Source: a virus (taxonomy: Duplodnaviria > Heunggongvirae > Uroviricota > Caudoviricetes). Taken from it: a stretch of DNA of 64,000 nt. Where the stretch lies: IMG/VR virus record IMGVR_UViG_3300028887_000001, positions 156,088 to 220,087 of that record. The stretch is one strand, 5' to 3'. Below the pieces are notes generated by a model. That model did no database searches, was not told where the DNA came from, and worked only from the letters and a program-made list of their open reading frames with translations. Shown one piece after another: positions 1 to 64,000 of the stretch (its first letter is position 1; each line of letters begins with the position of its first letter). The translations under genes were made by a program, and so were the position numbers.

Positions 1-688
1 AACAAAATCATCCCCATAAACCATTGACATTATATTTCCGGATACATTGAATTTACAAGTTGACTTAAAATAAGAATCCTTATAACGTGTTGAATCTGCT
101 TTCCACAATATTTTATCACCAGCAGATACATCAATGGAAACCTCAATATGGTCTGTTCCGGCCATTAACAAGCCACTGTCAAAAAACCAGTCCTCAAACA
201 TTCTGTATTCATCATCGTTGAAACCACCTTGTTTGGTATCATTTTCCTTGGTTCCAACTTGCAAATCTAGAATTTTGCCATCCTCACCACCTGTTCGGCC
301 ACCGCCACCGCAGCCACCGCCACCATCATGTGTGTTAACAGTGGTAAACCAGTTTTTTCCATTATCTAATGAGTAGCTGAAACTCTTAAAATCTTCTTTT
401 GATGTTTTATCATCAAGAGAGAAACTAATAGTTCCGTCTTCAAGTATTTCAAGGGTTAAATAATCGTTAGCATAATCATGTCCTCTTGTTACCGGTTGTT
501 TCAGTAACAGTGGTGACTGTCTCAAATCGATAATTTCTTGTCCTTGTTCGCTAAAGAATGCTTGGAGTTCAGTGCGTTTTCTATCAACACGTGTAACTGG
601 AGAGAATTTAATGTCTCTTAATTCTGCTGTTGTTATAAACGCTTCTGAAGGCTTATAGCCATATGAATCATAATATTGGTCTAACATG
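1..688 (-). CDS. BspA-like LRR protein, N-terminal region (partial, runs off window start); paralog of 33669..34154 plus 33042..33620
   Basis: Hand translation of the minus strand from ATG at 688 gives MLDQYYDSYGYKPSEAFITTAELRDIKF...NVSGNIMSMVYGDDFV, matching MLDNYYDSYGYKMPEHFVTTAEIKKVKF... and ...MSLLYADDFA of the 33-34 kb copy. A poly-Gly stretch is encoded at 286..330. There is no stop codon before position 1. Confidence 0.6.
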
Positions 689-722
689 TATGGTATTATT
701 TATAATAATAAATATTGCCACA

Positions 723-1418
723 CTAATTTTTGTTTCTTTCATTGTCGAATTTGCTTGCAAATCCATGTTTTTCGCAAATATCGTTAAACACCCATCTTTC
801 TATGCATAAATTAATTGGGCTTTCTTGTATTTTTACTTTATCGAATTTAACCCCATGTCCTATTGGGACAGAATCTACTTCTTTATTTTCTCTTAGGTAT
901 TTTACGCCGTTTCTTAATCTTTTTTCATCAAAACCACATTTTTCTTCCAAATATTTCATTATATTGGATTTTTTAATGATATAGTATTCAATTCCTGTTA
1001 TATTTTTTTCTGTGATATCAACCCACTCTGGAAGAAGTTCTTTTTTATTGTGATTATTATTGAATCTATAATACATTTGAACCTCTGCATGTGGGTACAT
1101 TATTATATAATATTTAGTTTTGCTGTTTTTATCAAGAAACCACCCATCAACTTCCTCGCCTTCTCTTGTTATTTGTGAGAGTTCCATTACGTATGTTGAC
1201 AATGCCAGATTTACGTAATGTGTGCAACACTTCTCGTCAGCCGGCTCATGCTCAATCCCAAGTGATGGTATTGTCAAGTAACCATCTATACCACTTCTTT
1301 GTAGTTTACTATCATCACACCTTTTGAAACTCATGCCATTGCAATACATATGCTTATCACAAAACTTTGCAATGGCTTTTTCAATTTCCATGTCTCTTTT
1401 TCTTGTTGATTTATCCAT
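723..1418 (-). CDS. hypothetical protein (231 aa)
   Basis: Long ORF preceded by the conserved promoter motif at 1437..1460; no recognisable domain. Confidence 0.5.
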   Translation of the reverse strand: MDKSTRKRDMEIEKAIAKFCDKHMYCNGMSFKRCDDSKLQRSGIDGYLTIPSLGIEHEPADEKCCTHYVNLALSTYVMELSQITREGEEVDGWFLDKNSKTKYYIIMYPHAEVQMYYRFNNNHNKKELLPEWVDITEKNITGIEYYIIKKSNIMKYLEEKCGFDEKRLRNGVKYLRENKEVDSVPIGHGVKFDKVKIQESPINLCIERWVFNDICEKHGFASKFDNERNKN

Positions 1419-1436
1419 ACGTTTTCATATTAAATT

Positions 1437-1460
1437 CATTGCAAAAGTACTAAAAAAATC
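1437..1460 (-). promoter_or_regulatory. conserved phage promoter motif (TTTTAGTACTTTTGCAATG on the minus strand) carrying Bacteroides-type -7 box TAnnTTTG
   Basis: Forward cattgcaaaagtactaaaaaaatc lies about 20 nt upstream of the 1418 start; the same motif recurs at least 12 times in the window. Confidence 0.6.
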
Positions 1461-1539
1461 TGAATTAGGAAAAAAGTTTGATAAATTTGGTTAATTTTGA
1501 AAAAACAGTATATATTATTGTATAGACATAACATTATAT

Positions 1540-2988
1540 ATGATACCAAAAATAATACACTATTGTTGGATTAGTGGAGAAGAAAACATGCCAGAAGACA
1601 TCAAAGCCTGTGTTGAGAGTTGGCATAAATACCTTCCTGATTATGAGTTCATAAATTGGAATGACAAAAATTTTGACTGGAACATTTGTGAATTCACAAA
1701 ACACTGTAGGGAAAATAACTTATATGCATTCTGTTCTGACTATGTTAGGTTTTGGGCTCTTTACAATTATGGTGGCATATACCTAGATTGCGATGTGATG
1801 GTTTACAAATCGTTTGATGAGTTGCTTAATTTAAAAAGAATTTTAACAAAGGAAATATATTATAAAGAAAACAACTTTCCAGAGGCAGCAATAATGGGTT
1901 GTGAAAAGGGCGATGTGTTATTTGGTAAAGTTATTGAGTGGTATAATAAAACGAAAAAGAGGTTTGATTTAAATAAATTTGTTGTGTCTCCATATGTAAT
2001 GCGTAGCGTTATCGATAAAAATTACAAGGAAAAAGTTGTTTATTCCCTGGAAGATGTAAAAGATGATGAAAACAAGATATATTTCCTTGACGTTAACAAA
2101 TATTTCGATAGCGATAGTGAGGATGTTTTTGCCAAACATAATTTTAAAAATAGTTGGCACACCAATTTAATCAAAAATTTTCTTAAACACTCCAATTTCA
2201 AAATATTTTTATGCGCTCACAAACCGATTGAAAACTTTTTGCCAAGAAATAAAAGATATGTTATATTGGATGTAACAGGAAATGTTGATAACTCCTGCAA
2301 TGACAACTTTCATGAAATAATCGACATATCAAAAGATGAATTTGTTAAAACCCACAATGTTTGTTATAGTGAAGGGGCTGCAATGAGATATTTATATAAG
2401 CACCCAGATTTAATACCAGATTATATTGGATTCGGCCACTATAGAAGGGTTTTCGTAAGATTTATCGGAATGGAAAACTCAATGCCTAAATTTATTGACA
2501 GGAAAAATGCGATAATAAATACTCCGCTTGATTTCACTACAGATTTTAGGATAAATAACAAGGCTGTGGCGAGATACGACCACCCAAGAGAGGATGTAAA
2601 CGCTTTGATTGAGTGTGTAAAAGAAGTTGCTCCAGAATATTGGGACTCTTTTAATGAGTTTCTTAAAGATAAAAATGGTTATTACTGCAACTGCTTTGCG
2701 ATGAAAAAGGATGACTTCCTTGAAATGTGTGAATTCTGTTTCAGGGTACTTGATAGATTCGATGAGAAACAGGGTTATAAAAACAATGAAGATGTGAGAA
2801 AACACATGGAAAAACTAAGTCAGGAAAAGAAATTAAATATAGATAAGGTAGATTGGCAGTCAAGACTTCAGGGTTTTCTGCTAGAATATTTAACAGACAC
2901 CTTTTATCGCCATAAATCTTGGATTGATGGGTGTTGTAAATCACAGGCAAAAATGCCAATTATGAGTGTAAATACAAATATTTTATGA
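1540..2988 (+). CDS. two-domain glycosyltransferase: N-terminal GT32-like DXD sugar-binding domain plus C-terminal putative galactofuranosyltransferase-like domain
   Basis: N-terminus IIHYCWISGEE...YAFCSDYVRFWALYNYGGIYLDCDVMV is the classic Gly_transf_sug / capsular polysaccharide synthesis DXD region. The C-terminal roughly 250 aa (FLCAHKPIENF...GFGHYRR) is shared with its paralog. glf is immediately downstream. Confidence 0.75.
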   Translation: MIPKIIHYCWISGEENMPEDIKACVESWHKYLPDYEFINWNDKNFDWNICEFTKHCRENNLYAFCSDYVRFWALYNYGGIYLDCDVMVYKSFDELLNLKRILTKEIYYKENNFPEAAIMGCEKGDVLFGKVIEWYNKTKKRFDLNKFVVSPYVMRSVIDKNYKEKVVYSLEDVKDDENKIYFLDVNKYFDSDSEDVFAKHNFKNSWHTNLIKNFLKHSNFKIFLCAHKPIENFLPRNKRYVILDVTGNVDNSCNDNFHEIIDISKDEFVKTHNVCYSEGAAMRYLYKHPDLIPDYIGFGHYRRVFVRFIGMENSMPKFIDRKNAIINTPLDFTTDFRINNKAVARYDHPREDVNALIECVKEVAPEYWDSFNEFLKDKNGYYCNCFAMKKDDFLEMCEFCFRVLDRFDEKQGYKNNEDVRKHMEKLSQEKKLNIDKVDWQSRLQGFLLEYLTDTFYRHKSWIDGCCKSQAKMPIMSVNTNIL

Positions 2989-4478
2989 TACCAAAAATAA
3001 TACACTACTGCTGGATAAGCAGTGAAGAAAACATGCCGGAAGACATTAAATCGTGTTTGGAAAGCTGGAAGAAACATCTTCCTGATTATGAGTTCATAAA
3101 CTGGAATGATGAACGATTTGATTGGAACATTTGTGAATTCACAAAATGGCATAGAGAGCATAATGAGTATGCGTTTTGTTCAGACTATGTTAGGTTTTGG
3201 GCTCTTTACAATTATGGCGGCATATACCTGGATTGTGATGTGATGGTTTACAAATCATTCGATGAATTGCTTAATTTAAAAAGAATTCTAACAAAGGAAT
3301 GGACTTACCGTTACAACAACTATCTTGATGCTGCGATTATTGGATGTGAACAGGGGGATGATGCTTTCAAAAAGATTTTAGACTATTATAATAATTGTGA
3401 CGAGCACTTTACAACTGAAAAAAATACAATTGCTCCCCTTATTATGAAATGGTGCTGGTCTGATTATAAATTTAATCCAATCAATAAACTATCAAATGAA
3501 ATTAAGGATGACAAAACAATAAACATATTGAATGTTGATAAATATTTCAGCGTTTCTAGTGATGAATGCTTTGCACAGCATTGCTTTAAGGGAAGTTGGT
3601 GGAGAAAAACTGAAAAAATAAACTGCCTCAAGACAGATAATATAAAAGTGTTCTTGTGCGCCCATAAGCCAATTGAAAACTTCATCCCAGAAGATAAGAA
3701 ATATGTTATTTTGGCTCAAAATAAGGGTATTTCCTATAAAACAAATGAAATCATCGACATATCAGATGATGAGTTTACAAAATCACACAACGTCTGCTAT
3801 GGTGAAGGGTGTGGTATGAGATATTTGTACAACCACCCAGAATTGATACCAGACTACATTTGCTTTGGGCATTACAGGAGATATTTCACGGAATTTGTTG
3901 GGTGTGAGAGGTTTATGCCGCAAATAATTGACAGTTGTGGCGCAATTGTAAAGAAACCGTTTGACCACACAAATGACGATAGGATTTATAACAAAAGGGG
4001 TATGTATTTTGACCACCCAAGTGATGATATAGACATGTTTATTAAATGTGTTAAATATGTTGCGCCAGAGTATTGGTATACATTCAACGACCTTTTAAAT
4101 GACCATTATCAATATGCTTGCAATATCTTCGCAATGAAAAAAGAAGATTTTCTTGAGATGTGCGAAATGTGTTTCAGTGTTCTTGACCATTTTGACAAGC
4201 TTCAGGGTTATAAAAACAATGAGGATGTGAAGAAGAAAATGGAGAAGAATCCATATATACATAACATGCCATTTGGTTTTGAGTGGCAAATCAGGCTAGA
4301 AGGGTTCCTGTTGGAATGGTTAACAGAACTTTATTATAGGCAAAAGTTTGGCGTTGAAAATTGCTATAAAGCAGAAGTTGGTAATTTATATAACAACAAC
4401 GTTAACATAGATGAAAAATATACTAGTAATAGGAAGTGGCTTAACTGGGGCTACACTAGCCAAAAAGCACAAGGATAA
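2985..4478 (+). CDS. paralogous two-domain glycosyltransferase (tandem duplicate of 1540..2988)
   Basis: The first roughly 105 aa are about 90% identical to the upstream gene at protein and DNA level; the C-terminal domain has diverged. ATGA start/stop overlap at 2985..2988. Confidence 0.75.
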   Translation: MIPKIIHYCWISSEENMPEDIKSCLESWKKHLPDYEFINWNDERFDWNICEFTKWHREHNEYAFCSDYVRFWALYNYGGIYLDCDVMVYKSFDELLNLKRILTKEWTYRYNNYLDAAIIGCEQGDDAFKKILDYYNNCDEHFTTEKNTIAPLIMKWCWSDYKFNPINKLSNEIKDDKTINILNVDKYFSVSSDECFAQHCFKGSWWRKTEKINCLKTDNIKVFLCAHKPIENFIPEDKKYVILAQNKGISYKTNEIIDISDDEFTKSHNVCYGEGCGMRYLYNHPELIPDYICFGHYRRYFTEFVGCERFMPQIIDSCGAIVKKPFDHTNDDRIYNKRGMYFDHPSDDIDMFIKCVKYVAPEYWYTFNDLLNDHYQYACNIFAMKKEDFLEMCEMCFSVLDHFDKLQGYKNNEDVKKKMEKNPYIHNMPFGFEWQIRLEGFLLEWLTELYYRQKFGVENCYKAEVGNLYNNNVNIDEKYTSNRKWLNWGYTSQKAQG

Positions 4479-5442
4479 TGGCGATAGAGTAACGGTTATA
4501 GAAAAGAGAGACCATTTTGGTGGAAACATATACACCGAAAATATTGATGGTATATGTGTTCATAAATATGGTGCACACATATTCCACACTTCTGACAAAG
4601 AGGTGTGGGATTTTGTTAACCAATTTGTGCATTTCAATAACTACAGGCATCAGGTTAAAACAAGATATAATGACAAGCTCTATAGTCTGCCAATAAACAT
4701 GAACACATTCAATGAGTTCTTTAACATATCAAATCCAGATGATATAAAACAGGAACACATTGATAAGATTCACGAGGCTCTTTTCCATGGATATAGTTCA
4801 AAACAATGGGGGAAATCAATCGATGAAATAAATAAAGATGTGTTCAAGAGGTTACCATTAAGAAAAACATTCAACAATGATTATTTTGATGATACATACC
4901 AGGGTATTCCCATTGAAGGATATACAAGCTTAATAGAATCACTATTACAGGGCACAAAAAGAAAAACCGGAATAAAGGTAACCAAAGATTTTGATTTCTC
5001 CACATATGATATAATATATAATACAGGGCCAATTGATGAATTCTTTAATTATGAACTTGGAAAGCTTGAATATAGAAGCCTTGAATTCAGCACAAAGAAA
5101 TTAGAAAAGCAATACTATCAAGATTTTGCTGTCATTAATGAAGCCAATTATGAAGTCAAATATACAAGAACGATTGAACATAAACACTTCAATGATACAA
5201 ACAAAAGCTACACAATAGTAACAAAAGAATACCCAAGACCATATAATGGAGACAATGAACCTTATTATACAATTAATGATGATAAGAATAACACATTATA
5301 TGAAAAATACAAGGAATTGGCAAAGGAAAGGTTTCCTAATATGATATTTTGTGGCAGACTTGGCGCTTATAAGTATTATGACATGGACGATGCAATAAGA
5401 GAAGCATTAAACATATTCTCAAAACAAAAAGAGCAACTTTAA
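4411..5442 (+). CDS. glf: UDP-galactopyranose mutase
   Basis: ILVIGSGLTGATLA...IEKRDHFGGN...HKYGAHIFHT...LPINMNTFNEFF...YQGIP..GYT...YTGPIDEFFNYELGKLEYRSLEF...EPYY.INDDKN...GRLG.YKYYDMD is collinear with bacterial Glf along its full length. Confidence 0.9.
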   Translation: MKNILVIGSGLTGATLAKKHKDNGDRVTVIEKRDHFGGNIYTENIDGICVHKYGAHIFHTSDKEVWDFVNQFVHFNNYRHQVKTRYNDKLYSLPINMNTFNEFFNISNPDDIKQEHIDKIHEALFHGYSSKQWGKSIDEINKDVFKRLPLRKTFNNDYFDDTYQGIPIEGYTSLIESLLQGTKRKTGIKVTKDFDFSTYDIIYNTGPIDEFFNYELGKLEYRSLEFSTKKLEKQYYQDFAVINEANYEVKYTRTIEHKHFNDTNKSYTIVTKEYPRPYNGDNEPYYTINDDKNNTLYEKYKELAKERFPNMIFCGRLGAYKYYDMDDAIREALNIFSKQKEQL

Positions 5443-5460
5443 TCCGGTTGCTCTTTTTAT
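5431..5460. terminator. bidirectional rho-independent terminator
   Basis: Stem gagcaac/gttgctc with a T-run, between the converging glf and nuclease genes; the glf stop codon sits in the loop. Confidence 0.6.
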
Positions 5461-5462
5461 GA

Positions 5463-6335
5463 CTAAATCACATCTTTCAACGTGTCAGTAACATCATCAA
5501 CAGGTATCTTATCATACGTTCCGTCTTCTTTAAGCCATACGATTATCCTATGTGTCATTTTATATCCAAGCTGTTCAAGACACAATGAATACAGGCTTAA
5601 TTGTAATGTATAGTGAGACAGTGATTCGTCAACCATATTATCAAATGGCGGCAATAACATCTTTCCATAAGCTCTATTGTATGAATTTGTCAATGATGCG
5701 TTTGTCTTCCAGTCTGCTAAAAATGGCTTTATAATACCATCTTTTCCCCTTGCTGCGAATAACATGTCAAACGTGCCGCAATAATCATTCTTAAGGTGCA
5801 GCGTATCATTATAACAACTATACACCTTTGCCTCAGGCATTACAGGCCACACATTATGGTTATTAAGCATATCTTCGTAAAACTTTGATGCCGCAATCTG
5901 TTTATTGCCATAAGGTATCAAATAGCCATCTTCAAACTGTCTATGTTTTGTGTATTCAGGCATTTCGTCAAATCTACCTTGAAAGAATAGCATTGCAGCC
6001 TCAGAAAACTCATGAACTATTGTTCCATTAGATGTTGATTTAAGATTATTCTCTCTCCATGCACGTTTCAACACCTCTGGGTCAATACCTTCTTTTGCTG
6101 CTTTCTTTATCCTTATTGCATCCCAATCAACCTCTGGCTCAAATTGCTTTAATACAGAGCTAACTGACGGCAATTCTATAGCATCACCATTTGGCTTATG
6201 TAATAGGTATTTATGTGGTTCTTCAAAGAACTCAAGGTCTTTGAATGCGTCTGTTATTCTATCTCGCATTTCCTTAACCTCTGGTGGTTCTGGACACAAT
6301 GCAAGTCTTGCTTCAATATCTGATACGTGTAACAT
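5463..6335 (-). CDS. PD-(D/E)xK family nuclease (RecB/Cas4/YqaJ-like exonuclease fold)
   Basis: Motif GTFDMLFA...FLADWKT is D...(D/E)xK-like; its position fits a phage recombination exonuclease. Confidence 0.5.
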   Translation of the reverse strand: MLHVSDIEARLALCPEPPEVKEMRDRITDAFKDLEFFEEPHKYLLHKPNGDAIELPSVSSVLKQFEPEVDWDAIRIKKAAKEGIDPEVLKRAWRENNLKSTSNGTIVHEFSEAAMLFFQGRFDEMPEYTKHRQFEDGYLIPYGNKQIAASKFYEDMLNNHNVWPVMPEAKVYSCYNDTLHLKNDYCGTFDMLFAARGKDGIIKPFLADWKTNASLTNSYNRAYGKMLLPPFDNMVDESLSHYTLQLSLYSLCLEQLGYKMTHRIIVWLKEDGTYDKIPVDDVTDTLKDVI

Positions 6336-6338
6336 GAT

Positions 6339-6770
6339 TTAAAGTTTGTTTGACAATTCACGCATATTATTTACATAGCATGTTATTGACTTGTTTGGCG
6401 CAATATTATTAACCAACCTCATAATTGCATCAAATGACTTCCTTTCATGCTTTTCCCAAGTCCCTTCATCCAATACAGCAAACACAACATAATCAACAGA
6501 TGTTCCATACATGTTTGCAAGATGTGCAGAATGAACAATTTCTGCAATTGAATATGTCCCCATCATTTCTTTTGTGATTACATAGAGATGGACATTGCAC
6601 TTGTGATTTTTTTCTTCTTCCTCAACTTCCTGGCATTCTGGTGTCCAATCTTTCACCACTGGGTTGAAGTATTCAATACCCTTTTCATCCAAAAGCGGCA
6701 TTAATTCGTCTCTCCATGTTGTTTCGGCACATGTGCCACCCAAAAACATTCTAATTTTAATATTTTCCAT
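6339..6770 (-). CDS. nucleoside 2-deoxyribosyltransferase-like / dNMP N-hydrolase-like fold protein
   Basis: N-terminal KIRMFLGG and a GTYSIAEIVHSA segment resemble the G-T-x-x-E-x-G catalytic Glu region of NDT/Rcl-family enzymes. Only 17 nt downstream of the IMPDH-like gene and 3 nt upstream of the nuclease start. Confidence 0.4.
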   Translation of the reverse strand: MENIKIRMFLGGTCAETTWRDELMPLLDEKGIEYFNPVVKDWTPECQEVEEEEKNHKCNVHLYVITKEMMGTYSIAEIVHSAHLANMYGTSVDYVVFAVLDEGTWEKHERKSFDAIMRLVNNIAPNKSITCYVNNMRELSNKL

Positions 6771-6787
6771 ATAATTATAATTATAAT

Positions 6788-7948
6788 TTATTTATTAATT
6801 GCTGCTTGTTCTCTTTGGCTTAATAATCTTGTTTCAACATTTTCTGGGTTGAAATCGTTTACATCCGTTACATCACAATAAGACATCGCTGATGCGAGGA
6901 AATCATTCATGTTTTCTGTCCACTTTTTTATAGATGTCTTACATTCAAGTATAACTTCCTTACCTTCTGAAGTCCTCTTCTTCTTCCCAAATAAATCAAT
7001 TTGGCCCTGCTTTGATGCCATGCCATAAAACCTTTTATAGAGTTTTTTTACTTGAATTGAACAGACTGGTTCATTCTTAGCATCCAATGATGTAATTTGG
7101 AAAACACCATCATTTTCTTCAATGACAGTATTTTTATCAAATTGGTCAACAAAATTCTTTTCACGAAGCTCAACATGACCTACTGTTGAAAAATAGAATG
7201 TTTCTGCACAAGATTCAATTAGGGAAGATAACAGCCCACCAATCATAACATAATCTGCGCCAAGTGCTAAAGCTTTATTTACATCATCATAATTCCTAAT
7301 ACCACCATCAGCAATAATCTTGGTCACACACTTATAAGATGTAAAAAGGTTCTGAATATCAGATTCAACTTCCTTCTTTTGCTTATATGTTTCATTTATT
7401 AGGGTTGCAATACCCATATGAACCCCTAAATTACTTGCAGAAAGGCAACCAGCGCCAGAACCAATGGCCAACCTAACATAATCAATCCCAGCCCTACAAT
7501 ATTCCTTATATGTTTCTGGATTTGAAATGTTTCCAGTCATCAAAATAATGTTATTGCCATATTTTTCCTTTGCTTGCTTTGCAATTTCAAAAATTGTTGT
7601 TAAATTGCCCTTTGCCAGGTCAATACAAATTTTTGTTTCTGGGTTAACAGATTCATTTTCACTGACAAAAGTTTTGAATTCATTTAATGAATATGAAACC
7701 CAAATACCGCTTTTTACTAATTCATTTCTTTTTTCTATATTTACTGTTCTTGGTATAATTGGAATTATGCCATTGTCTTTAAACACCTTGTAGTTTTTTT
7801 CATTTAATACAGAACTCATTGGTGCTGTGAATATCGGCAACATTCCGTCCTTCTTTGTGTTACACTCAGAACGATGTTCAACATCACTTGTTATGGCGTC
7901 GAGTATGCATACATCACCATATCCATAAGTCATTTCTTCTTTAAACAT
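6788..7948 (-). CDS. IMP dehydrogenase / GMP reductase family TIM-barrel protein
   Basis: PIFTAPMSSV, the GSGAGCLSAS loop containing the catalytic Cys, and ADGGIRNYDDVNKALALGADYVMIGG match IMPDH/GuaC signature regions. Confidence 0.65.
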   Translation of the reverse strand: MFKEEMTYGYGDVCILDAITSDVEHRSECNTKKDGMLPIFTAPMSSVLNEKNYKVFKDNGIIPIIPRTVNIEKRNELVKSGIWVSYSLNEFKTFVSENESVNPETKICIDLAKGNLTTIFEIAKQAKEKYGNNIILMTGNISNPETYKEYCRAGIDYVRLAIGSGAGCLSASNLGVHMGIATLINETYKQKKEVESDIQNLFTSYKCVTKIIADGGIRNYDDVNKALALGADYVMIGGLLSSLIESCAETFYFSTVGHVELREKNFVDQFDKNTVIEENDGVFQITSLDAKNEPVCSIQVKKLYKRFYGMASKQGQIDLFGKKKRTSEGKEVILECKTSIKKWTENMNDFLASAMSYCDVTDVNDFNPENVETRLLSQREQAAINK

Positions 7949-7971
7949 ATCTCAATTCTTTTATAATTTCA

Positions 7972-7993
7972 TGGCAAAGATACTAAAAAAAAA
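7972..7993 (-). promoter_or_regulatory. conserved promoter motif (minus-strand TTTTAGTATCTTTGCC)
   Basis: Forward tggcaaagatactaaaaaaaaa lies about 25 nt upstream of the 7948 start. Confidence 0.55.
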
Positions 7994-8002
7994 TGACATA
8001 AT

Positions 8003-8034
8003 AAAAAAAAGACCCCAAAATTAATTGAGGTCTT
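8003..8034 (-). terminator. rho-independent terminator
   Basis: Minus strand reads aagacc...ggtctt hairpin followed by T8. Confidence 0.55.
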
Positions 8035-8098
8035 GCTATTATTTTAAGAAATTAAAAACCTTATCCAATTGTTACATGGACTTGTTTTCTAGATAACA

Positions 8099-9616
8099 CT
8101 AATATTCACCGGCATCGATTACCATTCTTTTCACATCTTCAACCCAATCATAATATGTACCAAAAATAATTTCTTGATTCCCAAACTCATCTTCAATACA
8201 GGTACATTCTATGATTTTATAATAGTCAGATGTGCCTCTATAGTATAAATCACCATCACCCCCTGTAATAAGATTGAATTTATCACCGTTGTTCAATTGC
8301 TTTGAGTCCCAATATTGTCCGTTCCAATGACTAAGTATGCATTTATAAAGCGTGATTGGAATTTCATCGTTATCAGACAAACCCCTCTGAGCAATAAAAT
8401 CATCACCACCGTTTATTTCTCTATCATAATCAATTAATACACAATTTGATTCACCGGAAACAGAAAGAGAATTAGAGTCAAAATTAAGATTTATTGCAAT
8501 CCACGCTTGTTTTAACTCTGGGAAGTTTATCACTTTATATGTATTTCCAAGAATATTCTCAAAGTCACTAGCATAATCACCACAAATATCTCTAACAAGT
8601 CTTATTGAACACCAAACATCACCAGTGTCAAAGAATTGGAAAACACCATCACTATCTGAAGTAAACCCTTTAATGAAATTGTGTCCAGGTTCGTATTCTG
8701 TATCAGTCCAGAAACCACACATTGTGCTTATACCATTTGCTGATGATGCTGAAATGTATCCACTTGGTGTTGCAAAGAATCCATATAAATCAAGGTTTTC
8801 ATTGCCTTGCCAATAATCAACGCTCTTGAGCATTTTTCCACACACTTCACCTTGTGCATCTTCAATGGAAACGGAATCACCACTGATAACATCATCACAG
8901 ACATCTGCATATGTAAGTAGTTTGTCCCAATCTTCTTGTGTTGGGACTCTCCAAGCACTTAATTCTCTTGCAAGGGCCTCTTTTACTGCCTCCAAACCTT
9001 CTTTTGAATACAATCTACCAAATAGAGAAAATGGTTCATAATGAACAACTCTATAACCTATTTCTGGTTCTTCAAATGAACCAGAACCCTTCTGTTGATT
9101 TTTTTCGTTGTAACCGCCTTTCGGCACAAGTTCATTAACAGTCTTATAGTATCCTGTTTTTTCGACATTTGATATTCCAAGAGGATTACATTCAGTTCCT
9201 GCGCCATGAAGTGTTGAATCGTGTACCGAACCACCTTGCGAATCTTCACAAAGGAAACCACTTATAGTTGTTGAGTGTTCTCCTGATGTATCCGTCCAGT
9301 TAAGTGTTAATATACCATCATCAGACAAGCTTCCGTTTAAATTAATATCAATTGATTGTGGCGTTAATCCAGAAACAAGTTCTTCTAATTTTTCATCAAA
9401 TTCATCACGAACACACGAAATATCCACACTTATCTCATCTCCGTTGTTTCTGATAATGTCAATAATCATGTTTTCGCAATCGAATGTCGCTGCGCTTATG
9501 TCATTATCCTTGAATGCCAGAAAATTATCATCAATATCAGCCGTTGTGAGTTTACAATTCATTGTAACGTCTTCTGGATATGGTGATACGAGTTTATAAA
9601 ACTTTATGCTTTCCAT
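8099..9616 (-). CDS. hypothetical protein (505 aa), possible virion or tail-associated protein
   Basis: Long ORF rich in Gly/Asp/Ser, no enzymatic motifs; forms a pair with the downstream 494-aa ORF. Confidence 0.4.
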   Translation of the reverse strand: MESIKFYKLVSPYPEDVTMNCKLTTADIDDNFLAFKDNDISAATFDCENMIIDIIRNNGDEISVDISCVRDEFDEKLEELVSGLTPQSIDINLNGSLSDDGILTLNWTDTSGEHSTTISGFLCEDSQGGSVHDSTLHGAGTECNPLGISNVEKTGYYKTVNELVPKGGYNEKNQQKGSGSFEEPEIGYRVVHYEPFSLFGRLYSKEGLEAVKEALARELSAWRVPTQEDWDKLLTYADVCDDVISGDSVSIEDAQGEVCGKMLKSVDYWQGNENLDLYGFFATPSGYISASSANGISTMCGFWTDTEYEPGHNFIKGFTSDSDGVFQFFDTGDVWCSIRLVRDICGDYASDFENILGNTYKVINFPELKQAWIAINLNFDSNSLSVSGESNCVLIDYDREINGGDDFIAQRGLSDNDEIPITLYKCILSHWNGQYWDSKQLNNGDKFNLITGGDGDLYYRGTSDYYKIIECTCIEDEFGNQEIIFGTYYDWVEDVKRMVIDAGEY

Positions 9617-9634
9617 ATATTATCTTATAAATTT

Positions 9635-11119
9635 TTAACATGTATAGAATTTAAATCCTTTAATATCCCCAATGAATGTACCTGCAAAGTTCTCTTCAAT
9701 TGGATATATCTTTGTTGGGTTCAACATATAATCTGGCATTATGGTCTCTGCCAATCCTTGTGTTCCTCCACCAAGTGATATATTATATGCAACACCTTCT
9801 TGTTTCTCTTTTATTTCATCCAGAGCATGCAGATTTAATTTTGGTAACTCTGATGTAATGTACTTCAATTTTCCATTAACATAGAACATAATTCTTATTC
9901 CGGTTTCTGATGCCCTTATTTTTACCCTTATTTTCGTCCATACGTCTTCTTTTATGATTCCTGGGTATGAATTACCACTGAGCACCTCATAATGCCACTG
10001 TGGGTCTCCTGAACAGCTTTTAACAAGGAATCTGTACCCTATTGAGCCATCATCATTAATCACGAACGCCAATGCATTATTATAAATGTCATTATATAGG
10101 GTTTGTTCGTCATATGTGTCTGTGTAACCACTTTCAAGTTTATCTATATTATGAACGGTATAACCTGTTGGTGTCCTATCCATATATAGGAAGAGGTTTC
10201 CATTAAATCCATTCTTTTTTGTCTTAAGAACAACAACCTCATTACCTTCATAATTGTGAATTGTGATTCCGCTTGATGTTCTGTCAAATATTAAAAACTT
10301 GTTGTCACTTTCAATATAATCATCATTTGGCGAGAATATATCAAACCCATTTGATGTTTCATATGTTTGTGCGCTTAATTCAATGTCATCATCAACCAAA
10401 TCAAACACAGAATCACCCTCTTCCTCTAATTCGCAATCGCCAAATGTGGTTCCACTTATTTCCAGGCCTTCATAAAGGTAAACCCATTTGTTTTCTGCTC
10501 TTGTACCAATATAGAAGAATATACCCTTATTGTTGGGGTGTGCATCATTTAATGTATTCGTACTTTCTGGTTCATAATTAACCTTTCTTAAATCAAATTC
10601 AAGGTTCCATTCCCCATTTATCTCGCTTGGTAATATGGCATAATCATCATCACTTCTAAAGAAACCCTGATAAAAGCCACCATTTAACTTTATGCTACCA
10701 TCCTCGTTTATTGATGTTGGATAATCATACAGTTGTGTGTTTCCGGTAACGGCATGCAAGTGAAGTCTTGTGTCCCCACTCTCTATCTCATAAGTGCTGT
10801 GAGTGTATATCTGATAGAACTCCCTGTTGGTTATTCTGTCTTTTATGTAAGATATTAAACCGTTATCAACACCAGTGTAACCAATGTTTTCCAATTTTAA
10901 TCCGTGACTACAAGCCTCACTATAAAAATAATCTTCTAAACTCGTTAATTCATTCCCACTTAAACACACATCATTTGTCGTGTCAATAACAACACTTGCA
11001 CAGCTTTCTGACAACACATCGCCACAAGAGCCATGAGAATTTAAATGCATGTCCCAATAATCAGTCTCATCTATATGAGTAATGGAACGCCTTACGTTAT
11101 TTAGAGTATAGTTTGACAT
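9635..11119 (-). CDS. hypothetical protein (494 aa), possible virion or tail-associated protein
   Basis: Long ORF only 18 nt upstream of the 505-aa ORF on the same strand. Confidence 0.4.
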   Translation of the reverse strand: MSNYTLNNVRRSITHIDETDYWDMHLNSHGSCGDVLSESCASVVIDTTNDVCLSGNELTSLEDYFYSEACSHGLKLENIGYTGVDNGLISYIKDRITNREFYQIYTHSTYEIESGDTRLHLHAVTGNTQLYDYPTSINEDGSIKLNGGFYQGFFRSDDDYAILPSEINGEWNLEFDLRKVNYEPESTNTLNDAHPNNKGIFFYIGTRAENKWVYLYEGLEISGTTFGDCELEEEGDSVFDLVDDDIELSAQTYETSNGFDIFSPNDDYIESDNKFLIFDRTSSGITIHNYEGNEVVVLKTKKNGFNGNLFLYMDRTPTGYTVHNIDKLESGYTDTYDEQTLYNDIYNNALAFVINDDGSIGYRFLVKSCSGDPQWHYEVLSGNSYPGIIKEDVWTKIRVKIRASETGIRIMFYVNGKLKYITSELPKLNLHALDEIKEKQEGVAYNISLGGGTQGLAETIMPDYMLNPTKIYPIEENFAGTFIGDIKGFKFYTC

Positions 11120-11160
11120 ATGCCTATTTTATTATAAATATCAAATAGACAACATTATTA

Positions 11161-11192
11161 AAAACAAAAAAACCCACCTCAATGAGGTGGGC
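11161..11192 (-). terminator. rho-independent terminator
   Basis: cccacctc/gaggtggg hairpin with an A-run on the plus strand, which is a T-run on the minus strand. Confidence 0.55.
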
Positions 11193-11210
11193 ATAAAGTG
11201 TTTGTTGGAA

Positions 11211-11390
11211 TTATTTCTCAGCAAGCACGGTGTCAACTGCTACGGTATCAACAGCCACGCTGTCAAAAACCTCTACGCTATCAACGGCAACACTGTCGCT
11301 GTCATTAACACCAGCAGCGTCGGTCTGGTTACCGCAAGCTGCAAAACTCATGGCTACAAACGCCACCATCAAGAATAAAATCTTTTTCAT
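11211..11390 (-). CDS. small lipoprotein (59 aa) with VAVDxV tandem repeats
   Basis: Hand translation gives MKKILFLMVAFVAMSFAACGNQTDAAGVNDSDSVAVDSVEVFDSVAVDTVAVDTVLAEK: signal peptide plus lipobox Cys, and a terminator immediately downstream. It falls below the ORF-track size cutoff. The overlapping plus ORF 11187..11378 is probably spurious. Confidence 0.4.
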   Translation of the reverse strand: MKKILFLMVAFVAMSFAACGNQTDAAGVNDSDSVAVDSVEVFDSVAVDTVAVDTVLAEK

Positions 11391-11445
11391 CGCTTTTAAA
11401 ATTTAAATTAATTATTTTATTCGAATATATAAATATCACTCTAAA

Positions 11446-12570
11446 TCAAAAACCAATTTTTGTTCGATTGTTTGTGTTTCCATTATCTTCAAGGAAATTG
11501 TATACATCACATAGTGGCATTGATTTTGCCAGTGACTTATCAATTGAGAGTTTTTCAAAGAGTTTTTCAACCTTTTCTTTCTCCAAATCCTTGAATTCGT
11601 ATTTAATCTTCATCCTACCCTTTCTGAGTATAGCCTTATCTATATTTTGCAGGTCTGTGTTAAATGTGCAGATGAACTTAAGCTTAAGGCTATCACCAAG
11701 AATTCCGTCAGAAATGTTTAGCAAACTTTGCATTGCTGGGTTGTGATGGTTCTCTCTTGGTTTGAGAAGACTTTCACTATCTTCCAAGACAAACACAGCA
11801 TTCTTACATGAGGAAATGTATTCGATAAACTCTGATGAGTCTACATATGCAAACATGCTTGAATCAATCCAGTAGAACATGACATCACTATTTGTCCCTA
11901 TTAAGTCCCTAATATAAGATGTCTTTCCAGTACCAGGCTTACCATGAAGAATCATTATGCAACTATCGTCCTGATGAATCAACTTATTAATCTTGTCGTT
12001 AATTGGCTTGAAATCATCATTGTAGTTCTCATCAATATTTCCCTTTGGTGTAATTTCCATGTACTTTGTCTCTATGTTTCCCCTTGAATTTCTCAAAACC
12101 CACCTAATTTGAGGTTTAAAATCCTTTTCAACCACGCAATCATATATCTCTTGTGGTATGTCCGGAGTATCCATGTAGAAAACACCATCGTAATATATAA
12201 ACTTATCATTGAAGACTAACTTCCTATCAAGCTTTGTCCTTCTATAATTGTATACCACAGAATCTGGGAACTTCTCGATTATCTTTTCAAGAGTTTTCTC
12301 CAAGTCAATATTCTGGGTCTTCTCACGGTATTCTTCTTCTGTACAATGACTATTGTATAAAGCCAAATCATCACTCTCTGTATAACCCTCAATATTTGTC
12401 GGGTCAATGTTATCGTAAATCCTGTCGCTCAACTGATTAAGATATGGTAACCTGCCAAAATGTTCTATTGCGAACTTTTCAACAACCATCTGGAAAATAT
12501 AACCAATTGTATCGTCACTCTTCCCGACCATCTCACCAATTCTCTTTCTTATGTCTTCAACATTCATCAT
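11446..12570 (-). CDS. AAA+ family ATPase
   Basis: Walker A ILHGKPGTGKTS, Walker B FVLEDSE, and arginine-finger-like KGRMKIK. Confidence 0.7.
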   Translation of the reverse strand: MMNVEDIRKRIGEMVGKSDDTIGYIFQMVVEKFAIEHFGRLPYLNQLSDRIYDNIDPTNIEGYTESDDLALYNSHCTEEEYREKTQNIDLEKTLEKIIEKFPDSVVYNYRRTKLDRKLVFNDKFIYYDGVFYMDTPDIPQEIYDCVVEKDFKPQIRWVLRNSRGNIETKYMEITPKGNIDENYNDDFKPINDKINKLIHQDDSCIMILHGKPGTGKTSYIRDLIGTNSDVMFYWIDSSMFAYVDSSEFIEYISSCKNAVFVLEDSESLLKPRENHHNPAMQSLLNISDGILGDSLKLKFICTFNTDLQNIDKAILRKGRMKIKYEFKDLEKEKVEKLFEKLSIDKSLAKSMPLCDVYNFLEDNGNTNNRTKIGF

Positions 12571-12589
12571 TGCATTAATCGTTAAATCC

Positions 12590-12612
12590 GGTGCAAAATT
12601 ACTAAAATTTTT
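12590..12612 (-). promoter_or_regulatory. conserved promoter motif
   Basis: Forward ggtgcaaaattactaaaattttt lies about 20 nt upstream of the 12570 start. Confidence 0.55.
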
Positions 12613-12684
12613 AGAAACACAAAATAATGAATAATAATTTTTACCTAATTTATATGGTTTTCTTGATTTATATCAATGTTTTTT

Positions 12685-12716
12685 AAAAAAAACCACCCTC
12701 AAATGAAGGTGGTTTC
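12685..12716 (-). terminator. rho-independent terminator
   Basis: aaccaccctc...gaaggtggtt hairpin plus a T-run on the minus strand, after the OmpA-like gene. Confidence 0.55.
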
Positions 12717-12734
12717 TAAACATGTAACAACAAA

Positions 12735-13766
12735 TTACTTGCCATCAGCATTTTCTACAATAACAATTCGATTTGATGCGTTTCCGACAGAACCATAACC
12801 AACTGCACTCTTAACATCAACACCCTTTTCCTTAAGGTATTCGGCAACAACATCTGCTCTCTTTTGTGAAAGTTTCTGGTTATAGGTTTTTGTTCCTTCT
12901 GGTGAAGCATAACCAAGAATGTCTACGGAACCAGCAACCTTATCGAGAACTTCCTTTGCTGCATCATTAAGTACATAGCTGTTCTGTGCAAAATTAACAA
13001 CAAATGTGTTATTTACGTATTCAACCTTTTCAACGACCTTTTCCCTAACCTTTGTTACAACAACCCTTTCTGGCTTCTTCTCAAGCGCATCCTTCTGACT
13101 TAGGTTTTCTGAATAAAGTCTGTTAAGCTCTGCCGACATTGCACCAACATCATATACCTTGAAGTGATGTGTTCCATTAGAAGTCTTAAAGTGGTATACA
13201 TAGCCAGCCATAAGAGCAAGTTGTGCGTGTTCCTTGTTGAACTGAACTGTGTTATTGTTCTTCAAGTTCCAATAAACGCCTGGGCTAACAAACAATGTAT
13301 GTGCCTTCTTCTTTCCAAGGTTAAAGTTGAAATCAAGTGCTGTCTTTGCACTGAGGCCATCGCCACTCTTCCAGAAGTGAAGCCATCCCATGCCAACATT
13401 TGTCTTTACCTCAAACAAACGAGGGGTTCCCTTATAACCACAGAAAAGATTATTAAGGTTAACAGTACCGTTTACGGTAAGATTTGTACCCTTTACGAAT
13501 GTCTGTGTCCAGCGTTGGAAATTGTTGTCATTGAAGAACACCTGTGCTTCAACCTCCGCACCAAAAATAGGTGTAAGCTCCTTACCAACCTTAAGACCCG
13601 CTACAGTGTTAAGTGGAAACACACCATCAAAATTGAGAGGTGTTGCCACACCAATTTCTGCACCAGCATAAACGTTGTCAAACAACTTTGCATTCTCTGT
13701 TGCAAGCTGTGCGCTTGCAATCGTCATGGTTGCAAAAGCAACCAAAGTCAAAATAAACTTTTTCAT
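12735..13766 (-). CDS. OmpA-family outer-membrane protein (signal peptide plus C-terminal OmpA peptidoglycan-binding domain)
   Basis: N-terminus MKKFILTLVAFATMTIASAQ. C-terminus NSYVLNDAAKEVLDKVA...ILGYASPEGTKTYNQKLSQKRADVVAEYL is the OmpA_C motif. Confidence 0.75.
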   Translation of the reverse strand: MKKFILTLVAFATMTIASAQLATENAKLFDNVYAGAEIGVATPLNFDGVFPLNTVAGLKVGKELTPIFGAEVEAQVFFNDNNFQRWTQTFVKGTNLTVNGTVNLNNLFCGYKGTPRLFEVKTNVGMGWLHFWKSGDGLSAKTALDFNFNLGKKKAHTLFVSPGVYWNLKNNNTVQFNKEHAQLALMAGYVYHFKTSNGTHHFKVYDVGAMSAELNRLYSENLSQKDALEKKPERVVVTKVREKVVEKVEYVNNTFVVNFAQNSYVLNDAAKEVLDKVAGSVDILGYASPEGTKTYNQKLSQKRADVVAEYLKEKGVDVKSAVGYGSVGNASNRIVIVENADGK

Positions 13767-13789
13767 CTTCTTTTCTTTTTTTTTAATTT

Positions 13790-13975
13790 TTATTGATTAT
13801 CTTTTATTATATCTTTTACATCTTTAAGCCATCTTATGAAACCATTCAATTCTTTTAGGCTAGTGAATTCAAGTGCGGTCCCACGAGCCACACCCATACG
13901 TGTCATTTTTGATACGACCATAGAATTATCGTCGTCAGACAAAATTTTAATTTTTGTGATTTTTTCTGCTTTCAT
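13790..13975 (-). CDS. hypothetical small protein (61 aa)
   Basis: ORF in tight co-directional array. Confidence 0.3.
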   Translation of the reverse strand: MKAEKITKIKILSDDDNSMVVSKMTRMGVARGTALEFTSLKELNGFIRWLKDVKDIIKDNQ

Positions 13976-13995
13976 TTTTTTTTTATTTTAATTAT

Positions 13996-14244
13996 TTAGA
14001 AATATGAATATAATAACTCTCTTTCACAAGATGGAAATTCACCCTTAAGTCCATATGCAGAAATTGATGAGTCCGTGCATGGTTGCCAACAGCCATACTT
14101 TGCGCTCTCCTGTAACATATCTACATAAAAGTCAATCTCTTCAAGGTCTTCAATGTTATTCTTATTGATAAAATCAATGCAAGTTTGAACAAGAATGTCT
14201 TGCAGTTCTTTTATCTCTTCCTCTGTTAATTTATGTTTCTCCAT
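13996..14244 (-). CDS. hypothetical small protein (82 aa)
   Basis: ORF in tight co-directional array. Confidence 0.35.
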   Translation of the reverse strand: MEKHKLTEEEIKELQDILVQTCIDFINKNNIEDLEEIDFYVDMLQESAKYGCWQPCTDSSISAYGLKGEFPSCERELLYSYF

Positions 14245-14252
14245 TTATTATT

Positions 14253-14489
14253 TTATAAACCATTTGGGTATAACAAATCAAATGCATTGTGAAGCATAAA
14301 CTCTTCACTTTCAGTTAAAACACTTTTATTACTTAATCTTGAAATGAGATTAATTAAATATGTGGAATCATAATAATCAGTGAAATATCCACATTTATTT
14401 AACTCCTTTTCCTTAGCCCTCTTTTTTGCCTGTCTTTCTCTACTTTTTTCAAAAAACTTCTCTAATGATTCTTTACTTCTTAAACTCAT
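14253..14489 (-). CDS. hypothetical small protein (78 aa)
   Basis: ORF in tight co-directional array. Confidence 0.35.
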   Translation of the reverse strand: MSLRSKESLEKFFEKSRERQAKKRAKEKELNKCGYFTDYYDSTYLINLISRLSNKSVLTESEEFMLHNAFDLLYPNGL

Positions 14490-14503
14490 ATCTATATTTA
14501 TTA

Positions 14504-15184
14504 TTAATTTTCAAACCACCAAATTAATTCACTATTAATGCTAACCTTTAATTCCCCCATACTCTTCCACTCGTCCCAATAATCTTCAAGGTATTCGTCA
14601 TCAGACTTATGTATGTCACTGAAGAACTCATCAACATCTGATTCGTTTACTGGTTTAATAATAATGGAGGCGTCGCCATTACAAAACCTTACAATTTTAG
14701 CAGGAATTCCTTTATATTTGATTCTTCTCCCAACACAATTTTTATCGAATTCATATGAACACAAATCTAACGGGTGTTCTGGATATTCTGTCATTTTACA
14801 CTGTGCTTGAGCCACGCCATAGTACATATCCCTTGTTACGAACCTTTCAAATATCTCACCATTCCTTAAGATGTCAATTTGACACCTTGAAGAAGCCTCT
14901 GTTTCATCCCACTTTGTTTTTGATGTTGTTTTTTCAACAACCTTGAAACCCCATTCACAAGCAACACCATCGAATTGAATTAAGTTCTCATATGTTGGTT
15001 CCTCAAATCTAGGACATGCCCATGCATAGTCATGTCTACCACCTATTGAATGGTTATATTCACCATCGTCATCATATGCAAAAAACACCTTATAAGGTTC
15101 TCCATTTACCCTTGCATCCCAACTTAGTTCGTGCAAAACTTTCTTCAGGTCTGTGCTTTCATCTATAAGCCTTATTTCACTCAT
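14504..15184 (-). CDS. hypothetical protein (226 aa), translationally coupled to the Stealth-like gene
   Basis: ATGA start/stop overlap at 15181..15184 with the upstream gene. Confidence 0.45.
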   Translation of the reverse strand: MSEIRLIDESTDLKKVLHELSWDARVNGEPYKVFFAYDDDGEYNHSIGGRHDYAWACPRFEEPTYENLIQFDGVACEWGFKVVEKTTSKTKWDETEASSRCQIDILRNGEIFERFVTRDMYYGVAQAQCKMTEYPEHPLDLCSYEFDKNCVGRRIKYKGIPAKIVRFCNGDASIIIKPVNESDVDEFFSDIHKSDDEYLEDYWDEWKSMGELKVSINSELIWWFEN

Positions 15185-16098
15185 TGTTGTTCCAATATTT
15201 TAGTCATTAAATCTTCCAGAAGTGATTTTGTTTCTGAAACCATTTCTTGCGTTACCCACCATGCGTCATTAATACATTCAACATCGTTTAAGTAATTCAT
15301 TTTACCACCTAAAACGGATTTTAACCAATTATTTAATTCATCATCGCCAACACTTCTAAAACAAAATTTATATGGTAACTTTTCATCAAACACCAATTCA
15401 TTCTTCAAGCCATACATAAGATACAAGTCCATATTCATGTTATTAAAGTATCTTACCGTATGTAATGAACCCATTATAAACCTTTCATATTTGCAATAAC
15501 ATTCTTCACACAGAGATTTCGTCAGTGGCCTTAATGTGTGTTGTGTATAACAAACCTGTGAATAATCACTATTATTTGACCTCCTGTCATAAACCAAATT
15601 TGTTGCATTCGACATGTGTAGGTCATATAAACAATTGTTTGGGCATTTCTTCCAGTTGAAAGACGCTCTCGGCTTGCCATCCTTAAAGAAATATTCTTTG
15701 AACAATGGTTTCATTGGAATCATGTCATCATTTCCGTATATGAAGTATTCAGAAAGACCAGGTATTCTCCACATGAAAAGTTCAATACAAGCCGATGAGA
15801 AGGTTATATAGCCATTCGGCATGAATTCAGACTCATTAACCCTGATAATCCTACCGCTTGATTCATTAATCAATTTAATTGTAGAATCTGGGAGAACCTG
15901 AACGTCTTTACACACCAAATACACCTTATTTATAAAGTTAAGGTTTTTCAGTATCAATTTCAATGTTAGTGTTATGTCTATGTAGTTAGAATTCACATTA
16001 CTATTGTATTCCAGCCCAGTTACATTTTCATATAAATCACGAACATCATCATCGGAATAATCACAATAACTAATGATATAATCTATCGGTTTATCCAT
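15181..16098 (-). CDS. Stealth-family-like hexose-1-phosphoryl transferase candidate (capsule phosphotransferase-like)
   Basis: IDYIISYCDYSDDD (CR1-like), LKLILKNLNFINKVYLV (CR2-like) and FIYGNDDMIP (CR3 NDD-like) resemble the Stealth conserved regions from memory. Needs an HMM check. Confidence 0.4.
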   Translation of the reverse strand: MDKPIDYIISYCDYSDDDVRDLYENVTGLEYNSNVNSNYIDITLTLKLILKNLNFINKVYLVCKDVQVLPDSTIKLINESSGRIIRVNESEFMPNGYITFSSACIELFMWRIPGLSEYFIYGNDDMIPMKPLFKEYFFKDGKPRASFNWKKCPNNCLYDLHMSNATNLVYDRRSNNSDYSQVCYTQHTLRPLTKSLCEECYCKYERFIMGSLHTVRYFNNMNMDLYLMYGLKNELVFDEKLPYKFCFRSVGDDELNNWLKSVLGGKMNYLNDVECINDAWWVTQEMVSETKSLLEDLMTKILEQQ

Positions 16099-16115
16099 TC
16101 TTCAAATTAAATTTC

Positions 16116-16140
16116 TGGTGCAAAATTACTATAATTTTTA
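16116..16140 (-). promoter_or_regulatory. conserved promoter motif
   Basis: Forward tggtgcaaaattactataattttta lies about 18 nt upstream of the 16098 start. Confidence 0.5.
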
Positions 16141-16232
16141 AAACTAAACAACAAAAACATAAATTATTTTTATCAAAATTGAAAATTTTTTAAAAAACCT
16201 TACTATTTATATATTACAATAAACTTTGTTGT

Positions 16233-16604
16233 ATGAAAAATAATGAAATTCGTTTAAGTGAACAGGAATTGTATTCTCTTATTAAAGAAAGTGTTATTGA
16301 AACATTGAATGAGGGTAAATGGTCTGATTATCTTAGTGCTGGTGCTCTTGGCCTTGGATTAGCTGGAAGTGCTGTTGGTACAATGGTTCAAGACCCAAAG
16401 TATAGTGATAACGTAGATATGCCTTCTCACGAAATCACGGTTCAACCTGGCGATGATGAAATTGAATTCGAAACAGACATTGAACCACAATACATTTCAT
16501 CAGAAGAGGATTTCTATGATAATGATGAATATGTTGGTGAAAGTAGGTTGTCAAACGCAATAGATAGAATTATAACAGAGGAAATTTCCAAGGTTCTTTC
16601 ATGA
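16233..16604 (+). CDS. hypothetical protein (123 aa) carrying the ESQL-type motif
   Basis: Contains SEQELYSLIKESVIETLNEG, similar to the motifs in 55654..56082. Confidence 0.45.
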   Translation: MKNNEIRLSEQELYSLIKESVIETLNEGKWSDYLSAGALGLGLAGSAVGTMVQDPKYSDNVDMPSHEITVQPGDDEIEFETDIEPQYISSEEDFYDNDEYVGESRLSNAIDRIITEEISKVLS

Positions 16605-16629
16605 ACCTTTCTATATATCTCCTTTCCTG

Positions 16630-16668
16630 TGGCATCATGATTATCTCTTGGTGCCATTTTTTTTTTTA
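16630..16668 (+). terminator. putative rho-independent terminator
   Basis: Imperfect tggca...tgcca hairpin followed by T11. Confidence 0.4.
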
Positions 16669-16959
16669 GTTTGAAGACTTCTTCCCTGTTACTATCAAGT
16701 TTAGTTTATGATGTGTATTTCTATCCATATTGTGAACATCGTCCCAAGAAAAAATTTGGTTTGAGGTTACTCTTTTTTCGTACTCTTTTTTCATGATTTT
16801 ACTTTTTGTTGACAAATAATCCATATACTGCACCCAGACAATATTTGGATTTAAATCTACTGTTGCGTCACATTGGTTGCGTTTTCTTGTTGTTATATAA
16901 GTTGCAAACAACAGAATTAAAATCCAGCCTACTAAAGCTAAAATATAAACTAAAATCAT
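16666..16959 (-). CDS. small membrane protein (97 aa)
   Basis: N-terminal hydrophobic helix MILVYILALVGWILILLFATYI. Confidence 0.4.
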   Translation of the reverse strand: MILVYILALVGWILILLFATYITTRKRNQCDATVDLNPNIVWVQYMDYLSTKSKIMKKEYEKRVTSNQIFSWDDVHNMDRNTHHKLNLIVTGKKSSN

Positions 16960-17044
16960 ATTATTCTTTCTTTATTAATATATAATGCATTCTTGTATTA
17001 TTTTCAACTTTGCTTATATATTAGTATAAAATTTTTAAAACAAT

Positions 17045-17461
17045 ATGGAAAATCAAGAGATTATTTACAACTACTTGCAGACGTTTCCAAAGGATACAAC
17101 TGTAGAAACACTTATTGAGAACATGGATAAGGCTAATGAAGAATTTATTGAGAGTCACAACAAACAACTAAAACTCTTGAAAGAAGAGTTTATTAATAAT
17201 GTCTATTATTACGAAGAAAATGATGATGATAGGGTTGTTTGCAAGTATATAACAAAGGTTAGGGACTTCAACGAGGCAACGTTTTCTAATTTTCTTTTTA
17301 ACTGCACAATAATCGCAATCACCAATAGCGAAATTAGAATTGATAGGGATGCAAAGATTGATTTGAGGTCTCTAAGGATGGCAAAGAAGGTCGATAATGG
17401 TGTTTATGAGAAAGCGGAAGAATGCGTCGATAAGTTATCACAATTAAAACCAGACGAATAA
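17045..17461 (+). CDS. hypothetical protein (138 aa)
   Basis: ORF followed by a terminator. Confidence 0.45.
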   Translation: MENQEIIYNYLQTFPKDTTVETLIENMDKANEEFIESHNKQLKLLKEEFINNVYYYEENDDDRVVCKYITKVRDFNEATFSNFLFNCTIIAITNSEIRIDRDAKIDLRSLRMAKKVDNGVYEKAEECVDKLSQLKPDE

Positions 17462-17467
17462 ATAAAG

Positions 17468-17497
17468 AACCCAACCTTCAAGGCTGGGTTTTTTTAG
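17468..17497 (+). terminator. rho-independent terminator
   Basis: aacccaacc...ggctgggtt hairpin plus T7. Confidence 0.55.
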
Positions 17498-17541
17498 GAA
17501 ATGATATAGAACTTGGCACAATTAGTTACTTTTTTTTTATT

Positions 17542-18147
17542 TTAATTTTTCTTTGTTTGTTCATTTAAATTGGTTTTAAACTTCAATGTTGCTTCGTATA
17601 CATCGCCGTTCTCGGTAATGAAACTAAACTTATCACCAATTTTAACTGCTTGAACCGTTCCGACACCCTTCGTGCTTTCTGTCATCAGTTTCTTTGCCAT
17701 TGCGGAGACATATTTCTTTACGTTTTCTTGCACGGCCTCGTTAATTATGGTTCTTAAGAGAGAATAATCAATAGCACCATTTGCTACTGGTTGTGGTGTC
17801 ACTGATTCGTTCACTGCATTCTCATTTCTTAGCACATCAAGGCTTTCCAATTCAAGGCTATCAAGCACTGATGTCGGCATTTCAAGTGGGGTTCCTGGGT
17901 TCTGCTTAAATGATTCTAAAACAGAACGTGGAATTTTAGAGTTTTGCATGATGCTTTCATTTACAACAACCTTACCATTACCACCCATCTTTGGTGTATA
18001 ATTAACACCCTCTTGGCTATAAGAAACTGAACCATTGTTCTTTGCGCTTTCAAGCATCTTATCCATTTGCCCATTCGAGTCCATGGCCATCAATTTTCTA
18101 ATTGTGTTCCTATTAGCCATTAAATTATTTAATGCATTTGCTGCCAT
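17542..18147 (-). CDS. hypothetical protein (201 aa)
   Basis: ORF. Confidence 0.45.
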   Translation of the reverse strand: MAANALNNLMANRNTIRKLMAMDSNGQMDKMLESAKNNGSVSYSQEGVNYTPKMGGNGKVVVNESIMQNSKIPRSVLESFKQNPGTPLEMPTSVLDSLELESLDVLRNENAVNESVTPQPVANGAIDYSLLRTIINEAVQENVKKYVSAMAKKLMTESTKGVGTVQAVKIGDKFSFITENGDVYEATLKFKTNLNEQTKKN

Positions 18148-18183
18148 TTTATTTTCTATTTTATTAAAATATAATTATCTATC

Positions 18184-19080
18184 TTACTTTTTCAATTTCG
18201 AACCACCCACATTAAGCCCTCTTTTTTCCTTCTCTTTTTGTGTTAGTTCAAGATTTCTTTTTATCATGTCCCTGAATTGTTCATCTGACATTGATTTTTC
18301 TGATTCCGGTTTGTTTTTCCACCAGTTATACATATTATTGATAAACTTGTCGTTTTCACTAGATTCGTTTCCGTTTTGATTTGTTGTATTTCCAACTATT
18401 GGCCCATTTTGCTTGGGCTCTTGTTGTATTGGTGGGTTTTCGGTGTTATCTGGCTGTGTTTGTTGTTTTTGCTGTTTAACCGGCTGTGATTGCTGTGGCT
18501 GAGAACCAACATTATCTGGCTTTTCTGGTCCGTTTGCTGGCGTTGGGTTTCCTATTGGTCCACTTTGCTTTGGCTCTTGTTGTACTGGTTGCTGATTACC
18601 CTGGTTTTGATTTTGCTGAAGTTGCTTTATATTAATGGGTTTGTTTTGTTGCAATTGTCTTGTTTTTGCCCTTAATCTTTCCAAATCAGTCAATGGCTCT
18701 TCTCCAAGTTCAACAACCTTATATATTGTTGGCAACAGCTTGTCATTCCCATTAAACGCTTGTGCTGCCCAACCCCTTGCTTTTGGTTCTAATTCAAAGT
18801 GGTTTTCTGTTGGCTCCCATGATTCTATCCTGTCAAGCCTGAACAACTTCCACTTTGGAACACCTCTTTTCGTATCTCCATAGTATTGATAAGCTCTAAT
18901 TGCTGGGTTGTTTTGTGTTGTTGCTCCATAAACATAAGGTTCAATATATCTAACACCGCCATGATTATTATTCTCACCACTATAAGTTATGAGAACACCA
19001 ACTCTGTTGTCTATCGCTTTAACAACTTCGTCTCCAGCTACGGATTCATTTATAAATCCCTCTGTTAAATATAAAACCAC
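18184..19080 (-). CDS. hypothetical protein (298 aa) with internal Q/P-rich duplicated linker
   Basis: The QQEPKQ(S/N)GPI(G/V)N segment is repeated; DNA direct repeats of about 27 bp lie near 18405 and 18565. Confidence 0.45.
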   Translation of the reverse strand: MVLYLTEGFINESVAGDEVVKAIDNRVGVLITYSGENNNHGGVRYIEPYVYGATTQNNPAIRAYQYYGDTKRGVPKWKLFRLDRIESWEPTENHFELEPKARGWAAQAFNGNDKLLPTIYKVVELGEEPLTDLERLRAKTRQLQQNKPINIKQLQQNQNQGNQQPVQQEPKQSGPIGNPTPANGPEKPDNVGSQPQQSQPVKQQKQQTQPDNTENPPIQQEPKQNGPIVGNTTNQNGNESSENDKFINNMYNWWKNKPESEKSMSDEQFRDMIKRNLELTQKEKEKRGLNVGGSKLKK

Positions 19081-19096
19081 CTTCTATATGTTTTTG

Positions 19097-19516
19097 TTAC
19101 ATAAATGGACAAGCATAAGGTATCTTGAGTGGGTCTACAGAACCATCGTATTGGCCTTCTGACCTATTCAATGACGTATCAACAACAACATCAATGCCAT
19201 ATTGCTTGTTTGGGCCATACAGTGAACGTGCTGTCATGACGTCTCTTGCAGCATAATCACAGTCATTACCGCCATCGTCAGTGTTAAATAAGCCAGACAT
19301 TTGGCTTCTAGGTTTTGTCATGTCAGGTACAATCCACCCATGACCAGCAAAATCACCTGTACCCTTACCTCTTTCGTCGCCATCTGCGAGAGCGTCTTTG
19401 TGTTGAGCGTTGTACTCGTTATTTGGGTTATAATCACTTCTACCCATTTGTTCATGACGAAGGTCAAGGGCTTCCTGTTCAAGATAGCTTTGTCCGTTTT
19501 CTTTAATTGTTGCCAT
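19097..19516 (-). CDS. hypothetical protein (139 aa)
   Basis: ORF. Confidence 0.4.
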   Translation of the reverse strand: MATIKENGQSYLEQEALDLRHEQMGRSDYNPNNEYNAQHKDALADGDERGKGTGDFAGHGWIVPDMTKPRSQMSGLFNTDDGGNDCDYAARDVMTARSLYGPNKQYGIDVVVDTSLNRSEGQYDGSVDPLKIPYACPFM

Positions 19517-19556
19517 ATTTTATGTTTTATAATTTTATTTATTATTATATAAATAG

Positions 19557-19913
19557 TTATTTTCCAAGTTCATTGTCGAATACATCGAATTCTGGCAGAT
19601 AATCAATCAGTGAACTTGTTTTTGGTACAAACCATTTGTTACAATTCCTCATTTGATGGTATTCTATACCCTGATAAGGATAGAATTCAGAATAATATTG
19701 GTTTGTCCTTGTTATATTCCTTAATATTCTTCCAGATACCTCAAGAGGTGTAATCGTTGAACCCTGGTTATAGAATATGTCATCATGTTCTCGATTTTCA
19801 TAATCAATACCGAGTTCTCTTAGAGTGTTGTGAACAAAACTGTTTACTTCCTGTTTTATGCCACCAACAATCTCACTCTTTAGGCTTCTGCTATTCACCT
19901 TTCTTGGTAACAT
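19557..19913 (-). CDS. hypothetical protein (118 aa)
   Basis: ORF. Confidence 0.4.
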   Translation of the reverse strand: MLPRKVNSRSLKSEIVGGIKQEVNSFVHNTLRELGIDYENREHDDIFYNQGSTITPLEVSGRILRNITRTNQYYSEFYPYQGIEYHQMRNCNKWFVPKTSSLIDYLPEFDVFDNELGK

Positions 19914-19914
19914 T

Positions 19915-20418
19915 TTATATCATCTTTTTTATCTTATTGACAAATTCCTTGTCTTCTACTGTAATTTCACGCTTCCCAAGCTTTATTACTTTTTGTGGCT
20001 CTTGCGGGTGTGTGTCCTTTTTCTCTAATTTTGGAACTTCTGGGACAACCCCAACTTTCTTTACTGAGTTTCTTAAGCTCTCCAATTTATTATGCGCAAA
20101 ATCCCTCATAAGGTCACCGCCAATCATATCATATTCTGCATTATTGTTTTGCTGCATATTTCTAATATCAAAATCAATCCTTTTAAGGTCTGAGAATGAT
20201 ATTGTATATTTCTCATTATGCTGCCTATCCTTTTTATCAGTTGGGTTATTGTATTCTTTATCCAACAATGCATGAAGGCGTTTGTAACCTTTTGTTTTCT
20301 TATACTGGTCACCAGAATATAGTTTCAACCTCTCCTTGAGGCAATCAACGAGATATTGTGGTAATATTATCTGATTATCACTAAATCTGGTGTTTTCGTC
20401 TTCTAATATCAGTGCCAT
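19915..20418 (-). CDS. hypothetical protein (167 aa)
   Basis: ORF. Confidence 0.4.
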   Translation of the reverse strand: MALILEDENTRFSDNQIILPQYLVDCLKERLKLYSGDQYKKTKGYKRLHALLDKEYNNPTDKKDRQHNEKYTISFSDLKRIDFDIRNMQQNNNAEYDMIGGDLMRDFAHNKLESLRNSVKKVGVVPEVPKLEKKDTHPQEPQKVIKLGKREITVEDKEFVNKIKKMI

Positions 20419-20421
20419 ATT

Positions 20422-20661
20422 CTATCCTCTTCTAAATACAACTGGTCCCGTCCAATTATTCTGATTGCATAGTGTACCGGCGTCCTCATCAGTAGAAACC
20501 TCTTTTCCGTATTTCTTGTTTCCGTCAGGGTCTGTTATTGTTGCGCTATTGCCAACCTCTGAGCCTTTGTATTCCTTTACATTTCCACCGTTCAATTGGA
20601 CTTCTCCTTCAACGAGCCTCTGGAAAATGTCAAGTTGACTTTCGTTTATTATTATTTTCAT
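20422..20661 (-). CDS. small protein (79 aa) of the ESQL-motif family
   Basis: N-terminus MKIIINESQLDIFQRLVEGEV. Confidence 0.4.
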   Translation of the reverse strand: MKIIINESQLDIFQRLVEGEVQLNGGNVKEYKGSEVGNSATITDPDGNKKYGKEVSTDEDAGTLCNQNNWTGPVVFRRG

Positions 20662-20703
20662 TGTAGTAGACTAATATATAATAAATATTAAAAAAACATA
20701 TTA

Positions 20704-20738
20704 CTAAAAGAAAAAGAGGCGTTTAAACCTCTTTTTTA
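20704..20738 (-). terminator. rho-independent terminator overlapping the dNMP kinase stop codon
   Basis: aagagg/cctctt hairpin with flanking A/T runs on both strands. Confidence 0.5.
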
Positions 20739-21583
20739 TAATATTTTTTCCAACTTTCCATTACAAATGGGTCTCCGCCATCACCAATAAATCCATTGTG
20801 GTCATCATTTTCAACAATTTCATCTGGTATTTTTATGCTTTTGTTAAAATCTGGAAATTGTCTATAAACAAATAGTTTGCCCATATTTACATCATTCATT
20901 TGTGTGTGTGGGTTTATAAACAATGCAGACAAAAGCCAATTTCTCATAGCCTCTGTAATATCACCGTATTCAAGATAGCATTTCCATTTCTTCCTGAAAT
21001 CCTCAAGCGTTCCGTTATTTACAATTACCATATAATCGAAATCAAGATACGATAATGAATTCTCACTTGGGTGATTGCTTATGTTGTCAGTTTTATTCCT
21101 TATGATAAACCAACATTGAGCGCCCATTTCCTTTAGCGCTTTTAATTCATTTGGAAACCTTGTATCGTCAATAACATATTTCTTTTCGTCATCCATTGTT
21201 GCAAATGTCTTCCTTACATGCCAGTCAGGGTCTTTTTCTCTTATTATATCCGTACCAATAACCTGTAACCAATCCCTTCCGGTAGAATACTCTGTTATTG
21301 CCTTACATTTATCAATAAGGTATTCCCTATCAAAACCGGTTTCCTGTTCAAGAATGGTTATCATAACATCATCAACAGTTTTGCCAATTGACTTGTTTTT
21401 ATATGAATTTAACTCATCAATTGATTGTAGATTTAAAAGTGAGCATACTAGTTTTTTCAAAGCTGTTGCGAAACTTCTTTTTTCATACCCATTTTCAACA
21501 CATATGTTTGCCAATTCTGTCTTTCCACTCTCCTTTCTTCCTGAGAATGATATAATGTTATGTTGTCTACTCTTGTTTTTCAT
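20723..21583 (-). CDS. P-loop kinase resembling phage deoxynucleoside monophosphate kinase (T4 gp1-like)
   Basis: N-terminal IISFSGRKESGKTE P-loop resembles T4 dNMP kinase LSGVKRSGKD. Confidence 0.5.
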   Translation of the reverse strand: MKNKSRQHNIISFSGRKESGKTELANICVENGYEKRSFATALKKLVCSLLNLQSIDELNSYKNKSIGKTVDDVMITILEQETGFDREYLIDKCKAITEYSTGRDWLQVIGTDIIREKDPDWHVRKTFATMDDEKKYVIDDTRFPNELKALKEMGAQCWFIIRNKTDNISNHPSENSLSYLDFDYMVIVNNGTLEDFRKKWKCYLEYGDITEAMRNWLLSALFINPHTQMNDVNMGKLFVYRQFPDFNKSIKIPDEIVENDDHNGFIGDGGDPFVMESWKKYYKKEV

Positions 21584-21725
21584 CTCTTAATTCTAATATA
21601 AGTCTATAATTTCCTTTATCATCCATTCTTGTTATGCTTACAACCCTATATGGCTCATAGTCATAACCCATTAGAGCATATCTATATTCAGATTCATCTA
21701 TTTTTTTACTAATTATTTTATCCAT
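21567..21725 (-). CDS. possible small ORF (52 aa) filling the kinase/helicase gap
   Basis: Hand translation gives MDKIISKKIDESEYRYALMGYDYEPYRVVSITRMDDKGNYRLILELRDEKQE; it overlaps the kinase start in a different frame. Below the ORF-track cutoff. Confidence 0.25.
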   Translation of the reverse strand: MDKIISKKIDESEYRYALMGYDYEPYRVVSITRMDDKGNYRLILELRDEKQE

Positions 21726-21760
21726 GCTGTTTTAGGTTTCCTAACATGGATAAATATCAC

Positions 21761-23542
21761 TCAAAGTAATTTCTTTCTTCTTATTTTTTGTGGTTGAAAT
21801 GCGCTAATACTTCTCTTGCTTGTTATATTTCCCAAATCTATTGACTTTCCCTTAATACCATTTATTTTTGTTGGGTTGGAAATAATTTCTTTCGCTGTTT
21901 TTCTCTTTTTCCCTGTTAATTTCTCTAGTTTTCTCTTTACTTCTTCGATTTCAGAGGCTTTTTGCTGACCATTTGATGAATATACGGTAAATTCCTTCTC
22001 GTCCAAAAATGACAGGTTATTCTTTGCTCTTGTATAAGCAACATATTCAAGATTTGCCTCTTCTTCCAACTCCCATTCTTCCTTGGCACTCCTTAATGGT
22101 AACATTGATGGGCAACAGATGAAAACATTATCTGCTTCCAGGCCTTTTGCTTTATGTATTGTCGATAATTGGATTCCCTTCTTCTCCTTATCACTGAAAA
22201 GCTTCTTTATCTTATCAATTAATTCTTCTGCTGTCGAAACATCGTTTGATATTGCCTCCAATGCTTGTATTTTATCATATGTTGATGAAATATCCATGTC
22301 ATCCATTGCCATATCAAGCGTTATCTTATGTTTTTTCATTGTGACATCAATATCTCTTAACAAATCAGAATATAGACTGGAGAAAACGCCGACGGCTTCA
22401 AGGTCCTTATTCAGCTTTTCTTGTTTTGTTTTCTTGATTGACGTTATGAGGTTTGAACCAATATCCTTACCTCTTATATATGCCGGTTTTCCAAGTTTTG
22501 TTATTTCGCAATACAATTGAAGCAGTGGTGCATTCAGTCTGCATAAAACCATATCGCCATCCTGTATTTCATCAATACTAACATCATATTTAATCTCTCC
22601 GTTTGGGGCATCTTCCCTGGCTTCTATGCTTTGATTGAATCTTTTGGCCATGTTTACAACGGATTTTGAACATCTGTATGAAATTGACAGTGGCAGTGAT
22701 ATTGTGTTGGGAAGCTTTCTCAGTTCGTCAAAGCTTCTATAATCACTTCCCATGAATGAATATATGCATTGAACCTTTTCACCAAAGAATAACATCCTGG
22801 TTGATTCTTTTCTGCACATTAACAGTAACAGTCTCTCTGCTGTCATTGTGTCTTGGCACTCATCACATATTATCCAGTCATAATCACAACCTTCAGTGCT
22901 GCATTCAAGAACATTTGGAAGCCAAATCATATCAGTGAAATCGATTGTGGCAATATTATTCTTTCCCCATTCCATAATATCCAACGCAACCTCTTTCTCG
23001 TTTTCATATGTTGTTATGTGATAGTGTTTTTCCACAAATTCCAAATCATCAACCGTTTCACACAAGAAATATCTGCCATAATCAACAAGTCTTCTGACAT
23101 TGTCAATGTATTTCTCCCTATCTTTTTGTTCCAAGGTTGAATAATATCCATATGATAGGCTTTTGATGTTATTGTAGATATAACCGCTATATTTGAAAGT
23201 ATTTGGCTGTGGGTCTATTTTATGTGGATAATTCTGCCTTAGAATCATGTTTCCAAGGCTGTGGAGTGTTCTGCAATCAATATTCTCCTTGTTGGGAAGG
23301 TCTTTAATCCTACCAGTTAATTCGGTAACAATTTCCTTATTAAATGATGTAAGAAGAACTTTTTCACCATTTGTTAATAACTCAAGACACTTTAACGCCG
23401 TTGTGCTCTTGCCGCTACCAGCAACAGCTTCAATCACAGCATTTCCACTACCATTCTTAACAAAATCAAAAATAGCCTCCTGATATGTTGATGGTATGAA
23501 CTTCTTTTCTTCCTTTACTATCTTCTTCCTCTTCCTTCCCAT
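21761..23542 (-). CDS. UvrD/PcrA-like superfamily 1 DNA helicase
   Basis: Motif I AVAGSGKSTT, DExx-like IICDECQD, and C-terminal STIHKAKGLEADNVFI. Confidence 0.8.
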   Translation of the reverse strand: MGRKRKKIVKEEKKFIPSTYQEAIFDFVKNGSGNAVIEAVAGSGKSTTALKCLELLTNGEKVLLTSFNKEIVTELTGRIKDLPNKENIDCRTLHSLGNMILRQNYPHKIDPQPNTFKYSGYIYNNIKSLSYGYYSTLEQKDREKYIDNVRRLVDYGRYFLCETVDDLEFVEKHYHITTYENEKEVALDIMEWGKNNIATIDFTDMIWLPNVLECSTEGCDYDWIICDECQDTMTAERLLLLMCRKESTRMLFFGEKVQCIYSFMGSDYRSFDELRKLPNTISLPLSISYRCSKSVVNMAKRFNQSIEAREDAPNGEIKYDVSIDEIQDGDMVLCRLNAPLLQLYCEITKLGKPAYIRGKDIGSNLITSIKKTKQEKLNKDLEAVGVFSSLYSDLLRDIDVTMKKHKITLDMAMDDMDISSTYDKIQALEAISNDVSTAEELIDKIKKLFSDKEKKGIQLSTIHKAKGLEADNVFICCPSMLPLRSAKEEWELEEEANLEYVAYTRAKNNLSFLDEKEFTVYSSNGQQKASEIEEVKRKLEKLTGKKRKTAKEIISNPTKINGIKGKSIDLGNITSKRSISAFQPQKIRRKKLL

Positions 23543-24214
23543 TTAAATAAACTTTAAGAACTCATCTTCTAAGGATTTGAACATTCTCTCTGCCAACTCA
23601 AAAATACTTGTATTATCACCCACAGTATAATTTCCATAATCACTTGTATATTTTTCAATTGCCTTCTTGGTCATTTTCTTATCAACCAAATCGTTGAGCT
23701 TATTATAAAGGATACAAAGCAACTCTTTCCTATTGTTTAGGTAATCCTTATCAATTTCATCTTGCCATCCATTCTTGTAAACGTAGTACTTTAAATCACC
23801 ATCCGTTCTTGTGTCAAGATTTTCATCATTTTCGAACAGTTCTTTCATTGACTCACGTGCGACAACGTCATATTCCCTTTTAAACCATTCATTGTATTCA
23901 TCTTGTTCCGTTTTAAGGTCCTTCTCAAACACTTCTTTTGCCTTGATTGCCTCTTCCTTATCAATTTGATAATGTTCTGGAAGGTTTTCATTAACCTTGT
24001 CAATAAATTCCTCTTCTTCTGTTTGTTCCTTAATACATTTTTCATCAGAATAATCACCAAGAACCAGTGTTACTGATGAATACTTTCCTTCATCACCCCA
24101 ATTTTGCAATTCTACGCATTTAATTGACGAAAATGTTCCCTTTCTGTCACTTGTTGTCACCTCAATATCCCCATCAAAATCCTGGAGAATTTTAATTAAC
24201 TCAGAATTCTTCAT
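23543..24214 (-). CDS. hypothetical acidic protein (223 aa)
   Basis: ORF abutting the helicase gene; the promoter motif lies upstream. Confidence 0.45.
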   Translation of the reverse strand: MKNSELIKILQDFDGDIEVTTSDRKGTFSSIKCVELQNWGDEGKYSSVTLVLGDYSDEKCIKEQTEEEEFIDKVNENLPEHYQIDKEEAIKAKEVFEKDLKTEQDEYNEWFKREYDVVARESMKELFENDENLDTRTDGDLKYYVYKNGWQDEIDKDYLNNRKELLCILYNKLNDLVDKKMTKKAIEKYTSDYGNYTVGDNTSIFELAERMFKSLEDEFLKFI

Positions 24215-24230
24215 AATTAATATTTTATTT

Positions 24231-24256
24231 CTTGTGCAAAAATACTAAAATTATTT
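24231..24256 (-). promoter_or_regulatory. conserved promoter motif
   Basis: Forward cttgtgcaaaaatactaaaattattt lies about 17 nt upstream of the 24214 start. Confidence 0.55.
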
Positions 24257-24305
24257 GATATAATAAAGAAAAATAGAACTATTTATACTTAAAAAGCAAA
24301 ATATT

Positions 24306-24668
24306 ATGTCAAAGAACAATAAAATAAAGGAAGATAGACCCAATATCATAATCAGATTCTTCCAAAAATTACTTGACCCAACACAATTCACAAGCATAAA
24401 AAGCCTTGCAATGCTTGTTGCTATGGTAATATCTTTTGGCTTGTCAATATGCCTTGGCTATTCAATGATTTTGGATGCAAGAATGGATGGTGTCTTAAAC
24501 ATGGATTTAATTGATGCCGGTGTGTTTGTAGGCTGTCTTGGTTCATTTATGTCTCTTGCTTCTATACCTAAGGTTCTCGTTGATAGAATAAGGGCACAAA
24601 GAGGATTCCCATCTATGCATGAAGAATATAAGGAAGAGGATGAATACGAAGAGAAAAACGAAGATTAA
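24306..24668 (+). CDS. small membrane protein (120 aa)
   Basis: Two predicted transmembrane segments (LAMLVAMVISFGLSICLGYSMIL and VFVGCLGSFMSLASI). Confidence 0.4.
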   Translation: MSKNNKIKEDRPNIIIRFFQKLLDPTQFTSIKSLAMLVAMVISFGLSICLGYSMILDARMDGVLNMDLIDAGVFVGCLGSFMSLASIPKVLVDRIRAQRGFPSMHEEYKEEDEYEEKNED

Positions 24669-24704
24669 AAAGAAAATGACCACCTGAATTTGGGTGGTCA
24701 TTTG
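24666..24704. terminator. bidirectional terminator
   Basis: tgaccacc/ggtggtca hairpin between converging genes. Confidence 0.5.
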
Positions 24705-24715
24705 ATATATTAGTA

Positions 24716-25144
24716 TTAACTAGTTTTCCTATTTGTCTTTCGTTCTGGCATTGAGATTATTTCTATCTCAACAGGTACAACACCAGAATTTATCATCCCA
24801 AGCTTCATTGCTGCCCCTGTTGTCACATCAATTACCCTTCCTTTAATAAATGGACCCCTGTCGTTTATCCTAACGGTAACAGAATTGTTGTTTTTAAGGT
24901 TTGTTACCTTAACAATTGTCCCGAATGGGAGGGTTTTGTGTGCTGCTGTGTGAGCATCCTTGTTAAAATGCTCTCCATTTGCTGTTTTTCTTGTAGTTTT
25001 GTACTCACTTCCATAATAAGAAGCTTTTCCGGTTAGTTCATGTTTTGTTTCAACTTTTTGCGTTGTTTGGATTGAATCCGACTGTGCATTGATTACGCTC
25101 ATGGCTGTAAACATAAATGCGATTGTTAACATTAGTTTCTTCAT
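24716..25144 (-). CDS. RlpA-like double-psi beta-barrel lytic transglycosylase-like lipoprotein
   Basis: [68 protein letters not shown] aligns with the RlpA DPBB domain. The probable true start is [21 protein letters not shown] at 25144; the ORF track extends to 25183 through an alternative start. Confidence 0.75.
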
Positions 25145-25160
25145 CTTTTTAAAATTTAGT

Positions 25161-25230
25161 GTGGGGATAAAGCATCCTGCCAAAAGGCCTCCTGCTGATG
25201 GTGCTATTCGAGGCCTTATATTCCCCTTAT
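25161..25230 (-). other. GC-rich nested inverted repeat in the 5' leader of the RlpA-like gene
   Basis: Outer stem gggga/tcccc and inner stem aaggcctc/gaggcctt (8 bp) with an 18-nt loop; GC-rich against an AT-rich background. Confidence 0.4.
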
Positions 25231-25238
25231 TATTGTTT

Positions 25239-25577
25239 TTAATTGTTTAAAGAACTTCCAGCCTTAGATATTTTATTGATTATCCATTTATCTATGGCAT
25301 CTTCAAGAAATTCATCTCTTTCATCTTTCGGTAATATATCTCTGAATTTTTGCTGAACATCATAAAACACCCCTTGTTTATCAAGTGACCTTTTTGGTGT
25401 GCCGTTCTCTATTTTTACATAACACTCAGTTTGATTTGCATCGTTAAGATTACCCTTCTTGAAATTATCATCAAGGTATTTTTTGACCAATAACCTTTTC
25501 TCATTATAGTCAAACTCTTCTTTGAGTATGTTATTGAGAATGATTTGTTCTTGATTTTCTGTTATAGTTACTTTCAC
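25239..25577 (-). CDS. hypothetical protein (112 aa) of the ESQL-motif family
   Basis: N-terminus [18 protein letters not shown]. Confidence 0.4.
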
Positions 25578-25617
25578 TGTTATTCTACTTTTATGTATAA
25601 ATAGTCCGTTTTTAACT

Positions 25618-25803
25618 TTAACAGCCGTTGTTTAATCTCTTATCGATTTCCTCGGACATTATCCAAGCCATTTCAACCGCTCTTTTTGCTGATATATCAC
25701 TTGCCGTTCTGTCACATATTTTAGAAAATATTGAACTATCAGATGACATGATACCATTTATTATCTGACCAGCCAAATTAACTATTTCTTCTCTTTTTTC
25801 CAT
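25618..25803 (-). CDS. hypothetical small protein (61 aa)
   Basis: ATG at 25803 (MEKREEIVNL...) sits just downstream of a TAATTTTG -7 box; the ORF-track TTG start at 25827 overlaps that box. Confidence 0.35.
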   Translation of the reverse strand: MEKREEIVNLAGQIINGIMSSDSSIFSKICDRTASDISAKRAVEMAWIMSEEIDKRLNNGC

Positions 25804-25902
25804 ATCTGAATCGAATTTCGAGCGCAAAATTATAACAATTTTCTTAATTATCCAAATTTGTTTAGTATAATTAACATTTTTTCATGGTTTTGTTAACTAT
25901 AA

Positions 25903-28410
25903 TTAACATTTCTCCACTTTTGCAACCACTTCATTGTTCTCATCAACGGTAACACTATATGAACTTTTATGCTTATTGCTCGATAATACAAGGTCAACAA
26001 CTTTATCTGATATATTGTCTTGTATAATCCTCATTATTGGCCTTGCACCATACTCTTTTTGCTCTAACGCTTGCTTATAAACATATTCTACAATCTTGTC
26101 ATCGTATTTGAGTTCTATATTATTTTCCTTTACCCTGTTACACAGCTTATTTAATTCGATACCGACAATTGTATGTATATTGTCGTCTGTTAATGCGTTA
26201 AAATGGACAATCTTGTCAATTCTATTAAGGAACTCTGGATTGAACTTTGATTTAAGGCTCTTTTCAATTATGGCTCTCTTGTTTTCATCCTCATTCCTAA
26301 TAAATCCGATTCCGCCTCCAAGTTCGGTTGCTTTCTTCGCACCAACATTTGATGTCATAATAACAATTACATTCTTGAAGTTAACTGTCGTTCCGTTATT
26401 GTCTGTTAATCTGCCCTCATCAAACAGTTGGAGAAATAGGTTATAAATACTTTCGTCTGCCTTCTCAATTTCATCAAACAACAGCACACAATACGGCTTA
26501 TTCTTAATGGCTTCTGTTAGCAAACCACCATTGTCATAACCAACATATCCAGCACTCGCACCAATTAGTTTATTGATTGCAGATTTATCCTGATATTCAC
26601 TCATGTCAAAACGAACAAGACAATCTTCACTTCCAAATATGTTTTCTGCCAGCTTCTTTGAAATTAATGTCTTTCCTATGCCACTTTGTCCAAGAAACAA
26701 CAATGTTGCCATAACCTTTGACTTATCACCGAATCCAGCCCTGGCTCTTTTTATCGCCTTTGATATTTCTTCTATCGCTTCATCCTGACCAATCACATCC
26801 TTCTTCAATATATCAGATATGTGCAGTATCGTTTCCTTTTCGTTGGCCTTTAATTTTGATACTGGTATGTTGCTTATTGTGGAAACCGTTACGGCAATAT
26901 CGTCTTCAGTTGCTTTTAACCAAGTCGAATCATCTTTATTTATATCTCTCTTTATATCACTTAATTCCTTATTTATTGCGCTTTCTTTTTTTGATATTTC
27001 ATCAAGTTTCTCAAAATCGCCACAATTCATTGCGGTAATCTTCTCTTCATCCATCTTAGAAAGCTTCTCTTTGAGTTTCTTAATGCTTTTTTCTTGCCTG
27101 TTATTTAATGATATGCTTGCACCAGTAAGGTCTATAACATCAATTGCAGAATCTGGTAAATTATTGTTTGTTATGTACCTTTTTGCAAGGGTTATTGTCT
27201 TATAAAGAACATCGTCATTGAATTTAACGTGATGGAAATTCTCATAATATGATTTATTGTGCTTTAAGATTTCAAATGTTTCTTCCTTTGTTGATGGTTC
27301 GACAATTATCTTCTGTAGTTTTGTTGAGAGTGCTGAATTATTCTCAATTCCGTTTCTGTAATCCTTGAACGATATGGTTCCAACAACTCTTACATCACCC
27401 TCAGAAAGGATTTTACCGATAACATCTGTCAGGTCTCCATCTTTATCCTTTCCAGTGTTTCTTACAACATTTTGCATGTCATCTATAAAGAGGATATAAT
27501 TTGGATTATTCTTTAATTCCCTGAATAAACCATCAACACGCTCTTCAAACATACCCCTTAAGTGTGTGCCACTAATGAGAGCCATAACATCAAGCATAAT
27601 AACCTGTTTTCCAGTTAATATCTCAGGAACATTTCCATTGTCAATCATTTCAGCAAGCTTATAACCAATACTTGTCTTACCAACACCAGGTTTACCAACC
27701 AATATTACATTGTTCTTCTTTCTCCTTGATAAAACCTTTATAATGTTGTTTAAGATATCATCCCTTCCAATAAGTTTGTCATAATGGCCATTGATTATCT
27801 CATCGTGAAGATTAATTGTATACTTATTGATGTTTGGAGTTGCACCATTTCTTACTGGTGTTGTAGCATGAATTTCTGACTTTAATGGTATTTTTGTATC
27901 ATTATGGTTATTATTGATATAACGTCTTCTGTTTTGCTCGTTGGAACTTTCTTCCTCAATCTCACCAACCTTTTCTTCAACGTAATCATATTGCAGACCA
28001 GACTTTAATAGTTCCCTTGCACAATTAAATTCATAATCCCTGTTAATCAACGCCAACAAGACATGTTCGGTTCCAACAATACTTACATCCCTTGCTGATG
28101 CTTCCTTACCGGAACAAACCATTAACTGCGTCAACTCTTTGTTAAACCTTTTCTCCTGGTTATCAAGCAATGGCTTCCTCTTATATGACTTTATCTCATC
28201 ATAATAATACTGACGAAGATATTCCATATTCTCAGACATCAAAACATTATCCATTATAATATTAGCATGGCATGTTGCATTGTCAAGAATAGACAATATT
28301 AGATATTCCGCAGTATATTCGTTTGTCGGAAACTCATTATTTAATACCTCATCAATATAATTTAAAACATCAATAAGTTCTTGTGAATTCTTTATTTCCA
28401 TTTCTCCCAA
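25903..28410 (-). CDS. ClpA/ClpB/ClpC-family Hsp100 AAA+ chaperone (two ATPase domains, Clp N-domain, coiled-coil middle region)
   Basis: D1 Walker A LVGKPGVGKTS, D2 Walker A FLGQSGIGKTL, sensor GYVGYDNGG, ClpB-like LIGRDDIL signature, coiled-coil insert between D1 and D2. Confidence 0.8.
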   Translation of the reverse strand: MGEMEIKNSQELIDVLNYIDEVLNNEFPTNEYTAEYLILSILDNATCHANIIMDNVLMSENMEYLRQYYYDEIKSYKRKPLLDNQEKRFNKELTQLMVCSGKEASARDVSIVGTEHVLLALINRDYEFNCARELLKSGLQYDYVEEKVGEIEEESSNEQNRRRYINNNHNDTKIPLKSEIHATTPVRNGATPNINKYTINLHDEIINGHYDKLIGRDDILNNIIKVLSRRKKNNVILVGKPGVGKTSIGYKLAEMIDNGNVPEILTGKQVIMLDVMALISGTHLRGMFEERVDGLFRELKNNPNYILFIDDMQNVVRNTGKDKDGDLTDVIGKILSEGDVRVVGTISFKDYRNGIENNSALSTKLQKIIVEPSTKEETFEILKHNKSYYENFHHVKFNDDVLYKTITLAKRYITNNNLPDSAIDVIDLTGASISLNNRQEKSIKKLKEKLSKMDEEKITAMNCGDFEKLDEISKKESAINKELSDIKRDINKDDSTWLKATEDDIAVTVSTISNIPVSKLKANEKETILHISDILKKDVIGQDEAIEEISKAIKRARAGFGDKSKVMATLLFLGQSGIGKTLISKKLAENIFGSEDCLVRFDMSEYQDKSAINKLIGASAGYVGYDNGGLLTEAIKNKPYCVLLFDEIEKADESIYNLFLQLFDEGRLTDNNGTTVNFKNVIVIMTSNVGAKKATELGGGIGFIRNEDENKRAIIEKSLKSKFNPEFLNRIDKIVHFNALTDDNIHTIVGIELNKLCNRVKENNIELKYDDKIVEYVYKQALEQKEYGARPIMRIIQDNISDKVVDLVLSSNKHKSSYSVTVDENNEVVAKVEKC

Positions 28411-28432
28411 TTAATCATCATTAATTATATAA

Positions 28433-29512
28433 TTAGCCAACGGAAAGTGGCATTTTTATTGTTGGATAACTCTCATAACCCTCTATTTTTATATCTTCAT
28501 ACTCAAACATGTCAATATCCTTTACAATTGGATTTAATTTCAATGTTGGCAATGAATATTTGTGCGGGTCTCTTGTTAACTGCTCATCAACACCCTCCAT
28601 TTGATTAAGATATATGTGGCAATCACATCCATTCCAGATAACTTCGTCTGGAACCATATTTACACACTGAGCTACCATTGAAAGCAATAAACTTGCTGAC
28701 ATTATGTTTGCCGGTGTTCCTAATGCCATATCCTGACTCCTACACATAAACCATAACGATAAAGCGTATTTTGGACAGCCGTATTCATCCATTGTTTGTT
28801 CTGTTGGTGCCAACCATTCTGGATTAATATTATCCTGGCACCACTCAACCCTTTCCATATGTTCCAATGGTCTAGCATTAAACATGTATATTGTATGACA
28901 TGGTGGCAATGCTACATCGTAAATAACATCAGGGTTATAACCAGTAAGCAACATTCTCCTGTCAAAAGGATTCTTTTTAAGGGTGTTAATTATCATTTGG
29001 ATTTGGTCAACATCATTTTCACCCCAGTGTCTCCATTGTTTCCCATATACAGGCCCAAGGTCACCATAAGTGTATTGAATCTGAACAAGATTTCCGTGGT
29101 AATTCTTTTTTACTGCCAGTTTAATACTCTCCTGATTTTTTACTTTTTCTATAAACTCATCCATACTAATACCGAGTTCAAGAGGAGAATTATTAACAAG
29201 GCTTAGATGCTTTTTTACAAGTTCATTGTAGAACCTATACGCATCAGGTGTCCAGAAATTAACCCCATTATCAATGAGATACTTGATGTTCGTATCCCCC
29301 TTTAGGAACCAAAGCAATTCATGGATAAATCCCTTCATGAACATTTTCTTTGTCGTTAATACAGGAAATCCATACTTTAATTGAAATCTCATTGACATTC
29401 CAAATAAAGATAAAACATCACCACTTCGTGTGTGCTTTAATACACCTTCATTTTTGATTCTCTTGAGACAATCCAGGTATTGAGAATCAACGAAATTACT
29501 TATTCCGCTCAT
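28433..29512 (-). CDS. thyA: thymidylate synthase family enzyme (ThyA fold) with two insertions; dUMP-specific Asn retained
   Basis: LWFLKGDTN, GDLGPVYGKQWR, RRMLLTGYNP, LPPCH catalytic Cys, SQDMALGTPANIMSASLL, CDCHIYLNQ, and C-terminus IEGYESYPTIKMPLSVG are collinear with E. coli ThyA. At 359 aa versus 264 it carries about 50-aa and about 30-aa insertions. Confidence 0.8.
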   Translation of the reverse strand: MSGISNFVDSQYLDCLKRIKNEGVLKHTRSGDVLSLFGMSMRFQLKYGFPVLTTKKMFMKGFIHELLWFLKGDTNIKYLIDNGVNFWTPDAYRFYNELVKKHLSLVNNSPLELGISMDEFIEKVKNQESIKLAVKKNYHGNLVQIQYTYGDLGPVYGKQWRHWGENDVDQIQMIINTLKKNPFDRRMLLTGYNPDVIYDVALPPCHTIYMFNARPLEHMERVEWCQDNINPEWLAPTEQTMDEYGCPKYALSLWFMCRSQDMALGTPANIMSASLLLSMVAQCVNMVPDEVIWNGCDCHIYLNQMEGVDEQLTRDPHKYSLPTLKLNPIVKDIDMFEYEDIKIEGYESYPTIKMPLSVG

Positions 29513-29513
29513 A

Positions 29514-29765
29514 TTATCTTCTCTTTCTTAACAATAACCAGCCAAATAACCAGATTATTCCCCATGCAGAAAGAAACAATACAAATGGTAACCATAATGG
29601 AGATATAACCCAAACCCAACTCCAATCTATTATGTGTCCAAGCTTTAAACCAACAAATAACACAGTAAAAAGTGTTGCAAGGCTTGATAAGTTAATTTGA
29701 AAAATCGGATAAGTTACTTTTGGCTTTTCAATACCATTGTTCAAATAATTAAAATTGGTGTTCAT
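29514..29765 (-). CDS. small membrane protein (83 aa, two transmembrane helices)
   Basis: ATLFTVLFVGLKLGHI and ISPLWLPFVLFLSAWGIIWLFGWLLL. Confidence 0.4.
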   Translation of the reverse strand: MNTNFNYLNNGIEKPKVTYPIFQINLSSLATLFTVLFVGLKLGHIIDWSWVWVISPLWLPFVLFLSAWGIIWLFGWLLLRKRR

Positions 29766-29766
29766 A

Positions 29767-30225
29767 TTAATCTATTTTTATATTATAATTTAAACTTTCC
29801 AATAACCCCTTAATTGAAGTGGTAATTTCTTCACCTGGATAATCCATGGTATATAACTCTACACCCTTCTTGTTGTCAATAAGTGTCATTTTGTCATTAT
29901 TAACCTTGAGAATGTAATCAATTGAAACTCTTGATTCAAGCTCTTTTTCTAACTCGTCAAGATTCGCATCTTCAACCCTTTCATATTTGTAACCAGCCTT
30001 TTTGAAATGCTCATTTAATGCCTTTCCCTGACTCTCAGCATTCTTGAATGAAACCCAATCAGCAACATGAACATCTTTATATTGATAAGTAGAGCCATTC
30101 TTAAATACTATCCTTACCGTCTTGAACTGTGTGTTACTTTCATCACACTCACCATAAACAACATTTGATGACTCAAACCACGCCCTGTCCTTAACATCAT
30201 CAATGTAATAACTGAATTTTAACAT
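29767..30225 (-). CDS. hypothetical protein (start moved to MLKFSYY...)
   Basis: The ORF-track N-terminal extension overlaps the promoter motif at 30264..30286; the internal ATG at 30225 sits about 40 nt downstream of that motif. Confidence 0.45.
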   Translation of the reverse strand: MLKFSYYIDDVKDRAWFESSNVVYGECDESNTQFKTVRIVFKNGSTYQYKDVHVADWVSFKNAESQGKALNEHFKKAGYKYERVEDANLDELEKELESRVSIDYILKVNNDKMTLIDNKKGVELYTMDYPGEEITTSIKGLLESLNYNIKID

Positions 30226-30263
30226 TTTTATTTCAACATTTTTTATATTATAATTAAAATTAC

Positions 30264-30286
30264 GATGCAAAAGTACTAAAAATATT
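30264..30286 (-). promoter_or_regulatory. conserved promoter motif
   Basis: Forward gatgcaaaagtactaaaaatatt. Confidence 0.55.
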
Positions 30287-30339
30287 CCAATTAAACAAAA
30301 TTTCACTACAAAAATATAAAAAAGAAAAACAAAAATCCT

Positions 30340-30600
30340 ATAACAGTACGTACTGCTAAGTATAAATATATTATTAAAATATCTTAAAATTATATATTAT
30401 ATATAATAATATATATAATATAATTGAAAATATATTAAATTATATTAAAATATATATCATATAATATTACTAATAATAGTTTAATATTAAACCATTATTA
30501 TTTCTTTTTAAGTATAATATTCATTATTCTAAACTTTATCATTAAATCTGTTTCATTATCATCAATATGTTGAATGTTATAAAAAAAATATTTAGATTTT
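30340..30600. repeat. AT-rich low-complexity strand-switch region with perfect 12-bp palindrome cagtacgtactg (30343..30354) and reiterated tatattaaa units; candidate origin or divergent control region
   Basis: Direct reading: this is the window's longest non-coding stretch (about 350 bp), almost pure A/T, between a minus block and a plus block. Confidence 0.4.
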
Positions 30601-30617
30601 CTTTGTTATAAAAAAAA

Positions 30618-30640
30618 GTTTTAGTACCTTTGCACTGAAA
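30618..30640 (+). promoter_or_regulatory. conserved promoter motif in plus orientation (TTTTAGTACCTTTGCACTG) with a -33 TTTG about 20 bp upstream
   Basis: Located about 20 nt upstream of the ATG at 30660. Confidence 0.6.
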
Positions 30641-30659
30641 TTTACAGGATTACTTAATT

Positions 30660-31157
30660 ATGAGAACACCAAAATCATATACAGATAATCTGGAAAAGGG
30701 AATTGTAACCGAACAGATGTTGTGTGATGTTCTTTATTCATATAATAAAAGAGCAAAGAACTGGAGGGATAAGAAACGACAATATAAAGAATCTTATTCT
30801 ACCAATTCCTATATATGGTTCAATGATGCTCTTGAAAATGAACAGAAATATTATGGATATAAATCAGAAATACTTGGCTTATTAGAACCGGATTGTATTC
30901 ACGAGGAGGTGCTTGAAAATGATTACGAAACAATAATCCAATATTATTTATTCTATGTGGTTGGAGACCATTCATTTCATCACCCAATACAAAAAGAAGA
31001 TATTGCAAAATGGCCAAACATACCAATTGTCAGAATTGAACAGGTAATTACACATGGCGCAAGCGCAAATAGACTGTTGTCAAGCCAATTCGCCGATAAT
31101 GTTAGAGAAGCGCTACTTGAAGGAAGAGCAAAAATCATTAGAAACAAACAAAAATAA
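30660..31157 (+). CDS. hypothetical protein (165 aa)
   Basis: First gene of the plus block after the switch region. Confidence 0.45.
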   Translation: MRTPKSYTDNLEKGIVTEQMLCDVLYSYNKRAKNWRDKKRQYKESYSTNSYIWFNDALENEQKYYGYKSEILGLLEPDCIHEEVLENDYETIIQYYLFYVVGDHSFHHPIQKEDIAKWPNIPIVRIEQVITHGASANRLLSSQFADNVREALLEGRAKIIRNKQK

Positions 31158-31166
31158 AAGAAAATT

Positions 31167-31349
31167 ATGAAAAAGCTTTGTGAAACACACCGTGTTTATT
31201 ATCGTGGTGAAAAATGTCCATATTGTGAACAGGAAAGAATTGAAAAGCTAACAAAAACATTTGTTAAAAAAGAAAAGCCAAAGGATAAGGATAGAGAAAT
31301 TAACGAGGACGACATCGCAAGACTAATCGAGAAATTTAACGTAAGATGA
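31167..31349 (+). CDS. small zinc-ribbon-like protein (60 aa)
   Basis: CETH...CPYC cysteine/histidine pairs. Confidence 0.35.
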   Translation: MKKLCETHRVYYRGEKCPYCEQERIEKLTKTFVKKEKPKDKDREINEDDIARLIEKFNVR

Positions 31350-31582
31350 CAAGCTACGACACAACTGTTGGTGTACTTAATATCTCTTACGAGTATTACG
31401 AAATTGTCACCGTAAAAGATTTAAAAGACGAACTTGGGAAAGATTGTTACTATACCCCAAAAGAATATTGTGACTTTAGATATGGAACAAATTTAAGAAG
31501 GTTCGTATACGACCCATATACTGGAGAAAAAATAATTTGGAAAGAAGTTAAGAAATTATTAGAAGAAAAAGAAAATTTATAA
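31346..31582 (+). CDS. hypothetical small protein (78 aa)
   Basis: ATGA overlap with the upstream ORF. Confidence 0.35.
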   Translation: MTSYDTTVGVLNISYEYYEIVTVKDLKDELGKDCYYTPKEYCDFRYGTNLRRFVYDPYTGEKIIWKEVKKLLEEKENL

Positions 31583-31603
31583 ACAACAAAAAAGAAAAAA
31601 GAA

Positions 31604-32422
31604 ATGAAAAGATTTTTTAATTTGTTACTTTTAACAAGCATTTTGTTCTGTTTGACTTCTTGTCATTTTGTGTCCCCTGACGCTGGTGAGGAAGCGGTAT
31701 TAATTTACAAACCATGGATTTTTGGCCATGGAAGCGTTGACAAAGACCCCGTAAAGACAGGTTTAACGTGGTGTGTGTTTTCAACATCGTCTGAAACATT
31801 CAAGATTATTCCTCAGAAACAGCAAGTGGATATGGAAGACCTTGTATCAAACGATAACACACCTCTTGATTTCCACACTGTAATCATCACACAGATTAAG
31901 GAAGGGAAAACCCCAATTCTGCTTGAAAATTACGGCAAAGACTGGTTTAGTACAAACCTGTATAACCACTATTGTAATAGAGTCCGTGATTATGTATCTC
32001 AGCATTCACCATTCGACCTTATGTCAAACAGAGAAGTATTAAATGAAATTGATAGAAAGGTTCTTAAGGAAATGCAGAATTATGTTTCTGAGTTATCAAA
32101 TGAAAAGGAGTTCCCTGTCGTAATTAAGAATGTGATTATTGGTCGCGCAATCCCAAACACAGAACAACTCGAAGAAATGAATCGCACAGCAAAGGCTGTA
32201 CAGGCAAAACAGACACAAGAAAGAGAGGCTGAGGTTCAGGAAGCAAGAGAAAAGGCTGAACGTTTGAGGGCAATTGCTGACAAGGCATATAGAACAGAAC
32301 TTGGATTAAGCGCAGAAGACTTTATCGCTCTTAAATGGATTGAAACAATCGAAAAGAAACAGGGGGCAAATATTGATGTTATGGTTGGGCCAGCAACATC
32401 AATGTGGAATGTAAGGAGATAA
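31604..32422 (+). CDS. SPFH/band-7 domain lipoprotein (prohibitin/HflC-like)
   Basis: Lipoprotein signal LLLTSILFCLTSC, followed by a band-7 core and C-terminal coiled coil AKAVQAKQTQEREAEVQEAREKAERLRAIADKAYR. Confidence 0.65.
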   Translation: MKRFFNLLLLTSILFCLTSCHFVSPDAGEEAVLIYKPWIFGHGSVDKDPVKTGLTWCVFSTSSETFKIIPQKQQVDMEDLVSNDNTPLDFHTVIITQIKEGKTPILLENYGKDWFSTNLYNHYCNRVRDYVSQHSPFDLMSNREVLNEIDRKVLKEMQNYVSELSNEKEFPVVIKNVIIGRAIPNTEQLEEMNRTAKAVQAKQTQEREAEVQEAREKAERLRAIADKAYRTELGLSAEDFIALKWIETIEKKQGANIDVMVGPATSMWNVRR

Positions 32423-32423
32423 A

Positions 32424-32447
32424 TAGGGATTTCCCTAATCATTTTTA
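32424..32447 (+). terminator. putative terminator
   Basis: Short taggga/tcccta hairpin plus a T-run. Confidence 0.35.
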
Positions 32448-32525
32448 GGAATTTCATACCCCATTTTGCTACCCTAACAAACTATATATTATATAAAGAA
32501 AATAATATATTAAAACATTAAGACA

Positions 32526-32996
32526 ATGAAAAAGTTTATTACGATTTTATTTGCAGCATTCGCATTGTTGAGTCTTAACTCATGCGAAACCTATGCACAG
32601 GATTATTACATGTATAATAATGGAATGGTGTATGAATACAGTTATGAATCACACCCAGTTAGGTATATTAATGGTATAGCATATTACTACTGCCTGACAA
32701 ACGGAATATGGAATTGGGTTATCTTACCAAGAACCTATTATCCTTATGTGGTTCATCACTATCCTCGCAGATATGTTCACCCACATAATGGGTATAGAAG
32801 ACCTGATGTTAGATATTCAGCACCAAATTGGCCTGAAATACAACGCAGAGAAGGTTCGTTTAATCGGGGTGGGCATCAACCACACAACAATGGCGGTTAT
32901 AGGCCACACAATGGAATAAATCACCAAAATATGGGTGGCCGTACTCATGGTGGTGGAAGTTTTGACCGTTCAAGTTCAAGAGGTGGAAGAAGATAA
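32526..32996 (+). CDS. lipoprotein with Tyr-rich core and Gly/His/Arg-rich low-complexity tail
   Basis: Signal ILFAAFALLSLNSC; C-terminus GGHQPHNNGGYRPHNGINHQNMGGRTHGGGSFDRSSSRGGRR. Confidence 0.45.
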   Translation: MKKFITILFAAFALLSLNSCETYAQDYYMYNNGMVYEYSYESHPVRYINGIAYYYCLTNGIWNWVILPRTYYPYVVHHYPRRYVHPHNGYRRPDVRYSAPNWPEIQRREGSFNRGGHQPHNNGGYRPHNGINHQNMGGRTHGGGSFDRSSSRGGRR

Positions 32997-33001
32997 TAAA
33001 A

Positions 33002-33037
33002 ATGAGCACTCAAATTAATGGGTGCTCATTATTTTTG
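33002..33037. terminator. bidirectional rho-independent terminator
   Basis: atgagcac/gtgctcat hairpin plus T-run between converging genes. Confidence 0.6.
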
Positions 33038-33041
33038 ATAT

Positions 33042-33620
33042 TTAGACTTCTTCAACTGTCCAACCATTTGGAATTCCATTTCTACCTTCATCCCATTCAA
33101 CACCAGACTTCTTAACAAAAGTTCCAGTCTCTGATACACGGAATAACCAATCTGTTGTGCTTCCATTTCCAAATTCAGTAGCCATACACTTGACATAATT
33201 TAATGACGCACATTCATAGAACATATATTCGTAACAACCGTTAGCCAAGGTGGTTGCAAGAAGTTCAGGAGTGGTAGTTAATGATGTACAGCCATAGAAC
33301 ATGCCATCATAACAAAAATCTGCCAACGTAGTAGCTGGTAATTCTGGTGCAGTTATTAATGATTTACAACCTGTGAACATTTCAAGGTAACATTCATTTG
33401 CTAATGTAGTAGCAGGAAGTGTAGTAGGTGCATTTGTTAATGATGCACAACCTGCAAACATTTCACCATAACATGCCTCTGTTAATGTTGTTACTGGTAA
33501 TCTTAAAAGCTTGGCATCTTCCAACCCATAATTACCTGCAAATAATTGTCTGAAATTACCACTTGTGCCTTCTTCGAAGGAAGTTTTATCAGCAAAATCA
33601 TCAGCATAGAGGAGGGACAT
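33042..33620 (-). CDS. BspA-type leucine-rich repeat (LRR_5) protein segment, C-terminal part of a split gene
   Basis: About 23-aa repeats of the form ATTLA(N/D)xCY(x)MF.GC.SLT..PEL. Reading upstream it is in the same frame as 33669..34154, separated by a single TAA. Confidence 0.6.
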   Translation of the reverse strand: MSLLYADDFADKTSFEEGTSGNFRQLFAGNYGLEDAKLLRLPVTTLTEACYGEMFAGCASLTNAPTTLPATTLANECYLEMFTGCKSLITAPELPATTLADFCYDGMFYGCTSLTTTPELLATTLANGCYEYMFYECASLNYVKCMATEFGNGSTTDWLFRVSETGTFVKKSGVEWDEGRNGIPNGWTVEEV

Positions 33621-33668
33621 TATGTTACCATATACATTATAATGACCATCACTTGTAAAATAACAAGA

Positions 33669-34154
33669 TTATCCATTTTCATATAAAGAAACACCTGAAC
33701 CTTTAAATAAAATCTTTTGGCCTACTTCATGAGGGAAGGAAACTGACCCACCAACACTATGGCCATTTTCATTGTACGTAGTCGTCCAGGTTTCTCCATC
33801 ATCAATTGAGTAAGCTAACCATGCATGTGTTGAAGTTGACACATTAGGTGCAAATAAAATTCTTAATGAGTCCTTAGGGCCACCTCCTAAGTATTCGAAG
33901 GTCAAGTACATTTTCTCGTACTCATCATTATCTCCGCCACCACCATTATTTTTTTTCTCACCTTTCTTGTAGAACAACGGTGATTGAGATAAAGCACCAG
34001 TTTCTTGGCCAGTTTCACTAAAGAATGAGCCAATTTCTGTTAAGTTTTGTTCAATGTGGTTTGCTGGTGCAAACTTAACCTTCTTTATCTCAGCAGTTGT
34101 TACAAAATGCTCAGGCATTTTATAACCATACGAATCGTAATAATTGTCTAACAT
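33669..34154 (-). CDS. N-terminal domain of the split BspA-like LRR protein (paralog of the fused gene at 1..688)
   Basis: MLDNYYDSYGYKMPEHF... is paralogous to the window-start gene. It ends ...SLYENG* and the same frame continues SCYFTSDGHYNVYGNIMSLLYADDF. Confidence 0.55.
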   Translation of the reverse strand: MLDNYYDSYGYKMPEHFVTTAEIKKVKFAPANHIEQNLTEIGSFFSETGQETGALSQSPLFYKKGEKKNNGGGGDNDEYEKMYLTFEYLGGGPKDSLRILFAPNVSTSTHAWLAYSIDDGETWTTTYNENGHSVGGSVSFPHEVGQKILFKGSGVSLYENG

Positions 34155-34226
34155 TTTATACAGCTTATAACACTAATAAATATCAAATTCTAGAATAAAT
34201 TACACCTCATATTGTTTATTTCAAAA

Positions 34227-34250
34227 CTTTTTAGTATCTTTGTAATGAAT
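34227..34250 (+). promoter_or_regulatory. conserved promoter motif in plus orientation (TTTTTAGTATCTTTGTAATG)
   Basis: Lies about 210 nt upstream of the next gene, so it may drive a leader or small RNA. Confidence 0.5.
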
Positions 34251-34461
34251 TTTTGAAAATAAATTATGAACACAAAAGCAATTTTGGAATAATTCTATTT
34301 ATATTATAATAACAGGCTATAAATGATTAATAAATTGAACCACATATATAATAGGTTCCAGCAATGATATAATTGTTAAATATTGTTAAGGAAAACAATA
34401 ATCTGGGGCCATAATTTGTGAGTTCCAGATTTTTTTTATAATTTTGCAAAAGTTTTTGGAT

Positions 34462-35010
34462 ATGGAAAAGAATAATATCATTCCGTTCTTAACGGAAATT
34501 AACAAGGCGTTGGTTGAACAAACTCGTGAAGAGATAAAGACCGATGATGAATTATTGATGGCAAAGCTGTCGATATTGAATCATTATGACAGTGAAGGAT
34601 ATGATTGTGACGAAATAATCTCAAAAATCAGAGAATGCAATGAACAGGAAATGGTTGTTTTTTCAAATAACCTGTTCTCTGACAGAGAGATTCAGTTTAA
34701 TTCAATTGAAGACATTGTAAACAATTTCAAAGAAGAAATGTCTGACATTAATACATTCCTCTGGATATATTGCTATTATAATGGCTATAACATGGATGAT
34801 GTTTATAGAGGAAATATTGAATCTGGTAATCTTGATGGCCTTTTCTCCATTTTAGAGACTGGAGTGAAGGTAGATGTGCTCAGCAATGTTTCAAGCAGAG
34901 TTAATAGAAAATTCAAATCAATCTATAGCGAATCAATGCTTAACAACATATGGGGTAGATTGACAAACGATGAGAAAAATGCTGGAATTAACATGGAAAT
35001 AGAATATTAA
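34462..35010 (+). CDS. hypothetical protein (start moved to ATG MEKNNIIPF...)
   Basis: The ORF track begins at a TTG at 34444, inside a TAATTTTG -7 box at 34439..34446. Confidence 0.45.
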   Translation: MEKNNIIPFLTEINKALVEQTREEIKTDDELLMAKLSILNHYDSEGYDCDEIISKIRECNEQEMVVFSNNLFSDREIQFNSIEDIVNNFKEEMSDINTFLWIYCYYNGYNMDDVYRGNIESGNLDGLFSILETGVKVDVLSNVSSRVNRKFKSIYSESMLNNIWGRLTNDEKNAGINMEIEY

Positions 35011-35028
35011 CATTAAACATTTTTTCAC

Positions 35029-35289
35029 ATGAGAAAATTAAACAAAAAGAACATGATTTCAGAGTATGTAGAGCGTTTTGAAAACTACATACTAGACAAT
35101 TACGGTGACATCAGTGATGACGATTACAAGAAACTTATGAAGGAAAGTAAGAAAGTAATCACCAAATACATCAAAGAATATCCATATGAGAATGATGGTT
35201 ACGAGGAATACGTAGATGACTACAACTTCTTTGATAGTGATTTGTTATCAACCATCAAAAGTAATACCACATATTTCACGGAGTATTGA
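35029..35289 (+). CDS. hypothetical small acidic protein (86 aa)
   Basis: ORF. Confidence 0.4.
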   Translation: MRKLNKKNMISEYVERFENYILDNYGDISDDDYKKLMKESKKVITKYIKEYPYENDGYEEYVDDYNFFDSDLLSTIKSNTTYFTEY

Positions 35290-35313
35290 TATGGCAATAA
35301 TATTACATACGGT

Positions 35314-37056
35314 TTACCAACTGTTGCCACAATAAGCATTAACCAAGCAGAGAATGTTATTATCTATTGCGTCGGGTATTTTCTCTTCCAGCGCATCAAT
35401 ACAAAGTTTTAATGTGGCGCCAGTGTTTATATCCTCGTCGAAAATAAGAAGTTTAGCATTCTTATATTGTGACATCAATTGACCATTCTTTAGATAATTG
35501 TCTGCAACAATATAGACATTATTAAGGAATGGTCTAAATTTTTTAGAAAATTGTGTGACCTTTACTCTCTTTGAATTGAAATGGAGTTTATATCCCCTTT
35601 CTTTCAACATATCTGAGTATTGCTTTACTATTTGTAATGTTTTTACAAGATATTGATTAAATACTTTTCTTCCTATTTTAAGTTGTATTCTTGATTGGAT
35701 TTCATTTAAAATGTGTGTCGAATCATAACTCTTTGTGTACAACCTGTTTTGTTTTTGCATGAAATTTTTGACTAGGTGTTTATCAACAATATCACCATCT
35801 GATTGCATTTCTTTTACAACTGTACCATAAGCATATTCCATTAAGCAATTAAACACATCGTTTATTGGCGTTTTTTCCCTACTATGACTTGAAAGTGATA
35901 TATTTGAAAATAATTCAATGTTATTGTTCATTAATTCCCTCATTGGCTCAGAAACAAAATATGAGATTTCTTTATATGCAACATTTTTAACCTGGTTTTC
36001 AAAATCCATAACATCTTTCTGTGAAAAACCCTTTTCAAGCATTGATTTAACATCCCTACCATCATCAAACCTTACATTTATAAGATTTCTTGAAAAGAAG
36101 TCTTTCTTAAATGGTATACCAAGTTTATTACTTAGATTTGTACAGTAATAAGTGTTAAATTCAGAAGAACTGGGAGGGGCAATAATAAAGTCCGGAACAA
36201 ATCCTTCCTTCTTTAATGCATACGCGGCATAATTCACAGATTTATCTAGGAATTGCGAAACAGACGAATATCCATTGTCACCATTCAGCCCGAATTGTTG
36301 TTTATAATGCCCATCCTTAACACCATTCAATGAAAAATTCTGAGCGATGTTTGGTGTGTATTTATTGTCGTAGGTTACATTTATTGGTGCAAATTCTGTT
36401 TTCTTATTTCCTTTTTCTCTCTCATCCTTAGATATACCAAGAAGTTTATCTGTTAAATCATTTTGTCTCATTGTGCCATGTTTTATGGCATCACTGAAAT
36501 TAAAATCATCCATTGTGAAAAGGGCAATATACTTAATGTTTGTTCCATTAACAGTTCCTGTCATATATCGAGCAACCCTATCTGAATCTGTATTTTGTAT
36601 TCTATTAACCGTTGAAGCGTATGGATTCACTTCTTGTTCAATTCTATCTATTGCCTTCTTCGCGGCATCAATGATATAATTGTCAGACTTTCCGGAATCA
36701 AACCATTTATTAACCGCTGTTATTGTTGCACTTTCAAGGTTATCTGGCATTTCAATACTACCATTTCGGCCATTTTTAACAAACGCAATAACATTATTAT
36801 AGTATTGTATTGCAGCCTGTTTTGATTTTGCGGTTTTTGAAATACTTGATGTTTTGCCATGTGCAGTATTATCACCATAAAGAACATCATTTTTGTTACC
36901 AAAAAGTCTGGTATCAACAGAGCCCTTTCCGCGATTTTCCTTATCTGTTGTGTTGTTGTTAACTGATATGTTTATTGTACCATCTTGGTTTTTTGTCCAA
37001 TCAACACCCTCAAATAATTTGTTGTATTGTGATTCTGTTATGATAATGTTCCTCAT
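35314..37056 (-). CDS. large protein with C-terminal type-I phosphoribosyltransferase (PRTase/PRPP-binding) domain; ESQL-motif N-terminus
   Basis: LLIFDEDINTGATLKLCIDAL is the PRPP-binding loop signature. The probable start MRNIIITESQYNKLFEGV is at 37056; the ORF-track extension reads through the terminator. Confidence 0.5.
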   Translation of the reverse strand: MRNIIITESQYNKLFEGVDWTKNQDGTINISVNNNTTDKENRGKGSVDTRLFGNKNDVLYGDNTAHGKTSSISKTAKSKQAAIQYYNNVIAFVKNGRNGSIEMPDNLESATITAVNKWFDSGKSDNYIIDAAKKAIDRIEQEVNPYASTVNRIQNTDSDRVARYMTGTVNGTNIKYIALFTMDDFNFSDAIKHGTMRQNDLTDKLLGISKDEREKGNKKTEFAPINVTYDNKYTPNIAQNFSLNGVKDGHYKQQFGLNGDNGYSSVSQFLDKSVNYAAYALKKEGFVPDFIIAPPSSSEFNTYYCTNLSNKLGIPFKKDFFSRNLINVRFDDGRDVKSMLEKGFSQKDVMDFENQVKNVAYKEISYFVSEPMRELMNNNIELFSNISLSSHSREKTPINDVFNCLMEYAYGTVVKEMQSDGDIVDKHLVKNFMQKQNRLYTKSYDSTHILNEIQSRIQLKIGRKVFNQYLVKTLQIVKQYSDMLKERGYKLHFNSKRVKVTQFSKKFRPFLNNVYIVADNYLKNGQLMSQYKNAKLLIFDEDINTGATLKLCIDALEEKIPDAIDNNILCLVNAYCGNSW

Positions 37057-37083
37057 ATTGCTTATGTTATAACATATAAATAT

Positions 37084-37117
37084 CAAAAAAGGAGGAATTA
37101 AATCTCCTCCTTTTCTT
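37084..37117 (-). terminator. rho-independent terminator
   Basis: ggagga/tcctcc hairpin with T-runs. Confidence 0.5.
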
Positions 37118-45907: not shown

Positions 45908-46774
45908 TTAATAAAATCTTGCGTTAATTTCACTAATCATTGATTTCGAGCCCAATAATGAAGATAGTCTTTCAAACCAATGATTGCTAATATAATACTT
46001 GTTCTCAAGACATTCACATAACATTCCAATATTTTTTACTTCTCGCAAATTTCCACATTTTTCCATTTGTATTTTTTTGTTAAATCTTGGCTCTAAATAC
46101 CACTTTAAGCAGATTGGATTAAAATCTATGTAATCAATATCACCACGAATAACCTTTGTCCACAAATCATAAAAGAAACCAGATTTCTTATTTGGACAAC
46201 TTGCAATTGTTATGTTTTTGCCAAATTTTAATATTTCTTTGACAATTTGTATTATTTCAAGTCCTCCCGTTTTATCACCCATGTCAAGAAATGCAGCATT
46301 GTCAATATAAATGTCATCACAATTAAAACCAATAGAAGATAAGGCATCAATATTTGAGAATACTATGTTTGTCTCCTTGTTACCATGAAAAATGTTTGTC
46401 TCTTTACTTTTAACATTATTAAATCCTATTATTTCATGACAATGATTTAATATATTCATTAACGTATTTTTGGCATTAGACGCTGCACTTATCGAGTTTG
46501 TAATAAACAACACACGATTAAAATTTTTTGTGCCATGTGTTATATCATATGCAATCTTAACCAGCATCAGTGTCGTTGTTCCCGCTTGTCTATACGATTT
46601 AATTACATTAAACTTATTATCCTTCAGGTTATTTAGCAAATCTATTTGTTGTTTACTTAAGGACGTAAAACACCCGCCATTTCCAACAACCAACGAATTG
46701 GCTACATCTTCACACCACTTGATATAATCAACACACAATTCATTCTTTCCTATTTCTACTAACATATCAAGCAA
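45908..46774 (-). CDS. P-loop-like ATPase candidate (deviant Walker A YRQAGTTT; Walker B DDIYIDNAAF), terminase-ATPase-like
   Basis: Motif resemblance only; at 288 aa it is too short for a full large terminase. Confidence 0.3.
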   Translation of the reverse strand: MLDMLVEIGKNELCVDYIKWCEDVANSLVVGNGGCFTSLSKQQIDLLNNLKDNKFNVIKSYRQAGTTTLMLVKIAYDITHGTKNFNRVLFITNSISAASNAKNTLMNILNHCHEIIGFNNVKSKETNIFHGNKETNIVFSNIDALSSIGFNCDDIYIDNAAFLDMGDKTGGLEIIQIVKEILKFGKNITIASCPNKKSGFFYDLWTKVIRGDIDYIDFNPICLKWYLEPRFNKKIQMEKCGNLREVKNIGMLCECLENKYYISNHWFERLSSLLGSKSMISEINARFY

Positions 46775-46961
46775 ATATTATTGCCATTATATAAGATATT
46801 GCACAACCAAGATAAAGTAATCCATATTTTCCCATTTCAACCCTACCTTCTTGTAGTGTAGCAACCTTGGCGATATCATAACAAACCTTCAGGATGTATA
46901 ATATTGACATCACAAGGACGAATATCTTTAAAAACCCAATAAAACTTAAAAACAATTCCAT
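46767..46961 (-). CDS. small two-transmembrane membrane protein (64 aa), holin-like candidate
   Basis: LSFIGFLKIFVLVMSILYIL and YLGCAISYIMAIIFA. Confidence 0.3.
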   Translation of the reverse strand: MELFLSFIGFLKIFVLVMSILYILKVCYDIAKVATLQEGRVEMGKYGLLYLGCAISYIMAIIFA

Positions 46962-47001
46962 TTTTCTTCTTTTTTAAAATATAAATATTTTCTAATATAA
47001 A

Positions 47002-47754
47002 TCAACCAGCTTTTTTGCCTTGTGTAAGACTGTGATATACAGCATATATGCTTTTTATTTCCGGCAATGTTGAATATGGTAAATCTGGGTCAAAAATAAT
47101 TTTTCTATTTGCATCAACCAACTTTACCCTATCTTTATATCTCTTTCTTATATATGTTCCATAGGTCTCAAATTCAGAAAAGCAACTAAAAACACCTGGC
47201 TTGCATGCAGATATTATTGACTTAATCCAGTTGTTACCACAATGCACCTCAATTTCTTTTTTCATTTTCTTCAGAATTTCCTTATTGAAAACCATTTTGT
47301 CACTAATGAATGAGCATTCCATGATTTTGCTAAACTCATCACCAAGTATTTTTCTTATTGTGTCAAAATATGGCTTATGATACTCTTCTGTTGTATAGAA
47401 TATGTATTTATCACCATCAACAAACCTGTGTGGCTTCAATAACACGTGGTCTGAATCACAAACAAGGAAATCATCAGTCTCAACGAGTTTGTCAGACGAA
47501 AGTTTTATAAGCTGTTGATACACCCACCCCCTTCTTTCTCTGTCTACTTGAACAAGACAATGTCTAGAAAAACCAATAAGAGCCAATTCATCAACGAACT
47601 CACAACTCAAATCTTCACAAGCGTCTTTTATGGCAAAACTACCAACAATATATATCTTTCCAACACCATCTTCTACATTTTCCCTTATACATGGTATTGA
47701 TTTATATAACATCACCACATCACTATCAGAACAAGGTACAACTACATCTAACAT
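47002..47754 (-). CDS. putative GT-A-fold glycosyltransferase (DxD-like FLVCDSDHVLL)
   Basis: Start moved to MLDVVVPCSD at 47754; the ORF-track extension reads through the terminator at 47795..47830. Confidence 0.3.
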   Translation of the reverse strand: MLDVVVPCSDSDVVMLYKSIPCIRENVEDGVGKIYIVGSFAIKDACEDLSCEFVDELALIGFSRHCLVQVDRERRGWVYQQLIKLSSDKLVETDDFLVCDSDHVLLKPHRFVDGDKYIFYTTEEYHKPYFDTIRKILGDEFSKIMECSFISDKMVFNKEILKKMKKEIEVHCGNNWIKSIISACKPGVFSCFSEFETYGTYIRKRYKDRVKLVDANRKIIFDPDLPYSTLPEIKSIYAVYHSLTQGKKAG

Positions 47755-47794
47755 TTTTTTTTTAATTATATATAATATATAACAATTTTTTATT

Positions 47795-47830
47795 ATAAAA
47801 AAAGCGTGTGATGAAAATACACCACACGCA
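47795..47830 (-). terminator. rho-independent terminator
   Basis: gcgtgtg/cacacgc hairpin followed by T8 on the minus strand. Confidence 0.55.
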
Positions 47831-47863
47831 CACTTAACAAACAAAAAAATTATGAAAAACTAC

Positions 47864-48238
47864 TTATTCATCCTCACCTTTTATTAACTTGTCCAAATCT
47901 TCAAGAGAATAGGGACAATGGTCTGAGCATGTTTTTGATTCTTGACATCCGTTTGCAATAAGAAATGTAACAATCTTTTGCATCTTCTTCAACTCAGATG
48001 TGTTCTTTTCAATCAATTCGGTTTGTGCCTTTACTTCATCGGTTAGTTGTTGTATTTGAAGGTCTTTAACTCTCAACGCTTCTTCATAAGCCTTATCCTT
48101 TGCTGTTTGCAATTCCTGAAGCAAATCTATTTGTTTTTTAATCGCATCAAGGTCTCTGCCTTTCTTTCCAGCCCAGAATTGATAGATATTACCGGCCATT
48201 GAAATAAGAAATAATACTACCGCAGCTTGTAATGTCAT
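47864..48238 (-). CDS. N-terminal transmembrane plus coiled-coil protein (124 aa), spanin-like or holin-like candidate
   Basis: AAVVLFLISMAGNIY transmembrane segment, then a heptad-rich stretch IKKQIDLLQELQTAKDKAYEEALRVKDLQIQQL. Confidence 0.3.
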   Translation of the reverse strand: MTLQAAVVLFLISMAGNIYQFWAGKKGRDLDAIKKQIDLLQELQTAKDKAYEEALRVKDLQIQQLTDEVKAQTELIEKNTSELKKMQKIVTFLIANGCQESKTCSDHCPYSLEDLDKLIKGEDE

Positions 48239-48269
48239 CTTAATGTCCTCCCAAATTTAATTAATTAAA

Positions 48270-49082
48270 TTATTTCATGAGGGTACGGACACGACCAAGC
48301 ATGTCTTCAACGCCCTTATTTTCATTCATCCTAACAGAATTGGTTGTCTTGCTATTCTTTCCACTATAATTGAATAACTCCTTAATTCTGTCCATTTCTG
48401 CATTGACAACATTTTCATTCAGTTGTTTTTCAACACCAGGTTCACTATGCCATTCAACCAAATACTTATTGCCCTTGCAATCTTGCATATAAAACTTCTT
48501 ACCTTCAACCTTGTACTCATCTGGTACATGAGAAAGCATGTGATTCTCGGAAATAAACTGAACGTGCTTGAACTTCAAAAGACTCGTCTTCTTTGATTCA
48601 CCAACAACTGAATCATGACGTTCCTTATCAATTCCACCTGTCATTTTGCCTGAATTTGAAAGCTTGTTGGTTGCATCTTCAACCTCTTTTGCATGAGCAA
48701 CCAATTCTTTTGCTAATTTCGGGTTTCTACTTGCATTTCCCAAAGGCTCTTTTTCATGATTCTTCTTGTCTGAAGCATTGATAAATCCACCCATTTGTGC
48801 TTCAACATTTTCATCAAAACCTTCTGGTTTTGGGCTGTCATATTGCAAGTCAGACATACCCTTATTTGCTTCTGCATGAAGCGATTTTGTGGTATTTTTT
48901 CCACCTGGAGATTCAATACCCTTATTGTATTCTTCGGTCTCCTCCTTCATCTTTCGGTACGCTTCCTTATTTTGGGCTTTCTCAGTGTCCTCGACTCCAT
49001 CACCAAACTTTGGTTTGAACTCTGAAGCACTCTCACGAAGTTTCTCCCTCAAATCTCCGAACCTGTAACTTCTGGTTTCCAT
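48270..49082 (-). CDS. hypothetical protein (270 aa)
   Basis: ORF. Confidence 0.45.
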   Translation of the reverse strand: METRSYRFGDLREKLRESASEFKPKFGDGVEDTEKAQNKEAYRKMKEETEEYNKGIESPGGKNTTKSLHAEANKGMSDLQYDSPKPEGFDENVEAQMGGFINASDKKNHEKEPLGNASRNPKLAKELVAHAKEVEDATNKLSNSGKMTGGIDKERHDSVVGESKKTSLLKFKHVQFISENHMLSHVPDEYKVEGKKFYMQDCKGNKYLVEWHSEPGVEKQLNENVVNAEMDRIKELFNYSGKNSKTTNSVRMNENKGVEDMLGRVRTLMK

Positions 49083-49103
49083 ATTTTTATTAATAATTTA
49101 TTA

Positions 49104-49286
49104 TCAAACGTATGGGCTTTCCCACATATATAAACCTCTAAGCATCTGCTCGTATCGAAGCCGCGTCAATCTGCTTTTATCTATAACCTCTCTTGTGCAT
49201 AATGCCTGAATCTGTTCATCAATGTCGACAATGCCCTCAATGACCTTTGCTTTGTCATAAACCCCATTTTTATCCATGTAATCCAT
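49104..49286 (-). CDS. hypothetical small protein (60 aa)
   Basis: ORF. Confidence 0.3.
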   Translation of the reverse strand: MDYMDKNGVYDKAKVIEGIVDIDEQIQALCTREVIDKSRLTRLRYEQMLRGLYMWESPYV

Positions 49287-49421
49287 AGCTTTAGTATTTT
49301 AATAGTTTATTTTCAAAGATGCATAGACCTCATTTCTGAAAACCAATATGCAAAGTCATTTTCTAACATATAAATATCTAATTTTCCTAAAAATGTGTTA
49401 CTTTTATGCAAAAATTATTCA

Positions 49422-50006
49422 TTATTTGTTACTTATTGCAACTTTTCCCTTCGGCCTCGTCAAAGACGGGTCCTTTTTTTTCTTCTTGCGGCCAACGCCA
49501 ATACCCCTTCTTTGTATTCCAAACACCGGAACATCATAAGTGTAATTACCAGTGCTGTCAGTGGTTGTGGAACCTCCTGGTGCCGTAACATCACCGACAC
49601 AAGCTCCACCACCCATAACACCGCCGCAATCACATTCCTTTATAATTCTTTCACCATCATCGAAGAATGTTTTATAAAGTTTATCTACTTTTTCATCAAA
49701 ATTTTCACCAAAGAACTTATACGAGCGTGTATGCATACTTTGCTTCTTGCCATCGCCGCCAATTGGTTCAGTTATATTATCCTTTCTTGATATAAGGCCA
49801 AGGTCAACCATCTTTCCAAGCAATTCCTTTTCTGGTATGTCATTCTTTTGGAAAAAATCATTATATTTTGGCTTACAGGGGTTCTTTTTCAACTCCTCAA
49901 GATAAGTTCTTAAATTATCTTCGAAATCTTTGTAGAGAATTTCCTTATTTTCAAATTCTCTAATGATTTGCAATTGACTCTCTGTTATATATATGTTCTT
50001 TTTCAT
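49422..50006 (-). CDS. hypothetical protein (194 aa) of the ESQL-motif family
   Basis: N-terminus MKKNIYITESQLQIIREF. Confidence 0.45.
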   Translation of the reverse strand: MKKNIYITESQLQIIREFENKEILYKDFEDNLRTYLEELKKNPCKPKYNDFFQKNDIPEKELLGKMVDLGLISRKDNITEPIGGDGKKQSMHTRSYKFFGENFDEKVDKLYKTFFDDGERIIKECDCGGVMGGGACVGDVTAPGGSTTTDSTGNYTYDVPVFGIQRRGIGVGRKKKKKDPSLTRPKGKVAISNK

Positions 50007-50010
50007 GGTA

Positions 50011-50226
50011 TTAAAAAGTTGTTGATGCAGATTTCCAGAAACTATTCCTTTGCCAAAGAATTTTGAAGATTTCGTTCACAACGTCCGCTGCAAGTTCCTT
50101 AACCTTCTTTTTAAATTCCCTGGAGTTCATATTATCTCCAATTTTGGAGGCAATCATGGAAGAAATTTCAGATTTTGTGAGTTCCTCCGTGATAATTTCT
50201 CGTAAATCACTCTCTTTTATTATCAT
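50011..50226 (-). CDS. hypothetical small protein (71 aa), ESQL-like N-terminus
   Basis: MIIKESDLREIITEEL. Confidence 0.35.
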   Translation of the reverse strand: MIIKESDLREIITEELTKSEISSMIASKIGDNMNSREFKKKVKELAADVVNEIFKILWQRNSFWKSASTTF

Positions 50227-50747
50227 TTTGATTTATTTGCTTGTTTTTCTAATTTATCCAACAAATCACCATCTTCTGAAATTGACTGTTTCCAATTCAA
50301 GAATGCATCCCTTATCTTTTCTATCGTCTTAAGGTTGGAATCGCTCATTTGGAGACCTTGTGCCCAAATATAACAGCCATCACCGGACGGGTCTTTATAT
50401 CTGAACTGGAAAACTAAACCAACACCAGTTACCTCTCCATTTATCACAAGGTCATTTAAGCCTGGATAATATTTCAAGGCATCTGGTTTTAATGTGACAT
50501 CACCAATCGTTTTTCTTATGGCATCTTCTTGAGAAACTCTTACAGAACCAAATTGAACATCATTTTGCTTAATAACAATTTCATTATTATTACCATTATT
50601 CTGTTCATTTTCAACGATTATGCTGTGGGTGTCATATACATTTTTCTGCTCGACAACCATCTCATCAGTTGGTAATTCAACCTTGTTTAATTCATCCATT
50701 CTCTTACGAATTTCCGTAAGCATTTGTCTTGTGTATTTGTCCGACAT
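50223..50747 (-). CDS. hypothetical protein (174 aa)
   Basis: ORF. Confidence 0.45.
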   Translation of the reverse strand: MSDKYTRQMLTEIRKRMDELNKVELPTDEMVVEQKNVYDTHSIIVENEQNNGNNNEIVIKQNDVQFGSVRVSQEDAIRKTIGDVTLKPDALKYYPGLNDLVINGEVTGVGLVFQFRYKDPSGDGCYIWAQGLQMSDSNLKTIEKIRDAFLNWKQSISEDGDLLDKLEKQANKSK

Positions 50748-50764
50748 TTTTGTTTTATAGTGAT

Positions 50765-51151
50765 TTAATTATAACTAACGCCATTCCAAGTAAAATTAAA
50801 ACCACGGCCAAGCTTAATACCTCTATGCTTATGTGATTTCTTTACAACAACTGGCTCTGGTTTATTTTCCTCTTGTGGCTCTACTGGTGTTTCTTCTTCA
50901 ACAACCTCTTCGGCATCTTCTTCCTGTACTTCAGCAACAACAGGTTCTTCCTCTTCCACCTCAACAACCTCTTCAACAGGAAAATCCTCTTCTTGGGCCT
51001 CAAAAGTTTCCTCTACAGCCTCTTCAACGGATTCAGCTTCTGTTTCAAATGTCTCATTTTTTTCTTCTACAGTAACATCGTTCTCGACTACTGCTTCAAC
51101 TTCATTAACTAATTCGTCAACAACCTTAGTTGTTTTCTTGTTTCTTGTCAT
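50765..51151 (-). CDS. highly acidic Glu/Val-rich repeat protein (128 aa)
   Basis: VEEVVEVEEEEPVVAEVQEEDAEEVVEEE low-complexity region. Confidence 0.4.
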   Translation of the reverse strand: MTRNKKTTKVVDELVNEVEAVVENDVTVEEKNETFETEAESVEEAVEETFEAQEEDFPVEEVVEVEEEEPVVAEVQEEDAEEVVEEETPVEPQEENKPEPVVVKKSHKHRGIKLGRGFNFTWNGVSYN

Positions 51152-51199
51152 AAAAATCTAATTTATTTCATTATAATAATATATAATAAATATTACAAA

Positions 51200-51228
51200 T
51201 AACAAAAATGACCACAAAATGTGGCCAT
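51200..51228 (-). terminator. rho-independent terminator after the sigma factor gene
   Basis: tgaccaca/tgtggcca hairpin plus a T-run on the minus strand. Confidence 0.45.
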
Positions 51229-51259
51229 CATATATAAATTTAATAAACAAAAATGAAAA

Positions 51260-52021
51260 TCATTTAAACAGAAAATCCGCCTCTGAAATTGAGAAGACTT
51301 CTTCTCTCATGGTGTTTATTGCTTTGATTTTTATTTGCCTAACCCTTTCAGTACTAAGTTTTAGGTCAGAACTTATTTCTTCAAGACTGTGACCATCACC
51401 TCCATCATCAATCCCGAAATACTTCATAACAACAACCCTTTCCCTTTCACTCAGACTGGCCAATAATTTTTTTACAACAAAATTCTTTTGCTCATTCTCT
51501 TCCTTTATTTCACAAGAGTTTATCCTATCATCGGCAATGTCATTGCTTTCATAATAAAAATCACTATCATCATCGGTAACTGATACATTTTCAATTGTCT
51601 GGTTTTCTGCCGGAAATTCATCATCAAAATTCACCTCATTCTTTTCTTCATTCATCTTTTCGTCAATAGCAGCCATCATCCTTTGTCTTATCCACCAGGC
51701 TGCATATGTGTAAAATTTAACGTCCTGAGATAAATCAAACTTTTCAATGGCCCTAATAATTCCGGTATTACCTTCAGAAATCAAATCACCAATATCAACA
51801 CCACTTCCACGAAACTTCTTTGCTGTGTCAAAAACAAACCTTAAATTGGCTGTTATTATTTTGTTTCTGGCATCAATATCACCATCCTTTGCTTTAACAA
51901 GCAATTCCCTCTCAACATCTTTAGGTATTGGTGAGTACCTTTTCAATTCCTGATAATATGTTTTTACACTTTCGGTAAAATCATTGTTTCCAACACTTCT
52001 GTTTATGTCATTGTTAATCAT
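51260..52021 (-). CDS. sigma-70 family RNA polymerase sigma factor (regions 2 and 4)
   Basis: LRFVFDTAKKF, LISEGNTGIIRAIEKFD, KFYTYAAWWIRQRM (region 2), and C-terminal EISSDLKLSTERVRQIKIKAINTMR (region 4 HTH). Confidence 0.8.
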   Translation of the reverse strand: MINNDINRSVGNNDFTESVKTYYQELKRYSPIPKDVERELLVKAKDGDIDARNKIITANLRFVFDTAKKFRGSGVDIGDLISEGNTGIIRAIEKFDLSQDVKFYTYAAWWIRQRMMAAIDEKMNEEKNEVNFDDEFPAENQTIENVSVTDDDSDFYYESNDIADDRINSCEIKEENEQKNFVVKKLLASLSERERVVVMKYFGIDDGGDGHSLEEISSDLKLSTERVRQIKIKAINTMREEVFSISEADFLFK

Positions 52022-54471
52022 TTTTTAGTTGTTTTTGTACTCTTCTTATTAACTCTCTTTTTAGGCTGTTTTTCTATTACTTTTTCAACCTTTTTGCTTG
52101 TGTTTCTAATTTGTTGCAAACTTGAAACACCGTTTGTCTTTGTCACGGTAACAATATGTTCGTGCCAATCCCTAACATCTTCTATATGTGTTATGTTGAA
52201 AATGAAATCATAATCTTCCAATATCCTTTCATACAAAAGTCTCATGTTGTCATAATTGACATTTGCAACCCTTCCAAGAATCTCATCAAAAACAAGGAAA
52301 TTCATTCTTGATATTGTTGAAACTCTCGATAGTGCACTTCTAAGAGCCAAAGCAGAAGCCGTTCTTTCAAAACCACTACCAGAATCAAGTGTCTGAACAA
52401 GACCATTCCTAATCAAATTAAAGGTAACCTCATTCTTGGTGTTAATATCGACATTTACTGAGAAGTCACAAACATCATCAAGCAATTGTGATATTATCTC
52501 ATTAACAACTGGTAACATTTCCCTTAAAATCATCTTCGTTACACCATCCTTACCAACCATTTCAAGGTAAATCTTCCAATTCCTATTCAGGTTTTCGTCC
52601 TTATCGTAATCTTTCAATATCTTTTCCCTCTTTTCCTTCTCTTCTGTGTAAGTTTTAACATTAGCCTTATTGGTACTCAAAGAAATGAGATTTTTGTCTC
52701 TTATTTCGCGTTTTGTTTTCAGATTACCCTTAATAAGGTTAATTTCTATATCCAATTTGTTATTCTGGTCAATTGCTTCAGAATTCTCGTTGTATTTCTT
52801 CTTTTTATTGGTTAAATTCTCATAATTCTTTAATAAAAGTTCTATTTTGGAAGATAATGCTGATTGTGATGCATTTAAATTGTTCAATGTATCATAATTC
52901 TCCTTATTCTTCTTCATTGACTCAATCTTTTCTTTAAGTTTCTTAATCTTATCGGCAACACCCTTTCCCTTATTTGCCAATTCTTCCAACTCGATTTCCT
53001 TCTCTTTTATTTTCTTTGAATTGTCAACATCTTTCAGTTTTGCACCGCAAGTTGGGCAGAATTCACCCTTCTTTAATGCGTCAATAGTTGACCTTACCAG
53101 TTTATAATCAGCGCCAATATTCGCACGTTCTGTTTCTAGCTCGTTCTTTTCCTTCTCTGCTGCGTCATATTCCTCCTTTGAGAAATCAACTTCACCAATT
53201 TCGTCAATCTTCCTCTTATTTTCGTTAAATTCGGCCCTCTTTTTCTTTCCCTCTTCTTTTGTGTCTGTTATATTTTTTTCTAATGTAGTTATATCCAGAG
53301 ACATTATATCTTTATCAATTGTCTTCTTGCTTTCTGTTAATTTTGTCTGATTATCTTCCAGTTCCTTTATTTCTACGTCAAGCTTCTTGTTAGACTTTTC
53401 CAAATCAGAGTTTTCCTTCTCCTTGATTTTTAATTCTTCATTAAATGCAGCAATTTCGTCGTTTAAATCCTCCCTATTATATTTGTATATCGTAAGATTC
53501 TGTTTCAATTCTTTAAACCTGTCATTGGCAACTTTAAATTTCTCCTCCAATGGTAACAAACCAATCCACCTTGATAGAAGGACACCCCTATTCGTTGGTG
53601 TATCATCTATAAGTGCATCAAGATTCTTTCCGGTGATACACATCATAAGGTCAAAATCCTTCTCATTGCCAATTGCCTCACGAATAATCTTGTTGGTTTC
53701 TCTAACGTCTTGCCCATTTTCCTCAACATATTCGGAAAGTTCTTCAAGCGTATCACCAATCTTCCTATAAAACTCAGCCTTCTGTGTTGTTCTGCTCTTT
53801 GACGTTCTTTTTTCGAGTGCTGGCCTTGTCAGTGTCCTTTTTATGATATAATCACACCCATCAATGCTAATACAAGCCTCTGCACATAACTGCGTTTCTT
53901 CTGGAAGCGTGTTATTGAACAAATCCTCTAATCTTGAATACTTTCCTGATTTACCAAACAAAATAAAATGAAGAAGGTCTACAGCAAATGTTGTTTTTCC
54001 GCTTTGATTTGCTGGGTCACCATTCAAAAGAACCAAACCACGAAGGGTTGTAAAATCAAAACTGTTGTCACCACCATAGGATTCGAAATTAGACCACTTA
54101 ACCCACTTTATCGAGAACTTTCTATACTTATCAAAAACCTCATAATCAATCTTTGAATTGATTTCGTTATCAATGGACTCTATAATATCCATGTCATATT
54201 CACCCTTATGATATTGTTCAAGATATTTTTTAAACAATTCTTTGTGATTTTCCGGATTCTGTATTTCTGCAACAGTTTTTCTTGAAAAAACACAGTCTTC
54301 ATCATTATCGTCTGGTGTTATGAATTTATATATCACATCAACATCATCCTTTGATTTTCCATACTTCTTTGCCACAAGTGATTTTATCTCATTCACCTTC
54401 TCTTGTGTGTAATCATATGGTAAAACATTCCACTGTACCTTGATTTTTGCTTTTTCTCCAACTTTTATCAT
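52018..54471 (-). CDS. sbcC: SbcC/Rad50-family SMC-like ATPase
   Basis: N-terminal Walker A GDPANQSGKTT, long coiled coil, zinc hook CPTCG, and C-terminal signature/Walker B LVFDEILG. Confidence 0.8.
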   Translation of the reverse strand: MIKVGEKAKIKVQWNVLPYDYTQEKVNEIKSLVAKKYGKSKDDVDVIYKFITPDDNDEDCVFSRKTVAEIQNPENHKELFKKYLEQYHKGEYDMDIIESIDNEINSKIDYEVFDKYRKFSIKWVKWSNFESYGGDNSFDFTTLRGLVLLNGDPANQSGKTTFAVDLLHFILFGKSGKYSRLEDLFNNTLPEETQLCAEACISIDGCDYIIKRTLTRPALEKRTSKSRTTQKAEFYRKIGDTLEELSEYVEENGQDVRETNKIIREAIGNEKDFDLMMCITGKNLDALIDDTPTNRGVLLSRWIGLLPLEEKFKVANDRFKELKQNLTIYKYNREDLNDEIAAFNEELKIKEKENSDLEKSNKKLDVEIKELEDNQTKLTESKKTIDKDIMSLDITTLEKNITDTKEEGKKKRAEFNENKRKIDEIGEVDFSKEEYDAAEKEKNELETERANIGADYKLVRSTIDALKKGEFCPTCGAKLKDVDNSKKIKEKEIELEELANKGKGVADKIKKLKEKIESMKKNKENYDTLNNLNASQSALSSKIELLLKNYENLTNKKKKYNENSEAIDQNNKLDIEINLIKGNLKTKREIRDKNLISLSTNKANVKTYTEEKEKREKILKDYDKDENLNRNWKIYLEMVGKDGVTKMILREMLPVVNEIISQLLDDVCDFSVNVDINTKNEVTFNLIRNGLVQTLDSGSGFERTASALALRSALSRVSTISRMNFLVFDEILGRVANVNYDNMRLLYERILEDYDFIFNITHIEDVRDWHEHIVTVTKTNGVSSLQQIRNTSKKVEKVIEKQPKKRVNKKSTKTTKK

Positions 54472-54477
54472 AATTTT

Positions 54478-54750
54478 TTAGTCTGTATTTTTAACTGTTA
54501 TTTTTCTTTTCTTTCTCACAATCTTTGGTTCTTCCGTTTTCGTATCTCCACTTACTTCGGCGTCAGTTTCTTTCGGTTTTATTTCACCATTCTGGCGCTT
54601 TACGTTATCACCAGGAGATAACCCGTATCTTTCAATATTGAATCCGGTTAATAAACATTTGTATTTGAATTCATCAACATCAGATATTTCATTAAGAGAA
54701 CAATAATCCTCTATTGCTTCATTTAATTCTTTTTCCTTCGTTAATTTCAT
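54478..54750 (-). CDS. hypothetical small protein (90 aa)
   Basis: ORF with a promoter motif 19 nt upstream. Confidence 0.4.
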   Translation of the reverse strand: MKLTKEKELNEAIEDYCSLNEISDVDEFKYKCLLTGFNIERYGLSPGDNVKRQNGEIKPKETDAEVSGDTKTEEPKIVRKKRKITVKNTD

Positions 54751-54766
54751 ATCTAATTCTAAAAAT

Positions 54767-54790
54767 CATTGCAAAAATACTAAAATTATC
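54767..54790 (-). promoter_or_regulatory. conserved promoter motif
   Basis: Forward cattgcaaaaatactaaaattatc. Confidence 0.55.
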
Positions 54791-54863
54791 CGATATAATA
54801 AACAAAATATTGAATTATTTTAATTTTTTTATATATATTATTATAAATCTTAACAAAAGTATA

Positions 54864-55619
54864 ATGACACAAGAAGGACAAAATGTATGGATGGCACTAG
54901 ATGTTAGTACAGCATGCATAGGAATCACAATATTGGTTGATGATGGTAGTGAATATGGCAAAATAGCAGAAATGACACACATATCACCAAAAATACCATC
55001 AAAAATTAAGGGAATTGAAGCATTATTCTTAAAAAAACAACAATTCCAACAATTCATTAGGGGGTTCTCAAAATACCCAATAGACAAGGTTGTTATTGAA
55101 GAACCACTATTGTCATCAAATAACCAAAATACAGTGGCAACACTCCTTAGATTCAATGGAATGATAAGTGATTGTATCTATAATGAACTTAAAATTGTCC
55201 CAATCTACATTTCAAGCTACGAAGCAAGGGAATATTCATTCCCGGAACTAATGGCCATCAGGAAGTACGGGAAAGATGAAAACATATATAAAGCATCAAA
55301 GATTGTCTCCAATATAAAAAACAACAATTATACATTATTTGGTAGTTACCCATGGACTATTGACAAGAAAAGCCTCTTACACGAAAAAGTCAGCAATCTA
55401 TTCCCAGAAATACAGTGGGTTTATGATAAAAACGGAGAACTTAAAAAAGAAAACTTTGACGCGACAGACTCATATGTTGCGTGTCTTGGACAAATAAACA
55501 AAGAAAGACATGGAGAACTTGAGTTTAAATCAGATAATATTCAAGTCGAAGATAATAAGGTTGAATATGATGTCCTTTATTGGGATAGAAAAGAACATAG
55601 AATAACATACTTATCATAA
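54864..55619 (+). CDS. RuvC-like Holliday junction resolvase
   Basis: WMALDVSTACIGITIL (Asp), VVIEEPLL (Glu) and C-terminal DATDSYVACLGQI (Asp/Asp) align with RuvC catalytic positions. Start moved to the ATG at 54864. Confidence 0.55.
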   Translation: MTQEGQNVWMALDVSTACIGITILVDDGSEYGKIAEMTHISPKIPSKIKGIEALFLKKQQFQQFIRGFSKYPIDKVVIEEPLLSSNNQNTVATLLRFNGMISDCIYNELKIVPIYISSYEAREYSFPELMAIRKYGKDENIYKASKIVSNIKNNNYTLFGSYPWTIDKKSLLHEKVSNLFPEIQWVYDKNGELKKENFDATDSYVACLGQINKERHGELEFKSDNIQVEDNKVEYDVLYWDRKEHRITYLS

Positions 55620-55620
55620 A

Positions 55621-55655
55621 AAAATGAGGTTATTTTTTAACCTCATTTTTTTTTT
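55621..55655. terminator. bidirectional rho-independent terminator
   Basis: tgaggtta/taacctca hairpin plus T10. Confidence 0.6.
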
Positions 55656-56082
55656 ATATATTATATTGGATATTCATCTCATTAGATTCATTTAGGACAT
55701 GTTTCATTGATTCAACGATAACATCATGTAAATATGATTCACTCATCTTATCTCTCCAACCAATTCCGCTTATATACGACCTCTTACCGCTGTCAATATT
55801 ATCACTATTCTTCAGCATCCTAGCTTTACGGTTATTGTTGCCAGAAATGTATTCGTTATCCCAAGCGTATTTGAAATTATCATATTGTTCGCGGGCTTTC
55901 AATGTTCTTGGGTCATTCGGTCCGAATTTATCATAATAGACTTTATATTTTTTATACGCCTTATTTTGCGCACTCCACAATGTATCTGTTGATATTTCGT
56001 TTAGTGCTTTTTTCAAACTTTCTTTTATTACTTTTCGTAAATATGATTGTCCAATTTTTCTTTCCATTTTATTAATTTGCAA
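55654..56082 (-). CDS. hypothetical protein (142 aa) with two SYLxxVIxES(L/M)KxxLNE repeats
   Basis: SYLRKVIKESLKKALNE and SYLHDVIVESMKHVLNE. Confidence 0.45.
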   Translation of the reverse strand: MQINKMERKIGQSYLRKVIKESLKKALNEISTDTLWSAQNKAYKKYKVYYDKFGPNDPRTLKAREQYDNFKYAWDNEYISGNNNRKARMLKNSDNIDSGKRSYISGIGWRDKMSESYLHDVIVESMKHVLNESNEMNIQYNI

Positions 56083-56096
56083 TTTAATTATTTTTT

Positions 56097-56261
56097 ACCA
56101 ATTCAATAATGGGCTTTTCGGCTTATCTTCCAACTCATCCGATGTTGGGAAATACCCACCAATGTATTGCGCCCTAACACCTAATTCATTATACTCATAA
56201 TCGAGATGTTCCATTAGTTGATTCAAAACATCCTGGTCTGTAAACTTAATTTCTTCCATGA
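56097..56261 (-). CDS. possible small ORF (54 aa)
   Basis: Hand translation gives MEEIKFTDQDVLNQLMEHLDYEYNELGVRAQYIGGYFPTSDELEDKPKSPLLNW; below the ORF-track cutoff. Confidence 0.3.
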
Positions 56262-56303
56262 TAATAAAATTCTTTCTTATAAATATTGTCTATTTGAAAA
56301 AAA

Positions 56304-56330
56304 ATTAGTATTTTTGCACCGAAAAATGCA
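56304..56330 (+). promoter_or_regulatory. conserved promoter motif in plus orientation (TTAGTATTTTTGCACCG)
   Basis: Located about 10 nt upstream of the ATG at 56339. Confidence 0.55.
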
Positions 56331-56338
56331 TTAAAACT

Positions 56339-56581
56339 ATGAAAATAAAGCAATGGAAAAGTGATGAATTTTGCAAAATGGCCATTAAAAACGGTTTTAC
56401 TTTCAACCGGCAAACTGGCAGTCATTTGATTTATACAAATAAAGATGGAAGACACATGTCGATTCCACTTAATTTAAATAGTCTTATCGCAAAAAGGCTC
56501 ATAAAGGAAAACGGCTTAATTGTTATTGGCAAAAAAAACAATAAAAATAAGAAACAAGAAGCATGTTACCACTTGAAATAA
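56339..56581 (+). CDS. HicA/YcfA-like toxin-fold small protein
   Basis: MAIKNGFTFNRQTGSHLIYTNKDGRHMSIPLN...KRLIKENGL matches the HicA pattern GF...R..GSH..Y....GR...IP.H. Its end overlaps the primase start. Confidence 0.55.
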   Translation: MKIKQWKSDEFCKMAIKNGFTFNRQTGSHLIYTNKDGRHMSIPLNLNSLIAKRLIKENGLIVIGKKNNKNKKQEACYHLK

Positions 56582-57594
56582 AAAGAATGTACGATATTCT
56601 CGTCTCTTTTCTTGGAGATAGTAAGTCTGGGCTTGATGAAAGTCTTCAGCTTCAATTCTCGTGCCCTAAATGTCAAGAAAGAGATGGCACCCAAGAGCGT
56701 AACAAATATCATCTTGAAGTCAATCTTGCAAAGGGCCTATTTCATTGCTGGAAATGTTCTAGCATAGATGAAAATATGCAAGGGACGATTTATAAGCTCA
56801 TCAGAAAATACGGAAACAGCGAACTCCTGAGGCAGTATAAAGACGCAGTCAATGAATTCAAACAAACATCATTGTATGAGTTGAAGTTCACCGAAGATGA
56901 TTTTGCGGGAGATTATGCTGACCTCATTGATGACGGTCTTGCACTACCAAAAAACTATGTGAAATTCCAAAAGGGTGTAAATGATAAGACAAGGGCATTT
57001 CAATACCTCCAAAAAAGGGGCATAGATTGGCCCATAATCGAAGATTTTCACATTGGGTATACAACATACCAGGAAGACAATAAAAAGGGTTCAAATCGTA
57101 TTATTTTGCCATCATTCGACAAATATGGCGACCTCAACTATTGGACGGGAAGGGATTTTACCGGAAACGACAAGAGACAACGATACGATAACCCAAAAGT
57201 TGATAGGAAAAGCATTATATTCAATGAGGAAAAGGTTGTATGGAATGCCGACATAACTCTTGTTGAAGGTCCATTTGACTCAATTGTTGTTCCAAACTCA
57301 ATTCCGCTTCTTGGAAAACAGCTAAATGATGAATATAAGTTATACCATGAACTTTTCGAAAAGGCAAACGCAAACATCAATCTGTTTCTTGATGGTGATG
57401 CAATAGAAACAACAAAAAAATTATACTCAACACTCAACCAGGGAAGATTAAAGGATAGAATAAGACTGATTTATGTGCCAGTCGATGAAAATGACCTGGA
57501 CCCATCAAAAATATTCCAATTATGGGGGAGAAACGGTATAGTTAAGTTTATCAATTCGGCAAAAAAGATTAATAACGAAATATATAATATATGA
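56563..57594 (+). CDS. DnaG-like DNA primase (zinc ribbon plus TOPRIM)
   Basis: CPKCQ...H...HCWKC zinc-binding element, TOPRIM acidic motifs ITLVEGPFDSIVV and LFLDGDAIE. Confidence 0.75.
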   Translation: MLPLEIKRMYDILVSFLGDSKSGLDESLQLQFSCPKCQERDGTQERNKYHLEVNLAKGLFHCWKCSSIDENMQGTIYKLIRKYGNSELLRQYKDAVNEFKQTSLYELKFTEDDFAGDYADLIDDGLALPKNYVKFQKGVNDKTRAFQYLQKRGIDWPIIEDFHIGYTTYQEDNKKGSNRIILPSFDKYGDLNYWTGRDFTGNDKRQRYDNPKVDRKSIIFNEEKVVWNADITLVEGPFDSIVVPNSIPLLGKQLNDEYKLYHELFEKANANINLFLDGDAIETTKKLYSTLNQGRLKDRIRLIYVPVDENDLDPSKIFQLWGRNGIVKFINSAKKINNEIYNI

Positions 57595-58427
57595 TTAAGA
57601 GAATTTATCAAATTGCAGATGTTCATATCCCGACATATAACAAAAAGGATATGTATTATGACCAACTACAAAAACTTATTGACGAAATAAGAAATGATGT
57701 TGATTCAAGTGGCCTTGACGGTGATGAAATAAGAATTGTTATTTGTGGCGACCTTGTAAACTCAAAGAATCAGGTGACAAATGAGCTTTATGATTTTACA
57801 TCATACTTTATAAGGGCACTGTCATCAATAGCAAAGGTTATATGTATTGCCGGAAATCATGACCTTATCGAGAGCAACACATCGAGAACCGACACGCTTA
57901 CTGGTATTTTCCACGCATCACAATTCGAAAACGCATATTTCATTGACGAACAATTGGATTATTGCAGTGGTGTTGTAAACGATGATAACGTCATATGGGC
58001 TTTATACAGTTTCTATGATGGATATTGTGCGCCAGATATCTATTCCGCAAAGAAAGAACATCCGGAAAGTACCGTGTTCGGATTATATCATGGCCAAGTT
58101 GTTGGTACAAAACTATATAACGGAACTGTGGCTCAAGACGGTCAGGGGAGTGAGATATTCGATGGGTGCGACTATGTTTTGGCTGGTCACATACACAAAA
58201 GGCAAGAAATTGATAAAGGAAATTGCAAAATAGTTTATTCTGGCTCTGTTATACAAAAAGATTATGGAGAAACAGTATCAGAGCACGGATATGCAATATG
58301 GGAGTTAACGGACGAAGGTTATGATTACAGATTTGTTGATTTGCCAAGTGAATATGGATACTATAAAATATCAATAAACTCAATTGATGACATAAAAAAA
58401 GACAAGGAAGTGTTTGAAAACGAATAA
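57591..58427 (+). CDS. sbcD: SbcD/Mre11-family metallophosphoesterase nuclease
   Basis: IADVHIP (motif I), VICGDLVN (II), AGNHD (III), GLYHG and AGHIH motifs. Confidence 0.75.
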   Translation: MIKRIYQIADVHIPTYNKKDMYYDQLQKLIDEIRNDVDSSGLDGDEIRIVICGDLVNSKNQVTNELYDFTSYFIRALSSIAKVICIAGNHDLIESNTSRTDTLTGIFHASQFENAYFIDEQLDYCSGVVNDDNVIWALYSFYDGYCAPDIYSAKKEHPESTVFGLYHGQVVGTKLYNGTVAQDGQGSEIFDGCDYVLAGHIHKRQEIDKGNCKIVYSGSVIQKDYGETVSEHGYAIWELTDEGYDYRFVDLPSEYGYYKISINSIDDIKKDKEVFENE

Positions 58428-58456
58428 GCGGAGCAATAAACTCCGCTTATTTTATT
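58426..58456. terminator. bidirectional rho-independent terminator
   Basis: aagcggag/ctccgctt hairpin plus a T-run; the stop codon is inside the stem. Confidence 0.6.
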
Positions 58457-61400
58457 AAAGTCTACCAGGTCCAACAACTGGGCCGCCTGGATTAACAACA
58501 GGTTCTGTCCCAGGGCTTTCTTGTTCACCAGCTTCATATTCTTCTCTTCCCATGAATTCAACACTAACAATAGCAGTTGATGGTATCACTTGTTCTACAT
58601 ATGGCATCACTTTACACTGTATGTATTTTACATATTCTTGGCCTTCTTTTCCATAAATGTCATCAACGTAGAAGTTTATCTTCATTTGTTTTGTGTTAAT
58701 GATTTGTGATGAAACGCCATCTGCGTTTGTAATACCTGAAACAAATGCGTAATCATCCATTTGTGATATGGAGGATTTGTCGTCAATATCATAAGATTGA
58801 ATAACCGATGGTGATGGTGTGTATTTGTCAATGAATGCATGGACTTTTTCGTCCGCAATCAGCGGATTTGTGCTATCAGTACTCGTATACATAGTAAACC
58901 CATACCCACTTATCTCATTGTATACATCATCAACGTTTGAGAAACATGTTTCATCAAAATATCTGTTTTCATAAGCATATTTAAATAGGTGCTCAAACCT
59001 GCTTATGTATTCTTTACCATTATCATATACATAATTCCCCAAATGCGGATTATTTCCATAATACTTGTCAACAATTGAATCAAGAACCTGTAATTTACCA
59101 TCATCATTCTTTATTTGTTGCCAGCCATTACTTCCAATCTTATCACTACCTTCAATAGATGATAATTCAAAATAGTGACTTACAGCAACACCATCCTCAT
59201 ATGAACCATTTATAAATAATAATGACGTTTCTGGTGTCAATGCATATGACATATCATCGTCACTGTAAACAGTATCTGCTGACAGTGTGAATGCGCTTAC
59301 CCTATTTCCGGTATAAAATATCTTTATTGCAGAGCCATCAGCATACAAATCAAGATTGTATTGTGTTATTCCACCCTCATCTCTTGGGTCACTGACGGTT
59401 ATCACGCCACCATATAGCTCACCACCAACTGAAATTGAGCCATCATATACATAAGCTTCAAAATACATCTCATTTTCTCCACTTAATGCAATATCCTTTA
59501 TCTCATACGGATACCCGTTGATAAGAGCAAATCTGTCGCTGGTATCTGTTACATAATATATTACATTATCAGTTAAATCACCAATTGGCTGAGACACCAA
59601 CTCTCTCATATTGTTAACTGCACGAACATTTCTAAGTGTTTCTGTGTAATTTTTGTAATTACTATTGCCATACCACTCAACAATTTTCCACGCATAACTA
59701 GAACCATTACGAACGCACTCAATAATAGAACCCGCCGGATAAATGCCCTTTGGAGACTTGAATTTTATATTTGATACTATTTCTGCTGGATGGTTATCAA
59801 CAAAACCATCAGAAATGAAACAAGAATAAGACGGCCCAATAATCGTACTACAAGTTCCAAGCTTAATTTTATCATCTGCTATGTACAGTTTACCAAGATA
59901 ACTTGCTGTTGCAGCAGAATGTGGCCACACTTCCAACCCATTAGATTTTAACATCATGAACACCTTATCATCTTCATCAAATCTATATGGGTAATAATTC
60001 ATCCACCCACCATTCATCTGATAGTACATATCACCGTCATATATTCCATTTGAGTTGAAGTTTGGATAGAGTTTTCTTGTTATTGTGCCTTCGTTGTCAA
60101 CATCTCTGTAAGCAACTGGCAAACCCTGATATTCTATATATTCACCATTAAGATATGACTGTGTTTGGTATGGTATTGTTTTACATGAGTTATACCAGTC
60201 CATCTTGTACATTCTGTGTTGCTGACTATCAAATTCATCCTCAATTGGCGGTGTGAAAATGGTGTATTCCTCGACATCGAAATCATACTCATCAGAAGAT
60301 GAACCGCACCACCTCTTACTTCTCATACCAAATAACGACAGCATTGACTCTATTGATTCAACAGTACCCTTCTTCCTTAAAATCTGTTTTGAGTTTATTC
60401 TAAGTCTTTTCATAAACTCATTATTGATGGTTGGTAATGTAACCTGATATGCCTCAGAATAGTCTTTAATGACATTCAAAACATCACCATCAACAACAAC
60501 ATATGTTTGGCCACTGTAATTCTCATTCTGGATTTCTTCCTTCACTGGCTCACCCCCAGAACAATGTTCATAGTAAGCATTTGGCCCACCAAAGTAAGGT
60601 GAAATTATAAGTGCTGTGTTTTCGCTAAATTTTCTAGAATAAATGTTTCCTGTTTGTGCAGAAATAGACCATATTCCACTACTTGTAACATCAACATATT
60701 CACCAGATGTTGATGCTGAGTATTCCTTTAAATCATATGGGTATACAGAATTAACAACCCAACCGTCTGTATCAAGAGAATCTGTCAGGAAATAGTCGCT
60801 TAAATTGTCCCTTCCTGAGTATGTTACGGTATTATAATAACCAATTGTGTCAATATATGCTTTTTCTTGGTCAAAGACATAACCCATAACCCTTACAAGT
60901 GCAGAAAACTTCTTCCCAGTTTTAAGGTATTCGTTATCTGCCGGCCCATCATTGCCATTGAAAGTATTTGTCCAGTCAAGATTCTTTAATGAATCATGCG
61001 TCATCATTCTGTAAAGATTGTCGGTGTATGTATCATCATAATAAACACCAATCTTAGCAAGGCCATTGACATATTTCTGCATTTGAATTCCATCAGACTC
61101 AAGGTTATAATGGCTTATTGTGGTTGGGAACACAAATGTTTCTATGTTTCTCTGGGTTATACTATCACCTTCACTTAAAACCTCAAAATTTGCAGTATTT
61201 TTAATACCACTGAACTCGCCCATCAAACACTTTCCAAATAAATCAAGATTATCAATAAATTCATCATAAAACCACAAATCCATTCTAGGTCTTATGTGTA
61301 TTGATATATCTCCATCATTTTCTCCAGTATTCAATATGTAATTAACCTTAAGTGCATTATCCCAATAAGCATAAATAACATAAGATGACTCGGTATCATT

Positions 61401-62312
61401 TACATTTGTTGTTATGGTTATTTTTGCAAAAAACATATTTTTGCATGGGCCAGTTATCTTTGTTGCCCCAGAATAAGAAACACCGCCAAAAGACCCATTT
61501 TCGTCAATTTCTGCATCATCCACATCGAAACATTCAACAAACACATATTTGTTGTCCGTAACAACAACCCCACAAACGTGCCATTTGTTTCCGTTTACAG
61601 TATATTCATCACCGACATTGACATTTGCATTTTTATCAACAGCACAGTTGTATATTGCAACCGTTTCTACGTTCCATGTGAAGTCGTATCCGCTTATTGG
61701 GTCATTATCATTGTCAAAGTATAAACCATAATTATCGATACCACCATTATAAAAATGACCAAGAACATCATCAGAAAGATTTTGTTGTGCATTTTCATTA
61801 TAGATGTCTATTGAACCAGGGTTTTCAACAGGATAGCAATTTCCACTTGGTATGACAAGAGTCCCTTCATTTAATTCGTCAATTTTATTTGTGATAAACA
61901 ACTCATATGGATAAGTTGTTAATATCTTAGACACCGTGTTTTCAACCAAAGACGATAAACTCCCAAAATATGAAAAAGACCTTAAATCCATAAAGTCATT
62001 CTTTGGTGTTATGTTCTTTTCAATTGAGCCATAAACATCACTAGAATGCTGAGACAATATTGCATTATCCCACATATCAGAATTATAACCAGACGCAAGC
62101 CATGATGATTTTCTGATATGTCTTGATGGAGAAGATGAATTGTTGACAACAATGACAAAATTTCCACTTTGATAAACAGTTGCCAAACCCCTGGCAAATG
62201 TGTTTGCTCCACCAACGGTGCTTATATCCCTTTCAAAAATGGTACCATTGTTAACCAATTGGTGCCTTTCCTGGATTCTATAATTTGAATGACTTTTTAC
62301 GTAACCTATCAT
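58455..62312 (-). CDS. very large (1285 aa) probable virion structural protein (tail fiber/spike-like)
   Basis: Longest ORF in the window, no enzymatic motifs, Gly/Pro-rich C-terminus, followed by further structural-looking genes. Confidence 0.45.
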   Translation of the reverse strand: MIGYVKSHSNYRIQERHQLVNNGTIFERDISTVGGANTFARGLATVYQSGNFVIVVNNSSSPSRHIRKSSWLASGYNSDMWDNAILSQHSSDVYGSIEKNITPKNDFMDLRSFSYFGSLSSLVENTVSKILTTYPYELFITNKIDELNEGTLVIPSGNCYPVENPGSIDIYNENAQQNLSDDVLGHFYNGGIDNYGLYFDNDNDPISGYDFTWNVETVAIYNCAVDKNANVNVGDEYTVNGNKWHVCGVVVTDNKYVFVECFDVDDAEIDENGSFGGVSYSGATKITGPCKNMFFAKITITTNVNDTESSYVIYAYWDNALKVNYILNTGENDGDISIHIRPRMDLWFYDEFIDNLDLFGKCLMGEFSGIKNTANFEVLSEGDSITQRNIETFVFPTTISHYNLESDGIQMQKYVNGLAKIGVYYDDTYTDNLYRMMTHDSLKNLDWTNTFNGNDGPADNEYLKTGKKFSALVRVMGYVFDQEKAYIDTIGYYNTVTYSGRDNLSDYFLTDSLDTDGWVVNSVYPYDLKEYSASTSGEYVDVTSSGIWSISAQTGNIYSRKFSENTALIISPYFGGPNAYYEHCSGGEPVKEEIQNENYSGQTYVVVDGDVLNVIKDYSEAYQVTLPTINNEFMKRLRINSKQILRKKGTVESIESMLSLFGMRSKRWCGSSSDEYDFDVEEYTIFTPPIEDEFDSQQHRMYKMDWYNSCKTIPYQTQSYLNGEYIEYQGLPVAYRDVDNEGTITRKLYPNFNSNGIYDGDMYYQMNGGWMNYYPYRFDEDDKVFMMLKSNGLEVWPHSAATASYLGKLYIADDKIKLGTCSTIIGPSYSCFISDGFVDNHPAEIVSNIKFKSPKGIYPAGSIIECVRNGSSYAWKIVEWYGNSNYKNYTETLRNVRAVNNMRELVSQPIGDLTDNVIYYVTDTSDRFALINGYPYEIKDIALSGENEMYFEAYVYDGSISVGGELYGGVITVSDPRDEGGITQYNLDLYADGSAIKIFYTGNRVSAFTLSADTVYSDDDMSYALTPETSLLFINGSYEDGVAVSHYFELSSIEGSDKIGSNGWQQIKNDDGKLQVLDSIVDKYYGNNPHLGNYVYDNGKEYISRFEHLFKYAYENRYFDETCFSNVDDVYNEISGYGFTMYTSTDSTNPLIADEKVHAFIDKYTPSPSVIQSYDIDDKSSISQMDDYAFVSGITNADGVSSQIINTKQMKINFYVDDIYGKEGQEYVKYIQCKVMPYVEQVIPSTAIVSVEFMGREEYEAGEQESPGTEPVVNPGGPVVGPGRL

Positions 62313-62317
62313 AAAAA

Positions 62318-63247
62318 CTATTGCAGTTTATCTGTTATTGTTTGTGAAAAATCAATGTTATTTCCACGCTTCTCCCTGATTTCATATTGTGGAACACCTG
62401 TTTCAGTCTTCTTGAGTGTAGACATTTCATGTTGCATGAATATGTTGTTATTCTCATCATAAGTCGTGATAAGACCATTGTTAAGGTCTCTAAGCTGGCT
62501 TCCACTAATCATTGTTGCAAGTGTATCTGCATCATTAGCAACCATCTCTAATTCAATACAAATTGGTTCAAAAAGTGTATTGACCAAATATGCATTCTGT
62601 GTTGCCTTACCTATATATGGCGTTGAATTTGCCTTAAAACTAAGGGCACTTGACGGCGTAAATGTTAAGAACGTAAATGTGCTATTCTCATTATATTGGT
62701 ATGAGTATGTTTGCACATTCGTTGTCGTGGCAACATTTGTGATTGGCTGGCACTTATTGTTTGATGTGACAATTCTAACATTATTATCCCTTTCATCACC
62801 ATCCCTTAATATCATTCTGTAACCAACAAGGCCATTATTCTTTGACGCATCGTTCTTTATTTCGTCTGGTAATGCTTTTAAATCCAAAACAACACCCCTG
62901 ACACTTGGGAAATCTTTCAGTGTTGATACATCCAAAATTGTCACAGGAACCTCTCTTGGTTTTATGTATATTGTATAAAAACCCTTATTACCAAAAATGT
63001 TTGCTGGCAATTTAAGGTTATACAAACCATCAACAATGTTATCAACTCCAGTATCTTCATCTGATGTCGAACGAATCCCACTTAAAAAACCATTAACATC
63101 GTTATATGGAACCCTAACAAAAGGAGCACCATCAACATCCGTATTGTTCCTTGTTGGTGAATAACTATAATATATGTCAACGTAATTCTGTATATTATTG
63201 TCATCTATAAGTGTTGGAATCATTGTTCCAAAAACGCCATTTGCCAT
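62318..63247 (-). CDS. hypothetical protein (309 aa), probable structural module
   Basis: Immediately upstream of the 1285-aa ORF on the same strand. Confidence 0.4.
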   Translation of the reverse strand: MANGVFGTMIPTLIDDNNIQNYVDIYYSYSPTRNNTDVDGAPFVRVPYNDVNGFLSGIRSTSDEDTGVDNIVDGLYNLKLPANIFGNKGFYTIYIKPREVPVTILDVSTLKDFPSVRGVVLDLKALPDEIKNDASKNNGLVGYRMILRDGDERDNNVRIVTSNNKCQPITNVATTTNVQTYSYQYNENSTFTFLTFTPSSALSFKANSTPYIGKATQNAYLVNTLFEPICIELEMVANDADTLATMISGSQLRDLNNGLITTYDENNNIFMQHEMSTLKKTETGVPQYEIREKRGNNIDFSQTITDKLQ

Positions 63248-63273
63248 ATCTGTACTCTTTATTTCAGTTTAAA

Positions 63274-64000
63274 TTAAATAATACCCTCATCAACATTGTA
63301 TATATCAAACATCTTGTTTCCGTAATTCTCAAGCTGTTCGAAATCTCTCACCTCACCAATCCTCAAAAGTTTATCGAGGACTGTAACATATCCCCTATCT
63401 ATATAAATATTGTCCACCGTCTTTTCAACCATAGAAAAATCCAATAATTCTTCTTTTCTCAACACTGGACAAACAACATTTTGTGTTTGTGTAAACCCAC
63501 TTGGTTTAAAGAAGAAATCAGTCATATATGCTTGAACATATTTACCCTGGTCATCGGAATATACACTTTCTTCATTCTTCACAATTTTGTAATATCTTAC
63601 CGGATATGCTTCCGTCTGTGATAAATGATATTGACAAGTTGTTTCTTCAAGCGTACAATGGTCAACACACGTCAAATGAGTGTCACCAGATACACTAATT
63701 GTCTTGTCGTCACCGACACTAAACGTACAGCCCTTATAATATGTAAAGTCTGCATATAATTTTCCATCACTTGGGATGGTATTTTCTGTATTAACGGCAT
63801 CAACACATATTTGTAATTTTTCCATCACATCATCAACAGACACAACTTCATCCGCAGATATGATTTGTTCGCTACCATTTAAAACATCTCCATTAATATC
63901 TTTGCCATAAAATCTTATGCTATAAAGCACGTCACCAAAATAAACCTTATCAATAACCTTATTACCACCAACAATAGTTGACGCATTCGCGTATTTTCCA
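63274..64000 (-). CDS. hypothetical protein, partial (continues beyond the window end)
   Basis: The ORF-track start at 63930 is a GTG; the same frame stays open to position 64000. Confidence 0.4.
   Translation of the reverse strand, partial: GKYANASTIVGGNKVIDKVYFGDVLYSIRFYGKDINGDVLNGSEQIISADEVVSVDDVMEKLQICVDAVNTENTIPSDGKLYADFTYYKGCTFSVGDDKTISVSGDTHLTCVDHCTLEETTCQYHLSQTEAYPVRYYKIVKNEESVYSDDQGKYVQAYMTDFFFKPSGFTQTQNVVCPVLRKEELLDFSMVEKTVDNIYIDRGYVTVLDKLLRIGEVRDFEQLENYGNKMFDIYNVDEGII

Follow-up and report, generated by a model that had tools for sequence, protein, structure and literature searches.

A signal of roughly 30 bases, repeated in about 15 copies across the window (the whole 64,000-nucleotide stretch of Caudoviricetes DNA analyzed here), most likely represents a series of strong promoters that follow the usual Bacteroidota layout, which makes it a well-supported element of an ordinary kind. 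The favored explanation, to which we give considerably better than even chances, is that these class-1 promoters are of the type recognized by the Bacteroidota primary sigma factor and are read early by the host polymerase, with a sigma factor of the phage's own directing transcription later to a second set, class 2. The class-1 motif, its placement and orientation, its conservation, and the content of the genes that it heads can be read directly from the DNA. The consensus is that of the Bacteroidota, and the phage, a huge one, would have a host in this phylum.

The 16-base motif TTTTAGTANNTTTGCA occurs exactly six times in the window, against 0.00 expected from 100 dinucleotide shuffles, and 15 times with up to two mismatches, against 2.4 expected; none of the 100 shuffles equaled the real count. 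Thirteen of these 15 matches are intergenic and directed toward genes, and two are chance matches in coding regions. When a 30-column position matrix was applied, with leave-one-out scoring and 50 Markov shuffles as the control, the 13 sites scored 12–36 bits, compared to an average of 11.6 bits for the best score in a shuffle. The matrix search also added two weaker sites, at 30307..30322 (minus strand, 17.5 bits) and 25823..25838 (minus strand, 9.5 bits), and the “15 sites” referred to below are the 13 plus these two. All 15 are intergenic and have a gene start or an RNA gene on the same strand no more than 45 nt downstream. On its own, the core TANNTTTG is no commoner in the window than chance predicts (97 copies, 97 expected), so what carries the signal is the extended motif together with where it is placed. 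Some copies are common over more than 30 nt, and near-identical subfamilies can be seen, such as the sites at 24235 and 54770 or those at 16119 and 41904. Every site of the original prediction is present, within 0–5 nt of the position it had been given, but those at 34433..34448 (plus strand), 30307, and 25823 had been missed. The distance to the start codon, put there at 10–25 nt, measures 13–40 nt from the end of the 16-mer and is mostly 19–25 nt.

The genes in units headed by class-1 sites include a thymidylate synthase, a helicase, a primase, an SbcC-like protein, a phosphoesterase, AAA ATPases, and the sigma factor. On the minus strand, the site at 1440..1455 is an exact motif covering -18 to -3 of a predicted start at 1437, and it heads 723..1418 with a predicted leader of 19 nt. 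The site at 7973..7988 precedes 6788..7948, which has an IMP dehydrogenase/GMP reductase domain, and further genes downstream (leader 22 nt); 12592..12607, with a TTTG at a spacer of 18, precedes the AAA ATPase gene 11446..12570; and 16119..16134, with a TTG at a spacer of 20, precedes 15181..16098 and subsequent minus-strand genes. Next come 24235..24250, ahead of 23543..24214 and then the helicase gene 21761..23542, and the weak site TTGTTATAATTTTGCG at 25823..25838, whose TTTG lies at a spacer of 20 and which heads 25618..25803. The site at 30266..30281 drives 29767..30225 (leader 38 nt), thymidylate synthase (28433..29512), and a ClpB-like ATPase (25903..28410), and the weaker copy at 30307..30322 stands in tandem 41 nt upstream of it. 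The site at 54770..54785 heads a unit of 54478..54750, the SbcC-like gene 52018..54471, and the sigma gene 51260..52021.

On the plus strand, 30619..30634 (TTTG at a spacer of 19) heads 30660..31157 and the plus-strand genes downstream, and TTTTTATAATTTTGCA at 34433..34448, which is identical in the relative L002, heads 34462..35010. The site at 41904..41919 drives 41945..42829, an Fe-S oxidoreductase-like gene, and the genes after it, and has an ortholog in L002. Upstream of it, at 41876..41891 (plus strand), a degenerate copy interrupted by one extra base, TAAATTTTG, was spotted by eye; its TTTG is the -33 element of the 41904 site, and it is counted separately from the 15. The site at 56303..56318 precedes 56339..56581, the primase gene 56563..57594, and the phosphoesterase gene 57591..58427. 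As had been proposed, the element allows overextended open reading frames to be trimmed, with starts moving from 30306 to 30225, from 34444 to 34462, and from 41915 to 41945. It had also been described as preceding start codons, which is true of most sites but not of two. At 34229..34244 (plus strand), only an 8-codon frame follows, and the site is not conserved in L002. At 38760..38775 (minus strand), the element stands ahead of a tRNA-Gln-like RNA (38660–38732), which is followed by a hairpin and a run of T; the tRNA call comes from ARAGORN only, with no match in Rfam. In L002, a genuine tRNA-Gln (58 bits in Rfam) has the motif 11 nt upstream, and the element is therefore a signal for transcription and not for translation.

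The anatomy of class 1 matches what is known of Bacteroidota promoters. These have a refined -7 consensus of TAHHTTTG, with 4–5 nt between box and start (PMC6847099), and the box is numbered -12 to -5 (PMC9723704). Following such published maps, the start was placed 5 nt after the G of the box. Counted from this predicted start, the TTG or TTTG of a class-1 site has its last base near -33. Some 20 bp of A/T-rich spacer, in which a run of A precedes TTTT (-18 to -15), separate it from the TAHHTTTG box (-12 to -5), which has a G in front of it (-13) and CA behind it (-4 and -3). A purine at +1 and an AAAT-like sequence follow. The T, A, T, T, T, and G of the box are invariant in all 15 sites, none has a G at -10 or -9, and the predicted +1 is a purine in 14. 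A TTG at a spacer of 18–23 is found in 10 of 15 sites (in seven, at exactly 20), compared to 14% of control intergenic positions; the other five lack one at the right spacing. Thus, the proposed match to the Bacteroidota sigma-A consensus holds for the -7 box, the -33 TTG about 20 bp upstream, the intergenic placement, and the orientation. A Proteobacterial type of sigma-70 promoter was rejected, since pairs of TTGACA and TATAAT 17 bp apart are not enriched between 30000 and 45000 (75 found, 71.3 expected).

The mRNAs had been expected to be almost leaderless. The predicted leaders are 11–38 nt long, with a median near 19 nt when the start is set 5 nt after the box, and such lengths are ordinary for the phylum; in Bacteroides thetaiotaomicron, the commonest length is 23 nt (PMC7366714). 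Shine-Dalgarno signals precede six of 84 genes, compared to 8% at random, which amounts to none, and start codons are preceded by A-rich sequence.

Four relatives, whose sigma factors are 77, 62, 51, and 45% identical to that of the phage, were compared. The boxes at 54770 and 56303 are kept in all four, and the orthologous promoters of the SbcC–sigma unit and the primase retain G-TAHHTTTG-C/T while the flanks diverge, with G at -13 in 10 of the 10 compared. In the relatives L006 and L008, these promoters lack the TTTTA part. The suggestion of a phage-specific class is partly borne out: throughout the phage family, G is retained at -13 and C or T at -4, usually with A at -3. On the other hand, TTTG is also followed by CA in DAC19, an unrelated Bacteroides phage, promoters of Flavobacterium are known to have an AT-rich -18 motif, and the more distant relatives have lost the TTTTA part. 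The closest phage helicases are those of Bacteroides and Flavobacterium phages, which, like the lack of Shine-Dalgarno signals and the similar promoters of DAC19, hints that class 1 may be read with the primary sigma of a Bacteroidota host.

A second promoter class lacking the class-1 motif had been anticipated, and it exists in the form of a conserved box, TATTTATA, which heads other units, usually 16–23 nt before start codons. No upstream element was seen with it, and the box is found in all four sigma-bearing relatives. On the minus strand, it lies at 11133..11140 (13 nt before the start codon of 9635..11119), 11428..11435 (37 nt before a 59-codon frame starting at 11390), 19548..19555 (31 nt before 19097..19516), 25596..25603 (18 nt before 25239..25577), and 38611..38618 (16 nt before the HNH endonuclease gene 37704..38594). 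The box at 37075..37082, 18 nt before 35314..37056, directly follows a terminator hairpin, an arrangement with an ortholog in L002. Another, at 46980..46987, is 18 nt before 46767..46961, which is followed by a terminase-large-subunit-like gene (45908..46774). Two more minus-strand boxes have a less certain target: 30361..30368, upstream of the tandem class-1 sites, is without a clear gene start of its own, and the start downstream of 49369..49376 is uncertain. The plus-strand box at 34296..34303 precedes a conserved noncoding stretch of about 130 nt that ends in a terminator-like hairpin. The remaining boxes are divergent from class-1 sites: 16204..16211 (plus strand, 21 nt before 16233..16604) from 16119, 24280..24287 (plus strand, 18 nt before 24306..24668) from 24235, 41838..41845 (minus strand, 23 nt before 41083..41814) from 41904, and 56278..56285 (minus strand, 18 nt before 56095..56259) from 56303. 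The last pair is also present in L002 and L008. Class 2 probably represents late-gene promoters, judging from a few annotated genes, namely the terminase-like gene in this phage and an Amidase_3 endolysin-type gene behind such a box in L008.

The sigma factor encoded at 51260..52021 (minus strand) is of the sigma-70 family, RpoD/RpoS type, as indicated by Pfam matches to regions 2 and 4, NCBIfam and PDB matches, and the family alignment. It has regions 1.2, 2, and 4, and region 3 is not clear. The family consensus has NLRF and SYAVWW in common with a chromosomal Bacteroidota sigma-A. Identical proteins are found on contigs of 0.2–1 Mb, and the sole match in the genome collection, from a Saprospiraceae genome, is to a chromosomal sigma that is only distantly related.

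Taken together, these features suggest the following course of events. Soon after infection, host RNA polymerase with its own primary sigma factor would bind the class-1 sites and produce short-leader mRNAs for replication, repair, and nucleotide-metabolism genes, and this early transcription would also cover the RNA gene and the unit with the phage sigma gene. The phage sigma would then probably redirect the host core enzyme to the class-2 promoters, which head packaging-type, lysis-type, and other genes. The start sites, the timing, and the assignment of each sigma factor to a promoter class are what we infer.

It could instead be that the phage's own RpoD-like sigma reads class 1 with a host-like -7/-33 specificity, with the G at -13, the TTTT at -18, and the CA at -4/-3 adding phage specificity; its unit would then be self-reinforcing, and class 2 would be read by another factor. 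With regions 2 and 4 both present, the protein could indeed recognize class 1, whose promoters have two parts, and class 2 has no upstream element. The motifs in common with chromosomal sigma-A, the constant G at -13, and the place of the sigma gene inside a class-1 unit also favor this alternative, which we nevertheless hold to be rather unlikely. The core of class 1 is the same as the host consensus, and binding by the host enzyme is thus to be expected regardless. DAC19 is absent from the 147 records matching the phage sigma but carries TAHHTTTGCA repeats that closely resemble class 1, and TATTTATA with gene-start placement was not seen in the first 50 kb of DAC19, although all four sigma-bearing relatives have the box. 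Phage sigma factors such as gp28 of SPO1 and gp36 of phiEco32 read nonhost motifs (PMC13401047, PMC8948821).

Conservation of the flanks, TTTTAG and GCAnnGAAAT, exceeds what the published host consensus calls for; an additional factor could be the cause, or promoter cassettes could have been copied recently. One proposal is that the flanks form the site of a phage repressor or activator that overlaps a host-type promoter and switches the whole class. The near-identical subfamilies would fit such a regulator, but the motif has no dyad symmetry (as judged by reading the sequence), its TTTTA part is lost in L006 and L008, and there is nothing unusual for a promoter in an AT-rich -18 region or a purine start (PMC6847099); this proposal seems very improbable. 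It is hardly credible that a dispersed repeat left the copies behind as inert remnants, that they cluster by chance, or that they are a translation-initiation signal: despite the long common stretches and fairly tight spacing to start codons, this is contradicted by the shuffles, the strict orientation and position, the box kept at orthologous sites while flanks diverge, and the element before the tRNA gene of L002.

Among the closest known systems are the promoters of the Bacteroidota themselves. Sigma-ABfr promoters have a -33 TTTG and a -7 TAnnTTTG (Bayley 2000, as described in PMC7366714, PMC6847099, and PMC9723704), set about 19–21 bp apart by an AT-rich spacer; in Flavobacterium, an AT-rich -18 motif and a weak -33 element are known (PMC6847099). 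Class 1 shares with sigma-ABfr promoters the -7 box, including the lack of G at -10/-9, the TTG or TTTG about 20 bp upstream, the AT-rich -18 region, and short leaders without a Shine-Dalgarno sequence. Compared to the chromosomal promoters, the phage copies, whose starts are predicted, are far more uniform and add the G at -13, the CA at -4/-3, and a start region of (G/A)AAAT. The Bacteroides phage promoter P_BfP1E6 is very strong and constitutive in uninfected Bacteroides (10.1101/2025.03.18.644028); likened by its description, it is a host-consensus phage promoter as in class 1 and is active with host polymerase alone. Phage DAC19, which infects B. thetaiotaomicron, has its own repeated TACCTTTGCA promoters. 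They are present in several almost identical copies in the genome and end in TTTGCA as class 1 does, although their upstream flanks differ from those of class 1.

Late promoters of phage T4 have the sequence TATAAATA and are read by gp55. Class 2 resembles them in being a single 8-bp A/T box near the start with no upstream element. However, the coding-strand TATTTATA is the reverse complement of TATAAATA, intergenic occurrences of TATAAATA are on the strand opposite the genes, and the sigma factor is RpoD-like with a region 4 and not gp55-like; class 2 was therefore rejected as a promoter of the T4 late type.

The overall plan has a close counterpart in phages such as SPO1, phiEco32, and 7-11 (PMC13401047, PMC12276001, PMC8948821), in which early promoters follow the host consensus, the sigma gene lies in an early unit, and the second promoter class is a single conserved box with no -35-like element. 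In the SPO1 cascade, host sigma-A acts early and is followed by gp28 and gp33/34 (PMC13401047). The host phylum and the motifs differ from those of the present phage, for which the temporal order and sigma assignment are proposed here. The layout itself is of the SPO1/phiEco32 type: host-consensus promoters head the replication, nucleotide-metabolism, and sigma units, and a distinct motif heads others.

The promoter interpretation of the repeated 16-mer TTTTAGTANNTTTGCA (class 1) is well supported by its sequence, its placement and its comparison across related phages. The exact element occurs six times in the window and has no match in any of 100 dinucleotide-preserving shuffles. When up to two mismatches are allowed, there are 15 matches compared to 2.4 expected. 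Thirteen of these are intergenic and belong together when read with their flanks, and the other two, at 40200 and 62700, fall within coding regions and are probably chance hits. With a 30-column position matrix, the 13 sites reach leave-one-out scores of 12-36 bits, compared to top scores averaging 11.6 bits when the window is Markov-shuffled; the matrix also adds two weaker intergenic sites on the minus strand, at 30307-30322 and 25823-25838. The signal is the extended motif with its placement and not the bare core TANNTTTG, which is not enriched window-wide (97 found, 97 expected). An EM motif search on the intergenic regions returned only A/T runs and was uninformative. The sites listed in the original prediction are real, each coordinate falling 0-5 nt from a class-1 site; what had been counted as two copies at 41880 are a good copy at 41904-41919 and a degenerate one, its box interrupted by one inserted nucleotide, at 41876-41891.

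Published maps have the box spanning -12 to -5, with transcription starting 4-5 nt past its end (PMC9723704, PMC6847099), and the 15 class-1 sites were numbered by this placement, with the start predicted. Within the box, the T and A at -12 and -11 and the T, T, T and G at -8 to -5 are invariant, and G is never seen at -10 or -9 (15/15). Ahead of it are T at -18 to -15 (12-15 of the 15 sites), preceded by an A-rich stretch at -24 to -19, and then A at -14 and G at -13 (12/15 each). Downstream, C at -4, A at -3, A at +3 and T at +6 are each present in 13 sites, and the predicted +1 is a purine in 14. The box, with G absent at -10 and -9, matches exactly the TAHHTTTG refinement reported for Flavobacterium johnsoniae (PMC6847099); F. 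johnsoniae also has AT-rich motifs centred at -18 and -28 (PMC6847099). A TTG (usually TTTG) is found 18-23 bp upstream of the TA in 10/15 class-1 sites and at 14% of control intergenic positions, and in 7 of those 10 the spacer is exactly 20 bp, which places the G of the TTG at -33. Such a two-part -33/-7 layout is that of the Bacteroidota primary sigma, sigma-ABfr (PMC7366714). Pairs of sigma-70-type hexamers show no enrichment (75 compared to 71 expected, in 30000-45000).

All class-1 sites are intergenic and oriented to a downstream start on the same strand. That the element precedes start codons holds for most of them, the exceptions being 34229 and 38760, which have no ordinary coding gene downstream. 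Site 34229 is followed only by an 8-codon ORF, and site 38760 precedes a tRNA-Gln-like sequence at 38660-38732 that is called by ARAGORN and ends in a hairpin and a T-run. Rfam, which gave no hit at gathering thresholds, does not recognize this sequence, so site 38760 is not taken as proof of a non-coding target. Eleven sites have an evident coding gene downstream, and their predicted leaders are 19, 22, 19, 18, 18, 38, 23, 11, 23, 17 and 18 nt long (with +1 set 5 nt past the G). The commonest leader in B. thetaiotaomicron is 23 nt (PMC7366714), and the median in F. psychrophilum is 24 nt (PMC9723704). Leaders of 11-38 nt are thus ordinary for the phylum, and the suggestion that the mRNAs would be almost leaderless is unsupported. 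The motif does allow over-extended ORF starts to be corrected in several cases: the ORF 29767..30306 is shortened to ..30225, the starts at 34444 and 41915 move to 34462 and 41945, and the ORF 54714..55619 spans the promoter at 54770 and so requires a later start.

In place of site 38760, a non-coding target is provided by a relative (L002), in which TTTTAGTACTTTTGCA lies 11 nt upstream of a genuine tRNA-Gln (58.4 bits with the Rfam tRNA model). Because the signal is found ahead of both mRNAs and a tRNA, it acts on transcription. A Shine-Dalgarno signal is absent at the start codons of the window (6/84, compared to 8% of random 17-mers), and A-rich sequence precedes them, as is expected of starts in the Bacteroidota (PMC6847099).

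Of this tRNA-Gln, intact in L002, the window retains only the 3' end (T arm and acceptor strand), at 37668-37700 (minus strand). In place of the 5' part are (ATA)n repeats and an HNH endonuclease gene at 37704-38594 (minus strand) with its own TATTTATA box; the poor tRNA-Gln-like sequence at 38660-38732 (minus strand) lies farther upstream. The arrangement looks like a tRNA gene disrupted by a homing-endonuclease insertion. A tRNA split by an HNH-carrying intron was rejected, since the acceptor stem of the upstream tRNA-like element is already closed by itself and the fragment downstream corresponds to no more of the L002 tRNA than its 3' end.

The comparison covered syntenic 20-kb stretches containing the sigma gene in four relatives, whose sigma proteins are 77, 62, 51 and 45% identical to that of the phage. 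The box is kept in 5/5 genomes at both the promoter of the unit containing a small gene, an SbcC-like gene and sigma, and the primase promoter. At both, a G precedes the box and a C or T follows it in every genome, and the remaining sequence has diverged; the TTTTA part is retained in the closer relatives only. In one of the four (L008), the form is TTTTTTTGTATATTTG(C/T) with TTTG 19-20 bp upstream. Since the box and its G and Y are kept while the flanks diverge, the functional core is G-TAHHTTTG-Y together with the -33 element, and what remains of the 16-mer is lineage-specific.

The original prediction also held that a second promoter class lacking this motif might exist, and one is found in the TATTTATA box (class 2), which is promoter-like and conserved in its placement. 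The box was exposed by contrasting intergenic and coding k-mers; window-wide k-mer enrichment is dominated instead by over-represented coding repeats such as GATGGTGATG. There are 22 copies in the window compared to 9.2 expected, a count reached by no shuffle, and 14 of them are intergenic, within 11133-56285. On the strand of the gene, 11 or more of these 14 lie 13-37 nt upstream of a start codon, six at exactly 18 nt, and no conserved element was found upstream of the intergenic copies in the window. Class-1 and class-2 promoters form divergent pairs at four places (16.1, 24.2, 41.9 and 56.3 kb). All four relatives carry the box, mostly 15-21 nt ahead of start codons, including at orthologous positions and in a divergent pair beside the primase; the first 50 kb of Bacteroides phage DAC19 show no such pattern. 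The genes behind class 1 are those for thymidylate synthase, a ClpB-like ATPase, helicase, primase, SbcC, a phosphoesterase, an AAA ATPase, an IMP dehydrogenase/GMP reductase-domain protein, an Fe-S oxidoreductase-like protein and sigma. Behind class 2 in the window are the HNH endonuclease, a terminase-like gene and unknowns, and in L008 the box precedes an Amidase_3 (endolysin-type) gene.

Several other features of the window deserve mention. Intergenic regions with neither box lie ahead of genes at 16960-17044, 20662-20722, 32423-32525 and 51152-51259, the second and fourth sharing TAATATTTATTATATATTA-like sequence; degenerate sites of class 2, or a third class, may be present there. One TATTTATA box is followed by a stretch of about 130 nt (34296-34445, plus strand; 20411-20554, minus strand, in L002) that is near identical between the two phages although their sigma proteins are only 77% identical. 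It has only a 14-codon ORF and a fold z-score of -1.9, ends in the hairpin CUGGGGCC...GAGUUCCAG followed by U8, and is a candidate small RNA. Between the divergent class-1 sites 30266 (minus strand) and 30619 (plus strand), a spacer of about 240 nt (30320-30560) is nearly all A/T, with TATA-type repeats, and could be bent DNA or an origin-like region. The tandem paralogous glycosyltransferases at 1540-2988 and 2985-4478 (plus strand; DXD sugar-binding region and DUF4422) are unusual phage cargo, and the region ahead of them has just the plain TAATTTTG box, at 1492, and lacks the extended motif. A 1285-residue ORF at 58455-62312 (minus strand) has no Pfam or PHROG match and has orthologs of 1286-1477 residues in all the relatives.

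No near-identical DNA was found among GenBank phages. The helicase shares 38% identity with its counterparts in the ~179-kb Bacteroides phages DAC16-23 and SJC03, followed by many Flavobacterium phages; a search of viral contigs with it gave no relatives, which were obtained through sigma homologs. Besides helicase and primase, the window encodes an SbcC-like ATPase, phosphoesterases, thymidylate synthase, a ClpB-like ATPase, glycosyltransferases, an HNH endonuclease, a terminase-large-subunit-like fragment and the sigma-70-family protein. Because an identical sigma protein is recorded on 0.2-1 Mb contigs and its numerous homologs, down to 42% identity, include some on contigs up to 411 kb, the phage belongs to a family of very large phages that is as yet undescribed. 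These are huge Bacteroidota phages of gut and rumen; the individual host is not identified by the sole match of a single genome-collection scan, a distant Saprospiraceae chromosomal sigma-A adjoining rpsO and pnp that served for comparison. The phage sigma (51260-52021, minus strand) resembles RpoD/RpoS; it has regions 1.2, 2 and 4, and where region 3 would be there is an acidic linker. Lak megaphages match the phage sigma in region 2 only.

The best-supported model is a classical transcription cascade, for which we infer both the timing and the sigma assignments. The host holoenzyme would read class 1 early, including the unit that produces the phage sigma (headed by site 54770), and the phage sigma would then guide the host core enzyme to TATTTATA promoters, the box that may be its target. 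The main rival is that the phage sigma itself reads class 1. It has region 4 and class 1 is two-part, class 2 is without an upstream element, and the sigma family consensus shares NLRF and SYAVWW with Bacteroidota sigma-A; these two motifs are all that the recognition regions have in common, which is too weak for assigning specificity, and the rival is improbable. Its fuller form, in which the extended class-1 element (-18 TTTT, -13 G, TAHHTTTG, CA) is not simply a strong host promoter but the preferred target of a minimal RpoD-like phage sigma, and TATTTATA is read by a further factor, is quite doubtful. If true, the phage sigma would be derived from a Bacteroidota primary sigma, would seize host-type promoters via few extra contacts and, in a positive loop, would promote transcription of the unit that encodes it. 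It is also unlikely that the class-1 flanks are a regulator-binding site or that the copies have no function.

Class 1 is a set of host-type promoters in a Bacteroidota phage and not a new mechanism, and the knowledge of how such promoters work is unchanged. What is gained, for part of a huge-phage family not studied before, is a transcription map at the level of sequence: about 15 host-type promoters and about 14 of the second class, some of them in divergent pairs, along with corrected gene starts. The cascade of host and phage sigma, with the conserved TATTTATA, offers a testable temporal-switch model in a phylum with non-textbook transcription. The class-1 elements are also candidate strong, compact promoter parts for Bacteroides and Prevotella engineering, for the kind of use made of P_BfP1E6. 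This Bacteroides phage promoter, with UP elements and the -7 consensus by its description, already serves as an exceptionally strong constitutive part in uninfected Bacteroides (10.1101/2025.03.18.644028).

DAC19 (MT074139.1), isolated on B. thetaiotaomicron, has its own repeated element, TTTTGCAgACTTTAAC.GAAATCTTTcgTACCTTTGCAGCGTAAAAAGGGA, at four places in its first 50 kb. This unannotated repeated promoter of about 50 nt ends in TACCTTTGCAGCGTAAAAAGGGA, with TTTTGCA upstream, and has at least four copies there (3001, 4929, 8051 and 48147). It shares TAHHTTTG-CA with class 1, whereas the upstream flanks differ, so the extension is phage-specific only in part. Since Bacteroides phages are absent from the 147 records matching the phage sigma, it is presumably the host holoenzyme that reads these promoters in DAC19. 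Together with P_BfP1E6, the DAC19 promoters show that near-identical, near-consensus host-type promoter sets are a recurring feature of Bacteroides phages. The proposed cascade, in turn, has known analogues in SPO1 and the phiEco32/7-11 phages (PMC13401047, PMC12276001, PMC8948821).

Follow-up and report, generated by a model that had tools for sequence, protein, structure and literature searches.

A large gut or rumen phage encodes an operon that couples an enzyme making UDP-galactofuranose (UDP-Galf) to two WbbM-like, duplicated, two-module glycosyltransferases, so this phage very probably makes its own galactofuranose (Galf)-containing glycan. The window, which is the whole stretch of 64,000 nucleotides that was analysed, represents part of a genome that could be as long as about 349 kb. 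Within it, positions 1540-5442 hold three co-oriented, overlapping genes on the + strand, where the preliminary description had placed them: GT-A, a two-module glycosyltransferase (1540..2988, 482 aa), its paralogue GT-B (2985..4478, 497 aa), and glf, a UDP-galactopyranose mutase (4411..5442, 343 aa). The overlaps claimed earlier are present, as the stop of GT-A and the start of GT-B meet in an ATGA overlap and the last 68 nt of GT-B are shared with glf, and the trio thus forms an overlapping operon. The transferase/glf overlap is kept in relatives, at 56 nt in L001 and 26 nt in L004. The sole non-coding gap of the cassette is the AT-rich intergenic region read upstream of the operon (1419..1539, + strand), which presumably holds a putative operon promoter. 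Two TAnnTTTG matches lie in this gap, at 1482 and 1492, and these are no evidence for a promoter because the motif is as frequent across the window as expected (97 found, 97 expected).

The glf product is predicted from its sequence to interconvert UDP-galactopyranose (UDP-Galp) and UDP-Galf. The earlier call of a clear glf is well founded, with scores above the curated cut-offs for PF03275 (206 bits, cut-off 26.3) and TIGR00031 (329.3 bits, cut-off 303.75), and 75.8 bits for PF13450. In phmmer, it matches the E. coli UGM structure 1I8T at E 1.1e-97, and it is 50% identical to E. coli K-12 Glf, relative to which its helical domain has a 23-aa deletion. The FAD-binding GxGxxG Rossmann motif is conserved as GSGLTGA (residues 8-14), along with the active-site blocks HKYGAHIFHT, P(V/L)R, YQGIP, YTRTIEHKHF, EPYYT and GRLGAYKYYDM. 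The conserved Arg, Tyr and His positions are presumably the catalytic residues of the UGM structures.

GT-A and GT-B share one architecture, and the two-domain layout with a GT32-like DXD N-terminus that had been proposed for them agrees with Pfam, the DXD motif and the GT-A-type fold. In both proteins, Pfam places Gly_transf_sug/Caps_synth (GT32-like DXD) at about residues 3-195 and DUF4422 at residues 221 to about 420, above the gathering cut-offs; in GT-A, the modules are bounded at about residues 1-210 (GT32-like DXD) and 217-470 (GT111/DUF4422). GT-A scores 54.9 bits for PF04488, 47.4 bits for PF05704 and 77.6 bits for PF14393 (gathering cut-off of 25 bits), and GT-B scores 55.7 bits for PF04488 and 55.5 bits for PF14393, with PF05704 scores of 44-47 bits across the two paralogues. 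The DXD motif of GT-A is D83-C-D85, and D83-x-D85 is invariant in 34/34 family members. The N-terminal module is best described as GT32-like and may belong to GT32 itself or to a neighbour such as GT44. In the AlphaFold2 model of GT-A (pLDDT 89.5), the fold of this module resembles YeGT, SetA, PaToxG and Och1 by Foldseek, and chlorovirus PBCV-1 A64R (2P72/2P73) is also among the fold matches. Both transferases are acidic (pI 5.5-6.2, with GT-A at 6.2), and no hydrophobic or transmembrane segment was found in either.

Profile searches of the C-terminal domains end in a glycosyltransferase family, DUF4422, which is CAZy GT111; the UDP-Galf transferase module of the bifunctional polymerase WbbM is the one member of this family characterised so far (PMC12269835). 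In GT-A, the GT111 motifs are HKP (227-229), Y276-S-E278, HYRR (300-303) and NCFAMKK (384-390), and in GT-B all motifs are intact (DCD, HKP, YGE, HYRR and NIFAMKK). The HKP, YxE, HYRR and NxFxM(K/R)K motifs of both transferases align with those of WbbM, while a subclade of relatives (P0030-P0034, P0038) has lost HKP and HYRR. GT-A matches WbbM (6U4B) by sequence at E 1.7e-10 in phmmer, and the same structure is the top PDB fold match of the confident GT-A model (Foldseek E 4.7e-10, 292 columns, rmsd 4.9 Å, 21% identity). The correct characterised relative of the C-terminal module is WbbM, by sequence and by fold. The preliminary description was right in assigning the module to a family that includes galactofuranosyltransferases, but its link to WbbI-type enzymes does not hold, as E. 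coli K-12 WbbI (L013:4066-5058) aligns with the phage GT111 profile at a probability of 0.1 in hhalign; WbbI itself falls in no Pfam family at E<=1e-3. A search with the phage-clade GT111 profile returns 2608 representative proteins at E<=1e-3 and only 26 at E<=1e-30, and thus the phage GT111 modules form a small, divergent clade.

WbbM, the polymerase of Klebsiella pneumoniae D-galactan I (O2a; GT111 + GT8), likewise joins GT111, its N-terminal module, to a retaining DXD module of the GT-A type, works with glf, and follows the same logic of adding Galf and pyranose alternately. In the phage enzymes, however, the module order is reversed, with the GT-A-type module first, and this N-terminal partner is GT32-like, whereas that of WbbM is a GT8 galactopyranosyltransferase. 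The phage proteins are 482-497 aa in length, compared with about 606 aa for WbbM chains, at an identity of about 21%. In addition, no long coiled-coil stalk like that of WbbM is seen in the predicted GT-A model; the WbbM stalk is reportedly trimerising, according to its 2020 structure paper. Unlike WbbM, the phage enzymes are virus-encoded in two tandem copies, and the ABC transporter and WbbN/WbbO priming genes are absent from the scanned ORFs of the window and from related loci. In the WbbM system, such partners serve an undecaprenyl-linked acceptor; for the phage enzymes, they may be encoded by the host.

The two transferases are indeed tandem paralogues, being 59% identical overall. Identity is 84% over the first 320 nt (268/320) and, over the first 104 codons, 85% in nucleotides and 89% in protein, lower than the approximately 90% nucleotide identity over about 320 bp that had been estimated. 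The most diverged segment is not the C-terminal domain, as had been thought, but the second half of the GT32 module (residues 106-215), with 37% amino acid identity against 56.5% for the GT111 modules. Identity of synonymous codons at identical residues is 0.74 in the N-terminal block and 0.51-0.60 elsewhere, a pattern that fits some gene conversion. Purifying selection nevertheless explains most of the N-terminal similarity, because this block is nearly invariant in protein sequence across all 34 family members. Given that both paralogues have a 94%-identical orthologue in the related contig L001, the duplication is not very recent; of the earlier suggestion of recent duplication or gene conversion, only conversion is partly consistent with these data.

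In the proposed pathway, the first step is well supported: Glf would turn host UDP-galactopyranose into UDP-Galf, a donor that the host may supply in insufficient amounts. Family membership and fold suggest that the C-terminal GT111 module would then move Galf from UDP-Galf, and that the N-terminal GT32-like module, a retaining, metal-dependent GT-A-type enzyme, would transfer a hexose donated by a nucleotide sugar of the host. By analogy with WbbM, the modules would alternate, each enzyme adding or polymerising a hexose-Galf disaccharide; polymerisation of a disaccharide repeat, as put forward earlier, rather than addition of a single disaccharide, is a reasonable reading on this analogy. The paralogues probably differ in linkage, or split priming and extension, because most of their divergence falls in the acceptor-side half of the GT32 module, where identity is 37%. 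Finally, the glycan may be assembled in the cytoplasm, on an acceptor other than DNA, and become exposed at a surface. Cytoplasmic assembly is to be expected, since the enzymes are soluble, acidic and cytoplasmic and have no export partner nearby; no transporter or flippase occurs among the scanned window ORFs, which comprised those of at least 120 aa, although an exporter could be encoded elsewhere in the genome. Taken as a whole, a self-contained phage module that makes hexose-Galf units on a cytoplasmic, non-DNA acceptor, with a surface-exposed end product, is given somewhat better than an even chance.

The phage-like setting reported for the cassette is confirmed by neighbouring phage-family genes, including a helicase (phrog_1967), a Lon-like protease (phrog_4871), SbcC, an exonuclease (phrog_298) and glf itself (phrog_9677). 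It is thus highly improbable that the window is bacterial and the cassette an ordinary part of a host locus for capsule or O-antigen, even though the 64-kb window contained no recognisable capsid, portal or terminase gene. GT-B is 100% identical to a protein (P0011) on a 348,671-bp metagenomic contig, whose size would also fit a bacterial fragment. The window helicase, on the other hand, has its nearest relatives in Bacteroides phages DAC19-23 and SJC03, a crAss-type capsid gene shares a contig with a related cassette, and the flanks of the window cassette contain no flippase, polymerase, initiating transferase or sugar-nucleotide pathway genes. Furthermore, among the best 80 of more than 566 relatives in 185,579 bacterial species genomes, there is no full-length GT32-GT111 fusion and no glf within 6 kb.

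The cassette was not found in GenBank phages or IMG/VR, and its relatives come from several metagenomic phage lineages, in which the trio travels together as had been anticipated. Genes for GT32-GT111 enzymes adjoin glf in the window, L001-L003, L004/L005/L010 and L008, and this adjacency, in four independent contexts, supports UDP-Galf as the putative donor of the phage GT111 modules. Copy number and domain make-up vary among the lineages, with relatives arranged as GT32-GT111-GT32, GT32-GT32-GT111, GT32-GT111-GT111 and GT32-GT111-sulfotransferase, and the L004 cassette contains at least seven transferase modules. Between the window and L001, the transferases are 94% identical, while glf, the exonuclease and an IMPDH-like gene are only 76-79% identical; compared with L004, the exonuclease is 89% identical and the transferases only 57-63%. 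From these sequences, the cassette appears to behave like a surface-antigen locus, with rapid module shuffling, variable copy number and exchange between phages.

A different role for the same enzymes would be hypermodification of phage DNA, in which Galf-containing mono- or oligosaccharides, with Glf as the donor source, would be placed on a hydroxylated base and shield the genome from host nucleases. The precedent is the Rhizobium phage RL38J1, whose DNA carries hexosylated 5-hydroxycytosine with galactose nearest the base, and whose own UDP-galactopyranose mutase is proposed to supply UDP-Galf for DNA glycosylation (PMC13326640). In GenBank, glf is present in 90 phage records, including Rhizobium, Agrobacterium and Aeromonas phages. 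The setting of the cassette is also compatible with this role, as its neighbours in four of five lineages (window, L004, L006 and L011) are genes for replication and nucleotide metabolism, and the window encodes a T4 gp1-like dNMP kinase. An IMPDH/GMP-reductase-like gene keeps adjoining the cassette across rearrangements, joined in the window and L001 by a nucleoside-deoxyribosyltransferase-like gene; the acceptor base could be made by the former, plus the latter in the window lineage, and not by the thymidylate synthase homologue. In the RL38J1/Pootjesviridae cluster, where a mutase likewise stands alongside phage glycosyltransferases, a D169N thymidylate synthase homologue makes 5-hydroxy-dCMP, and N177D, L143D/E or D169N are diagnostic of hydroxymethyl- or hydroxy-pyrimidine synthases (PMC13326640). 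The only thymidylate synthase homologue in the 64 kb examined (28433..29512) is a canonical ThyA, with L143, C146, D169 and N177, and the scanned window ORFs include neither a TET/JBP enzyme nor a DNA methyltransferase, although a pathway to a hydroxylated base could be encoded elsewhere in the genome. Moreover, the RL38J1 transferases are of other types (alpha-glucosyl/mannosyl-transferase-like and UDP-GlcNAc 2-epimerase-like), with GT32 and DUF4422/GT111 unmentioned (PMC13326640), the window transferases are acidic, and cassettes of up to seven modules and a sulfotransferase fusion look like the assembly of a complex glycan and not base decoration. The evidence here leans against a DNA target, and DNA hypermodification is considered unlikely, its specific form, in which GT32-GT111 enzymes and Glf build Galf-containing chains on phage DNA, slightly more so; if true, it would connect nucleobase hypermodification with two glycosyltransferase families that have had no previous link to DNA. 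A glycan attached to protein or lipid is favoured in view of the canonical thymidylate synthase of the window, the additional transferase or sulfotransferase modules of family members, and a Stealth-family hexose-1-phosphate transferase that the window encodes as well.

For a non-DNA glycan, one candidate destination is the host surface, where a Galf-hexose unit would be added to an undecaprenyl-linked precursor of host capsule, O-antigen, LOS or O-glycan and exported by host machinery, the changed cell surface blocking superinfection or altering recognition. Shuffled two-module transferases are typical of lipid-linked, ABC-transporter-dependent polysaccharide assembly, as with WbbM, and among cellular proteins, those nearest to the N-terminal module are stand-alone GT32 proteins from Bacteroides, Phocaeicola, Prevotellaceae and Lachnospiraceae. 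The Stealth-family enzyme of the window is a capsule-type phosphotransferase, an OmpA-like outer-membrane protein is encoded there too, and a similar host-surface role has been put forward for a glycosyltransferase encoded by Bacteroides 'Gratiaviridae' phages (PMC8008677). This remodelling is nonetheless rather doubtful, as the transferases lack a membrane anchor and the surroundings of the cassette, both in the window and in all related loci, yielded no flippase, ABC transporter, initiating transferase or ligase. In addition, seroconversion is typical of temperate phages, and the window shows no sign of lysogeny. The pamABC locus of Kingella kingae, similarly compact, with a mutase (PamB), a GT111 protein (PamA) and a second transferase (PamC, a GT2 galactan synthase) that yield a Galf polymer, gave only intracellular galactan when expressed in E. 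coli (PMC12269835). Unlike the window operon, pamABC is chromosomal, its PamA has a single module, its polymerase is of GT2 type, and its galactan is attached to LPS. The intracellular product of pamABC, together with the lack of a transmembrane segment and of an exporter in the scanned ORFs, is evidence for a cytoplasmic acceptor.

Phage (virion) proteins are, tentatively and marginally, the most likely acceptor, with host undecaprenyl-linked glycan about as likely. We know of no reported glycosylated virion of a Bacteroidota phage. Comparable systems are those of mycobacteriophages of the Che8 type and of PBCV-1 (A64R, A111/114R), whose soluble viral GT-A-type transferases, some of them multi-module, decorate capsid proteins in the cytoplasm; the window transferases are only remotely similar to these enzymes in sequence. 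To our knowledge, neither GT111 nor glf occurs in the Che8-type or PBCV-1 glycosylation systems. PBCV-1 A111/114R is a three-module transferase (PMC7826918). Virion decoration is less in keeping with the position of the cassette amid replication and nucleotide genes than DNA modification or an early takeover of the host would be. In L008, however, the transferase-glf pair comes immediately after a crAss-type capsid block and in the same orientation, an order that hints at a virion target.

Three plus-strand open reading frames, flanked on both sides by blocks of minus-strand genes, make up the cassette: the tandem glycosyltransferases GT-A (1540..2988, 482 aa) and GT-B (2985..4478, 497 aa), and the UDP-galactopyranose mutase gene glf (4411..5442, 343 aa). 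The stop of GT-A and the start of GT-B overlap in an ATGA, and the final 68 nt of GT-B are shared with glf. A Bacteroidota-type promoter upstream of the operon was considered on the basis of two TAnnTTTG matches and set aside, as the window has no more occurrences of this motif than expected (97 against 97).

In Pfam searches, the two transferases have an identical two-domain layout. The N-terminal part of both matches Gly_transf_sug (PF04488, 55-56 bits) and also Caps_synth (PF05704), which places it in the GT32-like DXD group of GT-A type (a class label, distinct from the gene name), while residues 221 to about 420 match DUF4422 (PF14393), scoring 77.6 bits in GT-A and 55.5 bits in GT-B against a cut-off of 25. 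DUF4422 corresponds to CAZy family GT111. Only one member of this family has been characterised: the module at the N-terminus of Klebsiella pneumoniae WbbM, a UDP-galactofuranose (UDP-Galf) transferase that, with the C-terminal GT8 galactopyranosyltransferase, polymerises the O2a disaccharide repeat (PMC12269835). GT-A matches WbbM (PDB 6U4B) directly in sequence (E 1.7e-10), with the HKP, YxE, HYRR and NxFxM(K/R)K motifs aligned between the two. An AlphaFold2 model built from 34 aligned sequences has good confidence scores (pLDDT 89.5, pTM 0.82), and its top PDB match is likewise WbbM (E 4.7e-10, 292 columns). For the N-terminal module, the similar folds are those of YeGT, SetA, PaToxG and Och1, all DXD enzymes of GT-A type, and the DXD motif is invariant in the family (34/34 sequences). 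Both transferases are soluble and acidic (pI 5.5-6.2), with no hydrophobic segment. The phage protein is a reversed analogue of WbbM in which the partner module is a different one. A fold search of viral predicted structures returned matches to single GT-A-type modules only, with no full-length viral analogue. The preliminary description had linked the C-terminal module to WbbI-type enzymes; this link does not hold, and WbbI is ruled out as a comparator, since the E. coli K-12 protein matches no Pfam family and profile comparison shows no relationship.

By its sequence, the third cassette protein is unambiguously a UDP-galactopyranose mutase, matching PF03275 (206 bits), TIGR00031 (329 bits against a cut-off of 303.75) and, by phmmer, the E. 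coli enzyme 1I8T (E 1.1e-97). With E. coli K-12 Glf it shares 50% identity, the FAD motif and the conserved active-site blocks, and its helical domain has a 23-aa deletion relative to that enzyme. The predicted biochemical core, consisting of a Glf donor enzyme and two transfer activities, is well founded by homology: Glf would supply UDP-Galf, while Galf and a hexose would be transferred by the GT111 and the GT32-like modules, respectively. If the transferases work as WbbM does, each would attach a hexose-Galf unit or polymerise such units. The main difference between GT-A and GT-B is on the acceptor side.

GT-A and GT-B are 59% identical overall, with the identity spread unevenly along their length. 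Over the first 104 codons they share 89% of amino acids and 85% of nucleotides (84% over the first 320 nt), so the figure of about 90% nucleotide identity in the preliminary description was somewhat high. The C-terminal domain had been taken as the most diverged; the GT111 modules are 56.5% identical in amino acids and 62% in nucleotides, and the lowest identity lies instead in the second half of the GT32 module (aa 106-215; 37% aa, 51% nt). At residues that GT-A and GT-B have in common, synonymous-codon identity reaches 0.74 in the N-terminal block versus 0.51-0.60 elsewhere, which is compatible with some gene conversion. As the block is nearly invariant at the protein level over all 34 aligned family members, selection accounts for most of the N-terminal similarity. 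Both paralogues have a 94%-identical orthologue in L001, a related metagenomic phage locus, and the duplication is therefore older than the split between the window and L001.

The GT32-GT111 architecture, in which both modules are fused in one protein, is common to about 45 proteins in 5.8 billion, all of them metagenomic. Neither GenBank phages nor IMG/VR contain the fusion. A tblastn search of GT-A against GenBank phages gave partial N-terminal matches only, with no record covering at least 80%. A search of IMG/VR for close relatives of GT-A gave none, and an alignment-based scan of it found 50 loci, all with the N-terminal module only and one with glf nearby. In 185,579 GTDB species genomes, the fusion was not seen among the 80 top-scoring of over 566 relatives; all 80 match the N-terminal module only and have no glf or GT111 module within 6 kb.

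Among the related metagenomic phage loci, L001 has the same synteny as the window and an additional GT32-only gene. L004 and L010 encode PolB, a stand-alone GT111, GT32-GT111, glf, GT32-GT111-GT32, four other genes and then a GT32-GT111 that has lost its GT111 motifs, and in L008 a single transferase and glf immediately follow a crAss-type capsid block. The fusion and glf thus travel together in these loci, though there are exceptions: L006 encodes a GT32-GT111-sulfotransferase adjoining replication genes with no glf within reach, and L011 has a single transferase amid nucleotide-metabolism genes with no glf in its 20-kb contig. Family architectures are combinatorial, comprising GT32-GT111-Sulfotransfer_2 (704 aa; P0021, L006 6742..8856), GT32-GT111-GT111, GT32-GT111-GT32, GT32-GT32-GT111 and GT2-GT111; the members with extra modules are P0021, P0002, P0004, P0007, P0010 and P0131. 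Given the fusion to a sulfotransferase, some phages may produce a Galf-containing glycan in sulfated form. In the subclade of P0030-P0034 and P0038, the DXD of the GT32 module is kept and HKP and HYRR of the GT111 module are lost (for example, NCEK replaces HYRR), and this GT111 module is probably inactive and kept for another role. One member, P0031, is encoded at L004 16247..17677, L009 10001..11431 and L010 983..2413.

Over window positions 1540..7948, identity to L001 is 94% for the transferases and just 76-79% for glf, the exonuclease and the IMPDH-like gene. Against L004, the exonuclease is 89% identical and the transferases only 57-63%. These mosaic identities suggest that the cassette was swapped between phages by recombination.

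The minus-strand genes at 5463..7948 encode an IMPDH/GMP-reductase-like protein (386 aa, with the GSGAGC loop cysteine kept) and a PD-(D/E)XK exonuclease. They stay beside the cassette despite gene-order rearrangement in the window, L001, L004, L009 and L010, and in L004 the pair has transferases on both flanks. Only in the window and L001 are these two genes separated by one for a nucleoside-2-deoxyribosyltransferase-like protein (143 aa). L009 also encodes, a few kb from its transferase cassette, a 397-aa TnpB-like protein with a Cas12f1-like TNB domain (5482..6675).

The window looks viral, and a bacterial origin is unlikely. Its genes include a phage-type helicase, a Lon-like protease, SbcC, an exonuclease, thymidylate synthase, a T4 gp1-like dNMP kinase, a sigma factor, an HNH endonuclease and one tRNA; no structural gene was recognised within the 64 kb. 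The helicase is closest to those of Bacteroides phages DAC19-23 and SJC03 (38%), and megablast of positions 1-12000 against GenBank phages gave no match. GT-B is 100% identical to P0011, a protein from a metagenomic contig of 348,671 bp (JGI/ENA), and the window may therefore derive from a jumbo phage.

As to the target, a non-DNA glycan assembled in the cytoplasm is favoured at slightly better than even, divided about equally between phage proteins and host lipid-linked precursors. Glycosylation of DNA has in its favour that a phage mutase was proposed as the UDP-Galf source for RL38J1 DNA glycosylation (PMC13326640, 2026) and that the cassette usually lies amid replication genes, but it is improbable here. 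Thymidylate-synthase variants producing hydroxymethyl- or hydroxy-pyrimidines differ at diagnostic residues; the window homologue is canonical at L143, D169 and N177 and falls outside these variants (PMC13326640). Among about 50 window ORFs scanned with Pfam, there is no TET/JBP enzyme or DNA methyltransferase, nor any flippase, ABC transporter or further sugar-nucleotide enzyme. The up to seven transferase modules per cassette, the fusion to a sulfotransferase and the Stealth-family phosphotransferase that the window also encodes point away from DNA and towards complex-glycan assembly. Simple display on the host surface is countered by the absence of an exporter among the same ORFs and by E. 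coli carrying glf and Galf-transferases alone, which makes intracellular galactan only (PMC12269835).

Each component family is already known, and glf is common in phages, occurring in at least 90 of their GenBank records. The novelty lies in the GT32-GT111 fusion, which is phage-specific, in the way it has been duplicated in tandem and diversified by module, and in its spread over several metagenomic phage lineages, as judged by a helicase similar to that of Bacteroides phages and by a single contig with a crAss-type capsid. Literature searches found no paper on the fusion, its duplication or its phage spread, and none on crAss-like phages with galactopyranose mutase. Galactofuranose is strongly antigenic and, to our knowledge, absent from mammals. 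Gut or rumen phages with their own UDP-Galf and fast-shuffling, polymerase-like transferases would therefore have a phage-specified glycan, which could affect phage-phage competition by changing the host surface, influence virion stability or interactions of the virion with immunity and mucus, or, if on DNA, give resistance to restriction. With one GT111 enzyme characterised, the compact, soluble phage proteins are handy material for studying family specificity, and their module order, inactive-looking subclade and sulfotransferase fusion are useful natural variants. The cassette is also a concrete, testable case for the role of phage-encoded glf genes.

A second glycan-building gene of the same phage encodes a 305-aa Stealth-family protein (15181..16098, minus strand; PF11380 Stealth_CR2, 61 bits). 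Its PDB matches, to CpsY and the catalytic domain of GlcNAc-1-phosphotransferase, are weak. Stealth-type enzymes are hexose-1-phosphate transferases that make phosphodiester-linked capsules. A 226-aa ORF without a match (14504..15184, minus strand) overlaps the end of this gene by 4 nt.

Several other minus-strand genes were observed. The 359-aa thymidylate synthase (28433..29512) has several large insertions relative to E. coli ThyA: two follow W80 (about 30 and 25 aa) and two follow the catalytic Cys (about 12 and 21 aa). A 280-aa protein (47002..47844) matches DUF6492 (45.7 bits) and has no relative among solved structures. ORFs of 1285 aa (58455..62312), 590 aa (35314..37086) and 494 aa (9635..11119) have no Pfam or PHROG match, and for the first a tblastn search of GenBank phages likewise gave nothing. 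A 343-aa protein (12735..13766), whose N-terminal part is like an outer-membrane beta-barrel and whose C-terminal domain is OmpA, may be a modifier of the host envelope. Finally, L001 shares with the window a protein of 505 aa (8099..9616) that contains a Fibrobacter succinogenes major paralogous domain (PF09603).

Follow-up and report, generated by a model that had tools for sequence, protein, structure and literature searches.

GMP reductases have already been annotated in phages (PMC7029224, PMC11299810). In phages with diaminopurine (dZ), a canonical nucleoside 2-deoxyribosyltransferase (NDT) of the Pfam family PF05014 depletes dA and is found alongside DatZ, PurZ and DNA polymerase A (bioRxiv 10.1101/2025.10.22.683976). 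Our literature search turned up no paper on phages that connects a GMP reductase to an NDT-like gene, and the papers on phage G and the Jug jumbo phages contained no discussion of these genes. Here we analysed a window of 64,000 nucleotides of a phage genome (IMGVR_UViG_3300028887_000001, positions 156,088 to 220,087) in which a GMP-reductase-like gene, an NDT-like gene and a nuclease gene follow one another. The phage is large, has a promoter of the Bacteroidota type and is distantly related to the Lak megaphages of Prevotella. Its genome is AT-rich (GC ~34%); its host is probably a gut Bacteroidota.

The original prediction for this locus was that three packed genes are transcribed from one conserved promoter, and this was borne out in both parts. 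All three genes lie on the minus strand, with gaps of 17 and 3 nt between them. Gene 1 (7948..6788, 386 aa) encodes a GMP-reductase-like barrel of the IMPDH/GMPR superfamily without CBS domains, gene 2 (6770..6339, 143 aa) a PF15891 'nucleoside 2-deoxyribosyltransferase-like' protein, and gene 3 (6335..5463, 290 aa) a predicted PD-(D/E)xK exonuclease with the motifs D190, D208-W-K210 and Q245-x3-Y249. The promoter motif TAGTATCTTTGCCATGAA (7985..7968, minus strand) is located ~20 nt upstream of the ATG of gene 1. It is one of nine matches to TAGTAnnTTTGCnnnGAA in the window, where 0.11 would be expected by chance, and the extended motif also precedes many other genes. Within TAGTATCTTTGCCATGAA there is a TAnnTTTG element, which we take to be the Bacteroidota -7 box. 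The 5' boundary of the unit is an intrinsic-terminator-like hairpin with a T-run (8034..8009, minus strand; a 10-pair stem with 4 GC pairs, then TTTTTTATTA) that ends the upstream gene (8099..9616). At the other end, a hairpin and U-run terminator (~5460..5419, minus strand) begins 3 nt past the gene 3 stop codon. Its folding energy is -16.2 kcal/mol (z -4.19; 0 of 200 shuffles folded as well), and the hairpin scan of the window had missed it because of its 9-nt loop. The convergent UDP-galactopyranose mutase gene on the plus strand uses the same terminator. Inside the three-gene unit, scans for a further copy of the promoter motif or a terminator found none. Homologues of each of the three genes number from hundreds to thousands, so genes 1-3 are not chance ORFs. 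We conclude that the promoter-to-terminator transcription unit is genuine, co-transcription being read from the sequence signals, and that it is a real operon of members of known families, for which a role in purine salvage is possible.

Gene 1 belongs, as predicted, to the IMPDH/GMPR superfamily (Pfam IMPDH, PF00478, 3e-31; 109.1 bits with a gathering cut-off of 25.6). The catalytic-Cys loop GSGAGCLSAS and the phosphate-binding segment ADGGIR, both named in that prediction, occupy residues 163-172 and 213-218, and the predicted structure (pLDDT 89.6) matches IMPDH catalytic-domain barrels with a TM score of ~0.7. A non-nucleotide TIM barrel was also considered: FMN_dh, NanE and His_biosynth matched only the shared phosphate-binding segment (206-247), and the family assignment stood. 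Among 35 homologues, C168, T/S170, E328 and A213-D-G are conserved in all, and G216 and R218 in 34; position 170 is Thr in 21 and Ser in 14, and the window protein has Ser. E328 aligns with the Glu in the ASEGK motif of human GMPR2, and FYGMAS (307-312) and TSEGK of gene 1 align with FYGMSS and ASEGK of the same enzyme. In E. coli GMP reductase the catalytic triad is C186, T188 and E289; Cys168, Ser170 and Glu328 are the candidate triad of gene 1.

We asked whether gene 1 could instead be an IMP dehydrogenase that oxidises IMP to XMP and raises the supply of guanine nucleotides. The Pfam match would agree with this, IMPDH catalytic domains top the Foldseek list, and the Cys loop and ADGGIR are common to IMPDH and GMPR. 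However, Foldseek cannot tell the two enzymes apart here, since IMPDH entries dominate the PDB and the ranking mirrors their abundance. The IMPDH equivalog model TIGR01302 covered only core residues 107-253 (84 bits, cut-off 481.5), whereas the best NCBIfam models, matched near end-to-end, were those of type-2 GMP reductase (PRK05458, 99 bits; TIGR01306, 90.8 bits), and the best PDB match of the family profile was a GMP reductase (1ypf, 1.2e-35). Moreover, no CBS domain was matched at E<=1, the flap (313-327, KQGQIDLFGKKKRTS) is short and has no Arg-Tyr dyad conserved across the 35 homologues, and FYGMAS and SEGK fit GMPR and not the YRGMGS of IMPDH. An IMP dehydrogenase is therefore very unlikely, and gene 1 most likely encodes an enzyme of the GMP-reductase type rather than the IMPDH type. 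It is better called GMPR-like than a certified GuaC orthologue, as it scored far below all of the curated GuaC equivalog cut-offs (PRK05458, 99 against 344; TIGR01306, 90.8 against 465.65; PRK05096, 81.9 against 397).

By analogy with GuaC, and judging from the conserved residues, Cys168 would attack C2 of GMP, Ser170 and Glu328 would aid the departure of ammonia, and reduction of the thioimidate by NADPH would yield IMP. Such an activity would shift guanine nucleotides through IMP to AMP. The family also has a beta-rich insertion of its own (~45 aa, at ~249-300) and a longer helix at 184-208. Because gene 1 lies below the GuaC cut-offs, carries this insertion and has Ser in place of Thr, its substrate could differ, and could be dGMP or another purine nucleotide instead of GMP. 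A sugar-nucleotide-related substrate, with gene 1 serving the neighbouring glycosylation genes, seems scarcely probable. Glycosyltransferases and the UDP-galactopyranose mutase do adjoin the operon in the window and likewise in two relatives (L169 and L172), in a different clade of large phages the gene immediately after the gene 1 homologue is a Glyco_tranf_2_5 gene, and a glycosyltransferase-like gene was present within 10 kb in 38 of the 92 gene 1 loci, compared with none of the 79 NDT-like loci. This count is biased, however, as the glycosyltransferase queries were drawn from gene 1 loci, and the loci come from two clades only, so that shared ancestry can explain the pattern. Furthermore, the glycosylation genes of the window are on the opposite strand and form a separate unit, and the purine-nucleotide-binding motifs of GMPR are all intact in gene 1.

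For gene 2, an NDT-like protein with a G-T-x-x-E motif had been predicted; the family assignment held, and the motif needs one correction. PF15891 was matched with 46.3 bits (gathering score 30) but PF05014 not at all, and the predicted structure has an NDT-type alpha/beta fold. The motif is present as GTCAE at 12-16, but its Glu occurs in only 10 of 51 homologues. The Glu that is invariant (51/51) is E77, within G71-T-Y-S-I-A-E77, and in the model it stands where the helix that follows strand 3 begins, the topological site of the NDT catalytic Glu. The other family-invariant residues are F9, L10, G11, G12, W19, R20, P37, W42, E50 and K54. Phe9 occupies the strand-1 position of the catalytic Tyr (Y7 in NDT, Y24 in DNPH1) when FLGGT is aligned by hand with YFCGS and YFGAG. 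Only topology and this manual alignment point to E77, E50 and F9 as the putative counterparts of the NDT triad. Phe is reportedly also found at this site in the CMP N-glycosidases MilB/BcmB, where the substitution is said to favour ribo over 2'-deoxy substrates. Against the PDB, phmmer and a 51-sequence profile gave only noise, and hhalign of the gene 2 profile with human DNPH1 and with an alignment of L. leichmannii NDT and L. helveticus PDT gave probabilities of <=1% (the DNPH1 and NDT comparison sequences are identical to the PDB chains 4p5e and 1f8x). A tblastn search of the phage database with DNPH1 found no match. Gene 2, with Glu77 at the position of the nucleophile, most likely encodes an N-glycosidase whose substrate is a nucleotide or nucleoside. 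Of the two outcomes that would have counted against the original prediction, loss of the catalytic Glu from gene 2 and a non-nucleotide barrel family for gene 1, neither was observed.

The PF15891-type family is spread widely through jumbo phages and megaphages, with 1543 representative clusters at E <= 0.001. Many loci contain multiple NDT-like ORFs (104 in all at 78 loci), and some homologues are single polypeptides in which the domain is present 2-3 times. Others appear fused to a 2H/Acb1-like phosphoesterase or, weakly, to DHH/DHHA1, and most fusion partners are DNA/RNA end-processing enzymes, namely RusA (twice), a PNKP-type phosphatase and a DEDD-type exonuclease; all of these fusions could be gene-calling artefacts. 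One alternative is a role in counter-defence, in which gene 2, possibly with gene 3, would use an NDT/TIR-like fold to bind or cleave an NAD-related molecule or an immune signal derived from a nucleotide, its place in the operon being incidental. The multiple ORFs and repeated domains, the 2H/Acb1-like fusion, the variable gene neighbours and the breadth of the family in jumbo phages would suit such a role, as would the structure of gene 2, which is about equally near to TIR domains and to NDTs. On the other hand, none of the three proteins had a significant match to a defence system in PADLOC, and the fusion partners mostly process nucleic-acid ends rather than act in signalling. In addition, the literature offers no experimental precedent for a counter-defence role of PF15891, which our search found mentioned in no paper; 'NDT-like' in phage literature refers mostly to retron effectors. 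Counter-defence thus appears improbable.

Gene 3 has the predicted nuclease motifs and matched PHROG 298 ('exonuclease') at 2.9e-23. A set of 34 homologues keeps D190, D208, K210, Q245 and Y249 without exception, and homologues in Flavobacterium phages are annotated as exonuclease. In one relative an intein is inserted directly after the DWK motif. The Pfam model PDDEXK_1 matched the family only marginally (0.03, in 2 of 34 members), and a sequence search against the PDB returned nothing significant. Compared with the RecB/Cas4-type PD-(D/E)xK nucleases, gene 3 has the same D...D-x-K...Q-x3-Y set but is without the cysteine cluster of the Cas4 type. By these motifs it is a predicted RecB/Cas4-like exonuclease for recombination or DNA degradation; no partner annealing protein adjoins it. 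The neighbourhoods of its homologues in Flavobacterium and Bacteroides phages were uninformative.

We then asked whether the gene set is conserved in related phages. A search of viral contigs with the gene 1 sequence alone gave no match, and a family alignment was required to find the loci. The original prediction proposed looking for the pair of genes 1 and 2 in other phages, and an NDT-like gene was found within 10 kb of the gene 1 homologue in 3 of 92 related loci, all from the nearest relatives, while no homologue of gene 1 or gene 3 lay near any of the 79 NDT-like loci. At a locus with a 95%-identical gene 1, the NDT-like neighbour is missing. In all 15 Lak megaphage genomes, homologues of both are present ~90 kb apart. 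Apart from Lak, the match lists of gene 1 and of the NDT-like family in the phage database had no organism group in common, two of the gene 1 groups being unnamed. Two links are steadier than that of gene 1 with the NDT-like gene: a gene 1 homologue with a nuclease nearby was found in 12 of the 92 loci, and in the closest relatives, from four lineages, the NDT-like gene abuts the nuclease. The ancestral block would be gene 1 followed by the nuclease, with cargo between genes that comes and goes (small ORFs, a DUF723 gene, an intein). Elsewhere, the gene 1 homologue of the crAss-like phage cr108_1 adjoins thymidylate synthase, RNR and dUTPase, and that of phage G (gp120, annotated as guanosine 5'-monophosphate oxidoreductase) is located near ThyA, DHFR and MazG.

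The main reading that we draw from these comparisons, with a probability of roughly 55%, is that the three-gene combination is a lineage-specific mosaic of separately useful nucleotide- and DNA-handling proteins and not a conserved pathway. Against it, the tight co-transcription and the abutment of the NDT-like gene and the nuclease in four lineages could mean a real functional coupling. The original prediction went further and took the operon for a purine salvage or purine-modification route rather than housekeeping. As one dedicated route, the nuclease would free host nucleotides, the NDT-like enzyme would release or exchange bases and the GMPR-like barrel would interconvert purines, yielding a rebalanced pool or a non-canonical phage purine. 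The packing behind a single promoter is compatible with this, nucleotides or DNA are the targets of all three families, a canonical NDT has been tied experimentally to diaminopurine phages (bioRxiv 10.1101/2025.10.22.683976), and conversion of G to A would be sensible for a genome of ~34% GC. Comparative support for the route was not found, however: the adjacency of gene 1 and the NDT-like gene is restricted to 3/92 and 0/79 loci, is lost next to the 95%-identical gene 1 and gives way to ~90 kb in the Lak genomes. Moreover, the published NDT precedent is from another Pfam family, and a scan of 43 window ORFs revealed no DatZ, PurZ, DNA polymerase A or other base-modification genes. The contrast with housekeeping is doubtful as well, as the neighbours of gene 1 homologues in other phages are ordinary genes of nucleotide metabolism, for example those for thymidylate synthase, RNR and dUTPase. 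We consider a dedicated purine route unlikely.

A narrower coupling can also be imagined, in which only the NDT-like gene and the abutting nuclease form a functional cassette. Its PF15891 member would be a ribo-type N-glycosidase, with Phe for the deoxy-selecting Tyr, that works alongside nucleases on breakdown products of host nucleic acid, or else on an immune signal derived from a nucleotide. The lineage studied here would have the cassette plugged in behind the GMP-reductase-like enzyme, so that host guanine nucleotides are destroyed or turned into adenine nucleotides for the AT-rich genome, and the fusions with RusA, DEDD exonuclease, PNKP-type phosphatase and 2H/Acb1-like domains would reflect a general partnership with nucleic-acid processing. 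This speculative scheme is distinctly unlikely.

Should gene 1 prove to encode an active GMP reductase, this would be another large phage that retunes the purine pool of its host, toward adenine in line with its ~34% GC, which is useful to know but expected. The PF15891 family is the more open question. It is common among jumbo phages and megaphages and has a sharply conserved pocket (F9, R20, W42, E50, E77); an activity established for one of its proteins would annotate a large family. The locus also calls for caution, in that operon packing in a mosaic phage genome is by itself no sign of a pathway.

Among known systems, gene 1 is closest to type-2 GMP reductase (Firmicutes GuaC; 1ypf; PRK05458/TIGR01306). 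Both have a CBS-less (beta/alpha)8 barrel, the N-terminal RSEC motif, the GxGxGC loop with a hydroxyl residue at +2, ADGGIR, (F/Y)(Y/F)G-x-(A/S)-S, the EGK glutamate and a short flap; gene 1 differs in its identity of only ~20%, in Ser170, in the insertion and in the longer helix. Its phage protein family is PHROG 9582 ('dehydrogenase', 1.9e-46), whose members, 27-38% identical, include gp120 of Bacillus phage G, ORF012 of Staphylococcus phage 42E, gp050 of the crAss-like cr108_1 and the Lak homologues. There, as here, the gene is an accessory gene of phage nucleotide metabolism, but its neighbours in these phages are thymidylate synthase, DHFR, RNR or an integrase and not an NDT-like gene or a nuclease of the gene 3 type. 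Gene 2 was compared with the solved members of the NDT superfamily (1f8x, DNPH1/Rcl 4p5e and 2khz, MilB/BcmB 4ohr and 4jen, YtoQ 8of6, BDI_0649 4mcj); it has no profile-level sequence link to them, has Phe9 for Tyr and carries the additional invariant residues W19, R20, W42 and K54. Like the PF05014 NDT of the dZ phages, gene 2 is a phage protein of NDT fold for which a role in the purine pool has been proposed, while it belongs to a different Pfam family.

The three genes of interest follow one another on the minus strand: gene 1, a GMP reductase (GMPR)-like barrel (7948..6788, 386 aa), gene 2, a protein resembling nucleoside 2-deoxyribosyltransferase (NDT) (6770..6339, 143 aa), and gene 3, a predicted PD-(D/E)xK exonuclease (6335..5463, 290 aa), with spacers of 17 nt and 3 nt between them. 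Upstream of gene 1, a hairpin with a T-run (8034..8009, minus strand) closes the preceding gene and is followed by the promoter-like motif TAGTATCTTTGCCATGAA (7985..7968, minus strand). This is one of nine matches to the strict pattern TAGTAnnTTTGCnnnGAA in the window, where 0.11 would be expected by chance (1435-1452, 7968-7985, 12587-12604, 30261-30278, 30622-30639, 34232-34249, 41907-41924, 54765-54782 and 56306-56323); looser copies start at about 16128, 24244, 25832, 34439 and 38769. The motif tTTTAGTAnnTTTGCAnnGAAAt is strongly conserved and promoter-like, occurs on both strands and has start codons 20-35 nt downstream, and in a looser scan its extended form precedes many other window genes. 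One looser copy precedes a tRNA-Gln gene (38660-38732). We take the TAnnTTTG within the motif to be the Bacteroidota -7 promoter element. At the other end, a hairpin of 14 bp with a trailing U-run (-16.2 kcal/mol, z -4.2) begins 3 nt past the gene 3 stop codon and also closes a convergent plus-strand gene. Motif and terminator scans of the window found neither signal inside the three-gene unit. With terminators on both flanks, a single promoter motif and no internal signal, the single-promoter operon of the original prediction is thus confirmed as far as sequence can tell.

The window has a GC content of about 34%, and its nearest database relatives, at 32-38% protein identity, are the Lak megaphages of Prevotella and further uncultured phages of 460-640 kb, with closer metagenomic relatives on contigs of about 100-310 kb. 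The source is a large phage, and the promoter type together with the relatives points to a Bacteroidota host. Elsewhere the window encodes a dNMP kinase, a thymidylate synthase, a UvrD-type helicase, a ClpB-like ATPase, Mre11-/Rad50-like proteins and a primase-like protein. The thymidylate synthase (28433-29512, 359 aa) carries about 80-90 aa of insertions, as the 266-position Pfam profile is stretched over residues 11-358. Unusual phage cargo was also seen (12735-13766, 25903-28410 and 31604-32422): an OmpA-family protein with a beta-barrel-like region at its N-terminus, a complete ClpB-type AAA+ chaperone with two rings and a protein of the SPFH/Band 7 family; in the related locus L171 the gene 1 homologue likewise has a Band 7 gene nearby.

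Could gene 1 be an IMP dehydrogenase (IMPDH) rather than a GMP reductase? The Pfam IMPDH family matches it at 3e-31 (weaker matches, among them FMN_dh and His_biosynth, cover just the common phosphate-binding segment 206-247), and its AlphaFold model is an IMPDH-type barrel (pLDDT 89.6, TM about 0.7). The IMPDH model covers only residues 107-253, whereas type-2 GMP reductase models align nearly full-length and are the top NCBIfam matches (PRK05458, 99 bits; TIGR01306, 91 bits). Among solved structures the closest match is 1ypf, a GMP reductase of Bacillus anthracis (7e-18 alone, 1e-35 with a 35-sequence family profile); the model has six beta-strands at 249-307 where 1ypf has a short hairpin. 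The family consensus 'FYGMAS...GQ...G.KK.TSEG' aligns with 'FYGMSS...ASEGK' of human GMPR2 but not with 'YRGMGS...RY...PEG' of IMPDH, and in the 35 homologues (44-95% identical) the segment matching the IMPDH flap is short and lacks the conserved Arg-Tyr. A Pfam search found no CBS domain. IMPDH activity is therefore not the better supported reading, and the alignments suggest that gene 1 resembles GMP reductase in function. Because all its NCBIfam scores lie far under the curated cut-offs (344-780 bits), it fails the curated orthologue test and we call it GMPR-like; it also matches PHROG 9582 'dehydrogenase' (2e-46). Among the homologues Cys168 and Glu328 are invariant, and residue 170 is either Thr or Ser in every case. 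GMP would be reduced to IMP via a thioimidate on Cys168, and Ser170 together with Glu328 would promote the loss of ammonia.

Gene 2 matches PF15891, 'Nucleoside 2-deoxyribosyltransferase like', with 46 bits (cut-off 30). With 620 word-indexed homologues, and 1543 representative clusters at E <= 0.001, this is a large family, which is present in 15 of 15 Lak genomes, several Pseudomonas, Serratia and Erwinia jumbo phages and a Clostridioides phage. The G-T-x-x-E motif on which the original prediction relied (residues 12-16) is not conserved, its Glu occurring in just 10 of 51 diverse homologues; the invariant residues are F9, L10, G11, G12, R20, P37, W42, E50 and E77. As no profile method aligned this family with the NDT or DNPH1 families, we mapped the putative active site manually by topology. 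On this mapping E77, at the start of helix 3 past strand 3, would correspond to NDT E98 and DNPH1 E104, E50 in the preceding helix to NDT D72, and F9 to NDT Y7 and DNPH1 Y24. The reference sequences were checked against PDB chains, in which engineered variants mark the residues in question (DNPH1 E104Q; NDT Y7F and D72N); the corresponding DNPH1 residues are numbered Tyr24 and Asp80. Phe in place of that Tyr reportedly (Sikowitz et al., Biochemistry 2013) makes MilB and BcmB favour ribo- over deoxyribonucleotides, so Phe9 offers a lead toward a ribo-type substrate. Gene 2 would cleave an N-glycosidic bond through Glu77, possibly in a ribo-type nucleotide. Some homologues carry 2-3 PF15891-type domains in tandem; others are fusions, with RusA in two cases and otherwise with a PNKP-type HAD phosphatase, an Rv2179c-like exonuclease, a 2H/Acb1-like phosphoesterase and, weakly, DHH/DHHA1 (tandem or fused proteins P0364, P0378, P0409, P0426, P0430, P0432, P0433, P0451 and P0466), and artefacts of gene calling may account for part of these fusions. 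Many viral loci hold multiple NDT-like ORFs (104 across 78 loci). A counter-defence role for gene 2 is no better supported than N-glycosidic cleavage.

Gene 3 gave nothing significant in Pfam or PDB sequence searches and matches PHROG 298 'exonuclease' at 3e-23. All of a set of 34 homologues keep D190, D208-x-K210 and Q245-x3-Y249. Homologues in Flavobacterium phages carry the annotation exonuclease, and Bacteroides phages have the gene too. In two close relatives (L169:6166-8058 and L170:2784-4676, gene 1 95% identical) the homologue is a 630-aa ORF interrupted exactly after DWK by about 340 aa with a LAGLIDADG_3 domain, which we read as a probable intein. Inteins typically occupy active-site motifs, and this position fits a catalytic D-x-K in a nuclease. 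Gene 3 would act as an exonuclease.

We then asked whether the three genes travel together, comparing 92 loci around gene 1 homologues with 79 (56 distinct) around NDT-like homologues. An NDT-like gene lay within 10 kb of gene 1 in 3 of the 92 only (L001, L171 and L172, gene 1 identity 72-78%; on the opposite strand in L001), and none of the 79 had a homologue of gene 1 or of gene 3 within 6 kb. On three IMG/VR contigs with both genes (236-435 kb) they are about 150-265 kb apart, and in Lak-A, Lak-B and Lak-C about 90 kb. Besides the Lak genomes, no phage-database organism group appeared in both match lists (two gene 1 groups are unnamed). In 12 of the 92 loci, some with gene 1 identity as low as about 45%, the gene 3 nuclease comes after gene 1, and between the two lie an NDT-like gene, a DUF723 gene, small ORFs or no gene at all; where present in the window's lineage, the NDT-like gene always abuts the nuclease. 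Outside this nuclease-linked clade the neighbours of gene 1 differ. The pairing of genes 1 and 2, stressed in the original prediction as a purine salvage or modification route, is conserved less than either of the other two pairs, and a dedicated purine route formed by the trio is not better supported than separate roles: nothing requires the three products to act in sequence. Such rare, lineage-limited co-location suggests that the window's combination is a recent mosaic. Mobile elements were seen near the gene 1/nuclease block of relatives (L003:771-2682, L169:9157-10843, L003:7175-8857, L002:8613-10316 and L173:1679-3352), namely IS605-type OrfB/TnpB accompanied by a Y1 transposase or a resolvase, as well as DUF723 genes, which recur and in one case separate gene 1 from the nuclease; their clustering marks the block as a recombination hot-spot.

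The neighbourhood of gene 1 in other phages bears on its role. In the crAss-like phage cr108_1 (NC_055878.1, 66625-67656) the homologue overlaps the gene for thymidylate synthase at the latter's 3' end, and their module also encodes RNR, dUTPase, DNA polymerase I and thioredoxin; no other context speaks as clearly for a nucleotide-pool role. The homologue in Bacillus phage G has ThyA, DHFR and MazG in its vicinity and bears the annotation guanosine 5'-monophosphate oxidoreductase; phage-borne GMP reductases have been noted before (PMC7029224, PMC11299810). A link to glycosylation was also considered. A glycosyltransferase-like gene lies within 10 kb in 38 of 92 gene 1 loci versus 0 of 79 NDT-like loci, a comparison of biased queries that reflects two clades only. 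About 26 loci outside the nuclease-linked clade have a Glyco_tranf_2_5 gene within 10 kb, directly downstream of gene 1 in L014 (11210-11905) and L015, and in this separate clade of large phages (L012-L020 plus about 25 more loci) the Glyco_tranf_2_5 gene comes right after the gene 1 homologue, which has GT2-/GT4-like genes around it. Tying gene 1 to glycosylation is not better supported than the nucleotide-pool role. Adjoining the operon itself (1540-2988, 2985-4478, 4411-5442 and 15181-16098) are two paralogous glycosyltransferases (Gly_transf_sug DXD region and DUF4422), a UDP-galactopyranose mutase and a Stealth CR2 protein, a set that points to phage-encoded synthesis or modification of a Galf-containing glycan.

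What the analysis shows is the order of the genes, their transcription signals, the families they belong to and the residues conserved in them. A plausible, loose common theme for an AT-rich phage would be the recycling of host nucleic acid with G shifted towards A. The main residual interest lies in the GMPR-like family (PHROG 9582) and PF15891, both without a characterised member. Each of the three genes adds a new member to a family already described, and the operon itself is ordinary.

Follow-up and report, generated by a model that had tools for sequence, protein, structure and literature searches.

In phage T4, gp21 removes targeting propeptides, 10-19 N-terminal residues long, that are common to internal proteins of otherwise diverse kinds (PMC9026906; PMC3012670). 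The T4 protein Alt is a packaged ADP-ribosyltransferase. It is processed at both ends. In the T4 sequences examined the cleavage positions, taken in part from the literature (a slash marks the cut), are FIAE/A in IPII and IPIII, ITE/A in IPI and LTE/A in gp23. Propeptides of the phiKZ/SPN3US type are variable in length and sequence and share a small-x-E cleavage motif. In these jumbo phages many head and ejection proteins are cut after Glu by a T4-related prohead protease (PMC5694885, PMC7411985, PMC10052503). The Jug phages are described as T4-like and as possessing a prohead protease (PMC12880540).

The DNA analysed here, referred to as the window, is a 64-kb stretch from a large, T4-like gut phage that is related to the Jug phages. 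The initial annotation described seven open reading frames with a shared ESQL-type motif, and all seven are present with translations that match those quoted, although some gene starts had to be revised: B starts with GTG, C has 580 residues from the ATG at 37056 and not 590, and G has 137 residues from the ATG at 56067. The tags of the seven genes, designated A to G, are as follows (bit scores are from the motif HMM).

20605 to 20661, minus strand: tag of A (gene 20422-20661, 79 aa), MKIIINESQLDIFQRLVEG, 20-23 bits
25518 to 25577, minus strand: tag of B (gene 25239-25577, 112 aa, GTG start), 13 bits
37006 to 37056, minus strand: tag of C (gene 35314-37056, 580 aa, ATG at 37056), MRNIIITESQYNKLFEG
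49953 to 50006, minus strand: tag of D (gene 49422-50006, 194 aa), MKKNIYITESQLQIIREF, 18-20 bits
50179 to 50226, minus strand: tag of E (gene 50011-50226, 71 aa), MIIKESDLREIITEEL, 13-18 bits
16233 to 16316, plus strand: composite tag of F (gene 16233-16604, 123 aa), MKNNEIRLSEQELYSLIKESVIETLNEG
16548 to 16601, plus strand: tag-like helix at the C-terminus of F, LSNAIDRIITEEISKVLS, containing I-T-E and retained by 7 of 8 homologues
55996 to 56067, minus strand: N-terminal half-motif of G (gene 55654-56067, 137 aa, start as called in locus L141), MERKIGQSYLRKVIKESLKKALNE
55687 to 55743, minus strand: C-terminal second copy in G, SESYLHDVIVESMKHVLNE

The tag of B comprises (M) plus 19 residues, and the same 112-aa gene is called in locus L004. 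E lies directly upstream of D in one operon, and the C-terminus of D is basic and Lys-rich. The C-terminal part of C is weakly PRTase-like, with only weak PRTase fold matches; its orthologues and protein P0001 are also 580 aa long. The tag is kept in orthologues of both C and F, and among 120 orthologues of C the pattern h-x-I-T-E-x-Q-Y is retained and the length of the helix before EGVDW varies.

In the window translations, proteins A to E begin with h-h-I-[TNK]-E-[SN]-[QD]-h (h, hydrophobic) followed by an amphipathic helix. Cleavage-type triplets (ITE, INE or IKE) occur in all five, with LNE or IKE in F and G, and in A to F the first residue of the tag is Met1. A post-hoc regular expression matched 6 times among the 86 window proteins, with 5 matches in the first 15 residues; the comparison with shuffled proteins, which the initial annotation had proposed beforehand, gave 0.40 matches overall and 0.03 at the N-terminus, and 273 off-frame ORFs gave none. 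When the motif HMM was run on all six frames of the window, A to E scored 13-23 bits, values that are partly circular because the HMM was in part trained on A to E themselves, and everything else scored 3 bits or less.

Six near-identical N-termini had been reported, and this holds for A to E, which account for the five N-terminal matches, but not for F, a variant that reads IRLSEQEL followed by LIKESVIETLNEG, is longer than the canonical motif and has no score in the motif (ESQL) HMM search. The composite tag of F is the best-conserved part of the F family (8 homologues) and resembles the composite tags of relatives, and the C-terminal helix of F is also related to the tag. Of the two motif copies claimed for G, what is found twice is the second-half motif, hIKESh..LNE (VIKESL..LNE), but the ESQL part is absent; this VIKES...LNE segment corresponds to the latter half of composite tags as well as to a scaffold segment, LVKESLNE, encoded in locus L143. 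In related phages, composite tags of the form h-R-L-T-E-S-D-L-x-x-h-V-K-R-V-I-K-E-S join both halves of the motif and thereby make the grouping of F and G with A to E defensible, albeit looser than the grouping of A to E.

That the tag is an appended N-terminal module and not a homologous domain, as the initial annotation had suggested, is well supported. The carriers are otherwise dissimilar, as was also claimed: pairwise comparison of the A to G bodies detected no similarity (all E > 0.1), Pfam and PHROG searches of A to G returned no significant match, and elsewhere the tag is fused to different, independent Pfam domains, so that the carriers are not paralogues of one domain family. The L5-gp82 domain begins at residue 16 of a tagged protein, and for its homologues in isolate phages the alignment does not start before residue 12-21, with the tag outside it. 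In the AlphaFold model of C, residues 1-10 and 12-14 have a pLDDT below 50 (the whole-model mean is 82), and the tag is not packed against the protein body. Across 80 tags, codon usage tracks the background and Ser codons are of both the TCN and AGY types, which shows that the constraint on the ESQL tag acts on the peptide and not on the DNA. Two other origins were considered and rejected, namely a repeated DNA element or mobile 5′ cassette, ruled out because the tag codons differ among A to E, Ser codons are mixed and nucleotide-level conservation is lacking, and a paralogous domain family, because similarity stops at the shared segment.

At least three related tag types can be recognized: MKxIITESQL, the composite RLTESDL..VKRVIKES, and a sister tag, MNLQEsIRRILREE. 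The sister tag is conserved at the nucleotide level and has rare codons, which points to an RNA or DNA function of that tag. By textbook rules, I-T-E-S-Q-L fixes the start of a helix by a hydrophobic staple and a capping box. Residues after E7 (S-Q-[LFY]-x-x-h-h) are conserved as strongly as those before it, and a simple cut at ITE/S would therefore not explain the conservation; the tags often have a second h-x-E plus small residue at the helix end.

The initial annotation had called for a search of the whole-genome proteome by regular expression or HMM. In IMG/VR, MKxxITESQ[LF] stands at the head of highly diverse proteins in at least 120 loci, and the peptide is present on hundreds of unrelated proteins of uncultured T4-like phages, among them lysozymes, M23 peptidases, an L5-gp82 domain protein and zinc ribbons. 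The in-frame spacing of MKxxITESQ is exact in 91 of 128 pattern matches, and 94% of the 195 HMM matches in the IMG/VR loci are at the start Met. The strict pattern has at least 80 matches in IMG/VR. In bacterial and archaeal genomes totalling 596 Gb it has 10, several of which fall on an internal methionine or in a truncated ORF. The tag is thus largely confined to viruses: it is common in viral contigs, and cellular genomes almost lack it. The literature searched contained no description of the motif strings. Tagged genes are arranged in tandem arrays of small variable genes, and in related phages some arrays consist of true paralogues whose similarity extends past the tag.

Among 75 families with the tag, about 10 hydrolyse or bind the cell wall, and some tagged lysozymes with cell-wall-binding domains look like ordinary endolysins. 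An ART-PolyVal ADP-ribosyltransferase domain is found in two proteins with the sister tag, and metabolic-looking carriers include DUF2237 and a pterin dehydratase-like protein, the latter recognized by reading of its sequence. In some regions 10-23% of genes carry tags; together with the metabolic and endolysin-like carriers this would amount to much cargo, and it counts against packaging.

The phages that carry the tag are T4-like. Matches to gp18 occur in 27 loci, about 20 of which have in-frame tags, and homologues of gp20 and gp23 are encoded in one locus each (L125 and L072, respectively). L143, which is on the same contig as the tag-bearing locus L066, encodes a portal, core protein, protease, scaffold and MCP; the protease has 38% identity to gp21 (E = 3e-22). 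Sites of the type [LIVM]-x-E-[SAGTN], including VKES, ITES and IKES, number 14 in the L143 scaffold and 9 in a core protein, and in the MCP they are limited to the first 60 residues. LINE/A is present in all common variants among 120 MCPs, at the T4 cleavage position. At least one tag-bearing lineage hence encodes a gp21-type protease beside a scaffold rich in the same sites. No head module lies within the window, and the evidence on protease and scaffold comes from relatives and the literature. A search for a virion proteome or a cultured carrier found none, and Flavobacterium phage immuto, the cultured phage with the most closely related MCP, is almost devoid of tags over the 100 kb that were scanned.

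A T4-like capsid-targeting role had been among the functions suggested initially. Circumstantial evidence speaks for it, namely the T4-like carriers, the gp21-type protease, [LI]-x-E in the tag, the site-rich scaffold and core, and cargo-like enzymes, but site avoidance in the cargo was not replicated. The tag, which is composed of 3-4 hydrophobic residues and then an amphipathic helix, most probably acts as a short, flexible N-terminal address that evolution has put in front of numerous unrelated proteins across a large T4-like phage group. The favoured but unproven reading is that it is a T4-type capsid-targeting propeptide whose sequence is new; the chances of this are a little short of even. 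Under this proposal the helix would attach its carrier to the scaffolding core during prohead assembly, whereupon a gp21-type prohead protease would cut after [LIV]-x-E within the tag or at its end (ITE/S, IKE/S, LNE/G), and the freed protein would remain packaged in the head and be ejected into the host with the DNA.

Site avoidance in cargo is our own corollary of this proposal and not a published criterion. In the first locus set the tagged/untagged ratio for [LIVM]-x-E in mature parts was 0.76 (95% CI 0.68-0.86), with ratios of 0.94-1.08 for reversed and other control patterns. In the second set the tag-1 ratio was about 0.85 and the Asp control 0.87; tag-2 proteins showed no [LIVM]-x-E depletion, nor did the window's own tagged proteins (O/E 1.61 on 20 sites). 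Avoidance of protease sites by tagged proteins was thus positive once and did not replicate. More speculatively, and with odds somewhat below even, a small set of interchangeable tags may mark a sizeable part of the accessory proteome and define the proteins that are loaded into the head and injected, in a very large uncultured T4-like group that includes the abundant human-gut Jug type. A bolder idea still is that the tags feed a phage-encoded system for sorting or quality control that has nothing to do with the capsid.

A rather unlikely alternative is that the tag docks onto some other phage-encoded partner, such as a chaperone or unfoldase, a system for timed degradation, or a compartment or assembly platform that the phage makes. 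A flexible, amphipathic, largely viral tag under peptide-level selection would suit any phage-encoded receptor, and the window encodes a ClpB/ClpC-like double-AAA+ Clp-type ATPase (25903-28410), a 36%-identical homologue of which is present on a tag-bearing IMG/VR contig (L054); however, such a homologue was found in only 1 of 120 sampled loci, a coverage too thin to weigh for or against. The many tagged genes and the endolysin-like or metabolic-looking carriers fit packaging less well than they fit a need to regulate or sequester proteins that could be harmful. On the other hand, we know of no degron or adaptor motif that resembles the tag, and the T4-type cleavage consensus in the tag and the site-crowded scaffold and core would be left without explanation.

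It is more doubtful that the tag acts without a partner, either as an aid to expression, early translation or folding in non-Shine-Dalgarno hosts, or as a self-association element like half of a ribbon-helix-helix. The A-rich codons at the start (MK, Ile-rich) and the nucleotide-conserved sister tag with its rare codons would fit the former; the strand-then-helix order, as in the first half of ribbon-helix-helix proteins, and a weak Pfam match of F to a RelB-like family (E = 0.012) the latter. Many tagged genes have a promoter-like motif just 10-40 nt upstream, which implies short leaders; the promoter-like sites of the window are as follows.

16204 to 16211, plus strand: promoter-like TATTTATA, 22 nt upstream of F
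20680 to 20687, minus strand: promoter-like site of A
25596 to 25603, minus strand: promoter-like site of B
37075 to 37082, minus strand: promoter-like site of C
51185 to 51192, minus strand: promoter-like site of the operon ending in E and D
56278 to 56285, minus strand: promoter-like site of the operon ending in G

In IMG/VR relatives the same (G/A)ATATTTAT motif, a putative promoter, is found upstream of both tagged genes and genes for the tail sheath. A partnerless role is nevertheless at odds with the background-like codon usage and Ser TCN/AGY switch of the ESQL tag, which indicate a peptide constraint, and with conservation up to residue 14, past any known early-elongation effect. In these phages the core genes for replication and structure also lack the tag, and it is almost unused in bacterial and archaeal genomes, including the likely Bacteroidota host groups. 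Chance similarity or ordinary paralogy is effectively refuted, for although AT-rich genomes often encode N-termini rich in Lys and Ile and some tandem arrays are true paralogues, the excess of N-terminal matches (5 against 0.03 expected), the dissimilar bodies, the different Pfam domains behind the tag, and the exact spacing and start-Met position of most matches all oppose it.

If the tag does address proteins for packaging, those injected by uncultured Bacteroidota jumbo phages could be listed by a one-line sequence rule, and the list would directly catalogue candidates for host takeover and anti-defence in phages that are among the most abundant of the human gut and of lakes. An injected repertoire of cell-wall hydrolases, ADP-ribosyltransferases and candidate anti-defence proteins would be readable from sequence alone, the T4 capsid-targeting principle would no longer be limited to a few internal proteins of T-even phages but would cover dozens of cargoes per genome, and engineers could use a short peptide to load foreign proteins into such phages. 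Should the capsid idea prove wrong, a tag under purifying selection that is frequent in viruses and present on unrelated proteins would still imply that phages encode a recognition system awaiting discovery.

Among known systems, Sec, Tat and lipoprotein signal peptides are similarly N-terminal, with a Met-Lys start, and are found on cell-wall hydrolases among others; such a signal, which has a hydrophobic core of about 7-15 residues and a peptidase site and is used by host proteins, was rejected for the tag. In the tag only 3-4 hydrophobic residues are followed immediately by Glu, a signal-peptidase or lipobox site is lacking, and the motif is nearly absent from cells. Encapsulin cargo-loading peptides are short terminal peptides that send unrelated enzymes inside an HK97-fold shell, but they belong to a cellular system, are usually C-terminal, have another consensus and involve no protease step. 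Propeptides of the phiKZ/SPN3US type, unlike the tag, are not one conserved N-terminal peptide. Compared by eye, the T4 propeptide MKTYQEFIAE and the tag have no sequence similarity beyond MK and an h-x-E at the end. Conservation of the tag runs past the first Glu, it occurs in at least three types, and it has far more carriers (up to 10-23% of genes locally), including endolysin-like and metabolic-looking proteins. Like the capsid-targeting sequences of T4 (IPI, IPII, IPIII and Alt), however, the tag is located at the extreme N-terminus, is about 10-20 residues long and amphipathic, and is common to otherwise unrelated proteins of one phage. Both have [LI]-x-E plus a small residue (ITE/A in T4 IPI, ITE/S in the tag, a likeness in the presence of the motif only), and homologues of gp20, gp21, gp23 and gp18 are encoded in tag-bearing relatives. 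F and G carry copies at both ends, which parallels the processing of Alt at both ends, and the tandem arrays of tagged genes resemble the variable internal-protein repertoire of T-even phages.

The window is densely coding (64 kb, about 34% G+C), and translations of the seven ORFs to which the initial annotation had ascribed a common N-terminal peptide agree with those quoted there. The ascription holds for five of the proteins, here designated A to E, whose N-termini show a run of two to four hydrophobic residues, then [TNK]-E-[SN]-[QD]-[LYE] and an amphipathic stretch. Tag peptides are, for example, MKIIITESQLKKLI and MKNNEIRLSEQELYSLIKESVIETLNEG. F possesses only a variant of this ESQL-type tag, and G only half of the motif, which occurs twice.

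Tagged proteins of the window
A, 20422-20661: canonical N-terminal tag
B, 25239-25577: GTG start, canonical N-terminal tag
C, 35314-37056: 580 aa counted from the ATG, canonical N-terminal tag
D, 49422-50006: canonical N-terminal tag
E, 50011-50226: canonical N-terminal tag
F, 16233-16604: variant IRLSEQEL, then LIKESVIETLNEG; related helix at the C-terminus
G, 55654-56067: 'VIKESL..LNE' half only, in two copies

A regular expression for the tag, composed post hoc when the data had already been seen, has six matches in 86 window proteins, five of them inside the first 15 residues. The shuffled-protein comparison that the initial annotation had proposed yielded 0.40 matches in total and 0.03 N-terminal ones, against six and five in the real proteins, and 273 off-frame ORFs contained no match. 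A small tag HMM assigns 13-23 bits to A-E and at most 3 bits to all else in six frames, a separation that is partly circular as A-E themselves formed part of the training set. The products of two neighbouring minus-strand genes, 18184-19080 and 17542-18147, contain tag-like stretches that depart from the motif: one of the two proteins starts with MVLYLTEGFINESV, and the other has an internal KVVVNESIM. These stretches might represent degenerate tags or sites of the protease type.

Pairwise comparison finds nothing in common among the seven proteins A-G outside the tags. Searches of Pfam and PHROGs detected no significant family for A-G or two adjoining ORFs, and PDB sequence and fold searches with C returned weak PRTase matches only. 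Chance similarity and paralogy are effectively excluded as explanations of the tag. A DNA repeat or 5′ cassette is ruled out as its source, since the codon choice varies among tags and follows background usage; this, together with serine codons that switch between TCN and AGY, argues for selection on the peptide. Orthologues of C retain h-x-I-T-E-x-Q-Y (where h is a hydrophobic residue) and differ in the length of the helix between the tag core and a conserved EGVDW, and one subgroup is devoid of the ITESQ core. Within the F family the tag is the best-conserved segment. By textbook rules, I-T-E-S-Q-L unites a hydrophobic staple (I, L) and a capping box (T, Q), so that the motif sets the start of a helix behind a short strand-like stretch. 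In an AlphaFold model of C with 30 orthologues as input (mean pLDDT 82), residues 1-10 and 12-14 have pLDDT below 50 and are unpacked against the body. In tagged carriers the L5-gp82 domain starts at residue 16, and its homologues in Mycobacterium and Bacillus phages align from residue 12-21 on only, which indicates that the tag was put before pre-existing domains. With dissimilar bodies and a tag that precedes such domains, the view that this is a shared peptide rather than a homologous domain is borne out, and its designation as an appended address label is well supported.

The distribution of the tag was surveyed by degenerate DNA pattern scans of IMG/VR for M-K-x(2-4)-I-T-E-S-Q-L, which is matched in at least 120 loci. 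Among the matches listed, 91 of 128 have exactly the in-frame spacing MKxxITESQ[LF], and the carriers are highly diverse (53-518 aa). Pfam domains recognized in 75 non-redundant carriers among the matches listed are Phage_lysozyme (3), PG_binding_1 (3), LysM (2), Peptidase_M23 (2), Hydrolase_2 (1), Phage_lysozyme2 (1), GH19 (1), Phage_L5_gp82 (3) and GP88 (1); a weak DHH match and zinc ribbons are seen in single carriers. Five loci (L081, L047, L098, L122 and L014) were left out of the count, being out-of-frame matches in ordinary marine T4-like phages. Across 984 kb of pattern-matched loci the tag HMM recognizes 195 tags, 94% of them at a start methionine, and tagged genes can form tandem arrays with up to ten tags per locus. 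A stricter pattern has 10 matches in bacterial and archaeal genomes totalling 596 Gb, and several of these matches are internal methionines or truncated ORFs, versus at least 80 viral matches; this near-absence from cellular genomes rules out a host-type signal peptide. Searches for isolate-phage relatives by tblastn with tag peptides, a method too insensitive for short peptides, gave no matches. A full-text literature search on the motif strings returned nothing relevant, and the tag is not mentioned in the paper on Jug phages (PMC12880540).

A sister tag, MNLQEsIRRILREE, is found in 65 loci (L007 and L147-L210) on the same contigs as the ESQL tag. The same contigs also encode composite tags, such as MKKIIRLTESDLxRIVKRVIKES, which link the ESQL core to the half-motif 'hIKES' seen in F and G. 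In a second set of 885 genes, 13% have an MNLQE-type tag and 10% an ESQL-type tag, and both types occur in 26 of 64 loci. Proteins with the MNLQE tag include DUF2237 and ART-PolyVal ADP-ribosyltransferase domains (Pfam). Unlike the ESQL tag, this tag is kept at the nucleotide level, with the consensus ATG AAC CTA CAA GAA nnC ATA AGA AGA ATA TTA AGG GAA GAA and otherwise rare codons (AAC 86%, CTA 76%, TCC, ATA 98%, AGG 88%), which points to a function of the RNA or DNA itself, or else to a spread that is very recent.

Expression signals may likewise be shared. In relatives, about half of the tagged genes are preceded at 10-40 nt by the sequence (G/A)ATATTTAT(A), which is also found upstream of tail-sheath genes in distant relatives, suggesting a common, possibly late, promoter class, the timing being deduced. 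In the window the same motif, as TATTTAT[AT], precedes genes A, B, C and F as well as the two operons that end in E-D and in G.

TATTTAT[AT] upstream of tagged genes and operons
16204-16211, plus strand
20680-20687, minus strand
25596-25603, minus strand
37075-37082, minus strand
51185-51192, minus strand
56278-56285, minus strand

The window holds 37 such sites versus 23 expected, the six listed and about 30 others, mainly intergenic and 20-40 nt before start codons. The motif is a frequent one in these genomes. Probably it serves as a phage promoter throughout the lineage, and the sigma factor that the phage encodes at 51260-52021 may recognize it. An 80-aa HicA-toxin-like gene (56339-56581, plus strand; Pfam) is situated between the operon of G and a DnaG_N-like gene.

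Jug phages are jumbo phages of the gut with 360-402 kb genomes and predicted Bacteroides or Phocaeicola hosts, and are said to be T4-like and to encode a prohead protease (PMC12880540). Of the 304 homologues of C, a large number are on 300-400 kb contigs. C is about 58% identical to Jug-type proteins, so the window comes from a relative of these phages; an identical copy of F is present on 233-kb and 349-kb contigs. A DNA search with window positions 20000-44000 found no close relative among isolate phages, and the DNA polymerase of carriers has no closely similar isolate counterpart (best 25% identity). Carriers have 26-45% G+C and contigs of up to 322 kb. Local tblastn of IMG/VR loci with T4 head and tail proteins detected homologues of the gp18 sheath in 27 loci, with in-frame tags in about 20 of these, as well as gp19 tube homologues, a gp20 portal homologue (L125) and a gp23 capsid homologue (L072); several other loci matching gp21 or gp23 have a chance out-of-frame tag in marine T4-like phages and were not counted. 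Among other phages, 100 kb of Flavobacterium phage immuto contain a single internal IITESQF and a single start resembling the sister tag, and no tags occur in 50 kb of the huge phage LR756508.

The window also encodes a UvrD-like helicase and an SbcC-like protein. A 288-aa ORF (45908-46774, minus strand) matches large terminase profiles only in part, which fits the split or intron-interrupted genes reported from Jug phages (PMC12880540). The 1285-aa protein at 58455-62312 was considered as a tail sheath and rejected, having no similarity to the sheath of a tag-bearing contig. Beside it, in a locus (L141) that reaches about 10 kb past the 3′ end of the window, are ORFs of 309, 642, 1054, 1220 and at least 3499 aa without a Pfam match, which probably form a module for the tail or baseplate that includes a giant protein. 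The three largest lie in these 10 kb and are probably structural; no head genes occur there. Two further sets of related genes are present. Adjacent plus-strand genes at 1540-2988 and 2985-4478 (482 and 497 aa) have near-identical starts (MIPKIIHYCWISGEENMPEDIKAC... and MIPKIIHYCWISSEENMPEDIKSC...) and are a tandem duplication, glycosyltransferase-like by eye, and the minus-strand genes at 1-687 and 33669-34154, with similar N-terminal regions (MLDQYYDSYGYKPSEAFITTAELRDIKFSP... and MLDNYYDSYGYKMPEHFVTTAEIKKVKFAP...), are dispersed paralogues with no relation to the ESQL tag.

A head module in T4 order was found by extending the gp23-bearing locus, and its locus (L143) shares a contig with a tag-bearing one (L066). 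It consists of a portal, a 239-aa core-like protein, a protease (38% identity to T4 gp21, E = 3e-22), an acidic scaffold of 490 aa and a capsid protein of 622 aa that belongs to the Gp23 family. In the protein database this capsid family comprises at least 8000 clusters, on contigs of up to 323 kb; PF07068 is present in 120 of 120 capsid homologues among the matches listed. The T4 sequences MKTYQEFIAE|A (IPII, IPIII), ...STITE|A (IPI) and ...FLTE|A (gp23) are cut at the positions marked, which follow the literature. T4 propeptides are core-targeting peptides of 10-19 residues that are removed by gp21, and T4 Alt is processed at both ends (PMC9026906). In the module, [LIVM]-x-E-[SAGTN] sites number 14 in the scaffold and nine in the core-like protein, mostly of the form h-[KTN]-E-S (VKES, ITES, IKES), the form that also makes up the tag core. 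F and G have a half-motif close to the scaffold segment 'ELVKESLNE|A'. In the capsid protein, [LIVM]-x-E-[SAGTN] sites are confined to the first 60 residues and in the portal to the last 48, and the protease has a single one near its N-terminus. LINE|A is found in all common variants among the 120 listed capsid homologues, at the equivalent of the T4 cut, and in these homologues the first 62 residues show an excess of [LIVM]-x-E (5.0 vs 1.8 expected), with mild depletion beyond them (4.4 vs 5.7).

Contact with the prohead protease would be expected to leave the mature parts of tagged proteins low in [LIVM]-x-E. In a first set of loci, tagged proteins (n=131) had an observed/expected ratio of 0.89 versus 1.15 for untagged proteins (n=495), a tagged/untagged ratio of 0.76 (bootstrap CI 0.68-0.86), with the reversed pattern and eight other controls at 0.94-1.08. 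A second, independently ascertained set did not reproduce this result (0.97 for ESQL-tagged proteins versus 1.14, with the Asp control shifted alike), and neither its sister-tag proteins nor the seven window proteins were depleted in [LIVM]-x-E.

The most likely reading of the tag, put forward tentatively, is capsid targeting of the T4 kind by a new sequence. Here the amphipathic tag helix would dock onto the scaffolding core, a gp21-type protease would cut at h-x-E within or at the end of the tag, and the cargo would stay in the head and then be injected. Consistent with this are the T4-like lineage of the carriers, the cleavage consensus within the tag, scaffold and core proteins dense in sites, cell-wall hydrolases and ADP-ribosyltransferases as carriers, arrays of small variable genes, and the near-absence of the tag from cellular genomes. 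Against it stand the conservation of residues after as well as before the first Glu, the very high proportion of genes tagged, endolysin-like and metabolic-looking carriers, and the avoidance result that was not reproduced.

Docking to another phage-encoded receptor, such as a Clp-like ATPase, is conceivable but doubtful. The window encodes an 835-aa ClpB/ClpC-like double AAA+ ATPase (25903-28410, minus strand) with a weak Clp_N match, a possible partner of the tagged proteins, and a homologue with 36% identity is encoded in a tag-bearing locus (L054). It is unlikely that the tag is a partner-free module for expression, folding or self-association. Capsid targeting is the reading preferred here. 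The tag sequence, the sister tags, their scale and their occurrence in Jug-type and freshwater T4-like phages appear to be undescribed in the literature searched. The principle of capsid targeting is already known from T4, from which the tag described here differs in sequence.
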